Shown here one piece after another: positions 1-64,000 of a stretch of DNA of 64,000 bases. Every line of letters starts with the position of its first letter. Position 1 is the stretch's first letter. The position numbers were made by a program, and so were the translations under genes. Origin of the DNA: a virus (Duplodnaviria > Caudoviricetes); the IMG/VR virus record IMGVR_UViG_2934543808_000001, positions 32,001-96,000 of that record. The stretch is one strand, 5' to 3'. Below the pieces are notes generated by a model. The model worked only from the letters and a program-made list of their open reading frames with translations. It made no database searches and had not been told where the DNA came from.

Positions 1-7
1 CCGCCCG

Positions 8-310
8 GTGGCCCGGATGCTCGACAACGGCCAGACCCTCGAAGTCACCCGCACGGCCACGGACGGCACGGTCAACGCGAACTCGCTCTTGGACGGCGCA
101 GCGTGGCGCGCGGCGAAGGCCCTCGGCTACACGCGGCTCGTCACGTACACGCAGGCCGGGGAGAGCGGGGCGAGCCTGCGCGGCGCCGGGTGGCGGGTCA
201 TCGCGCAGCGGGCACCGCGACGGGGCTGGAGCTGCCCGAGCCGCCCCCGGGAGTCCCACGGCACGGACCGGATCGCCCGGACGCTGTGGGAAGCCCCAGC
301 AGTCTCCTGA
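8..310 (+). CDS. XF1762-family (Mom/GNAT-like) protein, 5' end probably before the window
   Basis: Motifs LEVTR-x-ATDG and GAAWRAAKALGY-x-RLVTYT..ESGASLRGAGW. Confidence 0.65.
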   Translation: MARMLDNGQTLEVTRTATDGTVNANSLLDGAAWRAAKALGYTRLVTYTQAGESGASLRGAGWRVIAQRAPRRGWSCPSRPRESHGTDRIARTLWEAPAVS

Positions 311-456
311 GTCCCACCAGCCACGAAAACGTCAAGTAACGCCGTCGAAGACCGTTCTTCGCCACGAGCGGACTGAGGGAGCAGACAGCAACGGCCCGCG
401 CGCCACCCGGCGCGCGGGCCTTCCTCGTTCCAGATGACCCGGGAGGTCAGACCACC

Positions 457-849
457 GTGTTCGCAACCATCTTCATCCTGCTGTACGCCGCGCACCTGGT
501 GTCCGACTACACGCTCCAGACGGATTGGCAGTCGGAGCACAAGGCGCTGCGGACCCTGGCCGGCTGGTGGGCCAACCTGTCCCACGCCGGTACGCACGTC
601 GCCGTGTCGGCGCTCGCCCTCGGCGCCGGGAAGGCGCTGCTCGACCTGCTGCTGACGTGGCCGGACGTGACGGGCGTCCTCGTGTGGGTGGGCTTCTCGC
701 ACGGCCTGATCGATCGCCGCTGGCCGATCCAGTGGTGGATGGAGCACACCGGCAGCCGCTCGTTCTTCCAGCGCGGCGGGGCGCCGCTGGTCGACCAGAC
801 CGCTCACGTCACCGCGCTGGTGATCGCCGCTCTGGGGGCCGCCGCGTGA
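457..849 (+). CDS. DUF3307-family membrane protein
   Basis: AHLVSDY-x-LQTDWQ, SHGLID and DQTAH motifs; hydrophobic helices; GGAGG RBS. Confidence 0.75.
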   Translation: MFATIFILLYAAHLVSDYTLQTDWQSEHKALRTLAGWWANLSHAGTHVAVSALALGAGKALLDLLLTWPDVTGVLVWVGFSHGLIDRRWPIQWWMEHTGSRSFFQRGGAPLVDQTAHVTALVIAALGAAA

Positions 850-1205
850 CGGGCGGGGCGCAGCGCCCGGTACTCGGCGATCAGCTCGGCCACCTCGGCG
901 CCGGTGAACCCGTCGGCCTCCTCCAGGGCGGCGTCCGGGATCGGCTCGTCGGCCGGGTAGCCGAGGGCGGGGCGGCCCGCGAGGTGCCCGCACAGGGCGT
1001 CCAGGCGGTCAAGGAGCGCCGCTCGGCGGGCCTGCTCGGGGTTCAGCGACCGCAGCCACCAGTAGCGCTCATGGGGCAGCTCACCGATGCGCGGGGGGAG
1101 GGCCCGGCGGATCGTGTCGGCACGCTCGGCCAGCGCGTTCCACACGGGCAGCCGCAGCGCAGCGACCAGCGTCGCCGGGTCGGCTTCGACGGTCGTGGCG
1201 GTCAT
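804..1205 (-). CDS. Hypothetical protein
   Basis: ORF from MTATTVEAD, protein-like composition. Confidence 0.55.
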   Translation of the reverse strand: MTATTVEADPATLVAALRLPVWNALAERADTIRRALPPRIGELPHERYWWLRSLNPEQARRAALLDRLDALCGHLAGRPALGYPADEPIPDAALEEADGFTGAEVAELIAEYRALRPARHAAAPRAAITSAVT

Positions 1206-1294
1206 GCTCTTCACCGTCGCACCCGGCACTGACAATGCGCCGCGCCCCGTACGCGGAGGTCCGTCGTACGGGGCGCGGCGTTGCTGCGGGCGGC

Positions 1295-1609
1295 TCAGCC
1301 CTCGGCGCCGCCGAAGAGTCCGCCGGTCGTGCCGCCGTTGCCGCCGCCGCTGTCGTCGCCCGGCGGCGGCGTGGGGGAGACGGGCGGCGGGCTGGACGGC
1401 TCGGGCTGCGTCGGGCCGGCTGTGGGCTCCGGGTCGGGCTCGCACTCCGGGTCGAAGATGTTGCAGCTCGCCGTCGGCGACGGCTCGGGCGCGGGGGCCT
1501 CGGGGTCTCCGGTGAACACGGCGAACGCGGCCAGGACGGCGCCGACGACGATCAGGGCGACGCCGACGGCCAGGGCGCCGAACCGGCGACGGGACGGGCT
1601 ATCGGACAT
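1295..1609 (-). CDS. Small membrane-anchored Pro/Gly-rich protein
   Basis: N-terminal TM helix; GAGGAAGG RBS. Confidence 0.6.
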   Translation of the reverse strand: MSDSPSRRRFGALAVGVALIVVGAVLAAFAVFTGDPEAPAPEPSPTASCNIFDPECEPDPEPTAGPTQPEPSSPPPVSPTPPPGDDSGGGNGGTTGGLFGGAEG

Positions 1610-1681
1610 GGGGGGGCCTTCCTCTCGGGGACGAATCCGCGGGAGGGTGGCCCACCCGAACAGCTTGTGACCCGGGCTCGA

Positions 1682-2092
1682 TCAGCGCCGGACGGACGGC
1701 GCCCTCACGGCGGGCGGCGCGGCCGGAGCCTTGGGCGCGGCGGGCGCCTTCGCGGCCGGGGCCTTCGGTGCGGCCGGGGCCTTCGGCTGCTTCGCCGTAC
1801 CGCCGCCCGGCTTCTTCGGGGACGTCGTCTTGCCCGAGCCGCCCGGCACGGCCGCGTGCCCGGTGCCGACGCCGGGCGCAGCACCAGCTCCGGCCGGGGC
1901 GTGCAGCACACACGGCCGGGCGCCGGAGGCCACGATGTCCACCGCCCCGGACCGGGAGGCCGGGCAGGTCGGCAAGCTGTCGTCGTCATCGTCCGTGAGC
2001 AGGCTCAGCGAGAACAGCAGGGCGAACGTGAACAGGGCGGCGGATATGGCGACCGTCAGGCGGTGGCGGTCGACGGGGCGGTGCGGCTTCAC
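1682..2092 (-). CDS. Membrane-anchored protein with PAAPKA-rich tail
   Basis: GTG start after GAAAGG; TM segment; Lys/Ala/Pro repeats. Confidence 0.55.
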   Translation of the reverse strand: MKPHRPVDRHRLTVAISAALFTFALLFSLSLLTDDDDDSLPTCPASRSGAVDIVASGARPCVLHAPAGAGAAPGVGTGHAAVPGGSGKTTSPKKPGGGTAKQPKAPAAPKAPAAKAPAAPKAPAAPPAVRAPSVRR

Positions 2093-2120
2093 GGAGGGGC
2101 CTTTCAGCGGATGGGGCGGG

Positions 2121-2582
2121 TCAGGGGAGGGGCTGGACGTAGGGGTCGCCAGCGCCGTGGTGGGGGTTGCCGGGGAAGTGGCCCCACTTGTCGGAGACGA
2201 CGACTTGCCACACCGGCGCGCCGGGGGCGACGCCTTCGAGGCGGCCGGTGTCCTGCACGAGGCGCAGCCGGGCCGCGTACCCGTCGACCAAGACGTCGTC
2301 CTCCAGCTCCAGGCCCTCGAACGGGGCGCGGAAGTGCCGGGCAAGGTGATCGGCGGTGTGCACGATCAGGGAGTGGGCCAGCTTCAGCGGCAGGCCGAAC
2401 GCGGCCACCTCGTACCCGTAGCGGGGCCGGTCGGCCAAGCCGAGGGAGTACGCGAACGGCGGTTCGTCGCTGTTCGGGTTGTGCACCCAGATGACGCTGC
2501 TGTCCTCGGGGAGCAGCGGGAACGCCGGTTCCCGCAGCCGCCAGTTGGTGTTGTCGTCGTAGACGTCGTGGCTGATGCTCAC
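2121..2582 (-). CDS. DUF4262-like protein
   Basis: PPFAYSLGL..E-x-AAFGL and WQVVVSD-x-WG-x-FP motifs. Confidence 0.6.
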   Translation of the reverse strand: MSISHDVYDDNTNWRLREPAFPLLPEDSSVIWVHNPNSDEPPFAYSLGLADRPRYGYEVAAFGLPLKLAHSLIVHTADHLARHFRAPFEGLELEDDVLVDGYAARLRLVQDTGRLEGVAPGAPVWQVVVSDKWGHFPGNPHHGAGDPYVQPLP

Positions 2583-2908
2583 GCGGTCCTCCGTACGGGA
2601 ACGGGGCGCGGCCGGGGCTGCGGCACCCGGGCCGGCTGCGGGGCAGGGGTGGCGAGCACGCGCGTGGACACGTCCGTCATCCAGGCCCGGAACGCCTCCG
2701 GCGCCCGGTAGCCGGCCCGCTCCACCAGCGGCCACACCTGGGCGGCCGTGGCGATCCCGAGCAGTGCGTTCGGCGAGGCGGGGAGCAGCGGGCCGGGCGG
2801 GAACCGCACGCCCAGGGCGGCGGCCACGTCCCGGACGAACCACACGGGCTCGCCGCCCCGCACACGCACCCGCACCGGGGCGTGGTCGTAGTGGAAGACG
2901 CGGGTCAC
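2579..2908 (-). CDS. BRO-N domain (antirepressor-like) protein
   Basis: F-x-Y...VRV...GEPVWFVRDVAAALG...FRAWM; GGAGGT RBS. Confidence 0.65.
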   Translation of the reverse strand: MTRVFHYDHAPVRVRVRGGEPVWFVRDVAAALGVRFPPGPLLPASPNALLGIATAAQVWPLVERAGYRAPEAFRAWMTDVSTRVLATPAPQPARVPQPRPRPVPVRRTA

Positions 2909-3009
2909 AGGGGGAACCTCCAGGTGGTTCGGTGCCGTCGCGTAGACGGAGTGGGGGGCCGGAACCGTTACACCCCGCCGCAGCGGCGCGGCGGGGCGCA
3001 GCGGCGGGC

Positions 3010-3312
3010 TCAGGGCGCGGTGGGCGGGAGCGTGAACCCTTCGGCCTCCAGCCGCCGGACGAGGTCTTCCAGGTCGGCGCCGTCTCCCTCGGTCGCCTCG
3101 GTGACGGTCTCGGCGATGATCCGGAGGATGCGTTCGTGCGGCTCCGGCGGGGCGACGGGCCAGGACATCTCGCCGATGGGCTCGCGGATGTACCGGCCGA
3201 TGATGACGGCGTGGTGGTCCGTGTCCGGGCCGTGCGGCTCCAGGCCGCACGTGACGTCGATGCCCTCTTCCTCTTCACGGCCGGGCGCGCCGCACACGTT
3301 CTTGGCGCTCAC
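3010..3312 (-). CDS. Hypothetical protein
   Basis: GTGA overlap with the upstream gene's stop. Confidence 0.5.
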   Translation of the reverse strand: MSAKNVCGAPGREEEEGIDVTCGLEPHGPDTDHHAVIIGRYIREPIGEMSWPVAPPEPHERILRIIAETVTEATEGDGADLEDLVRRLEAEGFTLPPTAP

Positions 3313-3890
3313 GTCAGCGACCACTTTCCGGAGCGCTCGAACTCGCCGGTGGTGAGGTCCACGATCAGGTGGTCACCGTGGGACGGCCAGTCGGCGCGGG
3401 AGTAGTCGGCCAGCAGGTCACGGAACCGCTCGTCCAGGGCGGCGTACTCCGGGTCCGCGCCCTCTTCGTCCTCCTCCGTGAAGTCGGAGAACGGCGTCAC
3501 CGTGCCGTCCGTGTCGTGGAGGTAGACGGTGTCCTCGCTCCAGAACACGCCCTCGTCGTAGTTCGGGTCGGTGACGAACTCGACCCGGGCGGCGGGCGTC
3601 TTCTCCCCTTCCACGAACAGGGCGCGCAGCACTTCCAGCAGCTCCCCCTTGATGCGCCGGTCTCCTTCAACGACCAGGGCGTTGCCGAGGGTGTACAGCT
3701 CGTCCCGGCTCCAGTGCGCGACCAGGGCCCGCACGCGCTCCGCGTCGGCGAAGAACGCGGCGTCCAGGCGTACCTGGGTCACGGTGGAGGCGGACGGGTC
3801 GAGGCGGGGGGCGGCGGCCGGCTCAGGGGCAGCCGTGCCGGGCGTGCGGGTCACGCCGACGTCGATGGTGTCGCCGGGGTACAGGTTCAC
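3309..3890 (-). CDS. Acidic hypothetical protein
   Basis: GGAAGGA RBS; operon context. Confidence 0.65.
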   Translation of the reverse strand: MNLYPGDTIDVGVTRTPGTAAPEPAAAPRLDPSASTVTQVRLDAAFFADAERVRALVAHWSRDELYTLGNALVVEGDRRIKGELLEVLRALFVEGEKTPAARVEFVTDPNYDEGVFWSEDTVYLHDTDGTVTPFSDFTEEDEEGADPEYAALDERFRDLLADYSRADWPSHGDHLIVDLTTGEFERSGKWSLT

Positions 3891-3950
3891 GGGGGTCCTT
3901 CCAGGGGCGGGGGCCGCCCGGCGCGCGCCGGGCGGCGTACGGCGGTCGGG

Positions 3951-4784
3951 TCAGGCGAAGTTGGCGCGGATGATCGCGGCGATGTCCTCGCCGACGGCGC
4001 GCAGCTCGTACGGGTGGGAGGGCGCGCCGTTGGGGAGGTCGACGGTGACCCGCTTGCCGTCGGGGTCGTCGTGGAGCGCGACCACCAGGTCGTCGTACTC
4101 GTCCACGAACACGCGCAGCGTCGGGACGCCGGGGCCCCAGAGCTTCCCGTACGAGCCGATGTACCCGGACTCGGAGCCCCAGCCCTCCCCGAGGACGGTC
4201 GCGGCCTCCACGGCGTACTCGCTGACGGTGTACGTGTACTCGGTGCTGCGCGTGACCTCGGCCGGCTCGGTGAACGGGGAGGGGATGACGACGCGGAGGA
4301 CGTCACCGACCTGCGGCCGGTCGAAGTCGCCGAGCTCCACCAGGGCCTCAGAGACGAACGACCGCTCGAAGTCCTCGCCGTACGTCTGCCCCTTGGGGGA
4401 GTCGGTGAAGTAGGCGGTGGTGTCCCAGGTGGCCCACGCCGGGCCGTCGTCGTACTCGGTGGTGACGCGGAAGCTGATCGCGGCCGGGCGGCGCACCTTC
4501 GGCCGGTCATCGAACCACTCGGTCAGCGCGGCGCGGAGGTCTTCCAGGAGGGTGCCGTACTTGTACCGGGGCGGGGTGACGTCCTTGGTCCACAGGCGCG
4601 CCTCGTGGCAGCCGCCGCACGCCGTGAGGTCGAGGGTGTTCAGCTCCTTGCAGACGCAGCGCCACACCAGGCCCGTGAAGGGCCCGAGGTCGGTGAGGGC
4701 GTGCTGCTGGGAGAGGAACGCGGCGCTCATCAGGCGGCCGAAGACCTTGGCGGCGAAGTTGCGCGGCATGGTCGCGGAGTACAT
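3951..4784 (-). CDS. Hypothetical protein with CxC..CxxC Zn-ribbon
   Basis: WRCVCKELN..ACGGC; GAAGGGA RBS. Confidence 0.65.
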   Translation of the reverse strand: MYSATMPRNFAAKVFGRLMSAAFLSQQHALTDLGPFTGLVWRCVCKELNTLDLTACGGCHEARLWTKDVTPPRYKYGTLLEDLRAALTEWFDDRPKVRRPAAISFRVTTEYDDGPAWATWDTTAYFTDSPKGQTYGEDFERSFVSEALVELGDFDRPQVGDVLRVVIPSPFTEPAEVTRSTEYTYTVSEYAVEAATVLGEGWGSESGYIGSYGKLWGPGVPTLRVFVDEYDDLVVALHDDPDGKRVTVDLPNGAPSHPYELRAVGEDIAAIIRANFA

Positions 4785-4841
4785 GGGGGTCCCTTCGGTG
4801 GGCCGCCCGGCGCGGTGCCGGGCGGCAAGGTGGAGCGGTGG

Positions 4842-5408
4842 TCAGGAGGTCAGTGCGAGGGGCGCAGCGGCGTCGAGGGCGGGCGCTCCGGCGGTGATCG
4901 CGGGCGCCTCGGGGGCGGCGGCCTGGTGCTCGGCCTGCTCGCGGCGCAGGTCGTTGTACGCGCCCCACTCCGGTATCCCGGGGTGCGACTCGTCGGCGAT
5001 GAACAGCACGTCCGGCGCCTGGTCGTCCGGGTCGTTCCAACCGCGCTGCTCCTCGTACCACTCGCGCCAGAACGGCAGGGTCACGAGGGTGCGGCGGGCG
5101 TCGTCCAGGTCGCTGCCGCAGACGACGAAGGAGTACGGCTTCTCTCCGTCGTGCCGCTCCGGGCCCGCCCAGGTGAGCGTGAACGGCGTCCCCGGGACGG
5201 GCGGCCCGGCCAGCTTCCGCAGGTGCGCGGCGAGCCGGAGGAGGAAGTCCTCGGACTCCAGGGCGTTGCTGAACCGGGTGTCGGCGTACCCCTCGCGCTG
5301 CTCGTCGTTCTCGAACTCGGAGAGCTGTTCGGCGTGAGTGGCGGTCAGGCGGTCGCACCGGGCGAGCCATGTGTGGATCTCGCCGATGAAGTCGATGGTG
5401 TCGTTCAT
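4842..5408 (-). CDS. Hypothetical protein
   Basis: GGAG RBS; protein-like ORF. Confidence 0.65.
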   Translation of the reverse strand: MNDTIDFIGEIHTWLARCDRLTATHAEQLSEFENDEQREGYADTRFSNALESEDFLLRLAAHLRKLAGPPVPGTPFTLTWAGPERHDGEKPYSFVVCGSDLDDARRTLVTLPFWREWYEEQRGWNDPDDQAPDVLFIADESHPGIPEWGAYNDLRREQAEHQAAAPEAPAITAGAPALDAAAPLALTS

Positions 5409-5484
5409 GCTCCGGGGCTTTCTGCGGGGGCCGCGCCCCGGGCCGGCTGAGGGGCACCGGGGCGCGGCGGGAGGGGAGGGGGGG

Positions 5485-5703
5485 TCAGTTGGCGGCCGGG
5501 TAGACCGGGGTGACGTCGGGCTGCTCGGCGGCGTAGTCCCGCTCGGCGCGGTGAAGGATCTGCTCGGCGTCGTCGGGGGCGAACAGGAGCAGCACGTCCG
5601 TCACGAGGTCGCTGGCCTGCCACGTCTCGGGCTCGTTCGCCTCGGCGGGCCCGCACGCGGCCACGTACGTGGTGAGCGCGGCTTGCGCGCCGGTGGCGTT
5701 CAC
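5485..5703 (-). CDS. Small hypothetical protein
   Basis: GTGA coupling with the upstream gene. Confidence 0.55.
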   Translation of the reverse strand: MNATGAQAALTTYVAACGPAEANEPETWQASDLVTDVLLLFAPDDAEQILHRAERDYAAEQPDVTPVYPAAN

Positions 5704-6128
5704 GCCGTGGCTCCGGCGGCGAGCCGGTCCGCGTGGTCTCCGGCCTTCTCGGCGTACTTCGTGAGGGGGCAGCGGGGCGAGCCGTACGCCCACATGTCCC
5801 TGATCGCCTGCCGGGCCTCCAGTTCGGCGGCCTCCGCCTCCGTGACCTCGGTCTGGGCGAAGACGGCGCGGATCTCGTCCAGGCGGGCCGTCACGGCGCG
5901 GGCGACGCTGCCGAGGAACGGGCCCGACCCGCCGGTGATCTCCCGGAAGCGGTCGTTGGCCAGGTGCATGAACTGGGTGGTCGGCGTGCCGTCGGCGCTC
6001 GTGAGGGTGGCAAGCATCTGGGGCGTGGCGCGGAACAGGTCGCGGGCCATCTCCTTGACGGCGGGGTGCTGGTGCAGGGCGGTGACGTCCGTCAGCTCGA
6101 TGACGGCGGGCGCGGCGATGGAAGACAC
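5700..6128 (-). CDS. Hypothetical protein
   Basis: GGAG RBS; operon context. Confidence 0.6.
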   Translation of the reverse strand: MSSIAAPAVIELTDVTALHQHPAVKEMARDLFRATPQMLATLTSADGTPTTQFMHLANDRFREITGGSGPFLGSVARAVTARLDEIRAVFAQTEVTEAEAAELEARQAIRDMWAYGSPRCPLTKYAEKAGDHADRLAAGATA

Positions 6129-6229
6129 GGGGGCTCCGTTCAGGGGCGTTGCGTGGCGCTGTGCGTTGAGGGCGGGAGGGTGCCGGGCGGGAGCGGCTTA
6201 GGTCGCGCGCTCCCGCCCGGGAGGGGCCG

Positions 6230-7336
6230 TCAGGCGTCGCCGCGAGCGATGGCCTGGAGGTCGGCGAGGCTCAGTTCCGGCAGCGGGCCGTTGGCGGTCG
6301 CGCGCTGGGCGAACTCGAACGCCTCGCGCTCCCGCTCCGGCGTCGGCTCGTACTCCTCGCGCAGCGCTTCGATCGCGGGCGCCTCTTCGGTGAGGAACTG
6401 GAACCAGGCGGCGTGCGGGCCCTCGGTCTCCCAGCGCTTGCGGGCCAGGTGCAGGGCGTGCCCGGCGCTCACGGCGTCGGTGAAGCCGTACCGGGACAGT
6501 CCGGCCCCGTCGAGGCGGCGTTCCACGACGTCCCAGTCGTGCCCGGCGCGGAGCTGGGCGGTGCGCTTCACGGAGACGACGGGCATGTCGGCCCAGCGCT
6601 CCCCGGTGAACGGGGACTTCGTGGCGAAGAGGACCTGCCACCCGCCCGGGTCCTTCTCCAGCACGACGGGCGGCGTGCGGTGGGACTCCTGGCGCAGCAG
6701 GTCACGCGCTTCGGTGACCAGCTCATCCCAGCGGGACAGGCTGAGCTTCCCGGCGGTGGCGAGCCGGTCGAGGTGCGCCCACACCTTGTTGAAGCCCTCC
6801 GGGGTGGCCCACTCGTTGGGGTCGGTCTCCCAGTCGTGCTTGAGGTAGGCGCCCGGCTCCGCGCCGATGTGGTCCCAGATGTCGGCGGGGGAGAAGCGGG
6901 GGCCGCCCTCCGCGATGGTGTCCAGGGCGTTGCGCTGGTAGGCGTCCACGACCGCGAGGGAGGCCGGGTGCAGCGCGGCGAAGATCCGGGCGGCGTCCGC
7001 GTACTGCAAGGTGCGCTCCGCCGGGGACAGCTCCTTGCGGGCGGGGGACTTCTCCGGGGCGGGCGCGGGGGCGGGGCCCTGTGCCGGCTGGCGGGCCTCG
7101 GCGCGCCGCTTCAGCTCGGCGGCGACGCGCTTGCCGACGGTGGTGAGGATGCACCAGTTGAAGCCGCCGTTGCGGTTCTTCACCTCGCGGATGAGCTTCC
7201 GGCGGTGCAGGGCGTTCACGGTGCGGTCGTGGACGGTGTACGGCACGCGCCCGTCCTCGGCGGCGGCGGTGGCGAGGATCGCGTCTCGGGCGTTCTTGTT
7301 GAGGCCCTTGATGATCTCGTTGATGTACGCGGACAC
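6230..7336 (-). CDS. Hypothetical protein with N-terminal winged-helix-like segment
   Basis: TVNALHRRKLI..LTTVGKRVA; GTG start directly behind leader A. Confidence 0.65.
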   Translation of the reverse strand: MSAYINEIIKGLNKNARDAILATAAAEDGRVPYTVHDRTVNALHRRKLIREVKNRNGGFNWCILTTVGKRVAAELKRRAEARQPAQGPAPAPAPEKSPARKELSPAERTLQYADAARIFAALHPASLAVVDAYQRNALDTIAEGGPRFSPADIWDHIGAEPGAYLKHDWETDPNEWATPEGFNKVWAHLDRLATAGKLSLSRWDELVTEARDLLRQESHRTPPVVLEKDPGGWQVLFATKSPFTGERWADMPVVSVKRTAQLRAGHDWDVVERRLDGAGLSRYGFTDAVSAGHALHLARKRWETEGPHAAWFQFLTEEAPAIEALREEYEPTPEREREAFEFAQRATANGPLPELSLADLQAIARGDA

Positions 7337-7340
7337 AGTT

Positions 7341-7399
7341 GTCCCCTTTGGGTTGAGTTCGGAGCGTTTGTTGTCCGGCTCGCTCGTGCCGTCCAACAA
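7341..7399 (-). ncRNA. Structured leader A
   Basis: TTGTTGGACGGC-ACGAGCGA-GCCGGACAACAA-ACGCTCCG..AAAGGGGAC. Confidence 0.7.
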
Positions 7400-7401
7400 G
7401 G

Positions 7402-7432
7402 AAAACTGTACACCATGTCCGCCGATGGTCAA
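7402..7432 (-). promoter_or_regulatory. Promoter (TTGACC-16-TACAGT) overlapped by a GGAC-N4-TGTACA box
   Basis: Same box at 11382, 13250, 13337, 20686, 21633, 40366 and 45318 (inverted); variant at 34336. Confidence 0.6.
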
Positions 7433-8157
7433 CAGGGAACAGCGGCCCCGACTTCACGCAGGTGAGCAGCAGCAGCGCCCCGCGCACCGTCCCGGGACGG
7501 CACGGTCGCACGCCACCCGCACGAGCACGCGGCCACCGACGAACCGTCGTACATCCACCCGCTCTTCACCCCGACCGGGCCACCCGCCCAGCTCCCCCAG
7601 CGGTCCGCCGCACGCGACCAGCCGCGCGGCTCCGACGTCCGGGTCACGTGCCGGGCCTCCGGCGCGCACAGCAGCCGCAGCGCCGCGTCCGCCACGGCGG
7701 CCACCCTGTGTGTGTCCCACTGCTCCCCCTCCAGCCGGGCCGACAGCTCCACCCCGGCGGCCGAGGTGACCGTCAGCCGGCCGTCGGGCCACACCCGCGC
7801 GGACGCCCCGGGCACGCTCCACCCCACCGACCCGTCCGACTGCCGGGGCACCCCGTTGGCGTGGTTCCGGGTCATCCGGGCGACCAGCCGCACCGACCCC
7901 GGGGCCGCGCCCGGGTTCCGGTGGTCGGCCGCGCCCGGGGCGTACTCGGCGAGCGCAGCCAGCCACGCCCCGGCGTACGGGTACGCGGCCGGGCGCAGCG
8001 TCACCAGGGCCGCCCGGTCCCGCCCGTTGCCCGCCAGGACGGCGGCCCGCACGAACTCATGGCCGGGCGCGCCGCCGTACTTCCTCAGCCGCACCGGGCC
8101 GTGCGGCGTCTCGAACTCGGTCGTCTCACGGGGGGCGAGCAGCAACAGGCCGGGCAT
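7429..8157 (-). CDS. Hypothetical protein with C-terminal CxC..H motif
   Basis: GGAGG RBS; ACSCGW..AAAHL. Confidence 0.6.
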   Translation of the reverse strand: MPGLLLLAPRETTEFETPHGPVRLRKYGGAPGHEFVRAAVLAGNGRDRAALVTLRPAAYPYAGAWLAALAEYAPGAADHRNPGAAPGSVRLVARMTRNHANGVPRQSDGSVGWSVPGASARVWPDGRLTVTSAAGVELSARLEGEQWDTHRVAAVADAALRLLCAPEARHVTRTSEPRGWSRAADRWGSWAGGPVGVKSGWMYDGSSVAACSCGWRATVPSRDGARGAAAAHLREVGAAVPC

Positions 8158-8200
8158 GACGGTGTCCTCCAGGGCGACAGGGGTGAGCAGGGGGCGGGGG

Positions 8201-8842
8201 TCAGCAGGGCTGAGGGTGCACGCGCGCACGGGCCCGCTCCAGGACGGCGGCGCGCTGCTCCTCGGGTATGGGCAGGTAGTGAGCGGCGTAGTCGTACGGG
8301 CCGTCCCCCGGGGCCCGGAGCCGGTGAACAACGAGCGCTCCGCCCGGGTACGCGGCCGTCGGCTCGCTGATCTCGAACCGGACGCGGGTGCGGCCCATGC
8401 GGCGGACCCACACGTACGTCGTCCCGTCGTGCTCAGGCACGGCGTAGCGGGCCGGGCCGATGCTCAGCCGGTAGCGGGTGCACGCGGTTGGCACGGCCGG
8501 GTGGTCGTGCTCGCCCTTCCAGTGCCCGCACAGGGCACAGCACGGCGTGCGGGCCGGGCGCTCGCACGGCACGGCACGGAACACAGGGCCGAGGCGCCCG
8601 GGGACCATCCCGCCGATCTGCGGCCACGTGAACGTCACGGCGTCCGTGTCCGGCTCCAGGGCGGCGGCGCCCCCGCAGTGCAGCGCGGAGGCGAGCAGCG
8701 AGCGCACCAGGGCGCCGGAGACCGGGACGGCGGTGGCCGGGCGGTCGGCGTTGCTCAGGGCGTACGCGGTCCGGAAGGCGTCGAGCGGGCGGGCGATGGC
8801 GTACGGGATGGTGGGCAGTGCGACGGCAACGGCGGCGGGCAC
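8201..8842 (-). CDS. Cys/His-containing hypothetical protein (paralog of 14378-14863)
   Basis: GGAG RBS; CxxCxxWxxEH motif. Confidence 0.6.
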   Translation of the reverse strand: MPAAVAVALPTIPYAIARPLDAFRTAYALSNADRPATAVPVSGALVRSLLASALHCGGAAALEPDTDAVTFTWPQIGGMVPGRLGPVFRAVPCERPARTPCCALCGHWKGEHDHPAVPTACTRYRLSIGPARYAVPEHDGTTYVWVRRMGRTRVRFEISEPTAAYPGGALVVHRLRAPGDGPYDYAAHYLPIPEEQRAAVLERARARVHPQPC

Positions 8843-8904
8843 GGTGGTCTCCGTTCGGGGTTGGGCGCGGGGCGCGGCGGGCGCGCCCCGGGCCGGCTGA
8901 GGGG

Positions 8905-9414
8905 TCAGGGTTCTTCGCGGCGCAGCGTGACGCGGTGGGCTTCCTCGCGGCCCTGGTCGTACAGCTCGATCAGGCCGTCCGGGAAGTGCGTGGTGGTGGA
9001 CAGCCGGTACTCGGCGGCGCCGAGGGCGTACGCGGCCTGTCCGGCGGTGTGCGGCGCGTCGTCGGCACCCCAGACGGCCCACGGCCACATACCGCCGAGG
9101 AGGTACCGGCCGTGCGCGTCCGGCACCACGATGACCATGCGGCCCAACGCGTCGTAGTCGTCGGTCCACTGGAGCGTCAGGGTGCCGTCGGCGGCGAACG
9201 CGTAGCTCATGCACAGGTCGTCGCGGGCGACGTCGGCGGCGACCTGGGCGACGGTCTCCCTGGTGAACAGGTGCGGGGTGTCGTCGAACCACAGGGACGT
9301 GATGGGCAGTCCGACGTACGGGCCGAGTCCGGTCTCCGCGATGGTGAAGAGCTGGATGCTCAGGCGCGTTCCGTCCTCGTACGTGGCGTGCGGCATGGGC
9401 GGGATGCTGGTCAT
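8905..9414 (-). CDS. Hypothetical protein
   Basis: GGAAGGA RBS. Confidence 0.6.
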   Translation of the reverse strand: MTSIPPMPHATYEDGTRLSIQLFTIAETGLGPYVGLPITSLWFDDTPHLFTRETVAQVAADVARDDLCMSYAFAADGTLTLQWTDDYDALGRMVIVVPDAHGRYLLGGMWPWAVWGADDAPHTAGQAAYALGAAEYRLSTTTHFPDGLIELYDQGREEAHRVTLRREEP

Positions 9415-9510
9415 GACGTGTCGGTTCCTTCCGGATGGCGGGGAGGGTGCCAGAGGGCGGGGGCTTGCGGCCCGGGGCGCGGCGGTCACGCCCCGGGCCG
9501 GCTGCGGGAC

Positions 9511-10041
9511 TCAGCGGCGGCTCATGACGCCACGGGACGCGCGGGGCACACGGGCCACGGGCGCGGCGGCGGGGCGGGGCGCCGGTTCGGCCGGGGCGGC
9601 GCGCGCGTGCTCCGGCTCCGGCTCCTGCTGCGCGTCCCGCTCCACGGGCGGGGCGTAGCGGGTCATGATGCGGGCGATGGCGGCGGCGGCGTTCGCGTCC
9701 TCGGAGAACAGATCCCGCTCCCAGTACTCGAACGGCAGACCCCGCTTCTTCTCGTACTCGCCGAGGTACCCGAGGTCTCCCCACTCGGCGCCGAGCGGGA
9801 AGCCGGACAGGCACGTCCAGCCGTAGCCGTTCAGCGTCTCCGGGTCGATCTCGGTGACGACGATGTGGCCCCACGGGGAGTGGAAGACGATGCACGGCGC
9901 CTTGTCGGGCGCGGGGCGGGGCGTACGGGGCGCCAGGGCCCGCAGCACGCGCGCGCCCGGGTAGAAGTTGTGGCCGCGCAGCTTGCGCTGCGACTCGAAC
10001 ATCGGCATGTCGGACAGGGGGTGAAAGCGGGGGATGCGCAC
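9511..10041 (-). CDS. DUF2958-like protein
   Basis: FHSPWG..VTEIDPET..G...AEWG-x-LGYL pattern. Confidence 0.5.
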   Translation of the reverse strand: MRIPRFHPLSDMPMFESQRKLRGHNFYPGARVLRALAPRTPRPAPDKAPCIVFHSPWGHIVVTEIDPETLNGYGWTCLSGFPLGAEWGDLGYLGEYEKKRGLPFEYWERDLFSEDANAAAAIARIMTRYAPPVERDAQQEPEPEHARAAPAEPAPRPAAAPVARVPRASRGVMSRR

Positions 10042-10099
10042 GGACGTTCCGTTCTGGGGTCGGCGGCCCGGGGCGGTCGTGCCCCGGGCCGGCTGAGGG

Positions 10100-10483
10100 T
10101 CAGCGGCGGGGCGGGATGGCGGTGAAGCCCCGGTTGGCGGCGGCTTCCTCGGCGGTCGTGCGGTCGCGGTTGCTGGTGCCGATGAGCCGGTGACCCGCGT
10201 CGGTGATCAGGTGCGAGTCCAGTCCCCAAGGGCGGTCGAGCACGACCAGGACGTCACCGTTGTCGTCGGCCCGCGCGAACCCGGGCTCGGAGTTCACGGA
10301 CTCGGCGGTGATGCCGAGCTGTCGGGCCAGGTCGGCGCGGGCGGCGGCCAGGGTGGAGCCCCGGGCGACGAACCGGCCCAGCTCCAGGCGGTAGCCGTCG
10401 CCACGCTTGAGCGGGCGGCGCACGGTGACGCCCGGCAGGGGGACGGAGACGGTTTCGACGGTGGCGGGGGCGTATCCGGTCAC
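10100..10483 (-). CDS. Hypothetical protein
   Basis: GAAAGG RBS. Confidence 0.55.
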   Translation of the reverse strand: MTGYAPATVETVSVPLPGVTVRRPLKRGDGYRLELGRFVARGSTLAAARADLARQLGITAESVNSEPGFARADDNGDVLVVLDRPWGLDSHLITDAGHRLIGTSNRDRTTAEEAAANRGFTAIPPRR

Positions 10484-10567
10484 GGCGGTGGGCGCCTTTC
10501 TGGCGAGAGGGAAGCGGGGTTGGGGCCCGGGGCGCGGGAGGGCGCGCCCCGGGCCGGCTGGGGGCCG

Positions 10568-11311
10568 TCAGGCGGCGGCGGGCACGTCGTGCGAGAGGCC
10601 GAACGTCATCTGCGCCGTGCGCTGGTCCCCATCCCAGTGGACGAACGCCATCGGTGCGCCGCTGTACCAGTGGAGCCACAGCTCCAGCACCACGCCCGCG
10701 GCGCCGTATCCGGACTGGACGGTGTCGCCGACGGCGAAGCCGTACACGCCGCGCTCGCGCTCGATCTCGTCCGGCGCGGCCAGCCGCATCACGGGGTCGG
10801 TGACGACCGGCCAGCGTCCGGCCCACGCGATCGTCAGGGCGTCGTCTTCGACGGCGGTGACGGTGCCGCGCTGGATCACGGCGCGGGGTTCGGTGCCGTG
10901 CCGGTGGTCGGAGTCGTCGGGCAGGTGGATGAAGCTGCGGACCACCCGGTCCCCGGGGCGGTACTCGGCCGTGTGGCGCCCGTACACCCCGGCGGGAACG
11001 TGCTCGCGGGGGATGACCAGCGCGACGCCGTTCGAGGGCCACACGAGGGATTCGCCTTCCAGGGCGGTGTACCCGCCGGTGCTCACCGGGAGCGCGGGGA
11101 AGGCCGCGCAGCTCTGCATGGCCCAGCGCAGCCGCGCGGGGTCGGGCGCGCCGTCGTACGCGCCGAGCACCAGGTCACCGGGGCGCACGTCCAGGTTGGG
11201 GACGATGCGCAGTTGGCTCATGTCGGTGCCGGTGGGCGGCATCTCGTAGACGCCGTTGTCGGGCCGGTCCGCGACGATCAGCGGGTAGAACGTGACGTCG
11301 GTGACGCACAT
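10568..11311 (-). CDS. Hypothetical protein with repeated SH3/KOW-like PGD-x-V units
   Basis: VRPGDLV, YRPGDRV and FAVGDTV; start directly behind leader B. Confidence 0.6.
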   Translation of the reverse strand: MCVTDVTFYPLIVADRPDNGVYEMPPTGTDMSQLRIVPNLDVRPGDLVLGAYDGAPDPARLRWAMQSCAAFPALPVSTGGYTALEGESLVWPSNGVALVIPREHVPAGVYGRHTAEYRPGDRVVRSFIHLPDDSDHRHGTEPRAVIQRGTVTAVEDDALTIAWAGRWPVVTDPVMRLAAPDEIERERGVYGFAVGDTVQSGYGAAGVVLELWLHWYSGAPMAFVHWDGDQRTAQMTFGLSHDVPAAA

Positions 11312-11315
11312 GGGT

Positions 11316-11374
11316 GTCCCCTTCGGGTTGGTTCGGAGCGTTTGTTGGGGCGGCTCGCTCGTGCCGTCCAACAA
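11316..11374 (-). ncRNA. Structured leader B
   Basis: TTGTTGGACGGC-ACGAGCGA-GCCGCCCCAACAA-ACGCTCCG..GAAGGGGAC. Confidence 0.7.
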
Positions 11375-11443
11375 GGAAAACTGTACACCATGTCCGCCGG
11401 TGTTCGGTAGGGACCCCGGGCGAGTCCCTACCGGGACGCAGCG

Positions 11444-11965
11444 TCAGGAGCGGGCGCGGACGGCGGCAACGTCGCCCGGGTGTCCCGCAGCCGGCCCGCA
11501 GATACGGTTGCCCATCGTGCGGCAGTCCCACCCCGACTCGTCCTCGTCCACGACCCCGTCACGGTTGTCGTCGCCGAGCGCGTCAGCCTGACCGTCCACC
11601 CACCCGTCCACCCACGCGACCGTGCCCGGGTCGTCGCCGTCGGCCCGGACGTTCGGGTACGTGGGCGTGCGCCCGTCGCCGAGATCGGCCACGCCCGCCG
11701 TCCACCCGGCGTTGTAGGTGGCCACGATGTCCACGGCCGCGCCCTGAGCCGGCCGTGGGGCGTCCGGGTCCCTGCCCGTGCAGGAGGCGAACGGGCCCGG
11801 GTCGCCGCGCCACTCGACGCCGACGGAGCACCCGGGCGTGCCGACGGTCGCCCCAGCGTTCGCGCCGTTGTAGAAGGTGGTCGCCGACGCGGCCACGAGG
11901 AGCAGGCCGGTCGCGACGGCGGCGGCCACGGCGGCGCGCGCCCGGCGGGTGAGAGAGCGGGTCAT
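11444..11965 (-). CDS. Secreted hypothetical protein with Asp-rich DxNxDG loop
   Basis: Signal peptide; DDNRDGVVDEDESGWDC. Confidence 0.6.
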   Translation of the reverse strand: MTRSLTRRARAAVAAAVATGLLLVAASATTFYNGANAGATVGTPGCSVGVEWRGDPGPFASCTGRDPDAPRPAQGAAVDIVATYNAGWTAGVADLGDGRTPTYPNVRADGDDPGTVAWVDGWVDGQADALGDDNRDGVVDEDESGWDCRTMGNRICGPAAGHPGDVAAVRARS

Positions 11966-12034
11966 GACGGGGTTCTCCGATCGTGGGAAGGGCGGGGCGC
12001 GGCGGGGGTGCCGCGCCCCGGGGAGCAGCAGGGG

Positions 12035-12718
12035 CTACGCGGGGACGGCGGCGGCCGTGCGGCGGGTCAGCATCTCGGCGGCCCGCTCGCGCGCCGTGGG
12101 CAGGTCCGGCGCGGCGGGGGACAGCACCTCGTACGTGTGGGTGCGGCGGCGGTCGCCGTGCCGCGTCCAGCCGTTGACCGTGCTCCAGGCGTGACCGCGC
12201 GGGTTCCGGCAGGGGTGCGACTCCTGCCGACTCGGGTCGGTGGCCCGGGGCGCGCACACCGTGCAGTCCCACCCCAGCGCGTGAGCGTTCCCCCCGCCGT
12301 ACGTGCCGTCCGGGTTGATCACGGCCGCGATGTAGACGCGCCCGATCTCCACGGGGGCGTTCTCCGGGAGCGGCAGGCCCATAGCGCGCGCGGCGTCCAG
12401 CTCGGCGAGCGCCCGGCGGTACTCGGCGTGCGCCGCCTTCTCCCACCCCCACAAGCGCGCGTCCTCCATCACGGCCCGCGCCTCCCGGTACCGGTCCAGC
12501 GCCACGACGGGCGCCGTGACGTAGGCCAGCAGACCGGCGGGGGTGATGCACCAGCGCTCATCCGGGTCCAACACCAAGTCGCGCGGGGTGATGACGCTCC
12601 CGCACGGGCAGTGAAAGCGACCGTCCGCCCCAACGGCGAAGTGGTTCGTGCAGCACTCGGCGCAGACGATGACGGTCACGAGTTCGGGCAGTTCGGGGGC
12701 GCGGTCGATCGCGGGCAT
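12035..12718 (-). CDS. Cys-rich (Zn-binding) hypothetical protein
   Basis: CAECC..CPCG and CTVC motifs; GGAG RBS. Confidence 0.6.
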   Translation of the reverse strand: MPAIDRAPELPELVTVIVCAECCTNHFAVGADGRFHCPCGSVITPRDLVLDPDERWCITPAGLLAYVTAPVVALDRYREARAVMEDARLWGWEKAAHAEYRRALAELDAARAMGLPLPENAPVEIGRVYIAAVINPDGTYGGGNAHALGWDCTVCAPRATDPSRQESHPCRNPRGHAWSTVNGWTRHGDRRRTHTYEVLSPAAPDLPTARERAAEMLTRRTAAAVPA

Positions 12719-12822
12719 GGCTGATCTCCAGTCGGGGCGTAGCGGGGTGAGCGTGGGAGGGCCGGGCGGCCGGTGAGGGGGGAGTGCCGACCGCCCGGCC
12801 GGCTGAGGGGCGCAGCGGTGAG

Positions 12823-13152
12823 CTACGCGGCGGGGGCGTACTCGGCGGTGCGCTTGTAGGTGTTCAGCGCGATCTCCAGCGCCGGGTCACCCGGCTGGTA
12901 CTGGAAGACGTCCCGGAGTCGGCCGTTCACGCGGCGCTTGGTGGTCTGCGGGTCGGTGCCGCCGTGGGCCGTGCGGTACGCCTTCGCGGCGTGCTTGCCG
13001 AACGGGGAGGCGTAGCGCTTCACGAACTCCGGCTCGTAGCCCCGGGAGCGCAGGAAGGGCTTCACGGTGTGCGGCCGGTTCACGCGGCGGCGGTTGCGGA
13101 GTCGGGCGGTGAGTACGCGGCGGTGGGCGCGGCGGGTGGCGGCAGCAGACAC
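12823..13152 (-). CDS. Small basic protein, possibly nucleic-acid binding
   Basis: Arg/Lys rich; first gene of the leftward unit, behind leader C. Confidence 0.6.
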   Translation of the reverse strand: MSAAATRRAHRRVLTARLRNRRRVNRPHTVKPFLRSRGYEPEFVKRYASPFGKHAAKAYRTAHGGTDPQTTKRRVNGRLRDVFQYQPGDPALEIALNTYKRTAEYAPAA

Positions 13153-13156
13153 AGAG

Positions 13157-13209
13157 GTCCCCTTTGATCCGGAGCGTTCGGCGTGACGGTCGCTCGTCCG
13201 TCACTGCCG
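13157..13209 (-). ncRNA. Structured leader C
   Basis: GTGACGG-ACGAGCGA-CCGTCAC..AACGCTCCG..AAAGGGGAC. Confidence 0.7.
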
Positions 13210-13224
13210 TTCGGTGCAAGCACC

Positions 13225-13352
13225 ACTCTACATGACCACAGCTCGCATGTGTACACCCTGTCCGCCAAGAGTTGAGCGAGCCCGTTCCAGCTCACTCCCT
13301 ATAGAGGGGTTGAGAAGTGGGGGGTTGCGCATCGCCGGACATGGTGTACAGT
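13225..13352. promoter_or_regulatory. Divergent promoter region with two operator-like boxes
   Basis: Leftward TAGAGT -10; rightward TTGCGC-16-TACAGT; boxes at 13250-13263 and 13337-13350. Confidence 0.6.
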
Positions 13353-13358
13353 TCCTCT

Positions 13359-13419
13359 TGTTGGTCGGCACGAGCGAGCCGCACCGACACCAACGCTCCG
13401 AACCCAACCCGAAGGGGAC
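13359..13419 (+). ncRNA. Structured leader D
   Basis: TGTTGGTCGGC-ACGAGCGA-GCCGCACCGACA..AACGCTCCG..GAAGGGGAC. Confidence 0.7.
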
Positions 13420-13423
13420 ACCC

Positions 13424-14161
13424 ATGTCCGTCACCCTGGCCAAGCCCAGCGACACCGCGACCGAGAGCGAAGAGGTCGACTACATCGCCCCGGCCCGCGT
13501 GTTCATCGCGGTCGCCCAGCTCCCCGACGGCCGCGTGAGCGGCGTGGACCTCTACGCCAACGCCCCCGCCGCCGACGAAGTCCTTCCCGCCACCGTGTGG
13601 ACCGTCGCGGTCCCCGACGCGGACGACGTGTACGGCTCCGCCGCCGCCAAGGTTCTCGACCTGGCGCTCACCAGCGGCTACCGCGACACCGACGGGCACG
13701 GCTGGGCCGAGGGAGAGCGCACGGCCCGCGCCTTCCACGGCGACCACACCGACGAGCGGGCGTTCCTCCGCACCGTCGAAGCGCTGCTCATCCGCGCGGG
13801 CTACCTCGACGCGCACGCCGGCCTCGTGCACTGCCGGGGGTACGGGCTGCGCGTCGGTGACGACGACGTGGTCATGAAGTGGGCCGAAGGCTGGAAGTGG
13901 GCCGCGCTCGACTCCACCGACATGGACGGCTGGTGCTTGCAGCCCGGAGTACTCGCCCCCGCCGACGCCTCCCCCCAGCGCGTCGCCAACGCCATCATCC
14001 TCAACCTCGCCTGCCTCGGTTACCTCCCCTGGACGGACATGCGACTGCGCGACCGCGCCCGCGTCTACGTCCGCACCTTCGGATGGCGCGCCCGGCTCCA
14101 GCGCATCACCTACCGGGCCACCCGCTTCCGCCGCACCGTCCGGGCCCGCATCACCCGCTGA
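13424..14161 (+). CDS. Hypothetical protein
   Basis: ATG behind leader D; first gene of the rightward unit. Confidence 0.65.
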   Translation: MSVTLAKPSDTATESEEVDYIAPARVFIAVAQLPDGRVSGVDLYANAPAADEVLPATVWTVAVPDADDVYGSAAAKVLDLALTSGYRDTDGHGWAEGERTARAFHGDHTDERAFLRTVEALLIRAGYLDAHAGLVHCRGYGLRVGDDDVVMKWAEGWKWAALDSTDMDGWCLQPGVLAPADASPQRVANAIILNLACLGYLPWTDMRLRDRARVYVRTFGWRARLQRITYRATRFRRTVRARITR

Positions 14162-14377
14162 ACCCCGGCTGGGGCGCACCGCACCCCCCGGTGCGCCCCA
14201 GCCGGCCCCGGGACCCCCGCGCGCGCGTGGGACGGTCTCACGGGTTCCACGAACGCCCCTTTGCGCTGGTCACAGCGTTGCCCCCTCGTCGCACGGTTGA
14301 CCCCGTTCGGGTCTCGTCCGGGGAGTCTCGGGCCCCTTCCTCTCCTTCTCCCGCCCTACCCCTTGCCTGGAGTTCTC

Positions 14378-14863
14378 GTGTTCTTCGCTGACCCCACGCC
14401 GTCCACCATCGGTGAGTTCCGTCTGTGCGACCCCCGTGAGGCGACGTTCGCCGCGTACTCGGTCGACGCGTCCCCGGTCTCGGCTGTCGTCCCCGGTATG
14501 GAGTCCCGCCCCATGTCCGGCGGTCTGCTGCGCGCCCAGTTGGTCAACGCCCGGCAGTGCGGCGGCTCCATCGTCCTGGACGACCTGAGCGGCACCGTGG
14601 CGTTCACCTACGCGTCCGGCACCTTCCACCGCATGGTGCAGGTGGCCACGCCGCTCACCTCGTCCATCCCCCTGTGCGGGACGTGCGACCAGTGGGAGAG
14701 CGAGCACCGCAACCCGAACGCGGCGGCGTGCGACCGGTTCGACGTCGATCCCCGTCCGGGCACGGCCGCGAACCCCCTGTGTCTCCGTGAGGAGTGCGGC
14801 GGCTACCCGCGTACGCACCACGGGCGCCCCTTCACGGTGGCGTGCCACTCCTTCGAGGGCTGA
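14378..14863 (+). CDS. Cys/His-rich hypothetical protein (paralog of 8201-8842)
   Basis: GGAG RBS; CGTCDQWESEH. Confidence 0.6.
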   Translation: MFFADPTPSTIGEFRLCDPREATFAAYSVDASPVSAVVPGMESRPMSGGLLRAQLVNARQCGGSIVLDDLSGTVAFTYASGTFHRMVQVATPLTSSIPLCGTCDQWESEHRNPNAAACDRFDVDPRPGTAANPLCLREECGGYPRTHHGRPFTVACHSFEG

Positions 14864-14968
14864 CGGCCGGTCGTCCGGCGTGTCCGCATCGAGCCGCGGC
14901 GCCTTGGTCGCGGCCCGGTGCGGGGATGCACGAGCGCCCCGCCCGCCTATGACCCTTCGGAGGTCTGC

Positions 14969-15109
14969 ATGTCCAGCACCACCCCTGAGAACCGCGAGCG
15001 CCCCGTGACCCGGCGGGAGTTCCGCGCCGCCGTGCTCACGTTCGCCGCCGCCATGGTCGCGTGCGCCCTCGCGATCTTCTGCCTCCTGGCCCTGGAGATC
15101 ACGGGCTGA
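14969..15109 (+). CDS. 47-aa single-TM peptide
   Basis: GGAGGT RBS; hydrophobic C-terminus. Confidence 0.5.
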   Translation: MSSTTPENRERPVTRREFRAAVLTFAAAMVACALAIFCLLALEITG

Positions 15110-15284
15110 TCCGTCCGCCGGCCGGGGCGCGCACTCCCGCCGCCCCGGCCCGTTCCTCCCGCTTCCGCTGCTCCCCGCTCTCGTCCGCGCCGCCGCCCGT
15201 CTCGGCCGTGTGCAGGACGCGCCGTAAGCGAGTCCGCCGGGCCATCATCCGCGCCCGTGAACCACTGAACCTCTGGAGTTCCCC

Positions 15285-15905
15285 GTGACCGTGACCAGTC
15301 TCCCCGTGTCCGCGCTTCCGTACATCCCGTCCGCGTTCTCCCCGGGCGACCGCCTCGACTTCGCGGGCGACTTCGCCACCCGTGACGACAAGGGCCGCTG
15401 GATATGCGAGCGGCCGGAGTGCGCCCACGGCCTCACGGACTCGGACGTGCGGCGCCTGTACACCGACACGGAGACCCTGACCCGGTTCGGCCTGCCGCTG
15501 CTCGCCCCGGGGGAGGTCTCGGACGACGAGCCGCTTCCCGGCCGTGCGGTCGCCCCGGGAGAAGCGCCGTTCGAGCGGGACCGGCCGTACCTGGTGTGCG
15601 GCAACCTGCTGGGCTACTTCCACCCCATCACCGAGATGGACCCGGGCCCGTGGGGGACCGCCCAGGGTGCGGCGACGTTCAACGGCCCCAAGCGCCCGGG
15701 GGAGCACGAGATGACGCTTACGGCCACGGGCGTGGTGTGGGTCCGTACGCCGTCGCGGTTCGGTGGCCACCTGGTCACGTACGCGTTCATCCCGGCCGAG
15801 CTGCCGTCCGGTGACGACCTGGTGGACCTGATGTCGGTCGCCGTACTCCGCGCCGCCTTCCCCGCCGACGCCTACGCGCCGCGCGTTCCCCGCCACGCGT
15901 TCTGA
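15285..15905 (+). CDS. Hypothetical protein
   Basis: GGAG RBS. Confidence 0.6.
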   Translation: MTVTSLPVSALPYIPSAFSPGDRLDFAGDFATRDDKGRWICERPECAHGLTDSDVRRLYTDTETLTRFGLPLLAPGEVSDDEPLPGRAVAPGEAPFERDRPYLVCGNLLGYFHPITEMDPGPWGTAQGAATFNGPKRPGEHEMTLTATGVVWVRTPSRFGGHLVTYAFIPAELPSGDDLVDLMSVAVLRAAFPADAYAPRVPRHAF

Positions 15906-15993
15906 CCCCGTTCCCCGGCGGGGCGTACTGCCCGCGTGCGCCCCCGCCGGCCCGCTCCCCTTCCTGCCCGCTGACTCCCGGAGGACTCCCGCC

Positions 15994-16791
15994 ATGACCA
16001 CCGCCGTCGCCACCGACTACCGCACGCCCCTGATGACCTTCCGCGCCGCCGTACACCGTGTCCGGCAGTCTCCGGAGCCGTCGACCCTCGCGGAGCTGTC
16101 CCGCGCCGCCCTGGCGCTCCCTGGGGGCCCGCGCGGCACGGTCACGGACGACGAGAAGTACGTGGGCCTGCTCCGGACCCTGGAGTTCGCCGAGGAGTCG
16201 CAGGTCTTCCCCCGCATCGACCACATGGTGACCACCGTGGGAGACCTCGCCCGGATGACGCCGAGCTGGTTCCGCCCGCACGAGCCGGAGGGTACGGCGG
16301 ACGTGGTCCGGCTCCTGGCCATGTGCCACGAGCGGCAGCCCGACATGGAGTCCAGCCCGTTGAGCCCGTGGACCCGCGCGGCCGAGGCGGGGACGCGACT
16401 GCTCGGAATCATGCTGCGGCGGACGGACGCGCGGCCGGCCGAGGCCCTGATGGTGCGCACCGCCGAGGAGTTCGCCGCGCGGATGCGGACCGCCGTCGCT
16501 CACGCTGCGGTCGCCACGGCCACCCACTTCGCGGAGTACGCCGCGCGGGCCTACGGCCTGTTCCCCATCGGAGGCCGCATCGCCCGGATGAACGGCGGCT
16601 ACGTCGAGTGGTCCCGGGTCTTCGGCACGCGCCGGTACACCTTCGAGCTGGTCGAAGGCGGGTGGCTCGAAGGCTTCCCCCACGGGCGCGTGACCGTCCG
16701 CCGGACCGGTTCGTACGAGGTCTTCCGCACGTTCGCGCTGACCGCCCGTACCCGGCGCAAGGACACCGACCGCTTCACCGCCTCCCTGTGA
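15994..16791 (+). CDS. Hypothetical protein (paralog of next gene)
   Basis: GGAGG RBS; shared C-terminal domain. Confidence 0.65.
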   Translation: MTTAVATDYRTPLMTFRAAVHRVRQSPEPSTLAELSRAALALPGGPRGTVTDDEKYVGLLRTLEFAEESQVFPRIDHMVTTVGDLARMTPSWFRPHEPEGTADVVRLLAMCHERQPDMESSPLSPWTRAAEAGTRLLGIMLRRTDARPAEALMVRTAEEFAARMRTAVAHAAVATATHFAEYAARAYGLFPIGGRIARMNGGYVEWSRVFGTRRYTFELVEGGWLEGFPHGRVTVRRTGSYEVFRTFALTARTRRKDTDRFTASL

Positions 16792-16877
16792 TCCGCCCGG
16801 CGGGGGCGTGCGCTCCGTGCGCCCCCGCCGGCCCCCACACCCCCTCTCCCATCCCTGAGCCCATGGAGGACTCGACC

Positions 16878-17693
16878 ATGAACACCGACGTCACCACCGC
16901 CGTACAGGGGTCCGTCACCGCCGCCATGCGGGAGCTGCTGACCGCCGGGCAAGAAGCCGTGCGCGCCGCCGAGCACCGCGGCTCCCCGGAAACCGTCGCC
17001 GGGCTGGACAAGGCGCTGTGCGCGCTGCCGCTCCTCGACATGGACGACCAGGCCCACCGCATCCTGAACCACGCGCTGACGGTCGTGACGCGGGCCGAAG
17101 ACGCCGACGAGTGGACGCTTCTGGCCGACGTGGAGCACGCCGTGTCCCGCCTGATGCACGAGCCGGACGGGGCGACGCTCGAACACCCGGCAGTGCTCGC
17201 CGTGGGCAATCTCGCGATGCGGTGCAGCACCCGTGAGAGAGAGACGGGCATGGCCGTGGGGCGGGCGTGGAGCCGGGGCTACATGGCTGGCATGGAGGCC
17301 CTGCGCATGGTGACGGGCGCCATCTATGGCGAGCGGGACGGCCGCGCCCTGGACAAGGCCGTGACCGAGTTCCTGACCGCCGTACGGCGCGCGATCCCGT
17401 ACGCGGCCCTGTACGAGACGCGCCGTGCCCTGGTGGAGTTCGCCCGCTCGTACGGACTGTTCGTCATCGGGATGCGGCAGACGCTGCCGCCCGGCCGGTG
17501 GGAGTACGCCCGCCGCATCGGCACCGCCGTCTTCCTGTTCGAGATCGTCCCCCCGCTTGTGGAAGGCCACCCGTACGGCTCGGTCGCTGTCCGGCGCACC
17601 GCCGCCGACGGCACGGCGGGCCCCGTCCGGTACTTCCCGTTCCGCTCCATCGAGGCGCACCACGCCGCGAACGAAGCCCTGTACGTCATCTGA
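16878..17693 (+). CDS. Hypothetical protein (paralog of previous gene)
   Basis: GGAGG RBS; shared C-terminal domain. Confidence 0.65.
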   Translation: MNTDVTTAVQGSVTAAMRELLTAGQEAVRAAEHRGSPETVAGLDKALCALPLLDMDDQAHRILNHALTVVTRAEDADEWTLLADVEHAVSRLMHEPDGATLEHPAVLAVGNLAMRCSTRERETGMAVGRAWSRGYMAGMEALRMVTGAIYGERDGRALDKAVTEFLTAVRRAIPYAALYETRRALVEFARSYGLFVIGMRQTLPPGRWEYARRIGTAVFLFEIVPPLVEGHPYGSVAVRRTAADGTAGPVRYFPFRSIEAHHAANEALYVI

Positions 17694-17752
17694 CCGCCCG
17701 CCGGCCGGGGCGTTCCATGCCCACGCCCCGGCCCTGCCCGGAGGGAACTCCC

Positions 17753-18166
17753 GTGCTCTACCTGCCCAAGAAGATTCACGTCTGGTTCGTGCCGCGCGCG
17801 GACCGTGCCCTTCACCAACTGCTCATCGACGCCGACCAGCTCGACGGCACCACCCTGGTGAACGTCCCGCGCGGCCGTGACGGGACTGCGGAGCTGCCGC
17901 GCATCGACGTCCTGGAGCCCGTGCTCCTCGGCTCCAGCTCGGGCCAGTTGCGCCGCCCCAAGGAGTGGGCCGCGAGCACCATCCGCTTCCGCATGGCGAG
18001 CACGAGCGGCGGCGCGCTCCCGGCGCACAGGCTGCGCGAGACGACGCGCGTGCACGAGGTTCCGGCCGCCGAACTCGGCGACATGGCCGAGGTGCTGCGC
18101 CGCGCGGGCAATGAGCAGCGGGTCGTGACCGTGCCCGTGCCGCCGTGGGTCGCCTACGTCCGCTGA
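17753..18166 (+). CDS. Hypothetical protein
   Basis: GGAGGG RBS, GTG start. Confidence 0.55.
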   Translation: MLYLPKKIHVWFVPRADRALHQLLIDADQLDGTTLVNVPRGRDGTAELPRIDVLEPVLLGSSSGQLRRPKEWAASTIRFRMASTSGGALPAHRLRETTRVHEVPAAELGDMAEVLRRAGNEQRVVTVPVPPWVAYVR

Positions 18167-18296
18167 GCCCCGCCGCCCCGGGGCGCTCGTTCCCCGGGGC
18201 TGGCCCGGCGCTTCCTTCCCTCGGCCGTGCCCGTCACGGCCGTGCGCAGGGCGCACCGTGCCCCCGCCGTATCCGTACTCACTGCTTGGAGACCCC

Positions 18297-18920
18297 GTGT
18301 CCACCATGACCTTGACCGCCCTGGCCGTGCAGCCGGCCGTGTTCCCCCCGCCGTCCGTCCCGGTGGTCTTCACCGACGGCGACCGCTACGAGTGGCCGAC
18401 CGGAGACATCTGGACCCGTACCCGGGGGTGGTGGGTGCCGTCCTCCGCAGGCGACCCGCGCGACGACGGCACCGGGTACTGGACGGACGCGGAGGTGCGC
18501 GCGAGCCTCGGCCGCGCCATCGAGGCGTGGGACGTGCGGAAGATGTTCGTGCCCGCCCGCCCCGCTGATCTGCCGCCCGGCCCGTTCCCGGTGATGCCCA
18601 CCAGCCGGCCCACGTCTCAGTACGTCCTCGACCACCAGGCCGACCGGCTCGTTCCCCTGCGGGACCTCGTCGCCGCGTTCGACGAGGACACCGCGTACGA
18701 CATCCCGGCCGTCCTCACCGCGCAGGAGACGGAGCGGGTGGTGGCGGAGATCATCGCCGATCACGAAGACGTGCGGATGAGCCGTGACGAAGCCGCGGGC
18801 CGCATCTACATCCGCTACCGGCGGCCCAGCGAGTTCGGCATCCTGACGGCCGCCGGTTTCCCCGACCACTACGACGTCGAGTGCCTGCACGTCTTCGTAC
18901 TCACGAACCAGGCGGCGTAG
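18297..18920 (+). CDS. Hypothetical protein
   Basis: GGAG RBS. Confidence 0.6.
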   Translation: MSTMTLTALAVQPAVFPPPSVPVVFTDGDRYEWPTGDIWTRTRGWWVPSSAGDPRDDGTGYWTDAEVRASLGRAIEAWDVRKMFVPARPADLPPGPFPVMPTSRPTSQYVLDHQADRLVPLRDLVAAFDEDTAYDIPAVLTAQETERVVAEIIADHEDVRMSRDEAAGRIYIRYRRPSEFGILTAAGFPDHYDVECLHVFVLTNQAA

Positions 18921-18922
18921 CC

Positions 18923-19216
18923 GTGTCGAACGTGAAGGAGCGCGGCCGGCTCGGGGACATCCTCATGCGGGAGTTCGGCGAGTACGTCCAGGCGCTCATC
19001 GAGGCCGGGCACGACTGGGAAGCCGTCTGGGCCACGGCCGTGTGGCCGCCGGACAGCCAACTGCGCTGGCTGCAAGGCCGGTTCCTACTCGCGCGGGAGT
19101 GCGCGGGCATGGCCAACCACCGCTTCACCGACGACGAGATCACCCAGTTCGGCCGTGAGCGCCTGGCCTACCTCGCGCTCTACCCGGACGGGCCGCCGAG
19201 CCTGATTCATGGGTGA
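18923..19216 (+). CDS. Hypothetical protein
   Basis: Coupled to neighbours. Confidence 0.5.
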   Translation: MSNVKERGRLGDILMREFGEYVQALIEAGHDWEAVWATAVWPPDSQLRWLQGRFLLARECAGMANHRFTDDEITQFGRERLAYLALYPDGPPSLIHG

Positions 19217-19556
19217 ACGCTCGTGGGCGCGCGCGCAGCTCCTGTTGCGCGCGGACGCCCTCCGGTACGAACTCGCCCGGCGGCTGCGCGGCGCTGTCGA
19301 AGCCGACGGGGCGGTCGAGACCCGGCACGTCCGGGCCGTTGTGACCGTCCACGCGGTGCGCGCCGGCGCGGTGCGGGTGACCGTCCGTCGCCACGACCGC
19401 GCTCGTCCGCCGGTGACCGTCGAGATGCCTGCGGACGGGATCGACGTCCGCGCCCTGGTCGCGGTCGCCCGCGTCGTCTCCCGGACACCGTGGCGGGCCC
19501 TGCTCGCCGCCGTCCGCCCCCGCTTCCCCTTCCCCCTTCGCAGAGATCAGGAGTGA
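19209..19556 (+). CDS. Basic hypothetical protein
   Basis: Fills the operon gap and overlaps the previous stop. Confidence 0.45.
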   Translation: MGERSWARAQLLLRADALRYELARRLRGAVEADGAVETRHVRAVVTVHAVRAGAVRVTVRRHDRARPPVTVEMPADGIDVRALVAVARVVSRTPWRALLAAVRPRFPFPLRRDQE

Positions 19557-19561
19557 TCCTC

Positions 19562-20620
19562 ATGACCAGCACCACCCCGCACGCCATCCGGTCCGTACGG
19601 CTCGCCGCCCGGGTGACGACGCTGCTCGCCAGCATCTTCCCGGAGGCCGGGCCGGACCTGGCCGAGGGCTTCCGCGTCATGTCGCACGACCAGCAGGAGC
19701 CGCGTCGGATGTTCGTCCGCTGGTACGGCGCCGAGCCGCCCCGCCCGATGGCGCTGGGCGTCGTCGCCTACCGGGTGCGGATCGCCGAGGCCCTGACGCG
19801 CGCCGGGTACGCGGTGACGCTGCCTCCGGACGGCTGGGACGTCTATGTGGACGACCGGCCGGTCGACACTTCCGGGCCCCGGTACTCGGTCGTGTCGTCC
19901 AGCCTGCCGTTCGGTGACCAGTGGTTGGTCATGGACCAGTGGACGCGGGTGCACACGGCCACCGCGGCGACCGAGGAGGAAGCGAAGGACGAAGCAGCGC
20001 ACCGCGAGCGGCGGCACGTGCTGACGGACGCCCGGCTCGTCACCGTCTCCGACCCCGACCTGTGGCCGCACCTGGAGCGCGCGGACGAGCTGCTCGGCGA
20101 CGGCCTGACGTGGCTGCGGCAGGAGGTGCACGACGTGACCCGGTACGGGGACCTCGTGGAGCACGAGCGGATAGACGCCCTGGTGCAGACGGCGAACGCG
20201 CTGCGGGCCGGCCGCGAGGTGGCCCAGCAGGGCCGCATGGTGACGTGGCGCGCGCCGGAGCGGTACGAGGTGCGTTGGGTGCCGAAGAGCAGTACCCCGA
20301 CCGTCGGGTACTTCCCCGGGTTCCAGCGGGGCCCGGTGCAGGACGACGCGATTGCGGTGCTGGTCGCGGCGGGGCTGCGCATGGTGGTCTACGGCGAGCC
20401 GATCGGCGAAGGCGCGTGGCAGTGCGAGCAGAACGGCGTGATGGTGACGGCGGCCGAGCCGACCGGCGAGCGGGCCGCCGGGGTGTCCGTGGACGCGATC
20501 GGGCGGGGGATGGAGGAGCAGACGGAGCGCGTGCCGGAGGTGCTGCGCGCGGCCGGCTGGACGGTCGCGGCTGACCGGGGCTGGACCGGTGCGTGGGCGG
20601 CGTTCCCGCCGGCGGGGTAG
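19562..20620 (+). CDS. Hypothetical protein
   Basis: AGGAG RBS; 352 aa. Confidence 0.65.
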   Translation: MTSTTPHAIRSVRLAARVTTLLASIFPEAGPDLAEGFRVMSHDQQEPRRMFVRWYGAEPPRPMALGVVAYRVRIAEALTRAGYAVTLPPDGWDVYVDDRPVDTSGPRYSVVSSSLPFGDQWLVMDQWTRVHTATAATEEEAKDEAAHRERRHVLTDARLVTVSDPDLWPHLERADELLGDGLTWLRQEVHDVTRYGDLVEHERIDALVQTANALRAGREVAQQGRMVTWRAPERYEVRWVPKSSTPTVGYFPGFQRGPVQDDAIAVLVAAGLRMVVYGEPIGEGAWQCEQNGVMVTAAEPTGERAAGVSVDAIGRGMEEQTERVPEVLRAAGWTVAADRGWTGAWAAFPPAG

Positions 20621-20631
20621 TCCAGCAGGGG

Positions 20632-20648
20632 TGTTCCCCGTGGGAACA
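20632..20648. repeat. parS-like palindrome
   Basis: TGTTCCCCGTGGGAACA. Confidence 0.65.
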
Positions 20649-20706
20649 GTTCGGCCCGGCCGGTCCGGGCCCCTGTCCCCACGGCGGACCTGGTGTACAG
20701 TTTTCC

Positions 20707-20764
20707 TTGTTGGACGGCACGAGCGAGCCGGACAACAAACGCTCCGAACCAACCCGAAGGGGAC
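20707..20764 (+). ncRNA. Structured leader E
   Basis: Near-identical to A. Confidence 0.7.
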
Positions 20765-20768
20765 AACT

Positions 20769-21581
20769 GTGTCCGCATCCCTGACCACTCACCAGCCGTT
20801 GACGGCCGCCGCCGTCCTGGAGGCCGCGCGTACCGTGCTCGGCGCCGGCTGGATGACGTTCCCCGCCCACAACGGCCACATCGAGGGCAGTATCCGGTCC
20901 CACCAGGGCCACAAGGTCGTGCTGCGCGGCCTGGCCAGCGGCAACGTCTTCGCCGTGGGCCTCCTGCCCAACGGTGTTCGCCGCGAGAGCAGCACCCGCC
21001 CGCAGGCGCACACCGCCGCCGGGTACGGCAGCGCCCTGGGCGACCTGATCAAGAGCACGCTCGTCCCCGCGCACGACGCCGCCAGCCCGACCCTGCGGGC
21101 CCACCGCGCGGTGACCAAGGTCCTGCCCCACCCGGCCCGGACGCACTGGGAGTACGGCACCGTCACGACGACGTGGGCCCTTCCCGGCGGCGGCCGAGGC
21201 GCGCACTGCGCCGAGCCGCGCGCCGACTTCGCCGAGGGCACGCCCGGCGGCCCCGGCACGGACTCCTACGTCCGCTTGACCGGGCTGACGGCCGAGCAGG
21301 CGACCACGGTGCTGCGCGCCCTCCACACGGGCAACCGCGACCCCCGGCAGCACGAGCCCGTGCACGGCGGTCTCGCCCAGCAGATGAAGGCCGCCGCGCC
21401 CGGACTGCGCCCCATCGACACCTACAACTGGCCCCGCCTCGGCGGCCGGTGCACCACGTCGCTGTGCGTGGACAACCGGGTGAAGGTGGAGCTCCACTAC
21501 GGCGCCCGGCCGAACGTGGCGAACATCGTCGTCACCGGCCCGCTGCTGGCCAACCAGCTCAACGCGGTCACCGCCCTCTGA
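20769..21581 (+). CDS. Hypothetical protein
   Basis: GTG directly behind leader E. Confidence 0.65.
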   Translation: MSASLTTHQPLTAAAVLEAARTVLGAGWMTFPAHNGHIEGSIRSHQGHKVVLRGLASGNVFAVGLLPNGVRRESSTRPQAHTAAGYGSALGDLIKSTLVPAHDAASPTLRAHRAVTKVLPHPARTHWEYGTVTTTWALPGGGRGAHCAEPRADFAEGTPGGPGTDSYVRLTGLTAEQATTVLRALHTGNRDPRQHEPVHGGLAQQMKAAAPGLRPIDTYNWPRLGGRCTTSLCVDNRVKVELHYGARPNVANIVVTGPLLANQLNAVTAL

Positions 21582-21652
21582 TCCGTCCGGCCGCCGCGCC
21601 CCGGGGTGCGGCGGCCGGCCTCCCGCCGCGCCGGACGCGGTGTACACCCTCC

Positions 21653-21707
21653 GTTGCAGGTCGGCACGAGCGAGCCGACCCGCGCAACGCTCCGAACCGA
21701 AGGGGAC
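21653..21707 (+). ncRNA. Structured leader F
   Basis: GGTCGGC-ACGAGCGA-GCCGACC..AACGCTCCG..GAAGGGGAC. Confidence 0.7.
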
Positions 21708-21711
21708 CCCA

Positions 21712-22701
21712 GTGTCCACGCCCGACTTCCTCGCCAACCTGCCCACCGCCCCCCGCCGTCAGGCCCTGCGCATGCTGGAGCGCACCCGCCTCGCCGAAGC
21801 CGTCGAGTACACCGGGCAGGAACGGACCATCGCCCGCAAGGTCGTGCACCGGCTGAACCAGCAGATCGACGCCACCCGGGCCGAACGGGACAAGCTCAAC
21901 TCCTACAGCCTGCTGTACCCGCCGTCCGAGGAGATCGACGCCCAGCGCGCCCGGCTCACCGAGGAGTACGCCCGGCTCATCCGCGAGCACCGGCACGCCT
22001 CGGCGCTCCGGGCCGCCGCCGACGTCGTCCACGAATCCGCGGTGCTCGAACAGGCGTGGGCCAACCGTCCTGACCCGAGCAAGACCGACGGCCGGCTGTT
22101 CGCCAATGTCCTCTGCCCGCCCGTCGGCCGGTTCGTCAACGCCCCCGGCTACACGGTGACCGTGCTCCACCCCGACCCCCACGTCCGGGACCGTCAGCTC
22201 TGGCGGGAGATGCACCACGGCACGGTGAAGCGCAGCCGCGCCCGCTCGATCCTGGAGAAGTGGGCCGAGCGGGACCAGGCGTACATCCTCCGGGACGCGC
22301 ACGGCCGGTTCTACGTGGCCACGCCCACCCAGCGGCTGGAGCTGGTCCCCACCGACATCGCGCCCCCGCACACCGAGGGAGACGCCCTGCGGGCCGCTCT
22401 CGCCGTCTACGGCTTCCCGGCGTACGACGACACCGAAGGCGGCTTCTCGTGGCTGTCCGTGCCGCTGGAGCAGCACGCCTGCCACGAGGAGACGCACGAC
22501 GGCCCGCACTTCCGGATCTCCTCCGGGGAGCGCGCCGACCGGCCCGCGTCCCAGAACGACGAGCGATGGGGCGCCTCCCTCTACGACGCGCTCGGCGAGC
22601 ACGTCACGACGCTCGACGGCGCGCCCGACGGCTCCACCCTCGCCGAGGACTGCGCGTACATCGCCCGCGCCATCGCCGAGTACGCCCCCGCACAGCTCTG
22701 A
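21712..22701 (+). CDS. Hypothetical protein (coiled-coil N-term; C-domain shared with next gene)
   Basis: GTG directly behind leader F. Confidence 0.65.
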   Translation: MSTPDFLANLPTAPRRQALRMLERTRLAEAVEYTGQERTIARKVVHRLNQQIDATRAERDKLNSYSLLYPPSEEIDAQRARLTEEYARLIREHRHASALRAAADVVHESAVLEQAWANRPDPSKTDGRLFANVLCPPVGRFVNAPGYTVTVLHPDPHVRDRQLWREMHHGTVKRSRARSILEKWAERDQAYILRDAHGRFYVATPTQRLELVPTDIAPPHTEGDALRAALAVYGFPAYDDTEGGFSWLSVPLEQHACHEETHDGPHFRISSGERADRPASQNDERWGASLYDALGEHVTTLDGAPDGSTLAEDCAYIARAIAEYAPAQL

Positions 22702-22793
22702 CCCGGAGCGCCACACTGCCCGCCCGCGCCCCGGCACGGGCGGGGAGGTGCGGAACCCCGGTTCCCCCTGTCCCGAACCACCGAGAGGTCACC

Positions 22794-23549
22794 ATGCCCA
22801 CCACCCTCCCCATCGCCCCCGACGACGCGGTGATAGCCGCCTGCAAGGCCATCGGTGTTGCCGCCTTCTTCGACCCCGGGGACCGCGTGGTCTACGCGCA
22901 CCCGACCGACGTACCGCAGTCGGAGGCGCTGAACGGCCTGCACATCATGATTGCCTTCGAGGAGGCGTGGTTCCCCAGCCACGAGGCGCCGCCGGTGCGG
23001 GTGTCCGCCTGGAAGCCGGACGGGTCGCCCGACTTCCACGACCTCGGCACCGTCTACGCCTCGGACGGGGCGTACCCCACCACCGAGGAAGCCGCCCGGT
23101 GCGCACAGGCCGCCGCCGACTGGCTCGCGGGGCGCCTGGCCGGCCTCGTGCTGCTGGAAGCGCTCGCCGAGTACGGCATCACCCCGGGCGACGGCATGTC
23201 CGTCACCTACTCCGGCCACAGCGACACGTACGACGTTCTTCTGCCGCTCCCGCGCGGTGAGTTCGCCCGGCTGGTCGTCGCCGACCGGGACGGCTCCGTC
23301 CGGCACGTCCCTGCCGCGCACACCGGCTGGAGCGTCATGCTGCACGACGAGCGGGGCGACCTGGTCGGGGACCCGGTGTACATCTCCGGCGACGGCACGC
23401 CCCTGGACTGCGCGGAGGACTCGGCCGCCGCCGCGGCGTTCATCGCCGACTTCGTCACCGCCCCCGTCTCCCGGCACTGCGACTGCTACGCCCAGGAGGG
23501 ACACGGGCGGCGCCACGACCGCGAGTGCAACCGGTACCGGCGGCCGTGA
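22794..23549 (+). CDS. Hypothetical protein
   Basis: GAGAGG RBS. Confidence 0.6.
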   Translation: MPTTLPIAPDDAVIAACKAIGVAAFFDPGDRVVYAHPTDVPQSEALNGLHIMIAFEEAWFPSHEAPPVRVSAWKPDGSPDFHDLGTVYASDGAYPTTEEAARCAQAAADWLAGRLAGLVLLEALAEYGITPGDGMSVTYSGHSDTYDVLLPLPRGEFARLVVADRDGSVRHVPAAHTGWSVMLHDERGDLVGDPVYISGDGTPLDCAEDSAAAAAFIADFVTAPVSRHCDCYAQEGHGRRHDRECNRYRRP

Positions 23550-24043
23550 TCGCCCGACTCGCCACCTGGTGGACCGTCGGCGTGGACAGCTTCGCGGGGG
23601 ACAACGGCTACGACGTCGCCGAGGTCCCCCGGGAGCTGATCGGATACGTCACCGCGTCCATCACCGACATCAAGGCGCTCGAAGAGGCCGAAGGGTGGGC
23701 GTACGACGGCGGCATGACCCGCCTCCGGGTCCTCGACGGCCGCGTGCACATGGCGCTCGCCTGGCGCCTGGAGGTCGACCGCGAGGCATGGGCGGCCGTC
23801 CGCGGCCTCGACCCGCACGCCGGCCTCCGCCACGACTTCGCCCAGCACATCGCCCGCGAACTCATCGGCCTGCCCTCCGTGTGCGAGACCGACGCCGCGA
23901 TGACCGCCCGGTACGCCACCGGGCGCGGCACCGTCCACCGCACGTGGACGTGGCAGGACCGCCACCCCGACGCCCGAGGCGACGGACCCCCCATCCACCT
24001 CCCGGCCGTTCCCGGCCGGGTCCACAGGAAGACGAACCCATGA
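23546..24043 (+). CDS. Hypothetical protein
   Basis: GTGA and ATGA couplings on both sides. Confidence 0.55.
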   Translation: MIARLATWWTVGVDSFAGDNGYDVAEVPRELIGYVTASITDIKALEEAEGWAYDGGMTRLRVLDGRVHMALAWRLEVDREAWAAVRGLDPHAGLRHDFAQHIARELIGLPSVCETDAAMTARYATGRGTVHRTWTWQDRHPDARGDGPPIHLPAVPGRVHRKTNP

Positions 24044-25008
24044 CGACGGACCTCTCACCGACCGGTGCGCGCATCCTCCACGCCAACGAGAACGGCATGG
24101 TCGGCGGACACGCGGCGGCGCTCGCCAGGCTCGAAGCCGACGGGCTGGTCGTCCCGCAGCGCGACGAAGGCGGCACCCACTGGATGACCGAGGAGGGGTG
24201 GGCGGCCCTGAACGCCTGGCGCGAGGCGAACCCCGAGCGCGCAGCGGCGCCGGACCTGCCGACGATCCCGCCGAAGCTCCCGGGCAAGCAGCACGACGCG
24301 ATCGTGACCGCCGCCGGACGCCCGGACCAGCGCGTGCCGGGACGCGACGACAACGACGTCTTCGCGGCCGGTGAGGCGTGGTTCCGCGGCCCCACGCTGC
24401 GCGCCGTCCAGGCCGCCGGGTACGCCACCACGTTCGGCCGGTACAGCTCCCTCTACCTCACCCCGGACGGCCGGGCCTACGCCCGGCAGCGCGGCGGCGT
24501 GGACGTGCGCCGCCGACGGCTCGTCATCTGCGCGTGCGGGAACGAGAAGAAGCCGCACCCGGGCTTCAACGAGTACGGCAACGTGAACGCCGGCTACCCG
24601 GCCGGGGAGCTTTACACCGGCCAGTACCACCGGTCCCTGCGGCTCGCGGCCGACGCCCTGACCGACGCCTCCCTGACCCACATCATGTCCGCGCGGCACG
24701 GCCTGGTGGACCTCAAGCGCCCGCTCCTCCCGTACGACGTCACGATCGGCGACGAGGGGGCCGTCACGCCCGCGCGGCTCGCCGAGCACGCCGTGAGCCT
24801 CGGCGTCCACGACGCTGACGTGATCTTCCTCGGTGGCCGGGAGTACGCCGAGCTGCTGCGCCCGGCCATCCCCCACCTGTACGCCCCGCTCGCCGGCGGG
24901 ATGGGCGAGCACCGCGGCTTGTGCAAGCAGGCCCGCGAGGACTCCGCGCTGCGCGAGGCGTGGTGGGCGACGGCCGCCGAGCTGCACGAGACGCAACCCG
25001 CGAAGTGA
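24040..25008 (+). CDS. Protein with C-terminal DUF6884-like domain
   Basis: LVICACG-x-EKK..PAGELYTG..IMSARHGLV..PYD..FLGG. Confidence 0.6.
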   Translation: MTTDLSPTGARILHANENGMVGGHAAALARLEADGLVVPQRDEGGTHWMTEEGWAALNAWREANPERAAAPDLPTIPPKLPGKQHDAIVTAAGRPDQRVPGRDDNDVFAAGEAWFRGPTLRAVQAAGYATTFGRYSSLYLTPDGRAYARQRGGVDVRRRRLVICACGNEKKPHPGFNEYGNVNAGYPAGELYTGQYHRSLRLAADALTDASLTHIMSARHGLVDLKRPLLPYDVTIGDEGAVTPARLAEHAVSLGVHDADVIFLGGREYAELLRPAIPHLYAPLAGGMGEHRGLCKQAREDSALREAWWATAAELHETQPAK

Positions 25009-25100
25009 CGGTTGCCTGTCCCCGCCCGCGCCACCTCGGCCGGGCGGGGGCGGGGAGCCGATCAGTTCCCGGCCCCACCCCCTACGACATCGTGGAGACG

Positions 25101-25859
25101 ATGATGACCACACCCGAGTTCGCCCACTCCACCCCGACGGCCGCGGGGCCGGACGTGGATCTCGACTGCGAGTTCCTGCCCGGCGACCTGACTCCCGCCG
25201 GGCTGGTGTCCATCGGGCTCACCGCCGGCCCCGGGCGCAGCCTGTACGCGGTCAACGCCGACATGGACGTCGCCGAGGTGCTGCGCCACCCGTTCCTGCG
25301 CGAGCACGTGTGGCCGCACCTGCCGCTCACCCCCGACGGGTTCCTCATCCGTAGCCACCCCGACGTCCTCAGCTACCAGGAGATCCGGCAGCGGGTCGGA
25401 GCGTTCTTCGCCGAGCTCGGCGACGACGTCACCCTGTGGGTGTACTGCGGCGCCCAGGACGTGATCCGGCTGCACACGCTCTGGGGCAACGACTGGTCGG
25501 TGATGCCGGACACCGTCCCGCAGTGGGCGGACGACTTGGCCCGCCTGCGCCGGAAGGCCGGCGGCGCGAAGCTGCCGCAGCACCCGGGCCGTCAACACCA
25601 CGCCCTGGAGGACGCCGAGCACCAGCGCCGGGCCCGCGCCTACCTGCGGTCGCTGGCCAGGCAGGCGGCCGACATCCAGCGCTCCGCCGGGGCGGCCCCG
25701 GCGTGGGACGACGAGTGCACGTGCGTCATCAACTGCGCGGAGGACCCGAGGACGGCGTGCTCCCTGTCCGGGCGGCGCCACGTGCACCCGGAGATCCCCG
25801 GCATGCCCGGCGTGTACGGGCCGTGCCCGGAGCACCCGGACGCCCCCGGCGACCACTGA
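25101..25859 (+). CDS. DEDDh 3'-5' exonuclease, Rv2179c/RNase AS-like
   Basis: DLDCEF..LVSIGL..LYAVN..FLREHVWPHL..HHALEDA. Confidence 0.75.
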   Translation: MMTTPEFAHSTPTAAGPDVDLDCEFLPGDLTPAGLVSIGLTAGPGRSLYAVNADMDVAEVLRHPFLREHVWPHLPLTPDGFLIRSHPDVLSYQEIRQRVGAFFAELGDDVTLWVYCGAQDVIRLHTLWGNDWSVMPDTVPQWADDLARLRRKAGGAKLPQHPGRQHHALEDAEHQRRARAYLRSLARQAADIQRSAGAAPAWDDECTCVINCAEDPRTACSLSGRRHVHPEIPGMPGVYGPCPEHPDAPGDH

Positions 25860-25926
25860 GGAGCGGTGTCCGGCGTCCTGCGGCGCTCGGGCATGCTGGT
25901 CGCAACCGACCGAAGGGACACCCGCG

Positions 25927-26403
25927 GTGAAGGCCGAGGACATCCGCCTGAGCTACACCGACCCCATCACCGGGGTGAGGGCGCCGCGTGACGCGGGCCG
26001 GCAGTACGTCGAAGTCGACGGTGTGCTCCTCGTCGTGACGCACGTCTACCGCAGCCGCGGGCTCCCGGACTGGTCCGCCGAGGCGTACACCGATCACCTG
26101 GAGAGCAGGGCCCACCTGGAGTGGGCGAAGGGCGGCAACGCCTTCGGCTTCGCCCACATCCGCCGCCGGGATCTGCTGGCACAGATCGCCGCGTACACCG
26201 AGATCAAGGACTGGGCGGAGAAGCGGGCCGCGTGGCTGGCCGTGCCGCGCGACCGGTGGAGGCCCACACGCCGGTACACCATCGAGCGGCGGGGCGTGGG
26301 GGACTGGTGGGCGGCCCCCAGGTTCCCGGACCGAGACCGGGAACGCGGCCCGTACCTGAGCGAGGAGACGGCTCGCGCCGACCTCGGTGACGCCGCACAG
26401 TAG
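25927..26403 (+). CDS. Hypothetical protein
   Basis: GAAGGGA RBS. Confidence 0.6.
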   Translation: MKAEDIRLSYTDPITGVRAPRDAGRQYVEVDGVLLVVTHVYRSRGLPDWSAEAYTDHLESRAHLEWAKGGNAFGFAHIRRRDLLAQIAAYTEIKDWAEKRAAWLAVPRDRWRPTRRYTIERRGVGDWWAAPRFPDRDRERGPYLSEETARADLGDAAQ

Positions 26404-26414
26404 GACAGCAGCAG

Positions 26415-26449
26415 CGAAGGGCCCCGGTTCATGGAACCGGGGCCCTTCG
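26415..26449. terminator. Perfect hairpin between convergent units
   Basis: CGAAGGGCCCCGGTTC-ATG-GAACCGGGGCCCTTCG (16-bp stem). Confidence 0.75.
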
Positions 26450-26503
26450 GCGTACGGGCACGCCCCGCCTCACCCCCGTGGGGGCCGGGCGCGCCCGGGT
26501 TCA

Positions 26504-28075
26504 TCAGGCCGTGAGCGCAGGCGCCTTGGGAGCGGCGGGCAGGACGGGCGCGAGGAGCTTCGCCACGGAGATCAGCTTCCGGTCCGACAGGTACGGGCCG
26601 ATGATCTGGACCGAGAGCGGCAGGCCCTCGGCGGTCTGGCCCGCGGGCAGGACGATGGACGGCAGGCCGGCCGGGACGGCGAGGTTGATCCATGCCGTCT
26701 GGTCGTAGTAGGAGCGCTTCTCGCCGTCCACGGTGATGTACCGCTGATTGGTCGGCACCGAGGTCTGGTCGAGGACCGCCGCAGTGGGCGCGGCCGGGGT
26801 GACCAGGATGTCGTGGGTGCTGAAGTACTCGGCCCACTTCGCCCGGAGCTTCTGCCGGTCCTCGTCGGCGCGCGACCAGTCCCGGTGCCGCATGGTGCGG
26901 GACTTCAGGTAGAGGGCGCTGGGGTCGTCGTCGGCGACGGCGTCGGCGGCCGTGACTTCGCCGGCGAACGCCTCGTCGGTGGAGGACGCCGCGCTGGTGG
27001 CGTACATGAGGCGGGTGAACAGCTTGTCGCTGGTCGCGAAGTCGACGGGCCGGGCGGAGTCATCGACGGTCGCGCCGGCCTTGCGGAAGGCGGCGGCGAC
27101 CTGGGCGACGAGCTGGCGGGTGGCGGTGTCGACGCGGCAGTAGGCGTCATCGGCCCACAGGCCCACGCGGTACTGGCCGAGGCGGGTCTTGGTGGGGGCG
27201 GGCAGGCAGATGCTCCATGCCGGGTCGTCGGCCGGGGACGGCGCGGCGATGACGTCCAGGAGCAGGTCGAGGTCGGCGGCGTTCCGCGCGATCGGGCCGA
27301 GGGTGATCATGTCGGAGCTGGTGAGCCAACCGGGCGGGCGGGGGATGTGGCCGCGGGTCGGGACGATCGGGGAGGCACCGCGGGAGGTGCGCAGGGCGTA
27401 GACGCCGCAGTACGCGGCCGGGAGGCGCAGCGATCCGGCGAGGTCGGAGCCGACTTCGAGGGAGGACAGGCCCGCGGCGACGGCGGCGGACGGGCCGCCG
27501 GAGGAGCCGCCGGCGGTGCGGTCGTCGGCGAAGGGGTTCTTCGTCTTGCCGAAGATGGGGTTGCTGGTCTGGATGTCCTGGCACATCGTCGGCACGTTGG
27601 TCTTGCCGATGATGATGGCGCCGGCCGCGCGCAGGAGCGCGACGACGTCGGCGTCCGCGGTGGGGACGTGGTCGGTCAGGTCGGGGGACCCGCAGGTGGT
27701 ACGCATGCCCTTGGTCTCCAGGGCGTCCTTCACGGTCATGGGCAGGCCGTGCAGGGGGCCGAGGGGCTTGCCGGTGTCGGCGAGGTGCTTGTCGGCCTGG
27801 TCGGCGGCGGCCCGCGCGCCGTCGGCGTCGAGGGTCACGACCGCGTTCAGGCCGGGGTTCGCCGCGGCGTGGTGCTTCAGGAGCTGGTCGAGGAGGGCAC
27901 GGCTGGATATCTCGCCGTTGCGCAGGGCTGCGACCTGCCTGCGCGCCGAGGCGAGGTGCAGGGTGCCGGTGCCGCCGACGGTGGTGGTCTCGCTCTGGGC
28001 GGCGGTGGCCGCGCGCGGCAGGCCGAGGACGCTGGCAACGGCCGCTGAGGTGGCGAGGAGGCTACGGCGGGACAT
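26504..28075 (-). CDS. Amidase-signature family amidase with Tat-type signal peptide
   Basis: MSRRSLL signal; GPLHGLPMTVKD, GKTNVP, GGSSGG and GSDLAGSLRLPA. Confidence 0.9.
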   Translation of the reverse strand: MSRRSLLATSAAVASVLGLPRAATAAQSETTTVGGTGTLHLASARRQVAALRNGEISSRALLDQLLKHHAAANPGLNAVVTLDADGARAAADQADKHLADTGKPLGPLHGLPMTVKDALETKGMRTTCGSPDLTDHVPTADADVVALLRAAGAIIIGKTNVPTMCQDIQTSNPIFGKTKNPFADDRTAGGSSGGPSAAVAAGLSSLEVGSDLAGSLRLPAAYCGVYALRTSRGASPIVPTRGHIPRPPGWLTSSDMITLGPIARNAADLDLLLDVIAAPSPADDPAWSICLPAPTKTRLGQYRVGLWADDAYCRVDTATRQLVAQVAAAFRKAGATVDDSARPVDFATSDKLFTRLMYATSAASSTDEAFAGEVTAADAVADDDPSALYLKSRTMRHRDWSRADEDRQKLRAKWAEYFSTHDILVTPAAPTAAVLDQTSVPTNQRYITVDGEKRSYYDQTAWINLAVPAGLPSIVLPAGQTAEGLPLSVQIIGPYLSDRKLISVAKLLAPVLPAAPKAPALTA

Positions 28076-29322
28076 CACGTACGGGCTCCATCTGGGGTGC
28101 TGGGGGTGGAGGAATCGGATGGAGTGTCTGGCGGCGCGGGGGAAAAGTACGAAGCGACACGCAGGAGGTGCTTCTGCTCGGCCTTGATCGTGGTGAGCTT
28201 GGGCTTGAGCGGGGCGTCGGCGTACTCGGCCGGCTCGGCGACCGGCTTGCCCTGGGCGTGCAGGACGATCGCGTGGCGCAACTGGTCGGCGGTGACCGCT
28301 GCGGCGAGCCGTGATCCCTTGAGCGGGACGACGAGGAGCCGCCGTTCCCGGCTGCGGCGCGCTTCTGCCTCGGTGCGGACGGCCGGCGAGAGGTAGGGCC
28401 GCAGGGCGACTTGACCGTCGCGTATCTCGGTGCGCTGCCGGATCAGCGGGTAGTGGATGCTCTGCCTGTTGCGCAGGAACTCCCGCTGCGGCGCCTGCTG
28501 TTGGAGGACGATGCTGGGGTCCATGCGCACCATCGCGGCCCACAGCTTGTTCAGCCGGGCGTAGGCGTAGTGCTCCGCCGCGAAGGCGTACGCGGCGCCG
28601 ACCCGGGCCGCGATGATCGGGATGAAGTAGCCGATCTGCGTGAGCGTGGCACCGATGTCGCCGCAGGCCCACGCGAGATCGTTGAGGTGGTCGACGCTGA
28701 ACCCCGCCTCGGCGCCGATGACGGCCGCGAGGCGCTGTCCGCTGTAGACGAGCGTGATGACGGCGCCGACGGTGACCAGGCGCAGGCCGACCGCGATGGA
28801 CCGGGTGGCCGCGGTGCGCGAGTACTTCCAGCAGGACCAGGCGAGGTAGGTCTCCGCCGCGGTGTACGTCCCGAAGTACAGCAGGACGTACGCCTGGTAG
28901 AAGGGGTCGTGCGCGTAGTACATCGCGAAGTCGGTGGGCCGCTGCGAGGCCGGCGTGAGGAGCGCGAAGAGGACGGCCATGCCGATGATGACGGTGACGC
29001 CCGTGATCATCAGGTGGTTGGCGCGGCGGCGCGCTTCCTCCGGGGGCTTGGACCAGTAGGCGAGAACGCCGCCTTGGAGGGCCAGGACCAGGATCACGAA
29101 GCTCTGGGCGATGGGTACGACGATGTTCGTGACGCCGAGCGCCCCGTCGATCCGGACCCACACCCAGGTGATGGAGACGGCGTAGCTGAGGGCTGACGCG
29201 AGGAAGGACCAGGCGAGCGCGACCAGGGCGCGGTCGCGGCGGTCGCGTTTCAGGTCGCGGAGCAGGATGAGGAACCCTGCGCCGGCGATGATCAGGCACA
29301 GGGGGTGGAGGAGGTCTTTCAA
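28075..29322 (-). CDS. MAB_1171c-family multi-pass membrane protein
   Basis: About 6-7 TM helices then L..LW..RTEIRDG..LRPY cytoplasmic domain; typical context. Confidence 0.75.
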   Translation of the reverse strand: MKDLLHPLCLIIAGAGFLILLRDLKRDRRDRALVALAWSFLASALSYAVSITWVWVRIDGALGVTNIVVPIAQSFVILVLALQGGVLAYWSKPPEEARRRANHLMITGVTVIIGMAVLFALLTPASQRPTDFAMYYAHDPFYQAYVLLYFGTYTAAETYLAWSCWKYSRTAATRSIAVGLRLVTVGAVITLVYSGQRLAAVIGAEAGFSVDHLNDLAWACGDIGATLTQIGYFIPIIAARVGAAYAFAAEHYAYARLNKLWAAMVRMDPSIVLQQQAPQREFLRNRQSIHYPLIRQRTEIRDGQVALRPYLSPAVRTEAEARRSRERRLLVVPLKGSRLAAAVTADQLRHAIVLHAQGKPVAEPAEYADAPLKPKLTTIKAEQKHLLRVASYFSPAPPDTPSDSSTPSTPDGART

Positions 29323-29882
29323 CGTGGCCTTCGCAGGAGCGTGCGGGATATCGGATCGTCTCGGTGGGCCGAGCGACTGGCGTGGACGTGCTCCTGGAGG
29401 AGGGAGCCCAGCGTCTCCGCCTCTGCCTCGTCGGGTTCGGCGTACCGGGTGCGCCCGAGGAGCATGCGGATCAGGCCCGGCGTCATGTCGGGCAGGAGTC
29501 CGCCGAGGGTGCCGACGCCGGCGAGCAGGCCCTCGTCCACGGTGTGGTGGCGCAGCAGGATGTGGCCCAGCTCGTGGCCGATGATGCCGTCGGAGTGGGG
29601 GACGCTGGTCGTGTCGTCGAAGAAGATGTGGTCTTCGGTGTCCATCGCGAGCCACAGGCCGCACATGGAAGTCGCGTCCAGACTTTCGGGGAGCGCCTTC
29701 GGGTCGGTCACCGGGACCAGCTTGATGGGGCGGCCGGTGTACTCCGTCACGAACGGCACCAGCGCGCGGATGTTCTCGACCGGCGGGAGCTGGAGTTCGG
29801 CGATGAAGTCTCGGAGGGGTGCGGTGTCGTCTGGGGTCTCAGGCTGTTCGGCTGTGGCCGCTGCGCGCCTGCGCTTCCACAT
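29319..29882 (-). CDS. ImmA/IrrE-like HExxH metallopeptidase
   Basis: CGLWL..D-x-IF..IGHELGHILLRH..EAEAE. Confidence 0.75.
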   Translation of the reverse strand: MWKRRRAAATAEQPETPDDTAPLRDFIAELQLPPVENIRALVPFVTEYTGRPIKLVPVTDPKALPESLDATSMCGLWLAMDTEDHIFFDDTTSVPHSDGIIGHELGHILLRHHTVDEGLLAGVGTLGGLLPDMTPGLIRMLLGRTRYAEPDEAEAETLGSLLQEHVHASRSAHRDDPISRTLLRRPR

Positions 29883-29932
29883 GGCGGCTCCTTCAGCAGC
29901 CGAGGGGCTTTGTACGGTCGTCTGCACCAGTA

Positions 29933-30439
29933 TCAGGCCAGTGCATCTGGGGACTCCGGGAGTCCTTCCATGGCGCGTGCAGCGTCGACCATCTTGAGCA
30001 GGGCTTCCTTGCTGGCCGGAGAGAGCCCGGCGGCGCGCATGGCGAGATTCTTCACACCCTGGTCGTGCAGCTGCTGCACGAGCTGGAACTGGTTGACGAT
30101 CCGCTCCGTGACGTCGTCCTCCACGAAGTAGCTGGCCGGCACCTCGAAGAAGCGCGCGAGAAGCCGGGCGACGCGGATGGACGGGTTGTCGCCGGCCGGT
30201 CCGCGGAGTTTGCCGATGTACGCCGCGGTGAGCGTCCCGTCGCCGTAGCCGGAGATGGTTTCGGCGACGTGGGCATTGGAGAACTCACCGGTGAGACGGT
30301 TCGTCTTGGCCGGGTCGCCGTCTCTTGGGCGTAGCACGTCGAACAGGTAGTTCAGTCTCTCGGCGAAGCTGGAGCCGGGTCCGGGGGCGGGCACTGGCGG
30401 CCTTTCACCCTCGGGGTCCTGGGCTTTCCGATGGGGCAT
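29933..30439 (-). CDS. XRE-family HTH regulator (EspR-like)
   Basis: FAERLNYLF..SNAHVAE..YIGKLR..NPS..LARFFEVPASYF. Confidence 0.8.
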   Translation of the reverse strand: MPHRKAQDPEGERPPVPAPGPGSSFAERLNYLFDVLRPRDGDPAKTNRLTGEFSNAHVAETISGYGDGTLTAAYIGKLRGPAGDNPSIRVARLLARFFEVPASYFVEDDVTERIVNQFQLVQQLHDQGVKNLAMRAAGLSPASKEALLKMVDAARAMEGLPESPDALA

Positions 30440-30469
30440 GGATGCGACTGCTCTCGATGGGGGGTCTGC

Positions 30470-30536
30470 TAAACAATAGTTGACTATGCCACAGGCACCC
30501 GCCTACGTTCGATGTCACTCAGCCAACTATTGTTTA
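30470..30536. promoter_or_regulatory. Pair of inverted 16-bp AT-rich operator-like boxes
   Basis: TAAACAATAGTTGACT (30470-30485) and its near-perfect inverse AGCCAACTATTGTTTA (30521-30536), between divergent genes. Confidence 0.7.
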
Positions 30537-30628
30537 CTGAGTGTGTACGGGGGCTTCGGCATTGACCTGCCGGTTTCCCCTCGTTGCATTGCTTTCGATC
30601 AGCGCCAGCCGACGGGACGGAACGCAGA

Positions 30629-31144
30629 GTGACCACCGCACCGGAGCCTTGGACTCCGAATAGCACCGCCTACGAGCGGGAGGCCGTCACGACCACCACG
30701 TCGGTGAAGGCCCCCGCTGACTGTTCCGCCCTCTTCCCCGAGAAGCCTGCCCTGCCCAACGGTCTTGCCATCTCCCGGCGCATCCGCTTCCCCGTACCCG
30801 CCACAGGCGCCGCCGCGCTCCAGGCCCGGCAGGTCGCTCGCCCCGCGCTCAAGCTCATCCTCGGCGCCGGCGACCAGGCCGAACGCCTCAGCCGCCGCAT
30901 CGAGACGTGCCTTGCCGAACTCGTCGCCCTGGCCTACACGGTGACCACCGGTGACGACCTCCTGTGCTCGGTGTGGACCGACCGCGATCACGTCTTCCTC
31001 GCCGTCGAGCACGAGCAGGCGCTGCCCAGCGTGCCCAGCGACACCACCATGGGACTGAGCGTCGTCAAGGCCATCGCGGACGACTACGGCACCCACCGCA
31101 CCGACAGCGGTCACCAGACCTGGGCCGCCATCGTCCGAGGCTGA
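30629..31144 (+). CDS. Divergent HATPase_c / RsbW-like protein (start uncertain)
   Basis: ARQVAR..CLAELVA..GLSVVKAIADDYG..TWA; the N-box Asn appears to be missing. Confidence 0.55.
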   Translation: MTTAPEPWTPNSTAYEREAVTTTTSVKAPADCSALFPEKPALPNGLAISRRIRFPVPATGAAALQARQVARPALKLILGAGDQAERLSRRIETCLAELVALAYTVTTGDDLLCSVWTDRDHVFLAVEHEQALPSVPSDTTMGLSVVKAIADDYGTHRTDSGHQTWAAIVRG

Positions 31145-31152
31145 TGCGCAGG

Positions 31153-31169
31153 TGTTCCCACGGGGAACG
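31153..31169. repeat. parS-like palindrome
   Basis: TGTTCCCACGGGGAACG. Confidence 0.65.
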
Positions 31170-31176
31170 CTCCCCT

Positions 31177-32526
31177 TCACGCCGCCCACGCCGGCCGAGG
31201 GACGGGGTGGTACGGGTCCGATACGTCCCATCCCTCCCATGCCGGGTCGATGATCTCCCCGGTCTCCACGTCGACCGCCCCGGCCGGTACGAGCCGCAGC
31301 ACCGCGTCGACTCGCTTGGCTCGCCGCTCGGTCCTCCACCTGCGGTAGTTCAGCCGCTCGCGCACGTGCCGGGCCCTGCGCCGGGCACCCGCACCGGCTG
31401 TTCCGCGGGCCTCTGCCGCCTCCTGCAACACCTCCTGGTCCGGCATCACCCCGGCAGGTCCCGCCAGGGCCGACACCAGGTAGAAGAGCCCTTCCACCTC
31501 CTCGGCCAGGCCGTCCTCCACGAGGGCACGCAGGCGCCGGTCGACGGTAGTGCGGTGCAGTCCGGTGGCCGCTTGAAGCTCCTTCTGGCTCTTGCCCTCT
31601 TCCTCCTCCAGCAGCGTCAGCAGGCGAGCACCGTTGGTGCCGTGCCCGTAACGGTGGAAGGCGTCGTGACCGGCAAGACGAACGAGGGCGCGGGTGTCGG
31701 TGTGCGCCGCTGACACACGGGGCCCTGCCCCCCCAGCACTACCTGCGGCTGGTGGGTGTGTCACTGCCGCACCATCTGCTTCACCCCGATCAGGGATGGA
31801 CAGCCGCCACTTCGAGCCCGTCTCGGACCCAGCACCGGACTTCTCCAGCACCAGCCAACCGGCCTTCTCCAACCTCCGGTTGCTCAGCACCGCCGTACGC
31901 AGCGCGCACCCCATCAGCTCGGCCTGCCGGCGTGCAGACAGCTCGTGGTCCAGGCCGCCGCCGCGCTCGCACAGCTCCAGGCGGACGCTGAGGTTCTTCA
32001 GGTCCGCCTCCCCCCCGCCCCGAGACGGCCACACCCCGCGCTCCACGGCCTTACGCACCCGCTCCACCGCCTCCCACGCGCTGTGGCGGCAGGTGATGGG
32101 CTCCTCCTGGCTGACCCACGCACGGGCCTTCGTGAGCATCCAGGCGAGCTTGCCCTCGGCGAACTCCGGGCCCTTGCGCCGCATGAGGCGACGAGCCCAC
32201 TCACCCCCGGGAGTCGGCGAGTAGAGCAGCGCACGGTAGAAGTCCGCGGGCATCCACTCCCGGCCCGGCTGCGAGGCGCCGGCGGCCAGGGCCATGGTGA
32301 GCCGGTAGCCCTCTTCGGCCTCGTTGCGGCCCGGGTAGCGGCCGTCGACGTCGCCTTCGAGGAGCAGCCGGGCACTGGCCGCGGACAGGCCCTTGGTGAT
32401 GGACGCGGCGACGTGCGGCGCGATGCGGCGGCGATGCGTTTGCGATGCTCCGCCGAAGCGATCCCGATTGAATTGTCGGCGCGTCGCCGGGATGGACTGG
32501 CCACGCGCGAGGACGTGCGGCATCAT
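31177..32526 (-). CDS. Putative plasmid-type replication initiator (two wHTH domains)
   Basis: LSARRQAELMG..RRLEKAGWL and SQKELQAATGLHRTTVDRRLRALVEDGL; long non-coding upstream region. Confidence 0.5.
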   Translation of the reverse strand: MMPHVLARGQSIPATRRQFNRDRFGGASQTHRRRIAPHVAASITKGLSAASARLLLEGDVDGRYPGRNEAEEGYRLTMALAAGASQPGREWMPADFYRALLYSPTPGGEWARRLMRRKGPEFAEGKLAWMLTKARAWVSQEEPITCRHSAWEAVERVRKAVERGVWPSRGGGEADLKNLSVRLELCERGGGLDHELSARRQAELMGCALRTAVLSNRRLEKAGWLVLEKSGAGSETGSKWRLSIPDRGEADGAAVTHPPAAGSAGGAGPRVSAAHTDTRALVRLAGHDAFHRYGHGTNGARLLTLLEEEEGKSQKELQAATGLHRTTVDRRLRALVEDGLAEEVEGLFYLVSALAGPAGVMPDQEVLQEAAEARGTAGAGARRRARHVRERLNYRRWRTERRAKRVDAVLRLVPAGAVDVETGEIIDPAWEGWDVSDPYHPVPRPAWAA

Positions 32527-33206
32527 GACTCCGTGCTTCCGGGGCTCCCGAGGGCACAAAAAGGCCCTCAAGGGGGTCGGGTGAGTGAAAACCGCACATA
32601 TGTGCGGAACCAACGGACCTCGTGCAAGGTCCGAGTAACGAAGCGGCCGGCAGCTCGACGCCACATCGAGTAGGCGGCCTGGAGGACTGGCTTGGACTGG
32701 AACCGTCGCCACAACGGAACCGGCGCCTGCGAGCCTCCACCAGGGACTAGGTCATGACGACCTCCGCAGGGGGAGAGACGGACACGCGAATGCCACGATC
32801 GCCCAACTCGTAAGGCAGATCTCCGTCCAGGGGGACAGGGCACGACCAGGAACGACCACCGAACGCACACAGGCCCACCGGATGCCGGCGCACGACGCGC
32901 CGCCCGGTGGGCCTACTCGTTGCGTGTCCCCGCCCTCTGGCGGGTACATTGGTGGTCATAGAGACCAGTCCTCGTGTTAGGTCTCCGGGAACGGCCCCGC
33001 CGGGTACTCCGCTGCGAAGGTTTGGACGCCTTTGACTTGCAGCCGAGTGGCGGGGCTTTTCCCGTTGTGCGGTCTTGTGGGCTACCGCCGCGCGCGTTCC
33101 GGCATGGAACTCGCATGATCGCAGACGGTAATCGTGGGGACAGACTAGACCTTCTCGTCCCCCGGGCGGGTCATCTTGGCGGGCGTGCCGTGTCGGTGAG
33201 GAGTAG

Positions 33207-33782
33207 TCAAGTCGTCTCCCTTCGCCGGCCAAACTTCCTGGCGTACCGCTCCGACGCCCCGTCGGCCTGGTACTCGGCCAGCTCCTGATCAGGGTGGTAC
33301 GTGACCGGCAGGTCCAGCTCGGCGTCCCAGACGGCCCAGTCGAGGGGCTCGTTCCTGTGCCGCTGGCCGTCCTGCGGGCGGTGCCGTGCCTCGTACCGCG
33401 GCCCGGGGGGTCGGCGGTCGCCAAGGGGGCCGGCCGCGGCGAAGAGGCTGCTGATCCGCTTCTCGGTATCGGGCGATGCGGGCAAGGGCTCAGCTCGCAT
33501 GGGGGAGGAGGGGGGCAGCGGCCACTCGTTCGTGTCGATCCCCACCTCCGCGAGTTCCGGCAGCGGCGTTCTCGTGCTGCGCGCCATCAGGTAGGTGCGC
33601 TGCTCCTCGCTGGTGCCGGTGCGCCGTTCGCCGAGAGCGACGTGCACCTCCACCAGGTCGTCCACGATCTCCTTCGCCGCATCGAGGGCGCCGGCTCTTC
33701 GGGCCTCGACCAGTCGAAGAAGCGCGTGCTCGCGCCACGCCGTGATGCTTTCCGCCTCCGTCATCCGTTCGTCCCGACTCAT
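33207..33782 (-). CDS. Hypothetical protein
   Basis: Protein-like 3' part of a long ORF; start uncertain. Confidence 0.5.
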   Translation of the reverse strand: MSRDERMTEAESITAWREHALLRLVEARRAGALDAAKEIVDDLVEVHVALGERRTGTSEEQRTYLMARSTRTPLPELAEVGIDTNEWPLPPSSPMRAEPLPASPDTEKRISSLFAAAGPLGDRRPPGPRYEARHRPQDGQRHRNEPLDWAVWDAELDLPVTYHPDQELAEYQADGASERYARKFGRRRETT

Positions 33783-33868
33783 ATCGCTGGGCAGCGTGGG
33801 GACTGCCCGTGGGGTCGTCCGCAGATGATGACTCGCGGACGTCTGTCTTGGTTGCAACGAGCACCGTC

Positions 33869-33980
33869 TTGATAACCGGCCCCAGGCCCTCCTGTGCTGC
33901 TGAGTCTTTTCAACGCGCAAGGGCCGGGCCGCGCTGCCGCGCGGGCACCTAGGAAAAGCGGGCCTGGGGCCGGTTATCAA
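33869..33980. repeat. Perfect 21-bp inverted repeat enclosing 70 bp
   Basis: TTGATAACCGGCCCCAGGCCC ... GGGCCTGGGGCCGGTTATCAA. Confidence 0.85.
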
Positions 33981-34039
33981 AACTTCAGTGGTCGGTGCCA
34001 TCTGGGACTTCACGGTAGTGGAGCCCTCGCCTGGGGCCC

Positions 34040-34270
34040 TCACGGGGAGGGGCGCAGCCGGGCGGACGGAAGCGGGTGCCGGGCAACCCGCATGAACAGG
34101 GGCTCGTCGCCCTTGCGGTTGATCGTGATCGAGCCGCGGCGGCGGCCGGCGCGGAGCACTCTCTCCGTCTCCTCGGCGGGCAGGTCGAGCGCTCGCGCCA
34201 GTTCGTCGGCGCTCAGCCACCGTTGCCACGGCAGCCGGTTGATCCGGTGTGCCACGGGGGCGCCGTTCAT
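34040..34270 (-). CDS. Small winged-HTH protein
   Basis: WLSADELARALDLPAEETERVL; AAGGAGGAGG RBS. Confidence 0.6.
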   Translation of the reverse strand: MNGAPVAHRINRLPWQRWLSADELARALDLPAEETERVLRAGRRRGSITINRKGDEPLFMRVARHPLPSARLRPSP

Positions 34271-34660
34271 GGCGTCCTCCTCCTTGCAGGGTTGCACCCG
34301 GGTTGCTCATCCCCAGGCGTGACCACACACCCTAGTGCACACCACGTCCGGACGGGAGCATGCGACGTGGATCACGGCATGTCGGCGCGGATTCCGGACA
34401 GGGGAGACACGAGCGAACGTCTTGTAACAGTTACGTAACTGGACTACCCGATGCACAGGGTTCGCTCAGCGGACGGCAAGGGATCTTCGTCCTGAATTGC
34501 CCATGTCCGAAGTGGGATGAACCGCGTGGTTCCTATCCAAGGGCACTTTTGCCACACAGGCACGGTTTTCGATCTGACGTGCGATTTCATAGTGGCGAAT
34601 CGCTTCACGGCTGTCGGAAGATTGGCTTCCAGAGGCCGATCAAGACCGAAGCGAGGCGGT

Positions 34661-35368
34661 ATGCCCAGGACGCCCAGCACGAGCGAGACCACGTCGTGCG
34701 ACGGCGAGCACGGGCACTCCCTTGAAGCCGCCGCTTCCCGGGCGGCCGGGGACCCCGGCGACAAGGCAGCCCTCGCCGAGCTGTTCAACGGCATGTACGA
34801 GCCGGTCGTGCGCTTCATGCACGCGCGCATCCAAGACCCGGTCACCGCCGAGGACTTGGCACAGGAAGTCTTCGTCAAGGTCGTACAGAACATTCACACG
34901 TACACCGGCGGCGGCATCTACGCCTGGATCTGGTCCATCGCGAGGAACGTCTACTCCGACTACTTCCGGCCGATGCGCAACCGCGGCTTCGAGCAGCCCA
35001 CCGGGGACTTCTGGCACCTCGACGCACCGAGCACAGAGATGGGCCCGGAGGAAGCCGCGGAGTGGAAGGAGCTCCGGAGGGCCATCAAGGGCAAGCTGGA
35101 CAAACTGTCCGAGTCGCAACACATGGTGCTCGCCCTGCGCATCACCTGCGGGTACTCGACCGCGCAGACTGCGGAGATACTGGGGAAGCCAGTGGGTACG
35201 ATTCGTGTGTTGCAGTACCGCGCGCTCGCCAAGCTCCGCGGATTGATGCCCGACCGTGACAGCAACCTGGCAATGTATCTGCTGTCCGCCTCCGACCCGG
35301 AGGGGCAGGGCGAGCACGCAACGCCCGTAAGGCTGAGGGAGAAGAACAATGTTGGGTCGCAGGGATAG
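34661..35368 (+). CDS. Sigma-70 family (ECF-type) RNA polymerase sigma factor
   Basis: AEDLAQEVFVKV, AWIWSIARN, LALRITCGYSTAQTAEILGKPVGTIRVLQYRALAKLR. Confidence 0.9.
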   Translation: MPRTPSTSETTSCDGEHGHSLEAAASRAAGDPGDKAALAELFNGMYEPVVRFMHARIQDPVTAEDLAQEVFVKVVQNIHTYTGGGIYAWIWSIARNVYSDYFRPMRNRGFEQPTGDFWHLDAPSTEMGPEEAAEWKELRRAIKGKLDKLSESQHMVLALRITCGYSTAQTAEILGKPVGTIRVLQYRALAKLRGLMPDRDSNLAMYLLSASDPEGQGEHATPVRLREKNNVGSQG

Positions 35369-35729
35369 CGCCGTCGCAGCGCAGCTTGACCGCTGCCTGT
35401 CCGGCGACGCCGAACCTGAAGGACCCGAGATACCCGGCCTCATGATGGCCGCTGCTTCTCTCGCGCCGCGCCGCCCGATCAGTGAGTCCGGCCGCCAGCG
35501 CGCCTTCGACGCCATGATGCGCGAAGCCGACCGCCGCGCCCGCCCGACTGCGGGCACCCACGTAGACGACCTCACCGACCCGGGCATCCACGTCCGCGTC
35601 GCACAGGCCGGCCCGCACCTCCGCCTCCGCATCGCGAACATCGAAGAAGTCAGCGATGAGGGCATGGAGGAGATCGCCGGCCGCATCGCTAACCGCCTCG
35701 GGCAGAACGCTCCGGACCGCAATCAGTGA
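35349..35729 (+). CDS. Hypothetical protein coupled to the sigma gene (possible anti-sigma)
   Basis: Overlaps both neighbours. Confidence 0.55.
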   Translation: MLGRRDSAVAAQLDRCLSGDAEPEGPEIPGLMMAAASLAPRRPISESGRQRAFDAMMREADRRARPTAGTHVDDLTDPGIHVRVAQAGPHLRLRIANIEEVSDEGMEEIAGRIANRLGQNAPDRNQ

Positions 35730-37321
35730 CCGGAGACACCCAGCAGCTCCGCATCCTCGAAGAGGACATGGGCGCGGACGCCATCACGTTCGAGAACTTT
35801 GACGAGGGCGTCACCTACCTGTTCGTCCGTCCCGGGCAGTCCTTCGAGAACGCCGTTAAGGCCGTGCTCAAGGCGTGCCCCGAGATGAAGATGCCGCAGG
35901 CGCAGGATCTCGTGCGCACCTACTGCCCGAACATCATCGAGATGAACGAACGGCTCGGCGTCGACCAGGTCGTACCGCGCTTCGAGGCCGCGCCGGACGC
36001 CGGCGTCGTCCCGCCCGTCCCGATGAAGGTGACCGGGCAGCACCGTCGGCCCCGCCCGCCGCGATGGGCGAAGATCGCCGCGGTCGCCGCGCCCGCTCTC
36101 GCCGGCGGCATGTTCCTGGCCCACTGGCTCAACCCCAGCCCGAAGGACCCCTCCGCGACGACGTCGACCCCGGCGATCAGCCAGGACGACAAGGTGGCCG
36201 CCGGTACCTACCGCAACCCCACGTTCGAGAAGATCGCCGAGGGCGGCCAGATGAAGTGCGACCCGATGGGGGCGTACGAGGCCAAGTGCGTGGACGCGGA
36301 CGGCAAGGTGATGTTCAGCGAGGCGTCCGTCGGGACGTCGACCGCCTTCACCTTCTCCTACGACATGGAGAAGATCGGGTTCCGGCTCTTCCCCGACGTG
36401 GACTCGGCCGCGGCCTGGGCCGCCGAGGACGCCAACCAGGACCTCTACCAGAACGTGAAGCAGTACGGCCGCGTGGTGCTGTGGGGCACCGACGGCGCCC
36501 GCCTCGGGGAGTGGGGGAACATCCTCGAAGAGCAGGAGCGCCGGCAGCGGAGCAACGCGCGCGCCATGGGCGACGCCCACCCCGCTGCGGTTCCGATGGG
36601 CTACACCTCCGCCGAACCCCTGCCGGACCGGCTCGCGTTCCTGGCCTTCGGCACGCTCGGGGTCACCGAGGAAACGATCCATCAGGCCGTCCATCAGGAC
36701 GACGCGCAGTCCGTGCAGCTCCTGCGCGCCGTCGACCTCGTCCTCGGCAACGCCGACTCCAGCCAGCTCGGCATCATCCCGTCCGGTCCGACCGACGCGG
36801 TCGCCATCGTCGCGGACGCCACCGCACCGCCTGCGGAAGACGCCACGGACACGCACGGCGAGACCAACCCGGTGCCCGTGAGCCCGACACCCGAGCCCCC
36901 CGTCACCACCCCGGACTCCGGGGCGAAGGGTGAGCCGACCACCACGGCGCCGGCCGGCTCGTCTTCCGGCGGTACCGAGACGGCGCCGCCCCCCGAGACG
37001 AAGCCCGTGGTGGAGCCCACCGCGCCCGAGGAGCCGTCGGAGCCCCCGGCCCCCGCGCCCAAGCCGGACCCCGCTCCCGAGCCGGAGCCCGAGCCGGAGC
37101 AGCCGGAGACCGACTCACGGCCCGGTGCCGTCACGCCCGTTCCGGAGCCCGAGCCCACCGCGCCCCAGCCGGCCCCCGAACAGCCCGTGACCGAAGAGAC
37201 GCCTCCGCCGTCCACGGAGGTTCCGGTGCCGGAAACGCCTCCGGCCCCTCCCGTGACGGAGGAGCCGGAAGACGATGGGCTGTCCCTGGAGGTGCTGCCC
37301 ACTCAGTGGGCGGCGGCCTAG
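35726..37321 (+). CDS. Single-TM protein with Pro/Glu/Thr-rich tail
   Basis: TM segment [16 protein letters not shown]; PEPEP repeats. Confidence 0.7.
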
Positions 37322-37764
37322 AACGGCGGCTGCGGCTGGCCGCTGGCCCACGGGTCAGCGGCCAGCGCACCTGATGCGGGAGCAGAGGGCGACCGCTGGG
37401 CCGACACCTTGGTCACCTTGGCCGTTGCCCGGGACAACGCCGGACCGACCTCCTCCACGTCCAGCTCATAGACCGTGCGCTTCACCCCCTCCCGGTCCTC
37501 GTAGGAGCGCTGCTTGAGCCGCCCCTGCGCGATGACCCGGGTGCCGCGGGTCAGCGATTCGGCGACGTTCTCCGCGGCCTGCCGCCACACCTGGCAGGAG
37601 AGGAACAGGCTGTCCCCGTCCTTCCACTCGTTGGTCTGCCGGTCGAACGTCCGCGGGGTGGACGCGATGCGGAACTTCGCGACGGGGGCGCCGGACGGGG
37701 TGAAGCGCAGCTCGGGGTCGTCCACGAGGTTGCCGACGACGGTGATGACGGTTTCGCCTGCCAC
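37318..37764 (-). CDS. ssb: Single-stranded DNA-binding protein
   Basis: [25 protein letters not shown]..; C-terminal PPF. Confidence 0.97.
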
Positions 37765-37826
37765 GGAGGGGGCCTTTCAACGCAGAGGGGGAGGCCGGCC
37801 CGCGGGGCGCGGGCCGGCCGGGGCGG

Positions 37827-38750
37827 TCAGGAGAAGAGCAACCGCCAGGTGAGCGGACCGGGCAGGCCGTCCGCGTCGCCGCGCAGCTCCTTGCGGGAGA
37901 GCTGGAAGGCACGGACGTTCAGGCGGTCGGCGTCGCCCCAGTCCTCGGAGGGGCCGACGCGGTAGTGCTTGCCGAAGCCCTTCGCGACCAGGCGCTCGCC
38001 GAGCTGCTTGATGTACTTGTTCTTCTTGCCGGGGCCGAACTTGTCGCGGCCGGGGAACGCCGGGGGCGTCGGCTTCGGCTTCGGCTTGGTGGTCGAGCCG
38101 CCGCCGGTGGACGGCTTGGTGCCGGCGACGATCGCCTTGGCCTTGGCCAGGATCTTGGCGAACGGGATGTTCCCGGGGTCGCCGTGGACGTTCTCCGGGG
38201 CGTGGAGGTGGCCGCAGATGCCCTTGAAGGCGTTCCACTCGGAGAAGGTCATGCGCGCGCTGGTGGCGCCGTACGAGGACGGGTAGGCGGGCCACTCCGA
38301 CGGGCCGCTCAGCGGGATGCCCATGTTCTTGTGCATCCAGGCGATGAGGTCGGCGAGCGCGTCGTAGGCCCACTCCGGGGCGTCGGGCCAGTAGATGTAG
38401 TCGACGCCCGCCTTGAGCTTGCCCCAGGTCTTCTTGTGCGAGGGGTCGCAGGTGCCGATCAGTTCGAGCTGGATGACGTTGAGGGTGTTCGTCTCGACGC
38501 CCCCGGCCTTGTTGACCAGGGCGCGCGCCGACCGGTTCAGCGCGAAGTGCTGGTAGACGTCGAAGCCCTTCTTCGTGAAGTTGGGCTTCGCGGTGAGGTT
38601 CGGGGCCTCGGCGCCGTTGCTGTAGGAGACGATGCCGGTCCCCTCGGTGGTGTGCAGGGCGAGGACGTTGGGGTCCATCAGGTCGCCCTCGTACGTGTCG
38701 CCGTACCAGTGCGTGCCGCGGATCGCGCCCGGGTAGAGGGTGGTGGCCAT
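37827..38750 (-). CDS. Endolysin: N-acetylmuramoyl-L-alanine amidase-type with PG-binding domain
   Basis: LHTTEG, IQLELIG, GHLHAPENVHGDPG; FQ..ADGLPGPLTW. Confidence 0.85.
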   Translation of the reverse strand: MATTLYPGAIRGTHWYGDTYEGDLMDPNVLALHTTEGTGIVSYSNGAEAPNLTAKPNFTKKGFDVYQHFALNRSARALVNKAGGVETNTLNVIQLELIGTCDPSHKKTWGKLKAGVDYIYWPDAPEWAYDALADLIAWMHKNMGIPLSGPSEWPAYPSSYGATSARMTFSEWNAFKGICGHLHAPENVHGDPGNIPFAKILAKAKAIVAGTKPSTGGGSTTKPKPKPTPPAFPGRDKFGPGKKNKYIKQLGERLVAKGFGKHYRVGPSEDWGDADRLNVRAFQLSRKELRGDADGLPGPLTWRLLFS

Positions 38751-38807
38751 GTGTGCTTCCTCCGGAGCTGGTGAGCAGGGGGGAAGCACCGTGCGGGGCG
38801 GGGGGCG

Positions 38808-38820
38808 CTAGCGTCCCGGG
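38808..38820 (-). promoter_or_regulatory. Late-gene box upstream of endolysin
   Basis: CCCGGGACGCTAG. Confidence 0.55.
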
Positions 38821-38821
38821 C

Positions 38822-39430
38822 TCACTCGGCGCCCGGCACGTCTTGGTCCTGGTCGTCGTCCGGGTACTGGAGCGCGTGCAGCGTCTCGGCGAGCCGTGTG
38901 GCGAGGTCGGCCGAGGGGCCGGTGTTCTCGACGGCGACCGGGCCCCCGGCCGCGCCGGTCAGCTCGACCTCCAGGTGGTCTTCCTTGCCGTACTGCTTGC
39001 GGTGCTGCCGCTCCAGGTACCAGGCCGCCGCCCTCCAGTCCGGCGGCGTCGTGATCGTCTCCTCCAGCACCTTGCCCGAGTGCGGGTCGAACTTCCTGTG
39101 GGTGGTGACGATGCCGCCGCGGCTGGCGCGGCGGATGTCGAGGGCGGCCGAGAGGGCGGCGGAGGCGCGGGCACGCTCGACCTTCTCGAAGAACTCCACG
39201 AAGTGGTCGAGGTCGGGGTCGGGGTCGTTGCCGGCCGCGCGGTCGACGGCCTCGGTGCGGCCGTAGGCCATCCAGCGCAGGAAGGTGGCGCGGCTGATGC
39301 CCGCGTTGACGGCCGCCAGGTCCACGGCGAGGCCGGCGCGGGACGCCTCGACCAGGCGCGTCTCGACCTCCGGCGTCAGGAGCCGGGTACGCGCCGCGGC
39401 TTGGGAGCGGCGGACTTTGCGGCTGGGCAT
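38822..39430 (-). CDS. Terminase small subunit-like HTH protein
   Basis: AGISRATFLRW; DWRAAAWYLER; VELTGAAGGPV. Confidence 0.65.
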   Translation of the reverse strand: MPSRKVRRSQAAARTRLLTPEVETRLVEASRAGLAVDLAAVNAGISRATFLRWMAYGRTEAVDRAAGNDPDPDLDHFVEFFEKVERARASAALSAALDIRRASRGGIVTTHRKFDPHSGKVLEETITTPPDWRAAAWYLERQHRKQYGKEDHLEVELTGAAGGPVAVENTGPSADLATRLAETLHALQYPDDDQDQDVPGAE

Positions 39431-39457
39431 GGCGGGGACCGTAGATCGACTGCCGGG

Positions 39458-40090
39458 TTACTGTCCCGGGCTGAACAGGTGGCCGCAGGCCGGGCAGCAG
39501 ACGGAGCCGGAGCGTTCGTTGTCGCCGCTGTCGCCGTATCCGTCGTCGGTGAAGTCCTCGCCGAGCATGTCCCGCTCCGGCGTCTCGGTGCCGTCCGGTC
39601 CCTGCGGCAGGCCCTCGGGGTCGACCTCCCGCAGCAGTTGCTCCATCTCGTCGTCGGAGATGCACAGGGAGTCGAACAGGTCGGCGTCGGAGGTCGCCAG
39701 CTCTTCCAGGATCGCGGCGAGGGCTCGGGAGTCCCATCCGCCTGCCATCGGCAGCCGGTTGAGGAGGATGAGCACGGCGTGGGCCTGGCGGTCGCTGGCG
39801 GAGGCCCAGCCGCGGGTGACGGGGACCAGCCATCCGCCGTCGTCGTCCAGGAGCAGGCCGTCAGGGATGGGCTCGCCGCGGACCTGCATCTCTATCAGCG
39901 CTTCGCGGCGGCCGTGGCCTGCGATCACCAGGCTGGTGCGCTCGTCCACGACGGGGGTGTCGATGAACCCGTGGTCCTTGATCGAGGCGATGATCCGCTC
40001 GATCTCATGCTTCTTGGGGTTCGCCGGGTCCGGGGGGAGATCGGTGAGCGGGATGTAGCTGATGTAGCGGGGGGCGGCGAGTCCGGTCAC
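39458..40090 (-). CDS. ParB/Srx N-terminal domain protein with C-terminal CPxC
   Basis: NPKKH..SI..HGF..PVVD..VIAGHGRREA. Confidence 0.8.
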   Translation of the reverse strand: MTGLAAPRYISYIPLTDLPPDPANPKKHEIERIIASIKDHGFIDTPVVDERTSLVIAGHGRREALIEMQVRGEPIPDGLLLDDDGGWLVPVTRGWASASDRQAHAVLILLNRLPMAGGWDSRALAAILEELATSDADLFDSLCISDDEMEQLLREVDPEGLPQGPDGTETPERDMLGEDFTDDGYGDSGDNERSGSVCCPACGHLFSPGQ

Positions 40091-40388
40091 GGCTGCTCCT
40101 GTCGCGCAGCTCGGGCCGGGGGTGAGGAGCGGCCGTTGGTCAGCGAGCCCGCGGACTTCAACCGCGGCGCCCCGGCTCGCTACCGGGACATGCCGTCATG
40201 GCCGGACCGTCGGGCCGCTCCTCGGCCGGCGCCGCCCCACGTGTCCGGACGGGGCTGCGCCGGGGCCCGCGTGGCGAGTTCGGCGGGTGCGCGTTCCACC
40301 GGTCGTCTCTCGGGCCGGGCGGAAGGAACTCATCCCGTCGCGGTTTCTGTCCTGGCCCGTGATCCGGACATGGTGTACAGTCCCCGTT

Positions 40389-40522
40389 TGTGGCCGCACG
40401 AGCGAGCAGCCACACCCGGTCTGGTGTAACGAATTCCGGCCTCACTCCGTCCATAGGGCGGAAGGCCACCAGCGCCAGACCTTCAACGCTCCAAAGCCGG
40501 GTCACCGGCAAACCAGAGAGGT
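40389..40522 (+). ncRNA. Structured leader G (with inserted hairpin domain)
   Basis: TGTGGCCGC-ACGAGCGA-GCAGCCACA; GGTCTGG..CCAGACC insert; AACGCTCC. Confidence 0.6.
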
Positions 40523-40531
40523 ACGTACGCG

Positions 40532-41092
40532 ATGCCCGAGACGGACAACGCACCGACGGTCGGTCAGAGCGACCTGGCGCTGAGGGCTGCGGTGGCCTAC
40601 CGCGTGAAGAAGCGTGTCGCCGAGATCTGCGACCCGGTCATCGAGGAGAACGCCGAGCACATCCGGAACACGAAGGGCACCCGCAGCCTGTCGGCCGAGA
40701 TGCCCCTTGCCGAGGGCGGCACCCAGCCGCTCGGCACCTTCACCCGGACGATGGCGAAGGCGAAGTTCCGCATCGAGGACCGGAAGAAGGTGCTCGACTA
40801 CGCCGACGCGCTGGAAGAGACCGAGTACGTCATCCGCCCCTCCTTCGAGAAGGCGCTCCTGAGCCGCCTGGTCTGGAAGGACTCCCAGGTGATCGACACG
40901 GCCACCGGCGAGATCGTGGAGGGCATCAGCTACGACCCGGGCGGCCTGACCGACACCGTCAGCCCGAAGTGGAACGACGCCGGCATGGAGGCCCTGGACG
41001 CCCTGCTCGGCTTCGTTGACGCGGCGCTGGAGAACCTGCCCCACCTGACGGCGGACGACTTCGCCCTTCCGGTGCTGGAGGCGGGCGAATGA
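40532..41092 (+). CDS. Hypothetical phage protein
   Basis: Behind leader G; VIDTATGEIVEGI motif. Confidence 0.7.
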   Translation: MPETDNAPTVGQSDLALRAAVAYRVKKRVAEICDPVIEENAEHIRNTKGTRSLSAEMPLAEGGTQPLGTFTRTMAKAKFRIEDRKKVLDYADALEETEYVIRPSFEKALLSRLVWKDSQVIDTATGEIVEGISYDPGGLTDTVSPKWNDAGMEALDALLGFVDAALENLPHLTADDFALPVLEAGE

Positions 41093-41394
41093 TCCCCGCG
41101 TTCATGACCGAGTCGCCGTGCTCGCGCATCGACCCCGAGGCGATGTTCCCGGCCCCGTCGGACACGGCGGCCATCGCCTTCGCCAAGGAGCAGGTCTGCG
41201 GCACCTGCCACTTCCGGGCCCAGTGCCTGGAGTGGGCCATCAGCCCGTTCAGCCGCTCCGAGTACGGCATCTTCGGCGGCCACACCGAGGACGAGCGCCG
41301 CGACCTGGTCAAGGCCCGGAAGCTCGCCAAGCCGGTGCGCCTGAACTACGGGCCGCTGCCGCCCAAGCACCAGCGCCTCTCGGCCGCCGCCTGA
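41089..41394 (+). CDS. WhiB-family transcription factor
   Basis: C..DPEAMF..VCGTC..QCLEWA..GIFGGHTEDER. Confidence 0.92.
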   Translation: MIPAFMTESPCSRIDPEAMFPAPSDTAAIAFAKEQVCGTCHFRAQCLEWAISPFSRSEYGIFGGHTEDERRDLVKARKLAKPVRLNYGPLPPKHQRLSAAA

Positions 41395-41460
41395 TCGCCC
41401 GCACGCTTCTGCCCGCCCCGCACCCCGCGCGGGGGCGGGCACCTCTCGCAAGGAACCACC

Positions 41461-41787
41461 GTGATCCCCAGCGACACCCGCTTGGCGCTGATCGACCAGG
41501 CCACCGACAAGGCCGACGAGTCACCTGACGAACTCAGCCCGGAGACCCTGACCGCGTTCGTGCGGCACCTGCGGCGCAACGACCTCGACGTACGCGAGTG
41601 GCACCGCTGCGACGACTTCGCCGCGTCGGCCGGCATGACCCACCACCAGGCCCGCCGGGCGGTCGGACAGCTCGTCCGTGCCGGCCTGCTGGACCGGGAC
41701 GTCGTGCCGCGCCGCGTCCGCCGTCAGGACGGCCGGTACACCGTCTACCGCCTGTCGCCCAGCGCCATGGAAGGGGCAGGCCAGTGA
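41461..41787 (+). CDS. Winged-HTH protein
   Basis: FAASAGMTHHQARRAVGQLVRAGLL. Confidence 0.6.
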   Translation: MIPSDTRLALIDQATDKADESPDELSPETLTAFVRHLRRNDLDVREWHRCDDFAASAGMTHHQARRAVGQLVRAGLLDRDVVPRRVRRQDGRYTVYRLSPSAMEGAGQ

Positions 41788-43019
41788 GCAGCCACGAGAT
41801 GGACGAGCTGGACGAGCAGTTCGAGGTCGTCATCGGCCGCAAGGCGCCCTTCTCCATGATCCCGGACTGGGTGACCCTGTACCCGGGGAGCAAGTCCTCC
41901 CCGATGTACGCGGGGAAGATCCTGTCCCCGACCGCGAAGGCCGTCTACAACGTGCTGGCGATGCACGTGAACGTCTCGCGAGGGGACAGCGCATGCTGGC
42001 CCTCCCGCAAGACCATCGCGCAGATCCTCGGCTTCTCCCGTGAGCAGTCCGTCGACCAGTACCTCGACCAGCTCGATGAGGTCGACGCCATCGACCGCGA
42101 GCCGATCACCCGCGCCAACGGCGCGAAGGGCGTGCGCTACATCGTGCACCAGACGCCGCCCAGCGACTTCGAGGGCGAGCAGAGCGTGGGCGAGCACTAC
42201 AAGCACCGCCGCGCCATCGAGGCGGCGAAGCTGACCCGCTCCCCGGGCCGCCCCCGAAAGACGGAGGCCGCCGACGTCGAGCAGCCCCCGCTCGCCGTGA
42301 CCGAGGTCGAGGCGGAGCCGCAGGAGAGCCCCGCGGACGCGCTCGTGCGCACGACCGTTGACGAGTGGTGGGCACAGGCGGAGGAGCGGGTCGTCCTCGG
42401 CGAGATGGACCCGCTCGGCACCGACCGGCAGAAGGAGCGTGCGCGCGGCAACCTGGTGGCACGCGTCCGGGACGCGGTCGCCACCGGCCACGACCCGGAG
42501 CTGATCAAGCTGGCGCTGCGCGAACTCGGCGAGTGGGGCCCCGCGAAGGCCAAGTTCGAACGAGCGCTCAAGACGTACAAGGACAAGACGCCCGAAGACA
42601 TCGAACTCGACAAGCAGGCGCAGAGCGGCGCCAAGAAGTGGTGGGCCGAGGCCGAGACGCGGGTCGCCGACAAGAAGATGGGCCCGCTCCTCGCCGACAC
42701 CAAGAGGCAGGAGACCGGCTACTACCTCAACCTCCGCACCCGCATCCGGGAGGCCCTGAAGGCGGGATACGACCGCTGGATCATCTGGGACGCCCTGGTG
42801 GAGCTGGGCGAGTGGTCGCCCGCGAAGCGCGAGTTCGACCGCACCCTGCGCCGGCTGTCCGGCGTGCGGCAGCCCCGAGGGGCCCGCGGAGGCCGGGCGC
42901 CGCTGTTCACCAACGACCAGTGGAAGCAGAAAGATCCGCCACCGCAGAGCGGAGCCCCCGACGTTCCGACCGCACCCGACCTGAGCGTGTTCGGTGTCCA
43001 GTCCGATGACGCCGCCTGA
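41784..43019 (+). CDS. Phage replication initiator-like HTH protein with duplicated C-domain
   Basis: LSPTAKAVY..CWPSRKTIAQILG; lies upstream of a DnaC-like gene. Confidence 0.75.
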   Translation: MSSHEMDELDEQFEVVIGRKAPFSMIPDWVTLYPGSKSSPMYAGKILSPTAKAVYNVLAMHVNVSRGDSACWPSRKTIAQILGFSREQSVDQYLDQLDEVDAIDREPITRANGAKGVRYIVHQTPPSDFEGEQSVGEHYKHRRAIEAAKLTRSPGRPRKTEAADVEQPPLAVTEVEAEPQESPADALVRTTVDEWWAQAEERVVLGEMDPLGTDRQKERARGNLVARVRDAVATGHDPELIKLALRELGEWGPAKAKFERALKTYKDKTPEDIELDKQAQSGAKKWWAEAETRVADKKMGPLLADTKRQETGYYLNLRTRIREALKAGYDRWIIWDALVELGEWSPAKREFDRTLRRLSGVRQPRGARGGRAPLFTNDQWKQKDPPPQSGAPDVPTAPDLSVFGVQSDDAA

Positions 43020-43038
43020 CGAGAGGAGGACCGACGAC

Positions 43039-43845
43039 ATGTCCCTCACCATGACCGCCCCAGCGATCCCGGAGACCCGGCAGGTGGTGCGCGCGGACGG
43101 CCCCATAGCCGCGGTCGCGAGCATCCTGCGGCGCCGCGGGATGGACCCCGGCAAGGCGGCGCTGACCGAGGACCGCCCGGACAGCACGGACGAGTACCAG
43201 CGGGAGGTGTACCGGCAGGCGTGGGTGAACTCGCTGCGCCTGTCCGGGCACGACGACTACGCCCGCTTCACCCTCGCCAAGCTGCACGCGGATCAGTTCC
43301 CCGACCACGTGCGCACCTACGTGGACAAGTGCGTGGAGGCGCGGGCCCTCAACCGCGAGCAGGAAAAGCTCCCGGAGGACGAGCGGGAGATCGTCCGGCC
43401 GACGATCCAGCACCTGATCCTGCACGGCTCGACCGGCACCAGGAAGACGGCCACCGCCGCCGCGGCCGGCGCGTACGCCGTGGAGCGCGGCCTGATGACC
43501 CGCTTCGTCTCGCACTCGAAGTATCTGGGCTGGCTCCGGCCGGACAGCGCGCCTGCCGGGCTCACGCGGACGCAGATCCTGGAGCGCTACGAGCGGTGCG
43601 ACGTGCTGATCCTGGACGACCTGTGCGAGGAGATGGACGAGTACGCCACCAACCACGTCCGGACGCTCACCAACAACCTGATCACGGCACGCGCCAACAA
43701 GGGTCGCGGGACGATCTTCACGACGAACCTGAACTTCGACCAGGTCGAGGTCGTTCTCGGCGAGCGCCTGGCGTCCCGGATCGGCGGCCGGGCGCTGCCG
43801 CTCAAGCTCGTCGGCGACGACGCCCGAAAGCCGCAAAGGTGGTGA
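43039..43845 (+). CDS. DnaC/IstB-like ATPase (helicase loader)
   Basis: GSTGTRKT, DVLILDDL, IFTTNL..GERLASRI..GDDAR. Confidence 0.85.
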   Translation: MSLTMTAPAIPETRQVVRADGPIAAVASILRRRGMDPGKAALTEDRPDSTDEYQREVYRQAWVNSLRLSGHDDYARFTLAKLHADQFPDHVRTYVDKCVEARALNREQEKLPEDEREIVRPTIQHLILHGSTGTRKTATAAAAGAYAVERGLMTRFVSHSKYLGWLRPDSAPAGLTRTQILERYERCDVLILDDLCEEMDEYATNHVRTLTNNLITARANKGRGTIFTTNLNFDQVEVVLGERLASRIGGRALPLKLVGDDARKPQRW

Positions 43846-43921
43846 ATGGCGCGGATTCCACTGGTGCGTCGAAAGGGTCACGCCCACCAAGCGGAAGGTG
43901 ATCTAGTCTGTCCGGGACCGG

Positions 43922-43964
43922 TGCGCTCACGAGCGAGAGCGCAGCGCCAACGCTCCTGGAGGAC
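43922..43964 (+). ncRNA. Structured leader H (minimal)
   Basis: TGCGCTC-ACGAGCGA-GAGCGCA..AACGCTCC-T-GGAGGAC. Confidence 0.7.
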
Positions 43965-43970
43965 AGCTTC

Positions 43971-45221
43971 GTGGCCCGACCCCTATCGACGGCGCGCTTC
44001 GCGACCATGTCCGAGGCGGAGATCCGAGCAGCCGAACGCACACTGATTGCAGGGACCTGGGCGATCACGGCCGGGGCCCTGCTCTTCAGCGTGCTCACCG
44101 TCACCCCGCTCGTCCGGTCGGTCAGTCCTCCGGGCTGGGAGTGGACGGCCCCCATCCTCCCGCTCGTCGTGGACGCCGCGGTGATCATCGTGGTGAAGCT
44201 CGACTCCGTCATCTCCCGGCTCGGCGGCGAGGGCGGCGCGTGGCCGGTGTTCCTGCGGTGGATGACCGGCCTGATGACGCTCGCCCTCAACATCGGCGAC
44301 AGCGCCCTGCACCACGACTGGGTGGGCATGGCCGTCCACTCGGTGGCCCCGCTCCTGCTGATCGTCACCGCGGAAGCCGGCCTGTCGTACCGGCGCGCCA
44401 TCAGCGGGGCCCTGGCGCGCATCGCTCGCGAGGAGGCGGAGGCGGCCGAGCGGGAGCGCGCGGAGCGCGAGGCGCAGGCGCAGGCCGACCGGGAGGAGCG
44501 GGAGCGGGCGCGTGCCGCCGAGGAGCAGGCCGAGCGGGACGCTCGCGAGCACGCCGCCAAGCTGGAGCGGGAGCGAGCGGAGCGTGAGGAGGCCCGGCTT
44601 GCCGCCGAGCGCGAGCACGCCCTGGCCGTGGAGAAGGAGCGCTCCGCCCGTGAGCGGGCCGAGCGGGACGCCGCCTTGGAGCAGGAGAAGGCGGCCCGCG
44701 AGTTCACCGCGCGCATGGAGCGGGAGCGGGCCGAGCGGGACGCCGCCGAGCGCCGCCGCCAGGAGGAGCGCGCCGACCGGGAGCGGCGCGAGAAGGCGGC
44801 CCGCGAGGACGAGGAGCGCCGGCGGGCGGACCGGGAGCGGCAGTTGGCGAAGGTGGCCACCACCGCGGCGGTTCCTGCCCCCGGGCGGCGCGTCGCCCCG
44901 GCGAAGGCTACTGGGGGGACGGGCCGCGTCGTGACGGCCGTCGTCATGGACAACGAGTTCGCCGGCATGACGAAGGACAAGGCGGAGGAGGCCCTGTTCG
45001 AGCTGTACCGCGCGGCGCGGGACGCGAGCACGTACGACGACTGGGAGCAGGACCCGCTCGCGCGGCCGGGCGGGGAGTTCTGCGGCAGCAACCTGGGCCG
45101 GCGGCTGGGCCGCTCGGACACTTCGGGCCGCACCAAGGTGAAGCCGAAGTTCGAGCGCTGGTACCAGGAGCACAAGGAGAAGGCTGCGGCCGAGGGCGGC
45201 GTGCTGGTCGGCGTGGGCTGA
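43971..45221 (+). CDS. DUF2637-like membrane protein with long coiled coil
   Basis: APILPLVVD, TLALNI and HSVAPLLL TM motifs; ERERA repeats; behind leader H. Confidence 0.7.
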   Translation: MARPLSTARFATMSEAEIRAAERTLIAGTWAITAGALLFSVLTVTPLVRSVSPPGWEWTAPILPLVVDAAVIIVVKLDSVISRLGGEGGAWPVFLRWMTGLMTLALNIGDSALHHDWVGMAVHSVAPLLLIVTAEAGLSYRRAISGALARIAREEAEAAERERAEREAQAQADREERERARAAEEQAERDAREHAAKLERERAEREEARLAAEREHALAVEKERSARERAERDAALEQEKAAREFTARMERERAERDAAERRRQEERADRERREKAAREDEERRRADRERQLAKVATTAAVPAPGRRVAPAKATGGTGRVVTAVVMDNEFAGMTKDKAEEALFELYRAARDASTYDDWEQDPLARPGGEFCGSNLGRRLGRSDTSGRTKVKPKFERWYQEHKEKAAAEGGVLVGVG

Positions 45222-45365
45222 GCGCGCAAGCAGCAACTGCGGCGGGTGTCCCGGAGAACGGGGCGCCCGCCGCAGTCGTGTCTGGGCTCGACGCAAGCGA
45301 TAGACCACATGGTAAACTGTACACAGTGTCCGGAAGGGATCTAAGCCCTTCCGACGGCACACCAT

Positions 45366-45420
45366 GCCCCGGTACGAGCAAGCCGCGGGCGCCAACGCTC
45401 CGAAGTCAGCCCAGGAGGAC
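45366..45420 (+). ncRNA. Structured leader I
   Basis: GCCCCGGT-ACGAGCAA-GCCGCGGGC..AACGCTCCG..AGGAGGAC. Confidence 0.6.
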
Positions 45421-45428
45421 GGTCACCC

Positions 45429-47000
45429 ATGGCCGACACGACCACAGTGGCCGAGCAAGCCACGCAAGAACCCCTCACCGTCGATGAAGCCATGATCGCC
45501 GTCATGCAGGAGATCGGCCCCGTCGGCAAGAACGGCCGAAACGAGAAGCAGAACTACCAGTTCCAGGCGTACGACGACATCGTGGCCGCCGCCCAGGGCC
45601 CCATGGCGAAGTACGGCCTGCGCATGCTGCCCGAGGTCATCGACCAGAAGCACTTCGTGCGCGGCGAGCGTACGAACGTGGCCATCCTGACCGTGCGGTA
45701 CCGCATCCGCGGGCCGCGCGGGGACGAGATCGACACCCCCATCGTGGTCGTCGGCGAGGGCGCGGACGTGGCGGACAAGGCCAGCAACAAGGCCATGACC
45801 GCTGCGAAGAAGTACGCCTTCAAGCAGGCATTCGAGATCAGCGACGACACCGACGACGGCGACTTCAAGCACCCGGTGGCCGCCGGGGGCCCTGTGGACT
45901 GGTATGTCGCGCAGCTCGACCGCCCCAACGTCTGGCAGAACCCGAACGCCCTGGCCAGTCTGCTGGAGCGGGCAACTGGGGCGGGGCACGACGGTCTGCA
46001 CATGCCGAACCGCCCCGGCATCACCCTCCGCGCGGTGATCGAGGCGCAGGGCCGCAAGCTGCTGGCCGAGCAGCAGGAGCGGCAGCGCCGACAGGCCGAG
46101 GAGGCAGAGGCGATGCGGGCCCAGATGTCCGCCGAGTACCCGGAGCCCTCCGAGCCGTACGACGCGTGGTCCCAGGCCGTACCGGCGCCGCAGGCCCCCC
46201 AGCGCTTGGATGCTCCGGCACCCCCGCCGGCCGCCCCCGCGCCGCAGTGGAACACCCCGCAGGTCCCCGCGCCCGCTCCGCCCGCGCCCGCTCCGCCCGC
46301 GCCGGCTCCGCCCGCCCCCGCTCCGCCTGCCCCCGCCCCGGACGCGACCGTGGTCCAGCGCGAGTTCGCCGCAGCCCTGGCCGACCCGGTCAACGGCTGG
46401 CAGGCGCTCCACGACATGCGCGCCCGCTGGGGGGCGCTGCTCGCCCAAGCCCTGATCCACACCGACCTGTGGGGGACGGTAGACGCCAACAGCGCGGTCA
46501 ACATCGCCATCGCAAGCTGGGCGAGCCTCGTGCAGCAGCACCCCGCGGCCACCGCAGCGCCTATGCCGCCCGCCCCGCCCGCGCCCGCGCCTGCCGTCCC
46601 GACGGCGGCACCGACCGCGCCCGCGCCTCCAGCTGCCCCCGGGCCGGCGGAGGAAGCCACCGCGCCCGCGCTGCGGCTGGCTCCGCGCACGGCCGACATG
46701 AGCGCCGCCGACCGCGCGCGAGCGAACACCGTGGCCGAGCTGGAGTTGCAGGCGCAGATGCTCGGCGTGCCCACGCTGGAGTTCGTCGCGGACCTCCTCC
46801 CCGAAGGAGGGACGAGCGTTGAGGACATCAAGGGCGGGAGCCGCCTCCAGGACCACGTGAAGCAGCACCGCCCCGAGGTCCTGGCGGCGTTCGTCAGCAG
46901 GGGGATGACGGAGGCGGCCTCCGAGTACGCGAAGTTCGGAGATCGCGTGCCTGCCCGAGACATCAACAAGTTCCTCCAGAACATGCTCCAGGTGACCTGA
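45429..47000 (+). CDS. ERF-family ssDNA-annealing recombinase with Pro-rich extensions
   Basis: K-x-GRN..YQF..GEGAD..DKASNKAMTAAKKYA..F-x-I; behind leader I. Confidence 0.85.
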   Translation: MADTTTVAEQATQEPLTVDEAMIAVMQEIGPVGKNGRNEKQNYQFQAYDDIVAAAQGPMAKYGLRMLPEVIDQKHFVRGERTNVAILTVRYRIRGPRGDEIDTPIVVVGEGADVADKASNKAMTAAKKYAFKQAFEISDDTDDGDFKHPVAAGGPVDWYVAQLDRPNVWQNPNALASLLERATGAGHDGLHMPNRPGITLRAVIEAQGRKLLAEQQERQRRQAEEAEAMRAQMSAEYPEPSEPYDAWSQAVPAPQAPQRLDAPAPPPAAPAPQWNTPQVPAPAPPAPAPPAPAPPAPAPPAPAPDATVVQREFAAALADPVNGWQALHDMRARWGALLAQALIHTDLWGTVDANSAVNIAIASWASLVQQHPAATAAPMPPAPPAPAPAVPTAAPTAPAPPAAPGPAEEATAPALRLAPRTADMSAADRARANTVAELELQAQMLGVPTLEFVADLLPEGGTSVEDIKGGSRLQDHVKQHRPEVLAAFVSRGMTEAASEYAKFGDRVPARDINKFLQNMLQVT

Positions 47001-47135
47001 CGCGACGTGCCGACCCCCGCGGGAACCGCAGAGCCCGCGGGGACGGGAGTGGCACGCGCCCCGTCGCGTCACGTCACGTCACGACGGCCGCCCTGTCGAG
47101 CAGCGCGGCACTGCTCGGGGGACGGCCGAGCAAGA

Positions 47136-47710
47136 GGGGTACGGGTCGGTGAGGTCCGCTCGGCGAGGGGTACGCCCGGACCGGGGTACGGGGGGTACGC
47201 CCGCGCGAGGGTGCGGGTACGCCAGCGCATGGGTACGGGGTACGGCCTCAGAGGGGTACGGGGTACGGCCCCGGAGGGGTACGGGGTACGGCGCCGATGC
47301 CCGGGGTACGGGGCACGCCGCTGCAAGGTGCGGTTGCTGCGCGCCGGCCGACTGGGCGCTGTTCCCCGTGGGAACAGCGGAGCCGCAGGCGGCCCTGCGA
47401 ACTCCCTGGAGCAGGACCCCCAGCCCCGTACGGCCCTGTGAGCTGCGATGACGCGCGTACCCCCGCCACGGCGTACCGCGTCCGGTGCACGTACCCGTAC
47501 GCCGTACCCCGTACCTCGGGACGGCCCCGTACCCCGTACCTGCCGCGCGGCCGTACCCCGTACCCGCCGACCCGTACCCCCGCGCACCCTCTGTGCCGAG
47601 GCGTACCCCCGGGAACGGCCGTACCCCGTACTCCCTGCGCGGGGGTACGGGGTACGGATCGTTCAGCGAAGGCGTACCCCTCGGGGAAGGTACGCCTTCG
47701 TAAGGTACGG
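47136..47710. repeat. GGGGTAC/GTACCCC iteron-like field, inverted around a parS-like site
   Basis: About 32 GTAC cores counted by eye; orientation flips at ~47310-47430. Confidence 0.8.
47360..47376. repeat. parS-like palindrome
   Basis: TGTTCCCCGTGGGAACA. Confidence 0.65.
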
Positions 47711-47717
47711 CGTTGCC

Positions 47718-48278
47718 CTACCGACCGGCGGCAGCCGCCTGGGCCGCGTCGCGCTCTTTCCGGCGTTCCTCGGCGGCGAGCCGATCGGCCTCTTCCTCCT
47801 CACGCACCAGCGCAAGGAAGCGCTCCGGGTGCTCGTCGGCCAGTCGCCGGCGCGCGCGGCTGCGGGGACTGCGCTCCGGCAGCAGGTGGCCCCTGCGGGC
47901 CACGATCCCGGCCCAGATGTAGAAGAAGAGCTGGGCCTCCGTCTCGGCCCTGGCGCGGAACTGGTCCAGACGGCGGCGGCGGGCGTTCTCGGACTCACTG
48001 GCTGGAGGCGGCAGGTACTTGTCCGGTTGGGCCAGAAGGTCGGGGATCAGCCGGCGGGCCTTCTTCGTGAGCTGAGGAGATCGGATCGCGTACGCAACCA
48101 CGGGGTCCCGGTCGGCTTCGTCCGCTGAGATGAACGTCGCCAGCACTGCGCCGAACTGCCGGTTGGTGAGGGCGGCGAAGGCGTCGATCTGCGCCTCGAC
48201 GGCCGCGGGGTCCGGCTCCGTCCAATTGCTCTGACGCGAGCCCTTGCCCTCGGGCACGTCTTGCTGCGGTGCCGCCAT
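47718..48278 (-). CDS. Hypothetical helical protein
   Basis: AGGAGG upstream; protein-like ORF. Confidence 0.6.
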   Translation of the reverse strand: MAAPQQDVPEGKGSRQSNWTEPDPAAVEAQIDAFAALTNRQFGAVLATFISADEADRDPVVAYAIRSPQLTKKARRLIPDLLAQPDKYLPPPASESENARRRRLDQFRARAETEAQLFFYIWAGIVARRGHLLPERSPRSRARRRLADEHPERFLALVREEEEADRLAAEERRKERDAAQAAAAGR

Positions 48279-48425
48279 TCCGGCTGGCCCTCCTGGACTC
48301 GATCGTGGCCGGCTGGAGCCGACAGCGGTACGGGCAAGGTGGCCGCCCTGCGACCGATCTCCCCGCGGCCGGATCGTCCCGGATAGCGGCCGGTCCCCGG
48401 CGTTCTGGGCCCGTGGGGCGCAGTG

Positions 48426-48497
48426 TCTTGGGTGGTTCTCGCGCTAACGCTCCGGGGTCAACCCTGAAGGAGGACAAACACCCCAAAGAATCGCGAG
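48426..48497. ncRNA. Orphan structured element matching the 3' half of the leader family
   Basis: AACGCTCCG..GAAGGAGGAC enclosed by a TCTTGGGTG/CACCCCAAAGA stem; no start codon follows. Confidence 0.4.
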
Positions 48498-48588
48498 TCC
48501 ATCGCCTGCGACGGTGAGATCGGCGGCACGGCGGCCACCTAGTGCGGATGATACCCGCGCGGCCCCGCGGGACCGCTATCGAGCAGCC

Positions 48589-48912
48589 CTATTCGGCCGC
48601 TGAGGCGCTTCTCGGACTGGTGACGGACTCGATGGCCGGGGTGACCCCGCTGGGCTTCCAGATCAGATCGTGCGCGCTCTGCGAGACGGCGAGGACGGCT
48701 CCGATCGTGCCGAGCGTGGGAAGGCCGTGCTGGAACTGGTCCAGCCCGCTGGTGGAGACGACGGTGACGACGCCGGCGACCAGGGCCATGACGGCGGCGA
48801 CGATCTTCTTGTTCCGTACGGACCACTCGGGGCGCTGCACGACGGCGGTGATCAGCGGCATGAGGCCGCCGACGGCGGAGCCGGTGCCGATGAGTTGGAG
48901 GGTGGAGGACAT
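48589..48912 (-). CDS. Putative holin
   Basis: 107 aa, 2-3 TM segments, end of the late operon. Confidence 0.65.
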   Translation of the reverse strand: MSSTLQLIGTGSAVGGLMPLITAVVQRPEWSVRNKKIVAAVMALVAGVVTVVSTSGLDQFQHGLPTLGTIGAVLAVSQSAHDLIWKPSGVTPAIESVTSPRSASAAE

Positions 48913-48966
48913 GGGGTTCCCGTCTGTCGGTGGCTGAGACGGCGGGAGAGTGCCGCCCGGCTGGGG

Positions 48967-48979
48967 CTTGCGTCCCGGG
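48967..48979 (-). promoter_or_regulatory. Late-gene box upstream of holin
   Basis: CCCGGGACGCAAG. Confidence 0.55.
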
Positions 48980-48996
48980 GCGCGGGCGGCGTCCGG

Positions 48997-49428
48997 TCAG
49001 TCCCGGTCCTGGGCGTCCACGTCGGCTTCGATCTCCTCGGGCGGGGCGGGGGCGGGCCGGCCGAGGGTCTTCGCCACCAGGTCCCGCAGGTCCCGGATGT
49101 ACTCCAGCGCCGCGGCCTTCCAGCGGCGCCACTGCCGCTGCTCCTCCTCCAGGCGCTCGACCTTGCGCTCCAGGTCGACCTGTCGCTCTTCCAGCGTCGT
49201 GACCCGGGCCATCGTGGACTCGTTCACCGAGCGCTGCTGTTCGAGCAGCGAGGTGAACCCCTCCGTCACGGTCTTCATGGACGAGACGAACGTCTGGCCC
49301 TCGGCGATCTCGGCGTCGGCCTTGTTCTTCTTGGTGTTCTGCCGGTACACCAGCCAGCCCCCGCCGAGGACTCCGGTCATGCCGAACAGCGGGGAAAGGA
49401 CGGGCGCCAGAGAGGTAAGCCACTCCAC
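48997..49428 (-). CDS. TM plus coiled-coil lysis-cassette protein
   Basis: N-terminal TM; coiled coil; ends in ..PAPPEEI. Confidence 0.65.
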   Translation of the reverse strand: MEWLTSLAPVLSPLFGMTGVLGGGWLVYRQNTKKNKADAEIAEGQTFVSSMKTVTEGFTSLLEQQRSVNESTMARVTTLEERQVDLERKVERLEEEQRQWRRWKAAALEYIRDLRDLVAKTLGRPAPAPPEEIEADVDAQDRD

Positions 49429-49532
49429 GGGCGCCTCCTCGGTCGGTGATGGTCAGGTCGGGGTGCGCGGGAGCCGGGGCCCGTGAAGGCCCGCGGCTCC
49501 CCGCATCCGGCAAGCTGCACCATCGAGCCGGC

Positions 49533-49916
49533 TTACGTCCCCGGCGGCGGCGTTCCGGTGGCCGCGCTCGGGCTGACGCCGGCAACCGGGTTCCACCCGA
49601 CCCGGATTGCGGCCAGGAGCTGCTCGTCGCTGATGGCCTCGGCCATCGCCACCGGGTCGGTCGTCCCGGCCGCCGCCGCCGCGATCATGAGCGGCGGGGA
49701 GACGACCAGCCCGACCATCATCGCCAGGGCCTGCGCCTCGGTGGGGCTGAGCACCGTCTTGGCCAGGTTCCAGCGCAAGGGGTAGCCGGGCGTCTCCACC
49801 GGCTCGACGAAGACCTCTTGTGCCACCACGGCGATGGCCATGCGCACGCGGGGCAGTAACGAGGGCTCGCAGGCCAGGGCGCACAGCGTGGACAGCGGCA
49901 GGGGCAGGGCGGACAT
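49533..49916 (-). CDS. Hypothetical phage protein after the tail fibre
   Basis: GAGGA RBS; operon context. Confidence 0.6.
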   Translation of the reverse strand: MSALPLPLSTLCALACEPSLLPRVRMAIAVVAQEVFVEPVETPGYPLRWNLAKTVLSPTEAQALAMMVGLVVSPPLMIAAAAAGTTDPVAMAEAISDEQLLAAIRVGWNPVAGVSPSAATGTPPPGT

Positions 49917-49928
49917 GGGGCGGTTTCC

Positions 49929-52900
49929 TCACTTGGTGTAGGTGACGCGGAGCTTCGGCGGGTTGGTCTGGCCGTAGCCGCGGGCGCGGCCGTAGTAGGT
50001 CGAGGACGTCGAGTTCGGGTCCAGGGCGATGCCGCGCCACGACGTCGAGTCGAAGACCGAGGTGATGTCGACCCACTTGCCCTCGTTGCGGGCCCAGGAG
50101 ATCGTCGTGGCCTCGCTGTCGGAGGAGAACGTGGACGGGCGGGAGGTGTGCTTGTGGGCCTTGATGACGGCCTTGCCGCCCGAGTTCGAGTACCAGTGAT
50201 CGAAGTAGAGGTAGATCTCCGCCTTCGAGATCGTGGCGCCGGACAGGTCGGTGGCCAGGCTGGACGGGAAGCCGATCAAGGACGCCTGGGTGCCGTTCGT
50301 GGACGAGTAGTAGCCCTGCATGCAGGAGTTGCCGTAGTACGAGTTGTACGAGCTGCGGCTGGCGTACGAGCCGGACCAGGAAGCGGAGTACGTCTTGGTG
50401 TACTTCTGCACGGGTGGGGCGGTCGTGCCGCCGCCGTCGTTGTACTGACCCGTCTCCGGGACGTGCGGGCCGACGTCCTCGATGTAGAAGTAGCCCATCG
50501 ACGTGGAGGACCCCGTCATCTCGCAGGTCTGGCCGGACGGCCCCAAGGCGTTCTGGAACGTGATCAGGTACCGGTGCAGGCCGGCCCCGAGTCCGGCACC
50601 GTTGACGACGTACTCCATCCGGCAGGTGAAGGAGTTCCCGAGGGCCATGTGGGTCACGTCGACGTACTTCTGCGGTGACGTGATCTTGGGGGCGCCGGTG
50701 CCGCCGTCGCGGAGCCGCACCTGAAGTTCTCCGCCGGCGACGGACGGGTTGGCTCGGGCGGAGAAGACGAACCTGTACATCCGCGTCGGGTCGATCTCGC
50801 AGGCCAGCTCCACGAGCCCCATCTCGGTCCCGGACGCGGTGCGGGTGCTCGCGATGTAGTCGATGGCCTGGAGCCCGCGCGGGTAGACGTTCAGGTACTC
50901 CATGAAGTCCGAGCCGCCGATGGTCAGGCCCTCGGCGACGGCGAGACGCTGGAACCCCGCGGCCCCCTCCTGGTCGATCGTCGCGACGGGCAGGCCGCCG
51001 GTCGACAGCGTCAGGTAGTTCGGGCGGCCGGTGACGAGAGCGACCGCTTCCTCTCCGGCGTCATCGAACAACTGGAGGCCGCGTGGGCTGATCTCCGCTC
51101 GGGCCCCGGCGACGCCGGACGCCAGGACGACGCGGCACGCCGCGTTGTCGTACTGCACGGTGCCCGCGCTGGAGTCGACGGTGGACATCGCGACGCGGAG
51201 CTGCACGGTGCCGGCGGGGGCGGCCACATCCGGAACGCCGCTGATGGACGTCCAGGCGCCCTTGACGGTGGAGCCGTCGCCTGTGGTCACGGTGCTGTAC
51301 CCGAGGATGTTCCCCGAGGCGTCCAGCCACTGCCCGTAGAGACTGAGGCGGAGTCCGTTCCAGTCGCTGGAGGCGAAGTAGTCCATGCTCAGCCACAGCT
51401 TCGTCCCGGGGACCGCGGGCAGCGTGGCCAGGGTCATCGACCGGGTGACGACCGTGGCGTTGGCGGCGTTGACCTGCAAGGCCCGTGGGGTGCCGTTGCC
51501 GGGCGTGGCGATCGACCACCACTGATTCGAGGCGGCGCGCTGGTCGGACACGGCGCCCTCGAAGGAGGGGTCCGCGATCACGTTGCCGTCGGTGCCCAGG
51601 GACAGGCGGTCTGCGGTCAGGGAGCCGGCCTTGACGTGGGTGGCGTCGATGACTCCGGCCGCGATCTTCGTGGCGGTGACGCTGTTCACGGCGAGCTTGT
51701 CCGCGGTCACGGACAGGGCGGCGATCTTGTCCGCGGTGATCGCCAGCGCCGCGATCTTCTCGGCGGTGACGGCCAGGGCCGTGAGCTTGTCCGTCGTGAC
51801 GGCCCCGGCGAAGATCTTCGGCGCGGTGATCGCGCCGTCCGCGATCTGCACGCCCGGGACGACGGGTCTGACGGCTGCGTTGTCGAACCAGACGGCGCCG
51901 GCCGTGGCGTTGCCGGACTCGGCCCGTACGCGGCCCTGCACGGCGTCTGCGGGGGCCGTGACGGTTCCCGCGAAGCGGGCCCACGCGCCCTTGGCGGGGG
52001 CGGTGGTGCTCAGCTTGCTGTAGCTGAGGATTGTGCCGTCCGACTTCTCCCACCGCACCTGGAGGTTGATCTCGGCACCGGCCCAGTCCGTGGAGGGGTA
52101 GTAGTCGGTGGCGATGTAGAGCTGGTCCCCGGGCGTGACGGGCAGCACGGTCAGTTCGGCAGCCCGGTACGCGGCGGTCGCCGAGACGGTGTCGATCTTC
52201 AGCGAGGACGGGGAGCCGTTGCCGAACGTCTTGTCCTGCGCGAGGAAGGTCTGCTTCGCGGCGATGGCCGCGCCGCCCGCGCCCTCGAAGGAGGGGTCCG
52301 GCAGGACGTTGGGGCTGCCGACGATCGTCAGCTTGTCCGCGGTGATCGTGCCGGCGGCGATGGCTGGGGTCGTGACGGACCCGGCGGACAGCTCCGAGGC
52401 GGTGACGGACCCGGCCTTCAGCTCCCGCGCCGTGATGGCGTCGGCGGCGACCTTCCCGGCCGTGACGGAGTCCGTGGCGAGCGCCGCGGTGGTCACTGAT
52501 CCGGCGACCAAGTTGACGGAGTCGACAATGCCGGTCTTCAGGGCCTCCAGGGTGACGACGTCCACCTGCATGGTCGCGGCCGAGTTCGCCGCGTTCTGTT
52601 CCCCGTAGTTCAGCCACAGGTACGGCGTGATGAACCGGACGTCGGCGTGGACCAGGCCGGCCGCGCGGGGGTCGTTGTTCGGGCCTGCCGAGCCGTTCGC
52701 GCCGGCTGCGGCCCGGCCGTTGAGGAAGCCGATGACCTGTACCCAGCCGTCGCCGGTCGTGATCGCCTTGCCCGAGGCGGCCACGTAGTAGTGCGAGTTC
52801 GGGCTGTCGGGGGTGCCGTTGCGGTTGACCAGCGTCTTGCCGTCCGCGCCGAGTCCGGCGACGCCGACGTAGAACGAGTCCGTGCCCGCTGCGCCCGCCG

Positions 52901-53867
52901 CGGTGAGCCGCACCCGGGCGCTCAGCCGGTACAGCACGCCTGGCTCGTACGGGATGACGGTCTGGCCGAGGATGCGGTTGTAGCCCTTGGCCTCGCCCAC
53001 GGTCTGTCCGGTGGGGGCGTCCGCGATCCCGGAACGGTGCTCCCAGGTGGCGCCGGTGCCCTTGTCGTTGATGGTCCAGGCGGCCGGGTCGCCCATCGCA
53101 TCGACGTAGCGCTGCGCCGCGCTGTCCGAGAGGGCGCCGCCGAGCGCGTTGATCGTCACCGCGCCTTCGGCGATCTTCCCGAGGGTGACGGCCGCCTTGG
53201 CGAGTTTGTCTTCGAGGACCGCGCCGTCGGCCAGCGCGGTCGTGCCCACGGCGCCGAGGGCGATCTTCGCGGCCGTCACCGCGGACTCGGCGAGCTTGAC
53301 CTCGGTCACGATCCCGTCGACCAGGTCCTTCGGGACGGCCTGACGGGGCTGGCCTTGTACGGCTGCTGACGGGGGCCCGGTGACGGCGGCGGTGTTCTGG
53401 CCGACCAGGCGCACCCATACGGCGTCGTAGCCCTCGATGGCGATGGTGACCGTGCCGCCGAGCGGGGCGGTGATGTCGGCGACGTGCGTGGTCACGTCCG
53501 GGGTGAAGTCGGCGGTCTGGCCGACGTGGACCTGGACGAGGAAGAAGTCCGAGGGGGTGGTGTAGCTGTCGTCCCACTGGCCGTCCCAGCCGACCACGAG
53601 CCCGGACAGGCGGGCCTCGATGGTGGGAGGCATCGGCGTGGGCGGTGGGACGGTGTTGACGGGGACCAGGGCCACCGCGCCGTCCGGCTGGACGCCGACG
53701 CTGCCCTTCAGGGTCCCCTCGGCGTCGTAGATGTCGAGGGAACCGCCCTCGATCGAGGTGTAGGCCGCCTGCGAGGTCCGCTCCAGCGCCTGGAGCCGCC
53801 GGTCGTAGTCGTTGAGCAGCGCCGCGAAGGCCCGCGCATCCGACTGGTTGTCCAGGAAGTTCGCCAT
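49929..53867 (-). CDS. Tail fibre / receptor-binding protein with carbohydrate-binding-like modules
   Basis: Repeated (A/S)(V/I)TA(D/E)K(I/L) units; two N(V)xxDPSFEG domains. Confidence 0.8.
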   Translation of the reverse strand: MANFLDNQSDARAFAALLNDYDRRLQALERTSQAAYTSIEGGSLDIYDAEGTLKGSVGVQPDGAVALVPVNTVPPPTPMPPTIEARLSGLVVGWDGQWDDSYTTPSDFFLVQVHVGQTADFTPDVTTHVADITAPLGGTVTIAIEGYDAVWVRLVGQNTAAVTGPPSAAVQGQPRQAVPKDLVDGIVTEVKLAESAVTAAKIALGAVGTTALADGAVLEDKLAKAAVTLGKIAEGAVTINALGGALSDSAAQRYVDAMGDPAAWTINDKGTGATWEHRSGIADAPTGQTVGEAKGYNRILGQTVIPYEPGVLYRLSARVRLTAAGAAGTDSFYVGVAGLGADGKTLVNRNGTPDSPNSHYYVAASGKAITTGDGWVQVIGFLNGRAAAGANGSAGPNNDPRAAGLVHADVRFITPYLWLNYGEQNAANSAATMQVDVVTLEALKTGIVDSVNLVAGSVTTAALATDSVTAGKVAADAITARELKAGSVTASELSAGSVTTPAIAAGTITADKLTIVGSPNVLPDPSFEGAGGAAIAAKQTFLAQDKTFGNGSPSSLKIDTVSATAAYRAAELTVLPVTPGDQLYIATDYYPSTDWAGAEINLQVRWEKSDGTILSYSKLSTTAPAKGAWARFAGTVTAPADAVQGRVRAESGNATAGAVWFDNAAVRPVVPGVQIADGAITAPKIFAGAVTTDKLTALAVTAEKIAALAITADKIAALSVTADKLAVNSVTATKIAAGVIDATHVKAGSLTADRLSLGTDGNVIADPSFEGAVSDQRAASNQWWSIATPGNGTPRALQVNAANATVVTRSMTLATLPAVPGTKLWLSMDYFASSDWNGLRLSLYGQWLDASGNILGYSTVTTGDGSTVKGAWTSISGVPDVAAPAGTVQLRVAMSTVDSSAGTVQYDNAACRVVLASGVAGARAEISPRGLQLFDDAGEEAVALVTGRPNYLTLSTGGLPVATIDQEGAAGFQRLAVAEGLTIGGSDFMEYLNVYPRGLQAIDYIASTRTASGTEMGLVELACEIDPTRMYRFVFSARANPSVAGGELQVRLRDGGTGAPKITSPQKYVDVTHMALGNSFTCRMEYVVNGAGLGAGLHRYLITFQNALGPSGQTCEMTGSSTSMGYFYIEDVGPHVPETGQYNDGGGTTAPPVQKYTKTYSASWSGSYASRSSYNSYYGNSCMQGYYSSTNGTQASLIGFPSSLATDLSGATISKAEIYLYFDHWYSNSGGKAVIKAHKHTSRPSTFSSDSEATTISWARNEGKWVDITSVFDSTSWRGIALDPNSTSSTYYGRARGYGQTNPPKLRVTYTK

Positions 53868-53895
53868 GGCCGCGGATGCTGCGGCGGGCAGGGTG

Positions 53896-53908
53896 CTTGC
53901 GTCCCGGG
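53896..53908 (-). promoter_or_regulatory. Late-gene box upstream of tail fibre
   Basis: CCCGGGACGCAAG. Confidence 0.55.
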
Positions 53909-53911
53909 CGC

Positions 53912-53928
53912 TGTTCCCCGTGGGAACA
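53912..53928. repeat. parS-like palindrome
   Basis: TGTTCCCCGTGGGAACA. Confidence 0.65.
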
Positions 53929-53942
53929 GCGCCCCGGCGGCG

Positions 53943-55160
53943 TCAGTAGTGGAAGGAGTCGCTGCGCTTGAGGGTGAGGACGACCAGGCCGTCCGCGCTG
54001 ATCTCGTCGGCGACGATCCGGTGCCACACCTGGACGTCGCCCACCCACGGCACGTGGACCTGGACGAGGATGTCGTCACCGAGGGACCACGACCCCAGCC
54101 GGGCGTTGGGGTGGTCAACGATCTGGATGGCGGGGATCTGGAGCGCGGCCGTGCGGCCGGCCAGCTCCTGCTCGCCGCGCTTGCGCAGCGCACTGTCGGA
54201 GCTGAGCGTCTTGTCCGTGACGGTGGCGACTCGGCGCAGGCGGTTGTCGCTGCGGTAGACCTGGGCGCGCTTCATCTTCTTGCCCTCGCCCGTGCCGAGG
54301 ACGACGACTTCGTTGGCGAAGTCGTCGCCCATGCCCTCGGGCTTGGCGATGGCCAGGATGTTCTCGCCGTCGGCGAACCTCAGATCGGTGCGCTTCCGTC
54401 CGAGCCGCGGCTTCCCCAGGGTGATGCGGTGGGAGATGGTGTTCCCGCCGCCGGACCAGGAGTGCGACTCGACCCAGTCGAACGGCATGTCGCGGGCGAG
54501 GCTGTCGAGGGCCTGCCCGCAGTCGGGGTTGTTCCACCACGCCAGTTCCCAGGGGTCGGAGCCGTCCTTGGCGCCGAGGAGTTCGCCGGAGTCGTGGCTG
54601 TCGATGGTCAGGCCGAGGTTGCCGTTCGGGCGGCTCTGGATGTGGCTCCAGATGGAGCGGAACGCGTCGTAGGTGTCGATGCGGGGGCCGCCGTAGGGCT
54701 TCGGCGGGTCGGGGACGCGCTGCTTGCCCTTCTTGCCGTCGACCCACCCGTCGTGGTTCTTGTCCTTGCCGGCGTAGGGGTCTTTCGGGGTGATCAGGGC
54801 GCCGGAGATCAGGTATCCCTCGAAGGGGATGCCCTGGGGGTAGGCGGTGAAGCCCTCGCAGTTCACCGTGCACTTCGCCCCGTCGAACGCCGTCTTCGTG
54901 ACGAGGCCGCCCCACCGGATGACGCCCTCGATCTCCAGGTAGAGCTTGGTTCCCCAGTCCTGGAGGATCGGCTGGCCGTCGGAGCCGATCATGCGGGCGT
55001 ACTCGGGCTCGATGGTGCCGGCCAGTGCACCGGGGCCGGACAGCTCCCGCTGCGGGTTCGAGGAGAGGGAGAGAGGGACCTCCCAGTCGAGGATGGGTTC
55101 GGCTGTTCCGGCCCACCTGCCGGCCGCCCGTTGTGCGATGTACCTCCAGCCCTCCGGCAT
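53943..55160 (-). CDS. Minor tail (baseplate hub-like) protein
   Basis: LSGPGAL..IRWGG..LGDDI; position after Dit. Confidence 0.75.
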   Translation of the reverse strand: MPEGWRYIAQRAAGRWAGTAEPILDWEVPLSLSSNPQRELSGPGALAGTIEPEYARMIGSDGQPILQDWGTKLYLEIEGVIRWGGLVTKTAFDGAKCTVNCEGFTAYPQGIPFEGYLISGALITPKDPYAGKDKNHDGWVDGKKGKQRVPDPPKPYGGPRIDTYDAFRSIWSHIQSRPNGNLGLTIDSHDSGELLGAKDGSDPWELAWWNNPDCGQALDSLARDMPFDWVESHSWSGGGNTISHRITLGKPRLGRKRTDLRFADGENILAIAKPEGMGDDFANEVVVLGTGEGKKMKRAQVYRSDNRLRRVATVTDKTLSSDSALRKRGEQELAGRTAALQIPAIQIVDHPNARLGSWSLGDDILVQVHVPWVGDVQVWHRIVADEISADGLVVLTLKRSDSFHY

Positions 55161-56134
55161 CAGTACTCGTCCTCGTCGGGGGCCTCCACGAACTCCACGT
55201 CCGCGATGATCGAGGTGGACCCGTCCACGCTGAGGTCACCGGTCTCGATCTTGGACATGTACGTCTGGAGGTAGAGGTTCTGCGTGGTCCCTCGCAGGGC
55301 CGTCGAGACGCTGAGGTTGTCGGCGACGACGATGGTCTGCCGCCGGGTCTGGGTGCCGGTGTCGTCGTCGATCACCGTGTTCTGGCCCTGGATGCCGGCG
55401 AAGACGTTCTGCATGGTCGCGAAGACGTCGGACTTGGTCATGCGCAGGCCCGCGATCGTCGTCACGATCTTCACGCGCGTCGCCCACCGTGGGATGTCGA
55501 TGCTCCACTTCGCTGCTCCCGGCCACGTGTGCCACTTGTTGTCGGAGTAGCTGAGCGTGCTGAGCGAGCCCGGGAACGAGGTGAACAGGCGGCGATCCCG
55601 GCGCGGGGCCACCATCGTCCGCAGATCCTTGATCATGGACTGCGTGATGGCGTTCGTGTTCGGCGGGATGTCGATCCGGGCCAGGACGATCGCCGAGTTG
55701 TTGCTGCTGAGCGAGCGCACGTCCGTCGCCGTCTTCGGCACGTTGCTGACCACGCGGGTGTAGATGTACGGCCCGACCTTCGGGTTGGACGGCTGCGGCC
55801 ACGTCTCGCCGTACGCGTATGGGTTCTCGACGCGGGCCACGATCAGGTCCGAGCGGGCCGACACCCCGGTCGCGGCGATCGAGACGCGGTCGGCCGTCGG
55901 CAGCCGGCCCGCGTACGCCTGGTAGGTGGCGCCCGCGGTCCGGTTCTCGATGGCGCACGCCCCGGCGGTGATCTGCACCTCGGCGGACGGGGTGGACAGG
56001 GCCTTCACCCGTAGGTCGCCGGAGCCGACGACGCCTTCAGCCCCTCCGAAGGCCGCGTACGCCAGCAGGCGGGCGACCTCCGCGCTGTGCTCGGCACCGC
56101 CTTCGGTGAACCACGGCACGTTGTCCCAGGGCAT
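55160..56134 (-). CDS. Minor tail protein
   Basis: DLRVKA..RSDLIVARVE..IVLARIDIP..IKDLR. Confidence 0.75.
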   Translation of the reverse strand: MPWDNVPWFTEGGAEHSAEVARLLAYAAFGGAEGVVGSGDLRVKALSTPSAEVQITAGACAIENRTAGATYQAYAGRLPTADRVSIAATGVSARSDLIVARVENPYAYGETWPQPSNPKVGPYIYTRVVSNVPKTATDVRSLSSNNSAIVLARIDIPPNTNAITQSMIKDLRTMVAPRRDRRLFTSFPGSLSTLSYSDNKWHTWPGAAKWSIDIPRWATRVKIVTTIAGLRMTKSDVFATMQNVFAGIQGQNTVIDDDTGTQTRRQTIVVADNLSVSTALRGTTQNLYLQTYMSKIETGDLSVDGSTSIIADVEFVEAPDEDEY

Positions 56135-56189
56135 GACACTCCTCCGCTGCTTGGGGGTTGGGCAGCGGGACTGTTCACCGTGGGAGCGC

Positions 56190-56202
56190 CTTGCGTCTCG
56201 GG
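56190..56202 (-). promoter_or_regulatory. Late-gene box upstream of minor tail gene
   Basis: CCCGAGACGCAAG. Confidence 0.55.
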
Positions 56203-56221
56203 CCGACGGTCGCGGGATCGG

Positions 56222-56238
56222 TGTTCCCACGGGGAACA
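56222..56238. repeat. parS-like palindrome (degenerate partner at 56172-56188)
   Basis: TGTTCCCACGGGGAACA. Confidence 0.65.
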
Positions 56239-56241
56239 GCG

Positions 56242-57183
56242 TCAGAGGTAGGCGTAGGCGTCTCTCCAGGCGACCGTCATGTACGCCGTGCCGGTCTCGT
56301 CTGTGCCGCGCAGCACGAAGTCCTGGCGGCCGATCGGGACGCGCATGTCCGCCAGGCGGGGCGAACCCCGGTACAGCGATCCGGCGACGGAGGCGCTGCC
56401 GTTGCGCAGGACGGTCCGTACCCAGGGGCGCGGGTCGATGACGACCCGTTCGCCGGCCCCCAGCGTGAGGTTGAGGCTCGCCTTCCAGCGGCCCACGACC
56501 TCGCACGCGGGTTGGGAGATGGGGCCGTAGATCGTGATGACGGGCCAGGCGGGCTTCGTGCCGCCGATCGTCACGTCGCTCGTCGGCCGGGACCCGCTCT
56601 CGCCCGTCATCGTCAACGGTGTCGTCAGGGGGCCGACCAGGCCGTAGTGCGGCGGGGGCACCAGGTCCACGCGCAGCCGCTGCTCCACGTCGTCGTAGGC
56701 GGTGTCATCCAGGCATGTGAAGGTGGCGACCACGGGGGTGTAGCCCTGGCGCGTCAGCCGAGAGCCGGCGGGGGCGCACTTCCTGGGTCGCCCGTAGAAG
56801 AGGCGGGCCCGGCCGCCCTGGGTGGTGCGCAGCACTGCGGGGGTGGCGAAGCGTCGGCGGACCGCTTCGGCGTCCCATGCCTGGAGCATCTTGGAGACGG
56901 CGCCGAGGTTGGCGCCGTGCCGTCCGTGCGCGTCGGCCGCGTCGTCCACGGTGTCGACGCCGACCTCGAAGGTGATGGTCGCCTGCGAGCGGAAGTCCTG
57001 GCCGAGGCGGACTCCGTCCTCGCGGGGCATCGGGGTGTCTCCGGCGTCGGTGTCGCCGTAGGTGATTTCGTACGGCTCCAGCAGGTAGTAGCCGGTGCGG
57101 AACGTGCCGAACGTGAAGTTGGCGGCCGGGTGCACGCCGTTCGAGCTGTACGACAGGTTCCACTCGCCCTCAGCCAGCGGCAT
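56242..57183 (-). CDS. Distal tail (Dit-like) protein
   Basis: Follows tape measure; WPVITIYGP..P; WRDAY end. Confidence 0.75.
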   Translation of the reverse strand: MPLAEGEWNLSYSSNGVHPAANFTFGTFRTGYYLLEPYEITYGDTDAGDTPMPREDGVRLGQDFRSQATITFEVGVDTVDDAADAHGRHGANLGAVSKMLQAWDAEAVRRRFATPAVLRTTQGGRARLFYGRPRKCAPAGSRLTRQGYTPVVATFTCLDDTAYDDVEQRLRVDLVPPPHYGLVGPLTTPLTMTGESGSRPTSDVTIGGTKPAWPVITIYGPISQPACEVVGRWKASLNLTLGAGERVVIDPRPWVRTVLRNGSASVAGSLYRGSPRLADMRVPIGRQDFVLRGTDETGTAYMTVAWRDAYAYL

Positions 57184-60100
57184 ACGCACCTCCGCGGCGG
57201 ATGCGGCGCAGCTCGAACAGCGCGTCGCCAAGGGCTTCGCTTGGGGACATCGGGGCTCCGGTCATCGTGAGGTTGAGGTCGCCGCCGACGAGCGAGGTGT
57301 TCCCCGTGGGAACAGCGCTCCGCGGGGCGGTGGTGGAGGTGCTGGCGCGGTGCATGGAGACGGCGCCGTTCGCGAAGGCGCTGAGGGCCCCTTGGCCGGG
57401 GTAGACGACCATGCCGCCGAACATCCGGGCGACCTCATCGAGGATCATCTTGCTGCGCTTGCGCTTGGCTTTGGCCAAAGGCAGGTAAGCCTCGCCCCCG
57501 GTCTCGTCCTCCGCCCATATGCGCCATTCGCCCGCCTTTGCGATCTGGGCGACGTGGCGTTCGGTGCCGTTGGCGAAGGCGCGGATGCGGCTGCCCGCTG
57601 CGCGGATGCCGCCCTCGGCGTAGCGGAGGATGCCGCCGTTCGCCTGCGGGCGGCCGACCACGGACGGCTTGCCGGACTCCGAGTACTGGACGGTGACGTG
57701 CACCGTCTTGCCCGTGAGCCCGTTGATCTTCTCCTGGATGCGCTGGACCTGGGCCAGAGGTGTGGCGTTGGGGGCGGTGATCTCGATCTTCTTGCCCTTG
57801 AGCACCTTGACCTCGTAGCCGAGATCCTTCAGCTCCTCCTGGGCCAGCTTCGTCGGCGCCTCCATCTTGAGCTTCTTGCCGGCGGGGAGACCGGCCACCT
57901 TGTCGCGCACGCCGGTCAGGTCCGTGACGGCCTGCTTGACGAGGGTCTGGACGGTGACCTTCTTGTTCCCGGGCGTGGCCGCCAGGTCGCTGACGAGCGC
58001 GCCCAGGCTGGCCCTGGCCGTGCCGGTCGGCGCGGAGATGCTGACCTGCTTGCCGCCGGGCAGCTTGGTCACCTCGAACCCGAGGTTCTGCAACGCCGTG
58101 ATGGCGGCGGCCGTCGGGGTCTTGACGGTGATCGTCTTGTTCGGGGGCAGGGCGAGGAGCTTGGTGGACAGGCTGAGGATGTCGGCCGTCACCTTCTCCA
58201 TGCCGTTCGCCTGGAGCAGCACGGACACGGAGGACGGGATCAGGCCCATCTGGTTGGCGAGGCCGGCGGCCTGGTCCTTGGTCAGGCCGAGGTCGGTGCC
58301 GTACTTGATCGCCGCATCGCGTGCCTTCTGCACTTCGCCCTCCGCCATCTTCATGGCCTCGGGCAGGCTGATCTGGTGCTGCTTGGCCATCTCGAAGGCG
58401 GCGTTGGCCGCGTCGAGGCTGGAGTCCCGCAGCTCGGTGATGTGCTGGTTGTAGTCCTGGCCGGCGCGGGTGACGGTCCGCAGGCTGCCGTCCTGGTTGA
58501 TCAGCTCCTTGTTGGCGTCCTTCAGTTCCTTCGTGTTGTTGGCGATGGCGTCGTTGACCGACAGGACGGCCGCGTTGACCCGGGTCTGCGCGTCGTGGAA
58601 GGACTGCGTGCCGCCGGTCAGCTCGTCCAGGGCCCGCTTCAGGCCGTCGACCCGCGAGTCGGCGGTGGCGGTCGCGCTCGACATGCCTTCCACCGCGGTC
58701 TTCAGCCGGGTGAAGGAGTCGGTGCCCTTGTTGCCGCTGGTGTTGGTGGCGTCCGCGAACTCCTTGTACTTCTGCTTGCCCTTCTCCAGCTCGCCGCTCA
58801 TGCCCGACAGGGCGTCGGCGGCGGCCTTGTACTCCTTGCCCTTGTCGGTCATGACCTGCTTGCTCGCCTTGCCGCCGGCGACGTCCTCCCAGTGGAGGGT
58901 GGCGTCGGCGGCGTCGCGGAGCTGCTTCTCCAGCTTCTCCAGGCCGTCGCCGTCGTCCAGGTAGGCGTCGGTCAACTGCCGGAGGTTGATGCCCGCGTCG
59001 CGCATCGCGTCCACGAGCTTGCCCTTGCCGTCGGCGAGGTCGGCGTCCTGGAGGAGCTGCGCGGCCTGCGCCCTGACATTGGCGTCGATCGCGCCGTTGG
59101 AGTCCCGCAGGGCGGTCGCGAGGGAGCTGATGCGCTCCTTGTGGGCCTCGGTCGCGCGCGCGGCCTTCTCCTGGCTGTTCGCCCACAGGCCGATGAGGAT
59201 GGTGCCCGCGGTGATCGCTGCTGCCCACGGGCCGCCGAGGGCGGTGACCATGCCGCCGAGGGCCGTCTTGAGGCCGCCGCCCGCGACGCGGATGGCGCCC
59301 ATGGACCCGGACAGCCGCCGGCCGTCGGCCGCCGCGGTGCGGTAGGTCGAGCCCATCCGCTGCCACATCGTGGTCTGCGTGGCGACGCCCGCCGCGCTGG
59401 TGGTCGAGACGGTGCCCACTTGGCGGATCGACCCGACGAGGCCCTGCACGCCGCGCGAGATGCTGGTGGCGACCCTCAGCATGAGCAGGCCGCCGAGGAA
59501 GGCGCCCAGGGCGAAGCTGGCTCCGGGGATCACGTTCATGATCCCGTTGAAGATGTTCAGCAGCCCGTTCAGCGCCTGGAGGAGCGCGCCGAGACCGAGC
59601 CCGGCCGAGGACAGGGACGCGATGGCGCTGGCGATGTTGGAGATCAGGCCGATGACGGCCGGTCCGACCGAGCCGCCGATGGAGTCGAGGAAGGCGCCGA
59701 CCGCCGGCATCAGCTCCGTACGGATCTGGCGGACCAGGTCCGTGACGCCGCTGTCGGTGGCCATGCGGCCGAGGCCGCGCACCAAGTCCCCGACGAGCGC
59801 GTTGAGCTCGTGGAAGGTGGGGGCTGCGTCGCTGAAGAACTTCTTCATCGACTTCTGGCCCTCGCCCGAGTTCGCCCAGCGGTTGAACCGCTGCATGGCG
59901 CCTTCGAGGCCGTCGAGGAGGGCGTTGCCGGAGTCCATCCCGGCGCGGGCCACGCCCGCGATGCCCTTGCCGAGTTCGAGGGTTGTGCGGCCGAGCTGCT
60001 TGGCCTTGTCGGCGGCGTGGTCGAGGAATTTGCCGAGAGAGCCGGTCTCGCGCCCGGCCTGCGCGGACGCGCGAACCCAGAGAGTGAACCTTTCTCCGGC

Positions 60101-61198
60101 CTCGGCGACGCGCTCCACGAACGGCCCGCTCGCCACGAGGAAGTGCCCGGCCGCCGCCGCGAGGTTGGCGACGCCGTCCGTGACGTTGCCGATGACCTTG
60201 CTGTTGGACGCGGCGACCGTCTTGAAGTCCTTGGCGAACGGGCCGCTCTGCATGGCGTCCGCGCCGCGCTTCGCGAGGTTGCCCATCTGCCCGGCGGCGT
60301 CGCCGAGGGCGCCCTTCAGCAGCGGCAGGACCGCCGACGACAGGGGCTTGATCTCGTCGGAGATCTTCGAGAAGAAGCGTTCCTGCACGGACTGCTTCAT
60401 CGAGCGCCACTCGCCGCTCAGGCTCGCGACGGTCTTCACCGTGGCGCGTGCGGACGTGGAGAGCCCCTTCAGGGACTCGTCCAGCGCCTTCTGCTGGGCC
60501 TCGGTGAGCTTGGTGCCGGCGGCGAGCTGCTGCTGCGCCTTGAGGGTCTGCTTCAGGGCCTCGCCGAAGCCACCGAAGGCGACCTTGGTGGCGATGGCCG
60601 CGGTACCGCCCGCGAGGATCAGGCCGGGGATGGCGCCCAGGACACCGACGGCGGGCGCCGCGGCGGACACCAGGGCGGTGAGCGCGGCGCCGTACTGGGT
60701 GATGGCGGCGATGGCGGGCTGCGCGACCGAGACGAGCGCGCCCATCGCGAGCATGCGCAACTTGCCGCGCCCGCCCCGGCCGCCGCCCATGCTGAACTGG
60801 AACGGGACGTTGACGGGCTGGGCGTCGGCTTCGTCCTGCGCCCCGCGCAGCAGCCGGCGGATGCGGCCGAGCAGCCCGCCGCCGGTGTCGCCTTCGTCGT
60901 CCGGCCGTACGGGTACGCGGACGTCGCTGTCGGCGACGCGGCGGGCGACTTCGTCCAACTCCCCGCGCAGGCCGTCGCGGTCGACGCGGACGTTGACCGT
61001 GGCGGTGACGCCCTTGGATGCCTTCTCGACGGCCTTCTTCAGGCGCTTCCGCAGGCCCTTGTCGTCGATCTCGACCTTGACCTTGGCGGCCAGGCCCTCG
61101 GCGGCGGCTTCGACCTTGGTCCGCAGCTCGGCCGCGAAGCCGTCGAGCACCGAGACGACCGTGACCTCAAGGCGGCCGGCCTGCAACCCCTCAGCCAT
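57170..61198 (-). CDS. Tape measure protein
   Basis: 1342 aa, Ala/Gly/Leu helical; WAEDETGGEAYLPL motif. Confidence 0.9.
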   Translation of the reverse strand: MAEGLQAGRLEVTVVSVLDGFAAELRTKVEAAAEGLAAKVKVEIDDKGLRKRLKKAVEKASKGVTATVNVRVDRDGLRGELDEVARRVADSDVRVPVRPDDEGDTGGGLLGRIRRLLRGAQDEADAQPVNVPFQFSMGGGRGGRGKLRMLAMGALVSVAQPAIAAITQYGAALTALVSAAAPAVGVLGAIPGLILAGGTAAIATKVAFGGFGEALKQTLKAQQQLAAGTKLTEAQQKALDESLKGLSTSARATVKTVASLSGEWRSMKQSVQERFFSKISDEIKPLSSAVLPLLKGALGDAAGQMGNLAKRGADAMQSGPFAKDFKTVAASNSKVIGNVTDGVANLAAAAGHFLVASGPFVERVAEAGERFTLWVRASAQAGRETGSLGKFLDHAADKAKQLGRTTLELGKGIAGVARAGMDSGNALLDGLEGAMQRFNRWANSGEGQKSMKKFFSDAAPTFHELNALVGDLVRGLGRMATDSGVTDLVRQIRTELMPAVGAFLDSIGGSVGPAVIGLISNIASAIASLSSAGLGLGALLQALNGLLNIFNGIMNVIPGASFALGAFLGGLLMLRVATSISRGVQGLVGSIRQVGTVSTTSAAGVATQTTMWQRMGSTYRTAAADGRRLSGSMGAIRVAGGGLKTALGGMVTALGGPWAAAITAGTILIGLWANSQEKAARATEAHKERISSLATALRDSNGAIDANVRAQAAQLLQDADLADGKGKLVDAMRDAGINLRQLTDAYLDDGDGLEKLEKQLRDAADATLHWEDVAGGKASKQVMTDKGKEYKAAADALSGMSGELEKGKQKYKEFADATNTSGNKGTDSFTRLKTAVEGMSSATATADSRVDGLKRALDELTGGTQSFHDAQTRVNAAVLSVNDAIANNTKELKDANKELINQDGSLRTVTRAGQDYNQHITELRDSSLDAANAAFEMAKQHQISLPEAMKMAEGEVQKARDAAIKYGTDLGLTKDQAAGLANQMGLIPSSVSVLLQANGMEKVTADILSLSTKLLALPPNKTITVKTPTAAAITALQNLGFEVTKLPGGKQVSISAPTGTARASLGALVSDLAATPGNKKVTVQTLVKQAVTDLTGVRDKVAGLPAGKKLKMEAPTKLAQEELKDLGYEVKVLKGKKIEITAPNATPLAQVQRIQEKINGLTGKTVHVTVQYSESGKPSVVGRPQANGGILRYAEGGIRAAGSRIRAFANGTERHVAQIAKAGEWRIWAEDETGGEAYLPLAKAKRKRSKMILDEVARMFGGMVVYPGQGALSAFANGAVSMHRASTSTTAPRSAVPTGNTSLVGGDLNLTMTGAPMSPSEALGDALFELRRIRRGGAYAAG
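57298..57314. repeat. parS-like palindrome inside the tape-measure CDS
   Basis: TGTTCCCCGTGGGAACA. Confidence 0.65.
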
Positions 61199-61622
61199 TG
61201 GGGCGCACCATTCCTCTCCGGGCGGCAGCCGCGAGCATCTTGCGGTGCCCGTTCATGGGGGCGGGCTGCTGCTGCGCCGGAGCGCTGTTCCCCGTGGGAA
61301 CAGTCGAGTCGGACGGCGTCGGGTAGGGCCGGGCGATCGTCCGGTGCTCCTTGCGGCGCCGGTCGGCGGCGAGCAGCGAGACTTCCTCGATGAGCTGCGC
61401 CAGGAGTTCGGTGTGGACCGTCCAGCCGCCTATGGGGCCGGAGGCGACGCGGGACTCCTCGGGCAGGCCGTCGAGGTACGAGATCAGCCGTCGGAGTCCG
61501 ATGAAGCCGGGCTGTCCTGGGCGGAGCCAGACGCCTCGGGCGTCGAGTCCGTTGTGGAATCGGGAGAGGTCGGACTCGACGTCGCGGAAGCGTTCGCGGA
61601 GGAGGTGCCCGACCTGAAGAGC
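61191..61622 (-). CDS. Tail assembly chaperone -1 frame extension (gpT-like)
   Basis: Open -1 frame after GGGAAAG: ALQVGHLLRERFRDVESDLSRFH..LRRLISYLDGLPEES..RPNG*; its stop overlaps the tape-measure start. Confidence 0.8.
   Translation of the reverse strand, partial: ALQVGHLLRERFRDVESDLSRFHNGLDARGVWLRPGQPGFIGLRRLISYLDGLPEESRVASGPIGGWTVHTELLAQLIEEVSLLAADRRRKEHRTIARPYPTPSDSTVPTGNSAPAQQQPAPMNGHRKMLAAAARRGMVRPNG
61286..61302. repeat. parS-like palindrome inside the chaperone -1 frame
   Basis: TGTTCCCCGTGGGAACA. Confidence 0.65.
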
Positions 61623-62014
61623 TTTCCCAGGTCCACCCCGTAGACCTGGCCGAGGGCCTTCGTGAGGCGGACGTAGTCGGGGATGGACGGCCGTACGGCC
61701 TTGAAGTCCTTGTAGGTGTCCTCGCCGAGGAGTTCCTTGTAGATCTCCTTGACCGCCTCGTAGAACCGGGCGGGGAGCTGCGGGCGCCGGAAGATCAGCT
61801 CCACGATCTCGCCGGTCGTGGTGGTGCCGCTCTCCGCGTTGACGATGTCGCGGAGGATGCCCATGAGGTCCAGCTCGTCGGAGAACAGCGGATCGAGGCA
61901 GTCGGCCGGGATCTCGGCCGGGAAGATGAACTGCTCGCCGCGCAGCTTCACGGGGATGCCGTTCGGGTACTGCACCTCGCGACGCTCGGCGTCGAGGTCA
62001 ATCACGAAACTCAT
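61484..62014 (-). CDS. Tail assembly chaperone (gpG-like)
   Basis: Upstream of tape measure; contains the G GGA AAG slippery site. Confidence 0.8.
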   Translation of the reverse strand: MSFVIDLDAERREVQYPNGIPVKLRGEQFIFPAEIPADCLDPLFSDELDLMGILRDIVNAESGTTTTGEIVELIFRRPQLPARFYEAVKEIYKELLGEDTYKDFKAVRPSIPDYVRLTKALGQVYGVDLGKLFRSGTSSANASATSSPTSPDSTTDSTPEASGSAQDSPASSDSDG

Positions 62015-62071
62015 GGGGTGGTCCTCCCGGGTGGGGTGTCGAAGCCCGGGGAAGGTAGGAGGACCACGCGG

Positions 62072-62084
62072 CTAGCGTCTCGGG
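62072..62084 (-). promoter_or_regulatory. Late-gene box upstream of tail chaperone
   Basis: CCCGAGACGCTAG. Confidence 0.55.
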
Positions 62085-62162
62085 CCGACGGCACGAACAC
62101 GGCCGGACGCCGCGCCGCCGGCCTTTTCCTATCAACCTTGATACCTAGAACCGGCTGGGCGG

Positions 62163-62179
62163 TGTTCCCACGGGGAACG
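62163..62179. repeat. parS-like palindrome upstream of parB
   Basis: TGTTCCCACGGGGAACG. Confidence 0.65.
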
Positions 62180-62275
62180 CCCGGCCGCGTGTTCCTGGCA
62201 TCTGGGCGCAGACCCGGGGGGTCTGGCGGATAGCCTCTATCGCGTTCACATCGTCACGGCATCGCAAGGAGCAGC

Positions 62276-63724
62276 GTGGCCCTGCAAGTAGTCAAACCGA
62301 AGAAGACTGCGGCAAAGCCGCCCAAGTCGGGTGACGACAAGCCCAAGTCCGAGCTGTACAAGCGCGTCCACCAGAACGGGGACGTGATCGAGGTCCCCGT
62401 CGAGGACATCGACGCGAACCCGTTCAACGACCGCGAGATGGTCGACCTGGACCAACTCGCGGAGTCCATCCGCGAGGACGGTCTCCTCAGCCCGGTCACC
62501 CTGATCCGCCGCACGACGTTCGCGGAAGCCCACCCGGATGCGGCTGAAGGGCTGACGAAGGAATGGGTCCTCGGCCCGGGTGAGCACCGGTGGCGAGCGT
62601 CGATGCTCGCGGAGCAGCGGACGATTCGCGGCATCCTCCGCGACGACCTGGCGCCGAAGATCCGCGGCATCCTCCTGCTGGAGAACGTCTACCGGACCGA
62701 CCCCAGCCCCATGGAGAAGGCGCGGCAGATCAACGACGCCATGGAGAAGGACGGTCTGTCGATCCGCGAGGCCGCCCGCATCCTCAAGATGGGCTCCACC
62801 AGCGTCCACAAGCTGACCGAGCTGCTGAAGCTGCCTGCCGACGCGGCCGAAGCCGTGCACCGGGGCACGCTGGTTCCCACGCACGCCCGGAAGCTGCTGA
62901 CGCTGGACGACCCGCAGTCGGTGAGCCGGGCCTACCAGCTCATGGAGCAGCGCGGGTTGAAGGTGGACGAAGCGGTCCGCCTGGTCCTCGCCGGGGCGGA
63001 TGCCGGGAACGACGAGGCCGAGGACGAGACCGCGCCTTCCGAGGAGCCCTCCGCCTCCGGAGGTTCGGAGTTGGAGCCGGCAGGCGGCGGAGTCCCAGCG
63101 CAGACCCGGGTCGAGACCACCGAAGAGGAACCGGCACCGGACGCGCCGGAGAACGAGGACCAGCCCGAGGGCGAGGACGAAGCCGAGGAGAAGACCGAGC
63201 CGGCCGCCGCGCCGAGGCCACCAGCCGTCCGCAAGTCCCCGAAGGCAACGGCGACCACCGACCCGTACGCGGCCGAGCGGGACACCGCGTCGGCCGACCG
63301 GGATGCCGCCTGCTGGTCCCTCCTCCAGCGTGACGTCTACGCGACAGCCGATCAGGTCGCCGGCACGATGGCCCGTGCTCTGCTCGTGCCCTTCAAGCAG
63401 GAGGCCGCGCGGGCGAAGGCGCACGTCTGGCTGCGGAAGGCCAACAAGCTCAGTTTCGACGTGAGCAACGCCGACGCGTACCACCAGGCGGTACTCTCCT
63501 CGCGCGATCCGGAGCTGATCGCCCGCGTCACGTTCGCCACCGCACTCGCCGCGAGCGAGATCCGCGCAGCCGACCGCCGCCGTCGCACCTGGGACCAGCA
63601 CGACGCCGCCCACGTCCAACTCCTCATCGAGAGCACCGGCTACGTCCCGGAGACGGACTGGGAAATGCGAGAGCTGACCCGGCACAACGTGTCCGTCCCC
63701 GAGAAGCAGCCCACCGAAGGCTGA
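62276..63724 (+). CDS. parB: ParB/RepB/Spo0J partition protein
   Basis: NPFNDR..LAESIREDGLLSPV..GEHRWRAS..LLENVYR-x-D; HTH SIREAARIL. Confidence 0.9.
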   Translation: MALQVVKPKKTAAKPPKSGDDKPKSELYKRVHQNGDVIEVPVEDIDANPFNDREMVDLDQLAESIREDGLLSPVTLIRRTTFAEAHPDAAEGLTKEWVLGPGEHRWRASMLAEQRTIRGILRDDLAPKIRGILLLENVYRTDPSPMEKARQINDAMEKDGLSIREAARILKMGSTSVHKLTELLKLPADAAEAVHRGTLVPTHARKLLTLDDPQSVSRAYQLMEQRGLKVDEAVRLVLAGADAGNDEAEDETAPSEEPSASGGSELEPAGGGVPAQTRVETTEEEPAPDAPENEDQPEGEDEAEEKTEPAAAPRPPAVRKSPKATATTDPYAAERDTASADRDAACWSLLQRDVYATADQVAGTMARALLVPFKQEAARAKAHVWLRKANKLSFDVSNADAYHQAVLSSRDPELIARVTFATALAASEIRAADRRRRTWDQHDAAHVQLLIESTGYVPETDWEMRELTRHNVSVPEKQPTEG

Positions 63725-63760
63725 GCCCCCTCGCCCTCCCGATCTACCCGGAGCACACCA

Positions 63761-64000
63761 ATGAGCACAGCCAAAACCACGCTCGTCACCCATAGGGACC
63801 TGCGGCCCCGCGGGCGCCTCCACCCCCTGATCCTGGCGATGGTCCTCGCCGCAGGCGGGACGGCCAAGACCAGTACGACGACCATCCTCGGGACGATCCT
63901 CGCGCTCCGCGGGTACATCGTCCGCATCTTCGACCTGGACCCCCAGTGCAACACCTCGGAGATCCTGGGTCGCCGCGAGGAGCACAAGGAGCCGGACCAG
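63761..64000 (+). CDS. parA: ParA-family ATPase (runs off the window)
   Basis: AGGTAKTSTT..LALRGY-x-V-x-x-FDLDPQCN. Confidence 0.8.
   Translation, partial: MSTAKTTLVTHRDLRPRGRLHPLILAMVLAAGGTAKTSTTTILGTILALRGYIVRIFDLDPQCNTSEILGRREEHKEPDQ

Follow-up and report, generated by a model that had tools for sequence, protein, structure and literature searches.

A small structured RNA signal ahead of about eleven early genes in a 134-kb Streptomyces phage-plasmid probably serves to dock a regulatory protein

Introduction

N peptides on boxB read a loop of the GNRA type, and the N protein of bacteriophage lambda is disordered. Other small RNA sites serve as translational operators, as in the T4 RegA regulon and the coat-protein operators, or fold into H-type pseudoknot leaders, represented by the rpsO/S15 operator and the preQ1-I and guanidine-III riboswitches. 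The boxA of lambda reads CGCUCUUA in the available text of PMC2724277, and the boxA of Aquifex has C at position 6 (PMC3177189). Among actinobacteriophages, the available part of PMC3203893 describes the SAS of Cluster K mycobacteriophages as a 13-bp sequence that contains the SD, lies 3-7 bp from the start codon and is absent from the host, and it gives the function of SAS and ESAS as unknown. The inverted repeats of ESAS are conserved in sequence and, according to the authors in that part of the paper, departures from it do not support RNA pairing (PMC3203893).

Here we describe a small structured RNA signal of a 134-kb Streptomyces phage-plasmid. It consists of a hairpin whose loop is fixed and, behind it, a single-stranded box that is fixed too, and about eleven early genes have it in front. 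It came to attention through a preliminary description of a 64,000-nt stretch of the virus record (hereafter the window), which saw in it a switchable pseudoknot and an anti-SD tail.

The leader element and its copies

Each copy combines a stem of variable sequence with the loop ACGAGC(G/A)A and the box AACGCTCC, lies between genes in the same sense as the next gene, and has an SD-like site and a same-strand open frame 13-39 nt downstream. Nine copies are present in the window, exactly where the preliminary description had placed them (eight as matches to our R1 model, plus one bearing an insert). That number is right for the window and too low for the phage, as a loop followed by a box is found 11 times over the entire record of 134,012 bp, with two copies outside the window at genome positions 14368(+) and 17243(+). 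Within the window the loop ACGAGCGA was counted 13 times against 4.6 expected and the box AACGCTCC 14 times against 2.6, and none of 100 shuffles gave as many of either. The hairpins have 6-14 enclosing pairs (mean 10.1), so the stems quoted previously are correct as cores and shorter than the full hairpins.

On the minus strand, the copy at 7358..7403 (R1 51.8 bits) has the hairpin TTGTTGgaCGGC / GCCGgaCAACAA, the loop ACGAGCGA and the box AACGCTCC, with a GGTGTACAGT box upstream, and stands ahead of a 368-aa ORF (6230-7336). The copy at 11332..11378 (54.8 bits), which also has the GGTGTACAGT box upstream, precedes a 247-aa ORF (10568-11311). A third copy at 13168..13213 (42.3 bits; stem GTGACGG/CCGTCAC) differs in its upstream -10-like hexamer, TAGAGT, and precedes the gene of a basic, Arg-rich 109-aa protein (12823..13152, minus strand), a candidate trans-acting partner of the leader hairpin.

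On the plus strand, the GGTGTACAGT box again lies upstream of the copies at 13354..13402 (59.4 bits; 245-aa ORF, 13424-14161) and 20703..20748 (51.8 bits; 270-aa ORF, 20769-21581), and GGTGTACACC lies upstream of the copy at 21650..21696 (51.9 bits; stem GGTCGGC/GCCGACC), which is followed by a 329-aa ORF (21712-22701). The copy at 40382..40495, with its loop at 40398 and its box at 40485, has its hairpin and its AACGCTCC box separated by an insert of about 65 nt; as described before, the insert pairs with itself, and the predicted fold consists of the hairpin and an independent insert domain (z = -3.66). This copy precedes a 186-aa ORF (40532-41092) with a Mu Gam-like PHROG match (E = 1.9e-5). 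At 43913..43959 (39.8 bits; stem TGCGCTC/GAGCGCA) the box abuts the SD (CGCTCCTGGAGGA), and the next gene encodes a 416-aa membrane protein (43971-45221; phrog_25954) whose orthologue in plasmid NZ_CP107821.1 is annotated DUF2637. The last copy in the window, 45358..45404 (44.8 bits), does have the loop ACGAGCAA (45374) that had been quoted for it and precedes an ERF-family recombinase gene (45429-47000; Pfam ERF, E = 1.2e-13). Only these three of the nine downstream proteins (ERF, Gam-like and the phrog_25954 membrane protein) can be named, the other six having no match in Pfam or PHROG searches; the previous assignment of all nine to early, replication or recombination functions therefore rests partly on gene position.

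The element stands at the head of the transcription unit, one copy per unit, and internal cistrons have none. About 11 of roughly 60 early genes carry it, and most units have several genes. Six of the 11 genome copies lie directly behind a GGTGTACA box, and the remaining copies have different -10-like hexamers upstream, or in one case no recognisable promoter, which indicates that the element is independent of promoter type. On our reading, about eleven early transcription units carry the element in their RNA, at the 5′ end. No T run follows the leader hairpin, which is followed instead by an A/C-rich linker and then AACGCUCC, and an intrinsic terminator or attenuator, a GC hairpin with a U tract behind it, was rejected on that ground.

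Covariation and conservation

The alignment comprised 70 distinct sequences, drawn from 10 or more related Streptomyces elements (125-138 kb in those with whole records). All four pairs of the inner stem covary: there are 65 double-change cells and 98.2% of the stem cells are paired, a level reached by none of 500 shuffles. The stem cells include 14 G-U or U-G pairs against 5 non-pairs, an excess that fits selection on the sense-strand RNA. The loop core GAGC and the box CGCTC are invariant in all 70, the only common loop variant in this lineage being G7 to A, and the loop contains GCGA or GCAA, both GNRA-type sequences, in 72 of 76 curated instances. The preliminary view of a structured, element-wide 5′-leader module on the sense strand, with true hairpin covariation, is thus borne out. 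So is its absence from described families, as the element matches none in Rfam 15: the whole window gave no match at the gathering score, and the leader regions searched at E up to 10 gave chance-level matches only (E ≥ 1.2, far below gathering).

The distance from the end of the box to the start codon is 13-29 nt in 74 of 75 instances among the relatives, and the extra hairpins of longer leaders all lie on the 5′ side of the element, with none separating it from the SD. The anti-SD tail proposed for the element did not hold up as a general feature, because an SD-like tetramer begins 0-2 nt past the box in 12 of 76 curated instances, where pairing of CTCC with the SD is sterically impossible.

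Distribution, the sister lineage and the Arg-rich protein

In five whole Streptomyces genomes, where the top 150 of some 17,000-20,000 preliminary candidates from each genome were scored, every match fell on the single element-bearing contig of about 130 kb. In the PGAP-annotated NZ_CP107821.1, nine of 11 matches lie 15-45 nt upstream of the start of a same-strand annotated CDS; a tenth lies 139 nt upstream of one, and the weakest (E = 0.029) is not followed by a CDS on its strand.

A sister lineage from the same host genus, Streptomyces, has the same architecture with the loop CACAGCGA and the box CACACAC, which are not complementary to each other, and this box is not boxA-like. There, all eight hairpin pairs covary. 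Common to both lineages are the covarying hairpin, a loop ending in AGCGA, a location where early transcription units begin (5′ end), and the presence of a copy before the gene of a conserved 109-aa protein whose N-terminal helix is rich in arginine. Two copies of the sister lineage have the SD directly behind the hairpin, followed by the CACACAC box and then the ATG.

The gene of the 109-aa protein has the same place behind a leader copy in eight of nine elements examined, and in the sister lineage it likewise follows a copy directly, despite the different loop and box. In its alignment (A3) R7, R8, R11, R12, R19, R21 and R26 are invariant, and the AF2 model (pLDDT 88.3) shows residues 3-24 as a helix, besides a small alpha/beta domain. 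This model gave no fold match, Pfam and PHROG searches with the protein gave none and no similarity to N, and residues 1-30 had no PDB sequence match at E up to 10. In three of 10 long family members tested, the domain is fused to Bro-N or P22_AR_N, which hints at an antirepressor-type or DNA-binding role, and homologues in 78-82-kb phages have no such repeated motif nearby.

What the element may do

The preliminary description had offered a riboswitch, a protein-bound translational switch, an antitermination site and an antisense target; of these, a protein-bound element (a nut-like site or a translational operator) explains the data best, and we found no positive evidence in this analysis for a riboswitch or an antisense target. 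The element is probably docked by a regulatory protein. The best single reading, which we put forward tentatively, is a boxB/nut-like docking site for antitermination. The hairpin would display its fixed 8-nt loop on a freely varying stem, followed by the fixed single-stranded box, and an RNA-binding protein encoded by the element would recognise the loop on the nascent transcript; the best candidate binder is the 109-aa Arg-rich protein, whose own gene carries a copy. Once bound, the protein would let RNA polymerase read through the strong GC hairpins without U tails, putative terminators, that follow most early genes. Of 31 intergenic gaps between co-directional early genes, 21 contain a hairpin of -28 kcal/mol or stronger, as against 3 of 31 coding controls matched for length; only two of the 31 gaps have a T-rich tail, and a consensus terminator scan gave 3 sites against 3.8 expected. 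The data establish the hairpin and its covariation, the invariance of loop and box, the placement of the copies and their linkage to the Arg-rich gene in both lineages, whereas the binding, the identity of the binder and the choice of antitermination over translational control are inferred. We also count in favour of this reading the independence from promoter type, the single copy at the head of each unit, the GNRA-type loop sequence, of the kind read by N peptides on boxB, the partial match of the box to lambda boxA, and the confinement of the matches scored to the element-bearing contig.

Several observations count against a nut site. The coupling of box to start codon is tight, and a nut site needs no coupling to a ribosome-binding site; the units of the 20703 and 43913 copies contain a single gene; the sister lineage has CACACAC where the boxA-like box would be; and the Arg-rich protein, unlike the disordered N of lambda, is confidently folded, lacks a match to N, has Bro-N/P22_AR_N fusions, and has homologues in the 78-82-kb phages without the motif. 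It is possible, if somewhat doubtful, that the element represents the first N/nut-type processive antitermination system in Actinobacteria, in which an unrelated folded Arg-rich protein would act on a hairpin with an 8-nt loop at about 11 sites per genome, and in nature it would come in two or more specificity variants, one combining the loop ACGAGCGA and the box AACGCUCC, another the loop CACAGCGA and the box CACACAC. If so, orthogonal RNA-protein pairs would control the early programme of large Streptomyces phage-plasmids.

A close rival, doubtful in its own right, is a translational operator or enhancer, where a phage or host protein, possibly the same Arg-rich protein, would bind the hairpin and box 5′ of the SD and repress or activate initiation on the first cistron, in a manner akin to the T4 RegA regulon or the coat-protein operators. 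The narrow range of box-to-start distances suits such an operator, as do the SD-like tetramers directly past the box, the extra hairpins that always stay upstream of the element, the sister-lineage copies with the SD between hairpin and box, and the nine NZ_CP107821.1 matches close to annotated starts, and a copy ahead of the Arg-rich gene fits autoregulation. However, the element marks the first gene of its unit, whereas a cistron-level signal would be expected inside operons too, and a search of 53 early-region proteins gave no known translational repressor family.

We consider it improbable that the element is a 5′-end stabiliser or a processing signal, protecting the RNA from 5′-dependent decay or marking it for cleavage by an RNase of the host or the phage. 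About 6-8 nt separate the -10-like hexamer from the start of the hairpin in the GGTGTACAGT-type copies, so that the RNA would open with the hairpin if the putative start site is right, and 3′ hairpins also flank the early genes; but other copies have the hairpin 12-45 nt away from the putative start, a conserved promoter is missing upstream of one group of copies, and protection requires neither an invariant 8-nt loop nor an invariant box.

Even less probable is the cis-acting RNA switch that had first been proposed, in which a GAGCG:CGCUC H-type pseudoknot alternates with the extended hairpin, with a ligand, temperature or a protein as possible trigger. The two invariant cores are perfect complements along 4-5 nt, most linkers end in AA (61 and 67 of 70), the self-folded linker insert of about 65 nt is tolerated, and one divergent viral contig (L015) has CGCUC on both sides of GAGCG. 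Yet none of the five pseudoknot pairs covaries: four are invariant and hence uninformative, and the fifth is broken without compensation in 14 of 68 sequences, which have A for G. The full hairpin leaves 0-7 nt (mode 2) before CGCUC, and at most 4 nt in 61 of 76 copies, so that hairpin and pseudoknot as modelled would be unable to coexist; with no complementarity between loop and box in the sister lineage and no Rfam riboswitch match even at E up to 10, the switchable pseudoknot is not sustained.

That the element acts as DNA, be it as operator, hairpin promoter or nicking site, is very improbable: the copies are oriented with transcription, as are DNA stoperators (contrasted with SAS in the available part of PMC3203893), and a separate conserved DNA box, CGGACnnGGTGTACA, adjoins many of them, but compensated free variation of the stem leaves no fixed double-stranded sequence to read, G-U wobbles fall on the sense strand only, the loop-to-box spacing varies, with a 65-nt insert in one copy, and the unfixed distance to the start codon does not suit a -35 or -10 element.

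Comparison with known systems

With the H-type pseudoknot leaders the element shares a small hairpin, a loop complementary to an SD-adjacent 3′ tail and an A-rich linker; unlike in them, the second helix lacks covariation, its fifth pair is often broken, it is absent in the sister lineage, and no Rfam match was found. The boxB-boxA-boxC leader of rrn operons also places a hairpin before a single-stranded box, and where the host rrn leader reads CGTTCCTTGAGAACTCAAC, the 7358-7403 copy reads CGCTCC-GAACTCAAC. This resemblance is confined to one subgroup of copies, and the invariant box of the element is CGCUCC, whereas that of the host is CGUUCCUU.

As far as the available part of PMC3203893 describes them, SAS and ESAS are likewise multi-copy, in one orientation, confined to non-structural genes of an actinobacteriophage, placed just upstream of their start codons, and missing from the host. 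The element differs in its covarying free stem, its conserved loop and box 5′ of the SD, and its place at the heads of units. An identity with SAS/ESAS, taken as that text defines them, was rejected, since the box lies 13-29 nt from the start codon, on the 5′ side of the SD, and no sequence is conserved in the stems.

The comparison with lambda N/nut reaches furthest. Differences lie in the number of sites (about 11 per genome here against two), in the order of parts (the hairpin precedes the box here, as in rrn leaders, and lambda has it otherwise), in the loop (8 nt against 5 in boxB), in the tight coupling of every site to a start codon, and in the 109-aa protein, modelled as folded and without detectable similarity to N. 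The boxA bound by NusB-NusE is CGCUCUUA / UGCUCUUUA, and the element's box, CGCUCCGA, is identical to lambda boxA at six of eight positions (boxA as given in the available text of PMC2724277); it lacks the U-rich half, and because the sister lineage, in the same host genus, has CACACAC, this resemblance is probably not functional. What the two systems have in common is a promoter-proximal RNA hairpin with a sequence-fixed loop on a free stem, a single-stranded box next to it that starts with CGCUC, terminator-like hairpins that punctuate the operons, and a small basic protein with an Arg-rich N-terminal helix, whose gene directly follows the site at a divergent early control region.

Leader copies and their genomic setting

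The preliminary description had placed nine copies of a structured leader in the window, and all nine are present where it named them; a loop-then-box search of the whole 134,012-bp record found 11 in total, the two further copies lying at genome positions 14368(+) and 17243(+). Each copy is intergenic and has the same sense as the next gene, with an SD-like site and then an open frame after it, in agreement with the sense orientation described before. The loop motif ACGAGCGA occurs 13 times in the window against 4.6 expected and the box motif AACGCTCC 14 times against 2.6, and none of 100 shuffles reached either count. The fixed box of the element reads AACGCUCCGAAC. Of some 60 early genes, about 11 bear the element, each heading a unit, and the distance from box end to start codon is 13–29 nt in 74 of 75 instances picked by fold criteria. 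The self-paired insert of about 65 nt noted before was recovered in copy 40398, where it separates hairpin from box and forms an independently folded domain. Additional AACGCTCC sites (window 25398, 31166, 35706, 39509 and 48446; genome 100074 and 130649) have neither a hairpin nor a leader context.

The record bears direct terminal repeats, its GC content in the window is 66–75% (per 2 kb), and it is closely related to Streptomyces contigs and plasmids 125–138 kb long. A similarity search of plasmid records matched five Streptomyces plasmids, and megablast of window 13000–23000 against phage records gave no match. One annotated relative, the circular plasmid NZ_CP107821.1, encodes ParA/ParB, a sigma-70-family sigma factor, WhiB, ERF and DUF2637. 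An ORF scan of our record showed, past 80 kb, a minus-strand cluster of long genes, which we take to be the putative structural region, with endolysin and small-terminase PHROG matches near it. Because of these plasmid relatives and phage features, the element is a phage-plasmid. The putative structural block also holds a single open frame of 6,652 aa (genome 108741–128699(-), that is, from window 76741 onward, beyond the window end).

A separate box, CGGACnnGGTGTACA, directly precedes 6 of the 11 leader copies. The window holds 11 occurrences of CGGACnnGGTGTACA(GT), where 0.5 were expected, among them 7407–7414(-), 11382–11389(-), 13250–13257(-), 13343–13350(+), 20692–20699(+), 21639–21646(+) and 40372–40379(+); immediately before six leader copies it shares bases with a -10-like TACAGT, it occupies a -35-like position in the promoter of the arginine-rich protein gene discussed below, and it probably serves as an operator or promoter module apart from the RNA element. 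Since the remaining copies are preceded by other -10-like hexamers or by none, the leader is independent of promoter type. Downstream, hairpins of -28 kcal/mol or stronger were found in 21 of 31 co-directional early gaps versus 3 of 31 coding controls, a T-rich tail being seen in only two of the 31 early gaps. Very stable GC hairpins without a T tract follow most early genes (window 2909–25926 and 37765–45428). A consensus terminator scan of window 1–20000 returned 3 sites against 3.8 expected, and phiC31 reportedly has terminators without U tails. Among 12 runs listed for window 12800–22700, none carries the sequence as RNA.

A covarying hairpin with a fixed loop

The covariation claimed for the hairpin holds in a much larger sample, in which all four loop-closing pairs covary (122 matches, 70 distinct sequences); there are 65 double-change cells and pairing stands at 98.2%, a level equalled by none of 500 shuffles, and slid controls collapse. 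Loop GAGC and box CGCTC show no variation in any of the 70 sequences. For individual folding, 76 of the 115 distinct contexts from a regex scan were kept, leaving out chance matches on 33 non-Streptomyces or coding loci and five named coding or atypical matches, the divergent locus L015 among them. These 76 hairpins have 6–14 enclosing pairs (mean 10.1). Their mean energy is -17.2 kcal/mol versus -9.1 for flank shuffles, and 98.7% versus 22.6% reach -12 kcal/mol or stronger, although this control is weak because the GC-rich flanks pair anyway. In this lineage the loop has a single common variant, a G7 to A change that preserves a GNRA-type tetranucleotide; 72 of the 76 instances contain GCGA or GCAA.

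Distribution of the element

Three related viral records were searched with R1, a covariance model of the leader built from 16 sequences, and at full-model E <= 1e-4 they yielded about 9, about 10 and 3 copies. Five whole Streptomyces genomes held at least 5–9 copies each among the best 150 first-look candidates scored per genome, and within these every match fell on a single element contig of about 130 kb. PGAP-annotated NZ_CP107821.1 gave 11 matches, nine of them 15–45 nt upstream of an annotated same-strand CDS start; for another the distance is 139 nt, to an FtsK/SpoIIIE gene beyond a small intervening ORF that is not annotated, and downstream of the weakest (E = 0.029) there is no CDS on its strand. 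In our element, the copy at genome 17243 likewise stands before a short ORF lacking annotation (MPRVSAISSG...), behind which comes a 652-aa gene whose orthologue is annotated as an FtsK/SpoIIIE domain protein (genome 17275–17416, outside the window; matching NZ_CP107821.1 region 83747–83884).

One other Streptomyces genome has a perfect chromosomal copy (L133:1501-1548) with a 9-bp stem, ACGAGCGA loop and AACGCTCCGAA box. It precedes the gene of a 70-aa membrane protein and is not part of any 130-kb element; another contig of that genome encodes a divergent homologue of the arginine-rich protein's domain with a less Arg-rich N-terminus. A divergent single copy occurs on a 41-kb IMG/VR contig of lower GC (L015:2640-2725), where ACGAGCGA lies outside any hairpin loop and CGCUC is found both upstream and downstream of GAGCG, followed by AACGCTCCGAAC ... 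GGGGAC ATG; this record has no homologue of the arginine-rich protein.

An arginine-rich protein and a sister lineage

Behind the leader copy at 13168–13213(-) lies the gene of a basic protein of 109 aa (window 12823–13152, minus strand), termed here the Arg-rich protein, and the gene holds this position behind a leader copy in 8 of 9 elements. Seven invariant arginines fall within the first 26 residues, and AlphaFold2 predicts an N-terminal helix (residues 3–24) and a small alpha/beta domain (pLDDT 88.3). The protein has no sequence match in Pfam, PHROG or PDB, no Foldseek match against PDB at E <= 0.001, and none at Z >= 5 in VIA-align wide (best Z = 4.1). Its family counts 121 representatives in 1.84 billion proteins, of which 23 were fetched and 21 aligned. 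In a Pfam scan of 10 representatives selected for length, the domain follows Bro-N or P22_AR_N in three. An atlas look-up returned high scores for actinobacterial clusters without names, and the nearest named cluster, KilAC/ANT at 0.82, is only a lead; a Pfam scan of 22 family members found no ANT even with E as high as 1. The features of the family suggest a modular, antirepressor-associated domain. Neither a ACGAGCGA leader nor an evident recurring loop motif accompanies the homologues on three viral contigs of 17–82 kb. Among 53 early-region ORFs, taken from a crude GC3-based gene caller that missed some genes (e.g., 7400–8904), no RNA-binding or antiterminator family was seen in 15 Pfam families and the 25 of 49 PHROGs listed. 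By its composition, position and co-occurrence, the Arg-rich protein is a candidate partner of the leader RNA.

Close homologues of this protein are encoded by two PLSDB plasmids, NZ_CP070374.1 (E = 1e-46) and NZ_CP122459.1 (E = 8.5e-42), in which R1 has no match. Each carries seven copies of another motif, CACAGCGAA, which is absent from our genome, and a reversed-pattern control found nothing in either plasmid. All 14 copies sit in the loop of a hairpin (CACAGCGA) whose 8 stem pairs all covary, with 42 double-change cells and none of 500 shuffles equal. An invariant CACACAC tract, which is not boxA-like, follows each copy ahead of SD and start, in each plasmid the Arg-rich gene has one hairpin copy ahead of it, and a TCCGTACTGTATGG box is analogous to CGGACnnGGTGTACA. 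Two more plasmids of the group have neither the protein nor such a motif. On this two-lineage comparison, the hairpin is conserved along with the AGCGA 3′ part of its loop and a single-stranded box rich in C/A, and so are the position of the element and its link with the Arg-rich gene.

What the leader may do

A fixed loop on a free stem together with a fixed box, both element-specific and co-changing between lineages, points to a factor encoded by the element that would recognize the leader. We tentatively prefer a nut/boxB-like antitermination site, because there is one copy per unit at the unit head, GC hairpins come after most early genes, the Arg-rich gene sits at the divergent control region within the same regulon, and the conserved part of the loop is GNRA-type. 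A translational operator, for which the tight coupling of leader to SD speaks, is in our view only slightly less likely, and a stabilizer or processing site is improbable. The cis switch of the preliminary description, in which loop GAGCG pairs with box CGCUC, now looks more doubtful still. RNAalifold does pick this helix, but solely because it is invariant: four pairs never vary, and in 14 of 68 sequences an uncompensated loop G to A change breaks the fifth. Since the full hairpin leaves 0–7 nt (mode 2) ahead of CGCUC, hairpin and pseudoknot would on geometric grounds be mutually exclusive, and loop and box of the sister lineage are not complementary. The proposed anti-SD tail cannot be general either, as the SD begins 0–2 nt past the box in 12 of 76 copies, making CUCC–SD pairing impossible there. 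A site acting as DNA is scarcely credible; the stem cells hold 14 wobble pairs against 5 non-pairs, an excess compatible with selection on sense-strand RNA.

A connection with 16S rRNA was also considered and dropped, because ACGAGCG (once) and GGAGCG (three times) occur in host 16S within chance for 6- to 7-mers.

Comparison with known systems

Rfam 15 holds no match to the leader, in line with the preliminary description, which recognized no described family in it. Literature searches on the motif strings, Streptomyces phage antitermination/boxB, Streptomyces phage-plasmids and early-promoter leaders returned nothing relevant, and no RNA-based early-gene regulon like this one was found for Streptomyces phages or phage-plasmids in the searchable literature. 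The host rrn leader (L127–L129) contains CGTTCCTTGAGAACTCAAC, which we compared with window 7358–7340(-); leader copy 7358–7403 runs on as CGCTCC-GAACTCAAC, and the GAACYCAAC part is restricted to GGTGTACAGT-type copies.

Little is known of how Streptomyces phages and phage-plasmids control their genes. The leader motif is compact, strongly supported by covariation, restricted to the element and present in two lineage versions tied to one conserved small protein, so that protein–RNA pairing and its effect on transcription or translation are directly testable. BoxB adopts a GNRA-like fold and lambda N is disordered; T4 RegA, the rpsO/S15 operator and the preQ1 and guanidine riboswitch architectures serve as further comparison systems. 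If the leader were N-like, processive antitermination by arginine-rich peptides would extend to high-GC Gram-positive bacteria, and orthogonal parts for Streptomyces engineering would be gained. The leader box is identical to the lambda boxA sequence at 6 of 8 positions (PMC2724277, PMC3177189), a match weakened by the differing box of the sister lineage. The closest published analogue is the SAS/ESAS of Cluster K mycobacteriophages, which include the SD and, according to their authors, give no support to RNA pairing, unlike the leader element (PMC3203893).

Follow-up and report, generated by a model that had tools for sequence, protein, structure and literature searches.

A conserved folded RNA domain of Streptomyces phage-plasmids with an arm complementary to the leaders of early operons

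Introduction

What is a sequence resembling the 3′ half of an operon leader doing between two genes that are read from the opposite strand? The question arises at positions 48426-48497 of the stretch of DNA analyzed here (hereafter the window, 64,000 nt), which belongs to a 134,012-bp Streptomyces phage-plasmid genome carrying a family of leaders on about ten early operons. A first-pass annotation of the window, made from the letters alone, described the site as an orphan structured element, proposed that a minus-strand RNA read from it controls the leader family in trans, and offered a decayed tenth leader as the alternative.

Results

Likeness of the site to the leader family

On the plus strand, AACGCTCCG (48446-48454), the linker CAACCC, and GAAGGAGGAC (48466-48475) follow one another in order, i.e., the site has the tail box (A/C)(A/C)CGCTCC, the linker, and the SD-like tract in common with the ACGAGCGA/AACGCTCC leaders. 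Unlike these leaders, it has neither the fixed-loop hairpin upstream of the box (8-nt loop ACGAGC(G/A)A), none of the 13 copies of ACGAGCGA in the window lying near 48380-48446, nor a same-strand start codon and gene about 5-12 nt from the SD, the first ATG, GTG, or TTG after the tract being a GTG at about 48514, some 39 nt on. Both neighbor genes (47718-48278 and 48589-48912) are on the minus strand. On each of these points the first-pass annotation had read the locus correctly. The SD part of the plus-strand site is weak in three relatives (L001, L042, and L066).

We searched the whole genome with a profile HMM built from the tail-to-start segments (3′ halves) of ten leaders, and the flagged site was the best non-leader match (E 0.023, 12.6 bits, against E 2 for the next one), outranking two of the leaders used for training. 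In the reverse scan, with the plus strand of the element as query, leaders accounted for seven of the 13 top local alignments, the self-hit at rank 1 counted. Exact copies of AACGCTCCG number 11 in the window: seven in leaders, three inside genes, and the flagged site. This 9-mer by itself is not decisive against chance; the likeness to the leaders as a whole, as these comparisons indicate, exceeds it.

The folded RNA domain and its surroundings

Taken alone, the 81-nt element folds no better than its shuffles (z −1.2 on the plus strand, −1.0 on the minus strand). The enclosing stem proposed in the first-pass annotation, between TCTTGGGTG (48426-48434, plus) and CACCCCAAAGA (48479-48489, plus), was rejected, as it crosses the CTCGCG/CGCGAG stem (48438-48443 and 48492-48497, plus) and as L001, L042, and clade B do not retain it. 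The latter pairing, which the same annotation had listed as an extra, turns out to be the conserved stem, and it co-varies among relatives.

The element is not a free-standing structure. It is one arm (P2) of a conserved folded RNA domain of about 200 nt found in Streptomyces phage-plasmids, located here at 48337-48540 (204 nt, minus strand), closed by a long-range helix of about 28 bp, and sitting upstream of a conserved 186-aa gene as part of its 5′ leader, between the start of that gene and an invariant GGTATCATCCG block. The fold of 48337-48540 (minus) has a z-score of −4.27, with 0 of 200 shuffles as stable, and that of the orthologue in L037 reaches −7.48. Across 19 orthologues (RNAalifold and pair counts), paired cells make up 98.2%, whereas shuffles give 93.5%, none of 500 reaching the observed value, and the share falls to 33-46% when slid. 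Changes on both sides of a pair were found in 40 cells, against 14.2 in shuffles.

Within the domain, the 5′ arm of the closing helix P1 (48513-48540, minus; MFE) pairs with its 3′ arm (48337-48364, minus; RNAalifold and MFE), and seven of the pairs are changed on both sides. P2 (48438-48497, minus) is built on a basal stem of CUCGCG (48497-48492) with CGCGAG (48443-48438), which is CUGCUGG/CCAGCAG in clade B and of CCGCGG type in other clade A members. P2 contains an anti-tail, CGGAGCGUU (48446-48454, minus; the complement of leader AACGCUCCG), whose GGAG is paired with the U/C-rich 5′ strand in the middle stem, with CGUU in an internal loop on the 3′ side. At the apex lies an anti-SD pyrimidine tract, GUCCUCCUUC (48466-48475, minus; the complement of leader GAAGG(A)GGAC), which is pyrimidine-rich across clade A, but not fixed in sequence; for clade B, 3 of 11 have the CCUCC tract replaced, each time together with compensation. 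P3 is a small hairpin (48405-48423, minus; MFE) that varies from GCCCC-UUCG-GGGC in L036 and GCCC-GCGA-GGGC in L042 to GCGC...GCGC in clade B and is deleted in L001 and L075. The P4/P5 hairpins around CCGGGACGAUCCGG (48366-48401, minus) correspond to the RNAalifold helices at columns 170-204, where 11 rows have GC and eight have CG at pair 179/193, and pairs 180/192 and 181/191 are G.U-rich. Rfam 15 returned no match in the whole window at gathering thresholds; at E ≤ 10, three chance-level matches were seen in 48200-48650 (E 1.9-5.6, 10-16 bits, against thresholds of 36-96). A tRNA/tmRNA scan gave no match.

The GGTATCATCCG block (48545-48555, minus) contains the TATCAT hexamer (48548-48553, ATGATA on the plus strand) to which the first-pass annotation had drawn attention as −10-like, and this hexamer belongs to the part that is invariant across every orthologue seen. 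The block is identical in 19/19 rows of our alignment A3, 16 loci having been ascertained through the block itself; GGTATCATCC also occurs in all nine loci that only the protein had led to (L004, L005, and L174-L180), and the GGTATCATCC/GGTATCATCCG block occurs once in the 134-kb genome. It may be a promoter or may mark the 5′ boundary of the domain, the promoter role being only inferred because a consensus scan of 48150-48750 gave no sigma-70-type site. No intrinsic terminator (GC-rich hairpin and T run) was found on either strand of the same interval.

The gene upstream of the domain (48589-48912, minus) encodes a 107-aa membrane protein and is the last gene of the late operon. A terminator-like hairpin that lies past its stop codon and ahead of the GGTATCAT block was considered and rejected: five of the six relatives folded have it, but it is not significant (z +0.7 to −2.7). 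Downstream, the 186-aa gene (47718-48278, minus) begins with ATG at 48278-48276, preceded by the SD GGAGGG at 48294-48289. Its product is all-helical (AlphaFold2 mean pLDDT 83.8) and has 39 homologues, all named hypothetical and mostly on contigs of 125-138 kb. It has no Pfam or PHROG family and no usable Atlas match, and a Foldseek search of its AlphaFold2 model against the PDB gave nothing at E ≤ 0.001. The gene adjoins a GTAC iteron and parS-like field. Among the listed sequencing runs, none was of RNA from the strain. Short soil contigs with 1-7 differences cover parts of the region (e.g., 48181-48512 and 48370-48526) and carry no strand, ends, or level; they come from four runs of one study, labelled metatranscriptomic yet flagged "probably DNA", and were given no weight.

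Distribution of the domain and co-occurrence with the leaders

At least 22 related elements, some plasmid-like and others integrated, carry the domain. For most of the viral relatives, ascertainment was by a pattern in the GGTATCATCCG...GGTGGCC block. DNA and protein searches of plasmids gave one related record, and the same searches of a phage set gave none. In 401 Streptomyces genomes, BLAST gave weak matches in 204, among which were seven true loci, and a pattern search of 400 further genomes of the family added no locus. A metagenome pattern scan yielded no true homologue in the 80 of 81 stretches screened, and no viral contigs with the single protein were found.

Within P2, the GGAGCG of the anti-tail is invariant in all eight clade A rows of the alignment, although the strand with which it pairs varies, and its presence in L175 and L179 brings the count to 10/10 clade A orthologues seen. 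Clade A neighbor-protein identities go down to 47-49%, and the loop sequence around GGAGCG is unalignable. The CG(U/G)(U/C) that follows GGAGCG is mostly unpaired in 8/8 folds.

The GGAGCG arm and the leaders occur together. In the clade with ACGAGCGA-hairpin/AACGCUCC leaders on its early operons, P2 keeps about 30 nt complementary to tail, linker, and SD. Leaders were found in eight of nine elements examined whose P2 carries GGAGCG (G000, G001, W01, G002, G405, G407, G787, and G788). The one miss was G406, a fragment whose completeness is rated at 39%; in G408, a tenth record and likewise a fragment, at 43%, three leader-pattern matches and no control-pattern match were seen. Conversely, where P2 lacks GGAGCG, no leaders above the control count were seen in any of 12 records or genomes (G402-404, G409-411, G789, G192, G137, G245, G062, and G127). 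These relatives without leaders retain the domain, yet without GGAGCG. A separate leader family matching clade B was looked for with the P2 of the G245 provirus as query over 120 kb around it and was not found, the scan returning background only (top score 18, 99.9th percentile 16). The co-occurrence counts as one event because it follows a single clade split. The domain is older than the leader family, and the P2 of the leader-bearing clade gained its complementarity later.

This history bears on whether the likeness has any function. P2 could hold an inverted leader 3′ half that an older hairpin took up in its loop and that has no function of its own, with the domain acting only in cis, through mRNA stability, an RNase III site, or the binding of its own protein. 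Such a relic would fit with the missing hairpin and start codon, the poorly conserved SD part, an arm that alone folds no better than shuffles, and a clade B domain that works without any leader likeness. We nevertheless regard it as very doubtful, since GGAGCG has stayed invariant in 10/10 clade A orthologues while the surrounding loop cannot be aligned, and since the flanking bases and linker follow those of the element's own leaders (see below), from which a neutral relic would drift away. Conservation and co-variation likewise disfavor the decayed tenth leader of the first-pass annotation.

The probable functional strand

The minus strand is most likely the functional one, based on the counts of G.U versus A.C cells and on fold energies. 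In P1/P4, 70 G.U cells at 11 pair positions compare with 5 A.C cells at four, and in P2 61 G.U cells compare with 3 A.C cells. Of the 19 domains, 18 fold more stably on the minus strand (mean difference −16 kcal/mol), as do all 19 P2 arms (mean −8.7), and the alifold energy is −45.8 on the minus strand against −28.9 on the plus strand. In L175, a clade A orthologue, the plus-strand fold is slightly the better of the two.

Co-variation and predicted pairing with the leaders

Read from this strand, the arm is complementary to the leader tail and SD, as the first-pass annotation had noted, and it also covers the linker between them. In 6/6 elements, the minus-strand RNA of P2 is predicted to form duplexes with the element's own leaders at z −5 to −13. 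The element's own leader set is the best partner in three of the six and the second best in the other three, where another element's leaders score slightly better, and the matrix of duplex energies separates into two blocks, {G000, W01, G405, G787} and {G002, G788}. Chance resemblance in GC-rich DNA, to which the three exact copies of AACGCTCCG inside window genes and the commonness of SD-like purine tracts might point, is extremely improbable given these duplex scores, the gap between the HMM match and the next one, and the conservation of the box at the orthologous position in 10/10 clade A loci.

The bases flanking the tail box change together in P2 and in the leaders. The leader base after CGCUCC, by plurality, is G/G/G/A/C in five elements, with a tie of C and G in G788; complementing P2 gives G/G/G/A/C/C. 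Just ahead of CGCUCC, four elements have A and two have C, in P2 and leaders alike. This sample comprises six elements in two sub-clades and about two independent events. In W01, all seven leader loops read ACGAGCAA, yet P2 retains GGAGCG; P2 therefore follows the leader tail and not the hairpin loop, and a role of P2 as a mimic of the leader loop was rejected. Both co-occurrence and co-variation with the leaders are thus observed in related elements, as the first-pass annotation had proposed to check. Of its interpretation, the minus strand and the complementarity have held up; the orphan status and the enclosing stem have not.

Likeness on the sense strand and complementarity on the antisense strand are, however, one fact, so that a shared protein-binding site or gene conversion could match the same pattern. 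The tail-linker-SD segment may be bound by the element-encoded factor that also works at the leaders, either as double-stranded DNA, in which case orientation is immaterial, or as plus-strand RNA. P2 would then hold the eleventh copy of the site, which would bring the 186-aa gene into the leader regulon, or a decoy, the co-variation reflecting changed protein specificity instead of RNA-RNA pairing. The match is equally a sense-strand match, and flanking bases that shift together at many unlinked leaders do call for some common trans factor. We still consider a protein site unlikely for several reasons: the tail-to-SD distance is not constant within one element, its leaders ranging from about 0 to 14 nt, which is easier to reconcile with RNA pairing by two segments than with a rigid footprint on DNA; the stems of the leader hairpins co-vary, which indicates that the leaders act as RNA; and the site sits in a helix-forming arm whose G.U bias favors the opposite strand, with no plus-strand gene or promoter found nearby.

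In predicted cofolds, the leader hairpin is preserved in the dimer, the anti-tail pairs with the tail in 10/10 leaders, and the pyrimidine tract pairs with the SD region in 9/10, the leader at 13178 being the exception. P2 is itself well paired, and when the cost of unfolding it is charged, the predicted ddG is −7 to −25 kcal/mol, a pairing that beats all 30 shuffled-P2 controls in only five of the ten leaders and is no better than the shuffle mean in two.

P2 shows no special complementarity to the RBS of its own gene in 8/8 clade A rows (z −0.4 to +1.7), and a role as a cis anti-SD was therefore rejected for clade A; in clade B such a role is weak (z −0.2 to −4.3). The same result bears on the possibility that P2 works as a sensor, i.e., that abundant early leader transcripts open the domain and alter the translation or stability of the 186-aa mRNA. 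Complementarity and co-variation would be the same as for antisense control of the leaders, P2 lies within an mRNA leader with no terminator found before the gene, and the ten or so leader species would outnumber one P2 RNA. A sensor nevertheless appears distinctly unlikely: opening P2 would be without obvious effect on the SD of the gene in clade A, the sequence gives no clue to which partner regulates the other, and the domain is unchanged in the leaderless clade B.

Discussion

What the analysis shows directly is that the site matches the leaders in sequence, that it belongs to a structured domain with a strand bias, and that it co-occurs and co-varies with the leaders. As an explanation of these findings we tentatively favor, at a probability of roughly 0.45, that P2 is an antisense RNA carried in a 5′ leader and complementary to the leaders of about ten early operons. 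From the above we infer how such an RNA would be transcribed and processed, how it would pair in the cell, and in which direction it would act. The domain would be read from the minus strand as the 5′ leader of the 186-aa gene, starting just downstream of the GGTATCATCCG block, and the RNA could act while still in this leader or once cut out at the 28-bp closing helix. It would act in trans, pairing with the leaders over their single-stranded 3′ half, P2 GGAGCGUU being the segment matched to the leader tail, and pairing may start at two places, the CGUU internal loop, which is exposed, and the pyrimidine loop at the apex. By covering the RBS, the paired RNA would lower the translation or stability of about ten early operons, providing an RNA layer of immunity whose specificity may diverge between sub-clades. 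That a master antisense RNA, excised at the closing helix (e.g., by RNase III), binds the tail and RBS of all ten or so leaders together and that matched drift sets inter-immunity among Streptomyces phage-plasmids, which would amount to an RNA-based multi-operon immunity system in actinomycete phage-plasmids, appears rather unlikely. Antisense control of the leaders also yields a prediction for L071, namely that, given its P2, the leaders in its element should end in AACGCUCCC.

The closest parallels come from known immunity RNAs. C4, from the immI region of phages P1 and P7, is an antisense RNA in an operon leader of a plasmid-prophage; it acts via two short segments complementary to its target, including the RBS, and specificity differences between related elements correspond to matched base changes in RNA and target. 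P2, too, is carried in a leader of a plasmid-prophage and has two short segments that complement its candidate targets, their RBS included; matched changes in RNA and target, here over about two independent events, may also bear on its specificity. The layouts differ, however: C4 has one target, downstream in its own transcript and ahead of icd-ant, whereas P2 has about ten unlinked candidate leaders and its own RBS is not its target. There is no sequence or Rfam relationship between the two, and the host of P2 is an actinomycete. In the CI RNA of satellite phage P4, seqB pairs with seqA/seqC, and this RNA is derived from a leader, like the immunity RNAs of N15-type phage-plasmids. P2 shares with these an RNA derived from an untranslated leader that would pair with repeated complementary boxes. 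The P4 CI and N15-type RNAs act by premature termination on their own operon through two boxes, whereas the boxes matched by P2 overlap the SD of many operons, and termination of the P4 CI type is not indicated for P2. P22 sar and lambda OOP are phage antisense RNAs that form a second layer of developmental control and are cis-encoded and fully complementary to one overlapping gene (PMC5415839). Unlike sar and OOP, P2 would be trans-encoded, partly complementary, and multi-target.

Among the papers listed in searches on Streptomyces phage-plasmids and phage antisense immunity RNAs, none was found on this element. To our knowledge, antisense immunity RNAs come from a few enterobacterial phages and phage-plasmids, each acting on a single operon. 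If our reading is true, one RNA arm matched to the leaders of about ten operons would be a different layout, a regulon-wide RNA switch, within a family of 125-137-kb Streptomyces elements whose control circuits are undescribed. The leader family, for its part, gains a concrete candidate partner. Antisense action aside, the domain of about 200 nt is a structured RNA that is conserved, has no match among Rfam families, and is carried by at least 22 elements.

Likeness of the element to the leaders

On its plus strand, the element (48426–48497) resembles the 3′ halves of a family of ribosome-binding leaders of early operons, which has ten clear copies in the genome, each consisting of a hairpin, a 7–13-nt spacer, AACGCTCC, a linker of ~0–14 nt, a Shine–Dalgarno sequence (SD), and a start codon. 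All positions reported for it in the first-pass annotation were correct on re-check. The shared 9-mer on its own is unconvincing because three further exact copies sit within genes. The match to the leader at 13392 goes past this 9-mer (AACGCTCCG-GGGT-CAACCC-T-GAAGG-A-GGACA in the element, AACGCTCCG-AACC-CAACCC-GAAGG-GGACA in the leader), and when a profile HMM built from the 3′ halves of all ten leaders was searched against the whole genome, the element was the top non-leader match (E 0.023, 12.6 bits), scoring above two training-set leaders, with the second non-leader match at E 2. We consider it very improbable that this likeness arose by chance. Membership of the leader family was rejected, since the element has no hairpin, no start codon, and no gene on its own strand.

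Genomic context and orthologous spacers

The element lies in a 310-nt spacer flanked by the last late gene (48589–48912, minus strand; 107 aa) and a 186-aa gene (47718–48278, minus strand). The 134,012-bp source record has direct terminal repeats and encodes phage tail genes, an ERF recombinase, and an IstB-like ATPase; among named sequences, Streptomyces plasmids of ~125–133 kb are closest to it. On these grounds, it was treated as a Streptomyces phage-plasmid. The 186-aa protein has an all-helical predicted model (mean pLDDT 83.8), for which no family or structural match was found, and gives no help with the interpretation. Directly 3′ of its gene is a non-coding GTAC-repeat field (47066–47709), visible as repeated RGTGYG-type translations; this field and the gene, which is served by a structured leader, may be related.

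Orthologous loci were reached by BLAST in plasmids (L001), through the neighboring protein in genome contigs (L004, L005), by BLAST in 401 Streptomyces genomes (L036–L042), by scanning viral contigs for a DNA pattern (13 loci, 11 of them true), and by protein alignment in viral contigs (L174–L180). Nineteen spacers were aligned from GGTATCATCC through the ATG, with ~25 more elements, known from their proteins, outside the comparison. The spacers form two clades: clade A (8 rows, plus L175 and L179) comes from elements of 94–137 kb or their fragments, and clade B (11 rows) from proviral records of 62–70 kb or chromosomal loci. Elements of the L076/G405 type also carry the TATCAT hexamer, a hairpin-rich spacer, and an orphan CAACGCTCC box. 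L180:5600–6010 (G789), whose neighboring protein shows 38% identity, carries a third version of this 5′ leader. Here AGCGCUCCG pairs with CGGAG..GAGCG to form the P2 stem, which puts the tail-like box on the minus-strand RNA itself; the record is 48% complete, and no leaders turned up in it.

A predicted minus-strand RNA domain

By itself, the 81-nt element folds no better than shuffled sequences on either strand (z about −1). RNAalifold places it as arm P2 (48438–48497) of a 204-nt domain, in which a long-range helix, P1 (48513–48540 with 48337–48364), encloses P2, a small hairpin (P3), and P4/P5. This fold reached z −4.27 in the window and −7.48 in L037, with 0/200 shuffles as good for either. 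Paired cells amounted to 98.2% vs 93.5% in shuffles (0/500 as high), falling to 33–46% with the partner slid by 1–3 columns, and seven pairs and 40 cells had changes on both sides, where shuffles gave 4.7 and 14.2, respectively, all with a structure derived from the same sequences, themselves only two clades. The whole spacer domain (48337–48540, minus strand) and its aligned orthologues thus appear as a conserved multi-helix RNA, ~200 nt long, which a 28-bp helix closes and which phage-plasmids of 125–137 kb share with integrated proviruses of ~65 kb without the leader family; it matched no Rfam family. That the likeness of P2 to the leaders is a functionless relic appears unlikely to us.

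Several measures point to the minus strand. In P1/P4, G·U occupied 70 cells at 11 pair positions vs 5 cells at 4 for A·C, and in P2 the corresponding cells were 24 vs 1 (clade A) and 37 vs 2 (clade B). The minus-strand RNA was the more stable in 18/19 rows for the domain (mean difference −16 kcal/mol) and in 19/19 for P2 (mean −8.7), with a consensus energy of −45.8 vs −28.9 kcal/mol for the plus strand; L175, added later, is an exception (minus −117.6, plus −121.2). Contigs from soil runs are possibly DNA and give no indication of strand. The TATCAT hexamer sits within a block, GGTATCATCCG, identical in all 19 rows, and the domain starts 8–9 nt after the hexamer. GGTATCATCC is unique in the genome and was found in all nine loci reached via protein alone, so its presence is not merely an artefact of the search route. 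A scan around the element yielded neither a consensus promoter nor a terminator. Two copies of GCTGGTATCAACCTTGATAG, which holds the palindrome TATCAACCTTGATA and matches GGTATCATCC with one mismatch, occur at genome positions 20079 (plus) and 98613 (minus), i.e., −11921 and 66613, both beyond the window.

The enclosing stem proposed in the first-pass annotation lacks conservation and also crosses the CTCGCG/CGCGAG pairing. That pairing, likewise proposed there, held up as the basal stem of P2, becoming CCGCGG-type in other clade A members and CUGCUGG/CCAGCAG in clade B. All eight clade A folds share this basal stem, a 3′-side internal loop with CG(U/G)(U/C), a middle stem of GGAG paired with a variable U/C-rich strand, and a pyrimidine tract at the apex. 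GGAGCG is invariant in the eight rows despite its varying pairing partner, and is also found in L175 and L179. Clade B P2 is longer, well supported (both-side changes at 8/23 pairs), and without GGAGCG; in 3/11 rows CCUCC becomes CGACC or CGGCC with compensating changes. The clade B arm is conserved as structure, not as anti-SD sequence. In clade A, P2 showed no complementarity to its own ribosome-binding site (z −0.4 to +1.7).

Co-variation and predicted pairing with the leaders

The leader pattern was present in 8/9 examined elements with a GGAGCG-bearing P2 (G000, G001, W01, G002, G405, G407, G787, and G788). The one without it was G406, a fragment rated 39% complete. In G408, likewise a fragment (rated 43% complete), there were three leader-pattern matches vs zero control-pattern matches. 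Where P2 was without GGAGCG, leader-pattern matches did not exceed the reversed-pattern control in any of 12 records or genomes (seven fragments rated ~47–53% complete and five whole genomes). This split tracks one clade boundary and so counts as one event.

P2 also followed the leaders in sequence. Predicted duplexes of minus-strand P2 RNA with its own leaders had mean energies of −39 to −47 kcal/mol, vs −28 to −34 for shuffled P2 (z −5 to −13 in 6/6 elements), and its own leader set was the best partner for three of the six arms and second best for the other three. The duplex matrix fell into two blocks, {G000, W01, G405, G787} and {G002, G788}, with cross-block energies near shuffle level. 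For the base that follows CGCUCC, the leader plurality is G, G, G, A, and C across five elements, and the leaders tie between C and G in G788; the P2 complement has G, G, G, A, C, and C. For the base that precedes CGCUCC, leaders and P2 agree, with A in four of the elements and C in the other two. In the linker, too, P2 tracks the leaders (CAACCC in G000, CAACCAG in G405, CCCACCAGA in G002). Both the co-occurrence and the co-variation proposed as a check in the first-pass annotation were seen, the former as one event and the comparison as a whole resting on few independent lineages. A protein site shared by P2 and the leaders would be another reading of this likeness, to which we give a rather low probability.

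The leader hairpin stem co-varies around a loop, ACGAGC(G/A)A. In W01 (NZ_CP107821.1; L006–L012), 7/7 loops are ACGAGCAA, not ACGAGCGA, with the tail still CGCTCC; the tail thus has no change compensating for this G-to-A substitution, making a loop–tail pseudoknot in the leaders less credible. Tracking of the leader loop by P2 was ruled out, as W01 P2 keeps GGAGCG.

When P2 was cofolded with the ten full-length leaders one by one, the leader hairpin was retained in the minimum-energy dimer. CGGAGCGUU paired with AACGCUCCG in 10/10 dimers, and in 9/10 the SD region paired with the pyrimidine tract (the exception being the leader at 13178). With P2’s own fold charged, ddG lay between −7.1 and −24.6 kcal/mol; it was more favorable than every one of the 30 shuffled-P2 controls for five leaders and no better than the shuffle mean for two. 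Pairing is therefore plausible, not overwhelming, and may require loop-initiated contacts or a helper. A ribosome-binding region at ~34270–34312 (minus strand; GCAACCCTGCAAGGAGGAGGACGCCATG) is similar to the element over its linker and SD, but has no tail box. The sole non-leader in the top seven matches of the P2 scan, it may be either an additional target or a coincidental match.

Relation to known RNA regulators

Taken together, an RNA–RNA relationship between the predicted P2-bearing minus-strand RNA and the leaders’ 3′ halves fits best. The reverse direction, with leaders acting on the P2-bearing RNA, seems to us rather unlikely; regulation of the leaders by a predicted P2 RNA is our favored, still tentative reading (probability around 0.45). 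The C4 RNA of P1/P7 and the CI RNA of P4 are leader-derived immunity RNAs, and the P2 RNA, as read here, would work most like these. Unlike C4 and CI, whose target is in the same transcript, a feature that P2 does not share, it would have about ten unlinked targets.
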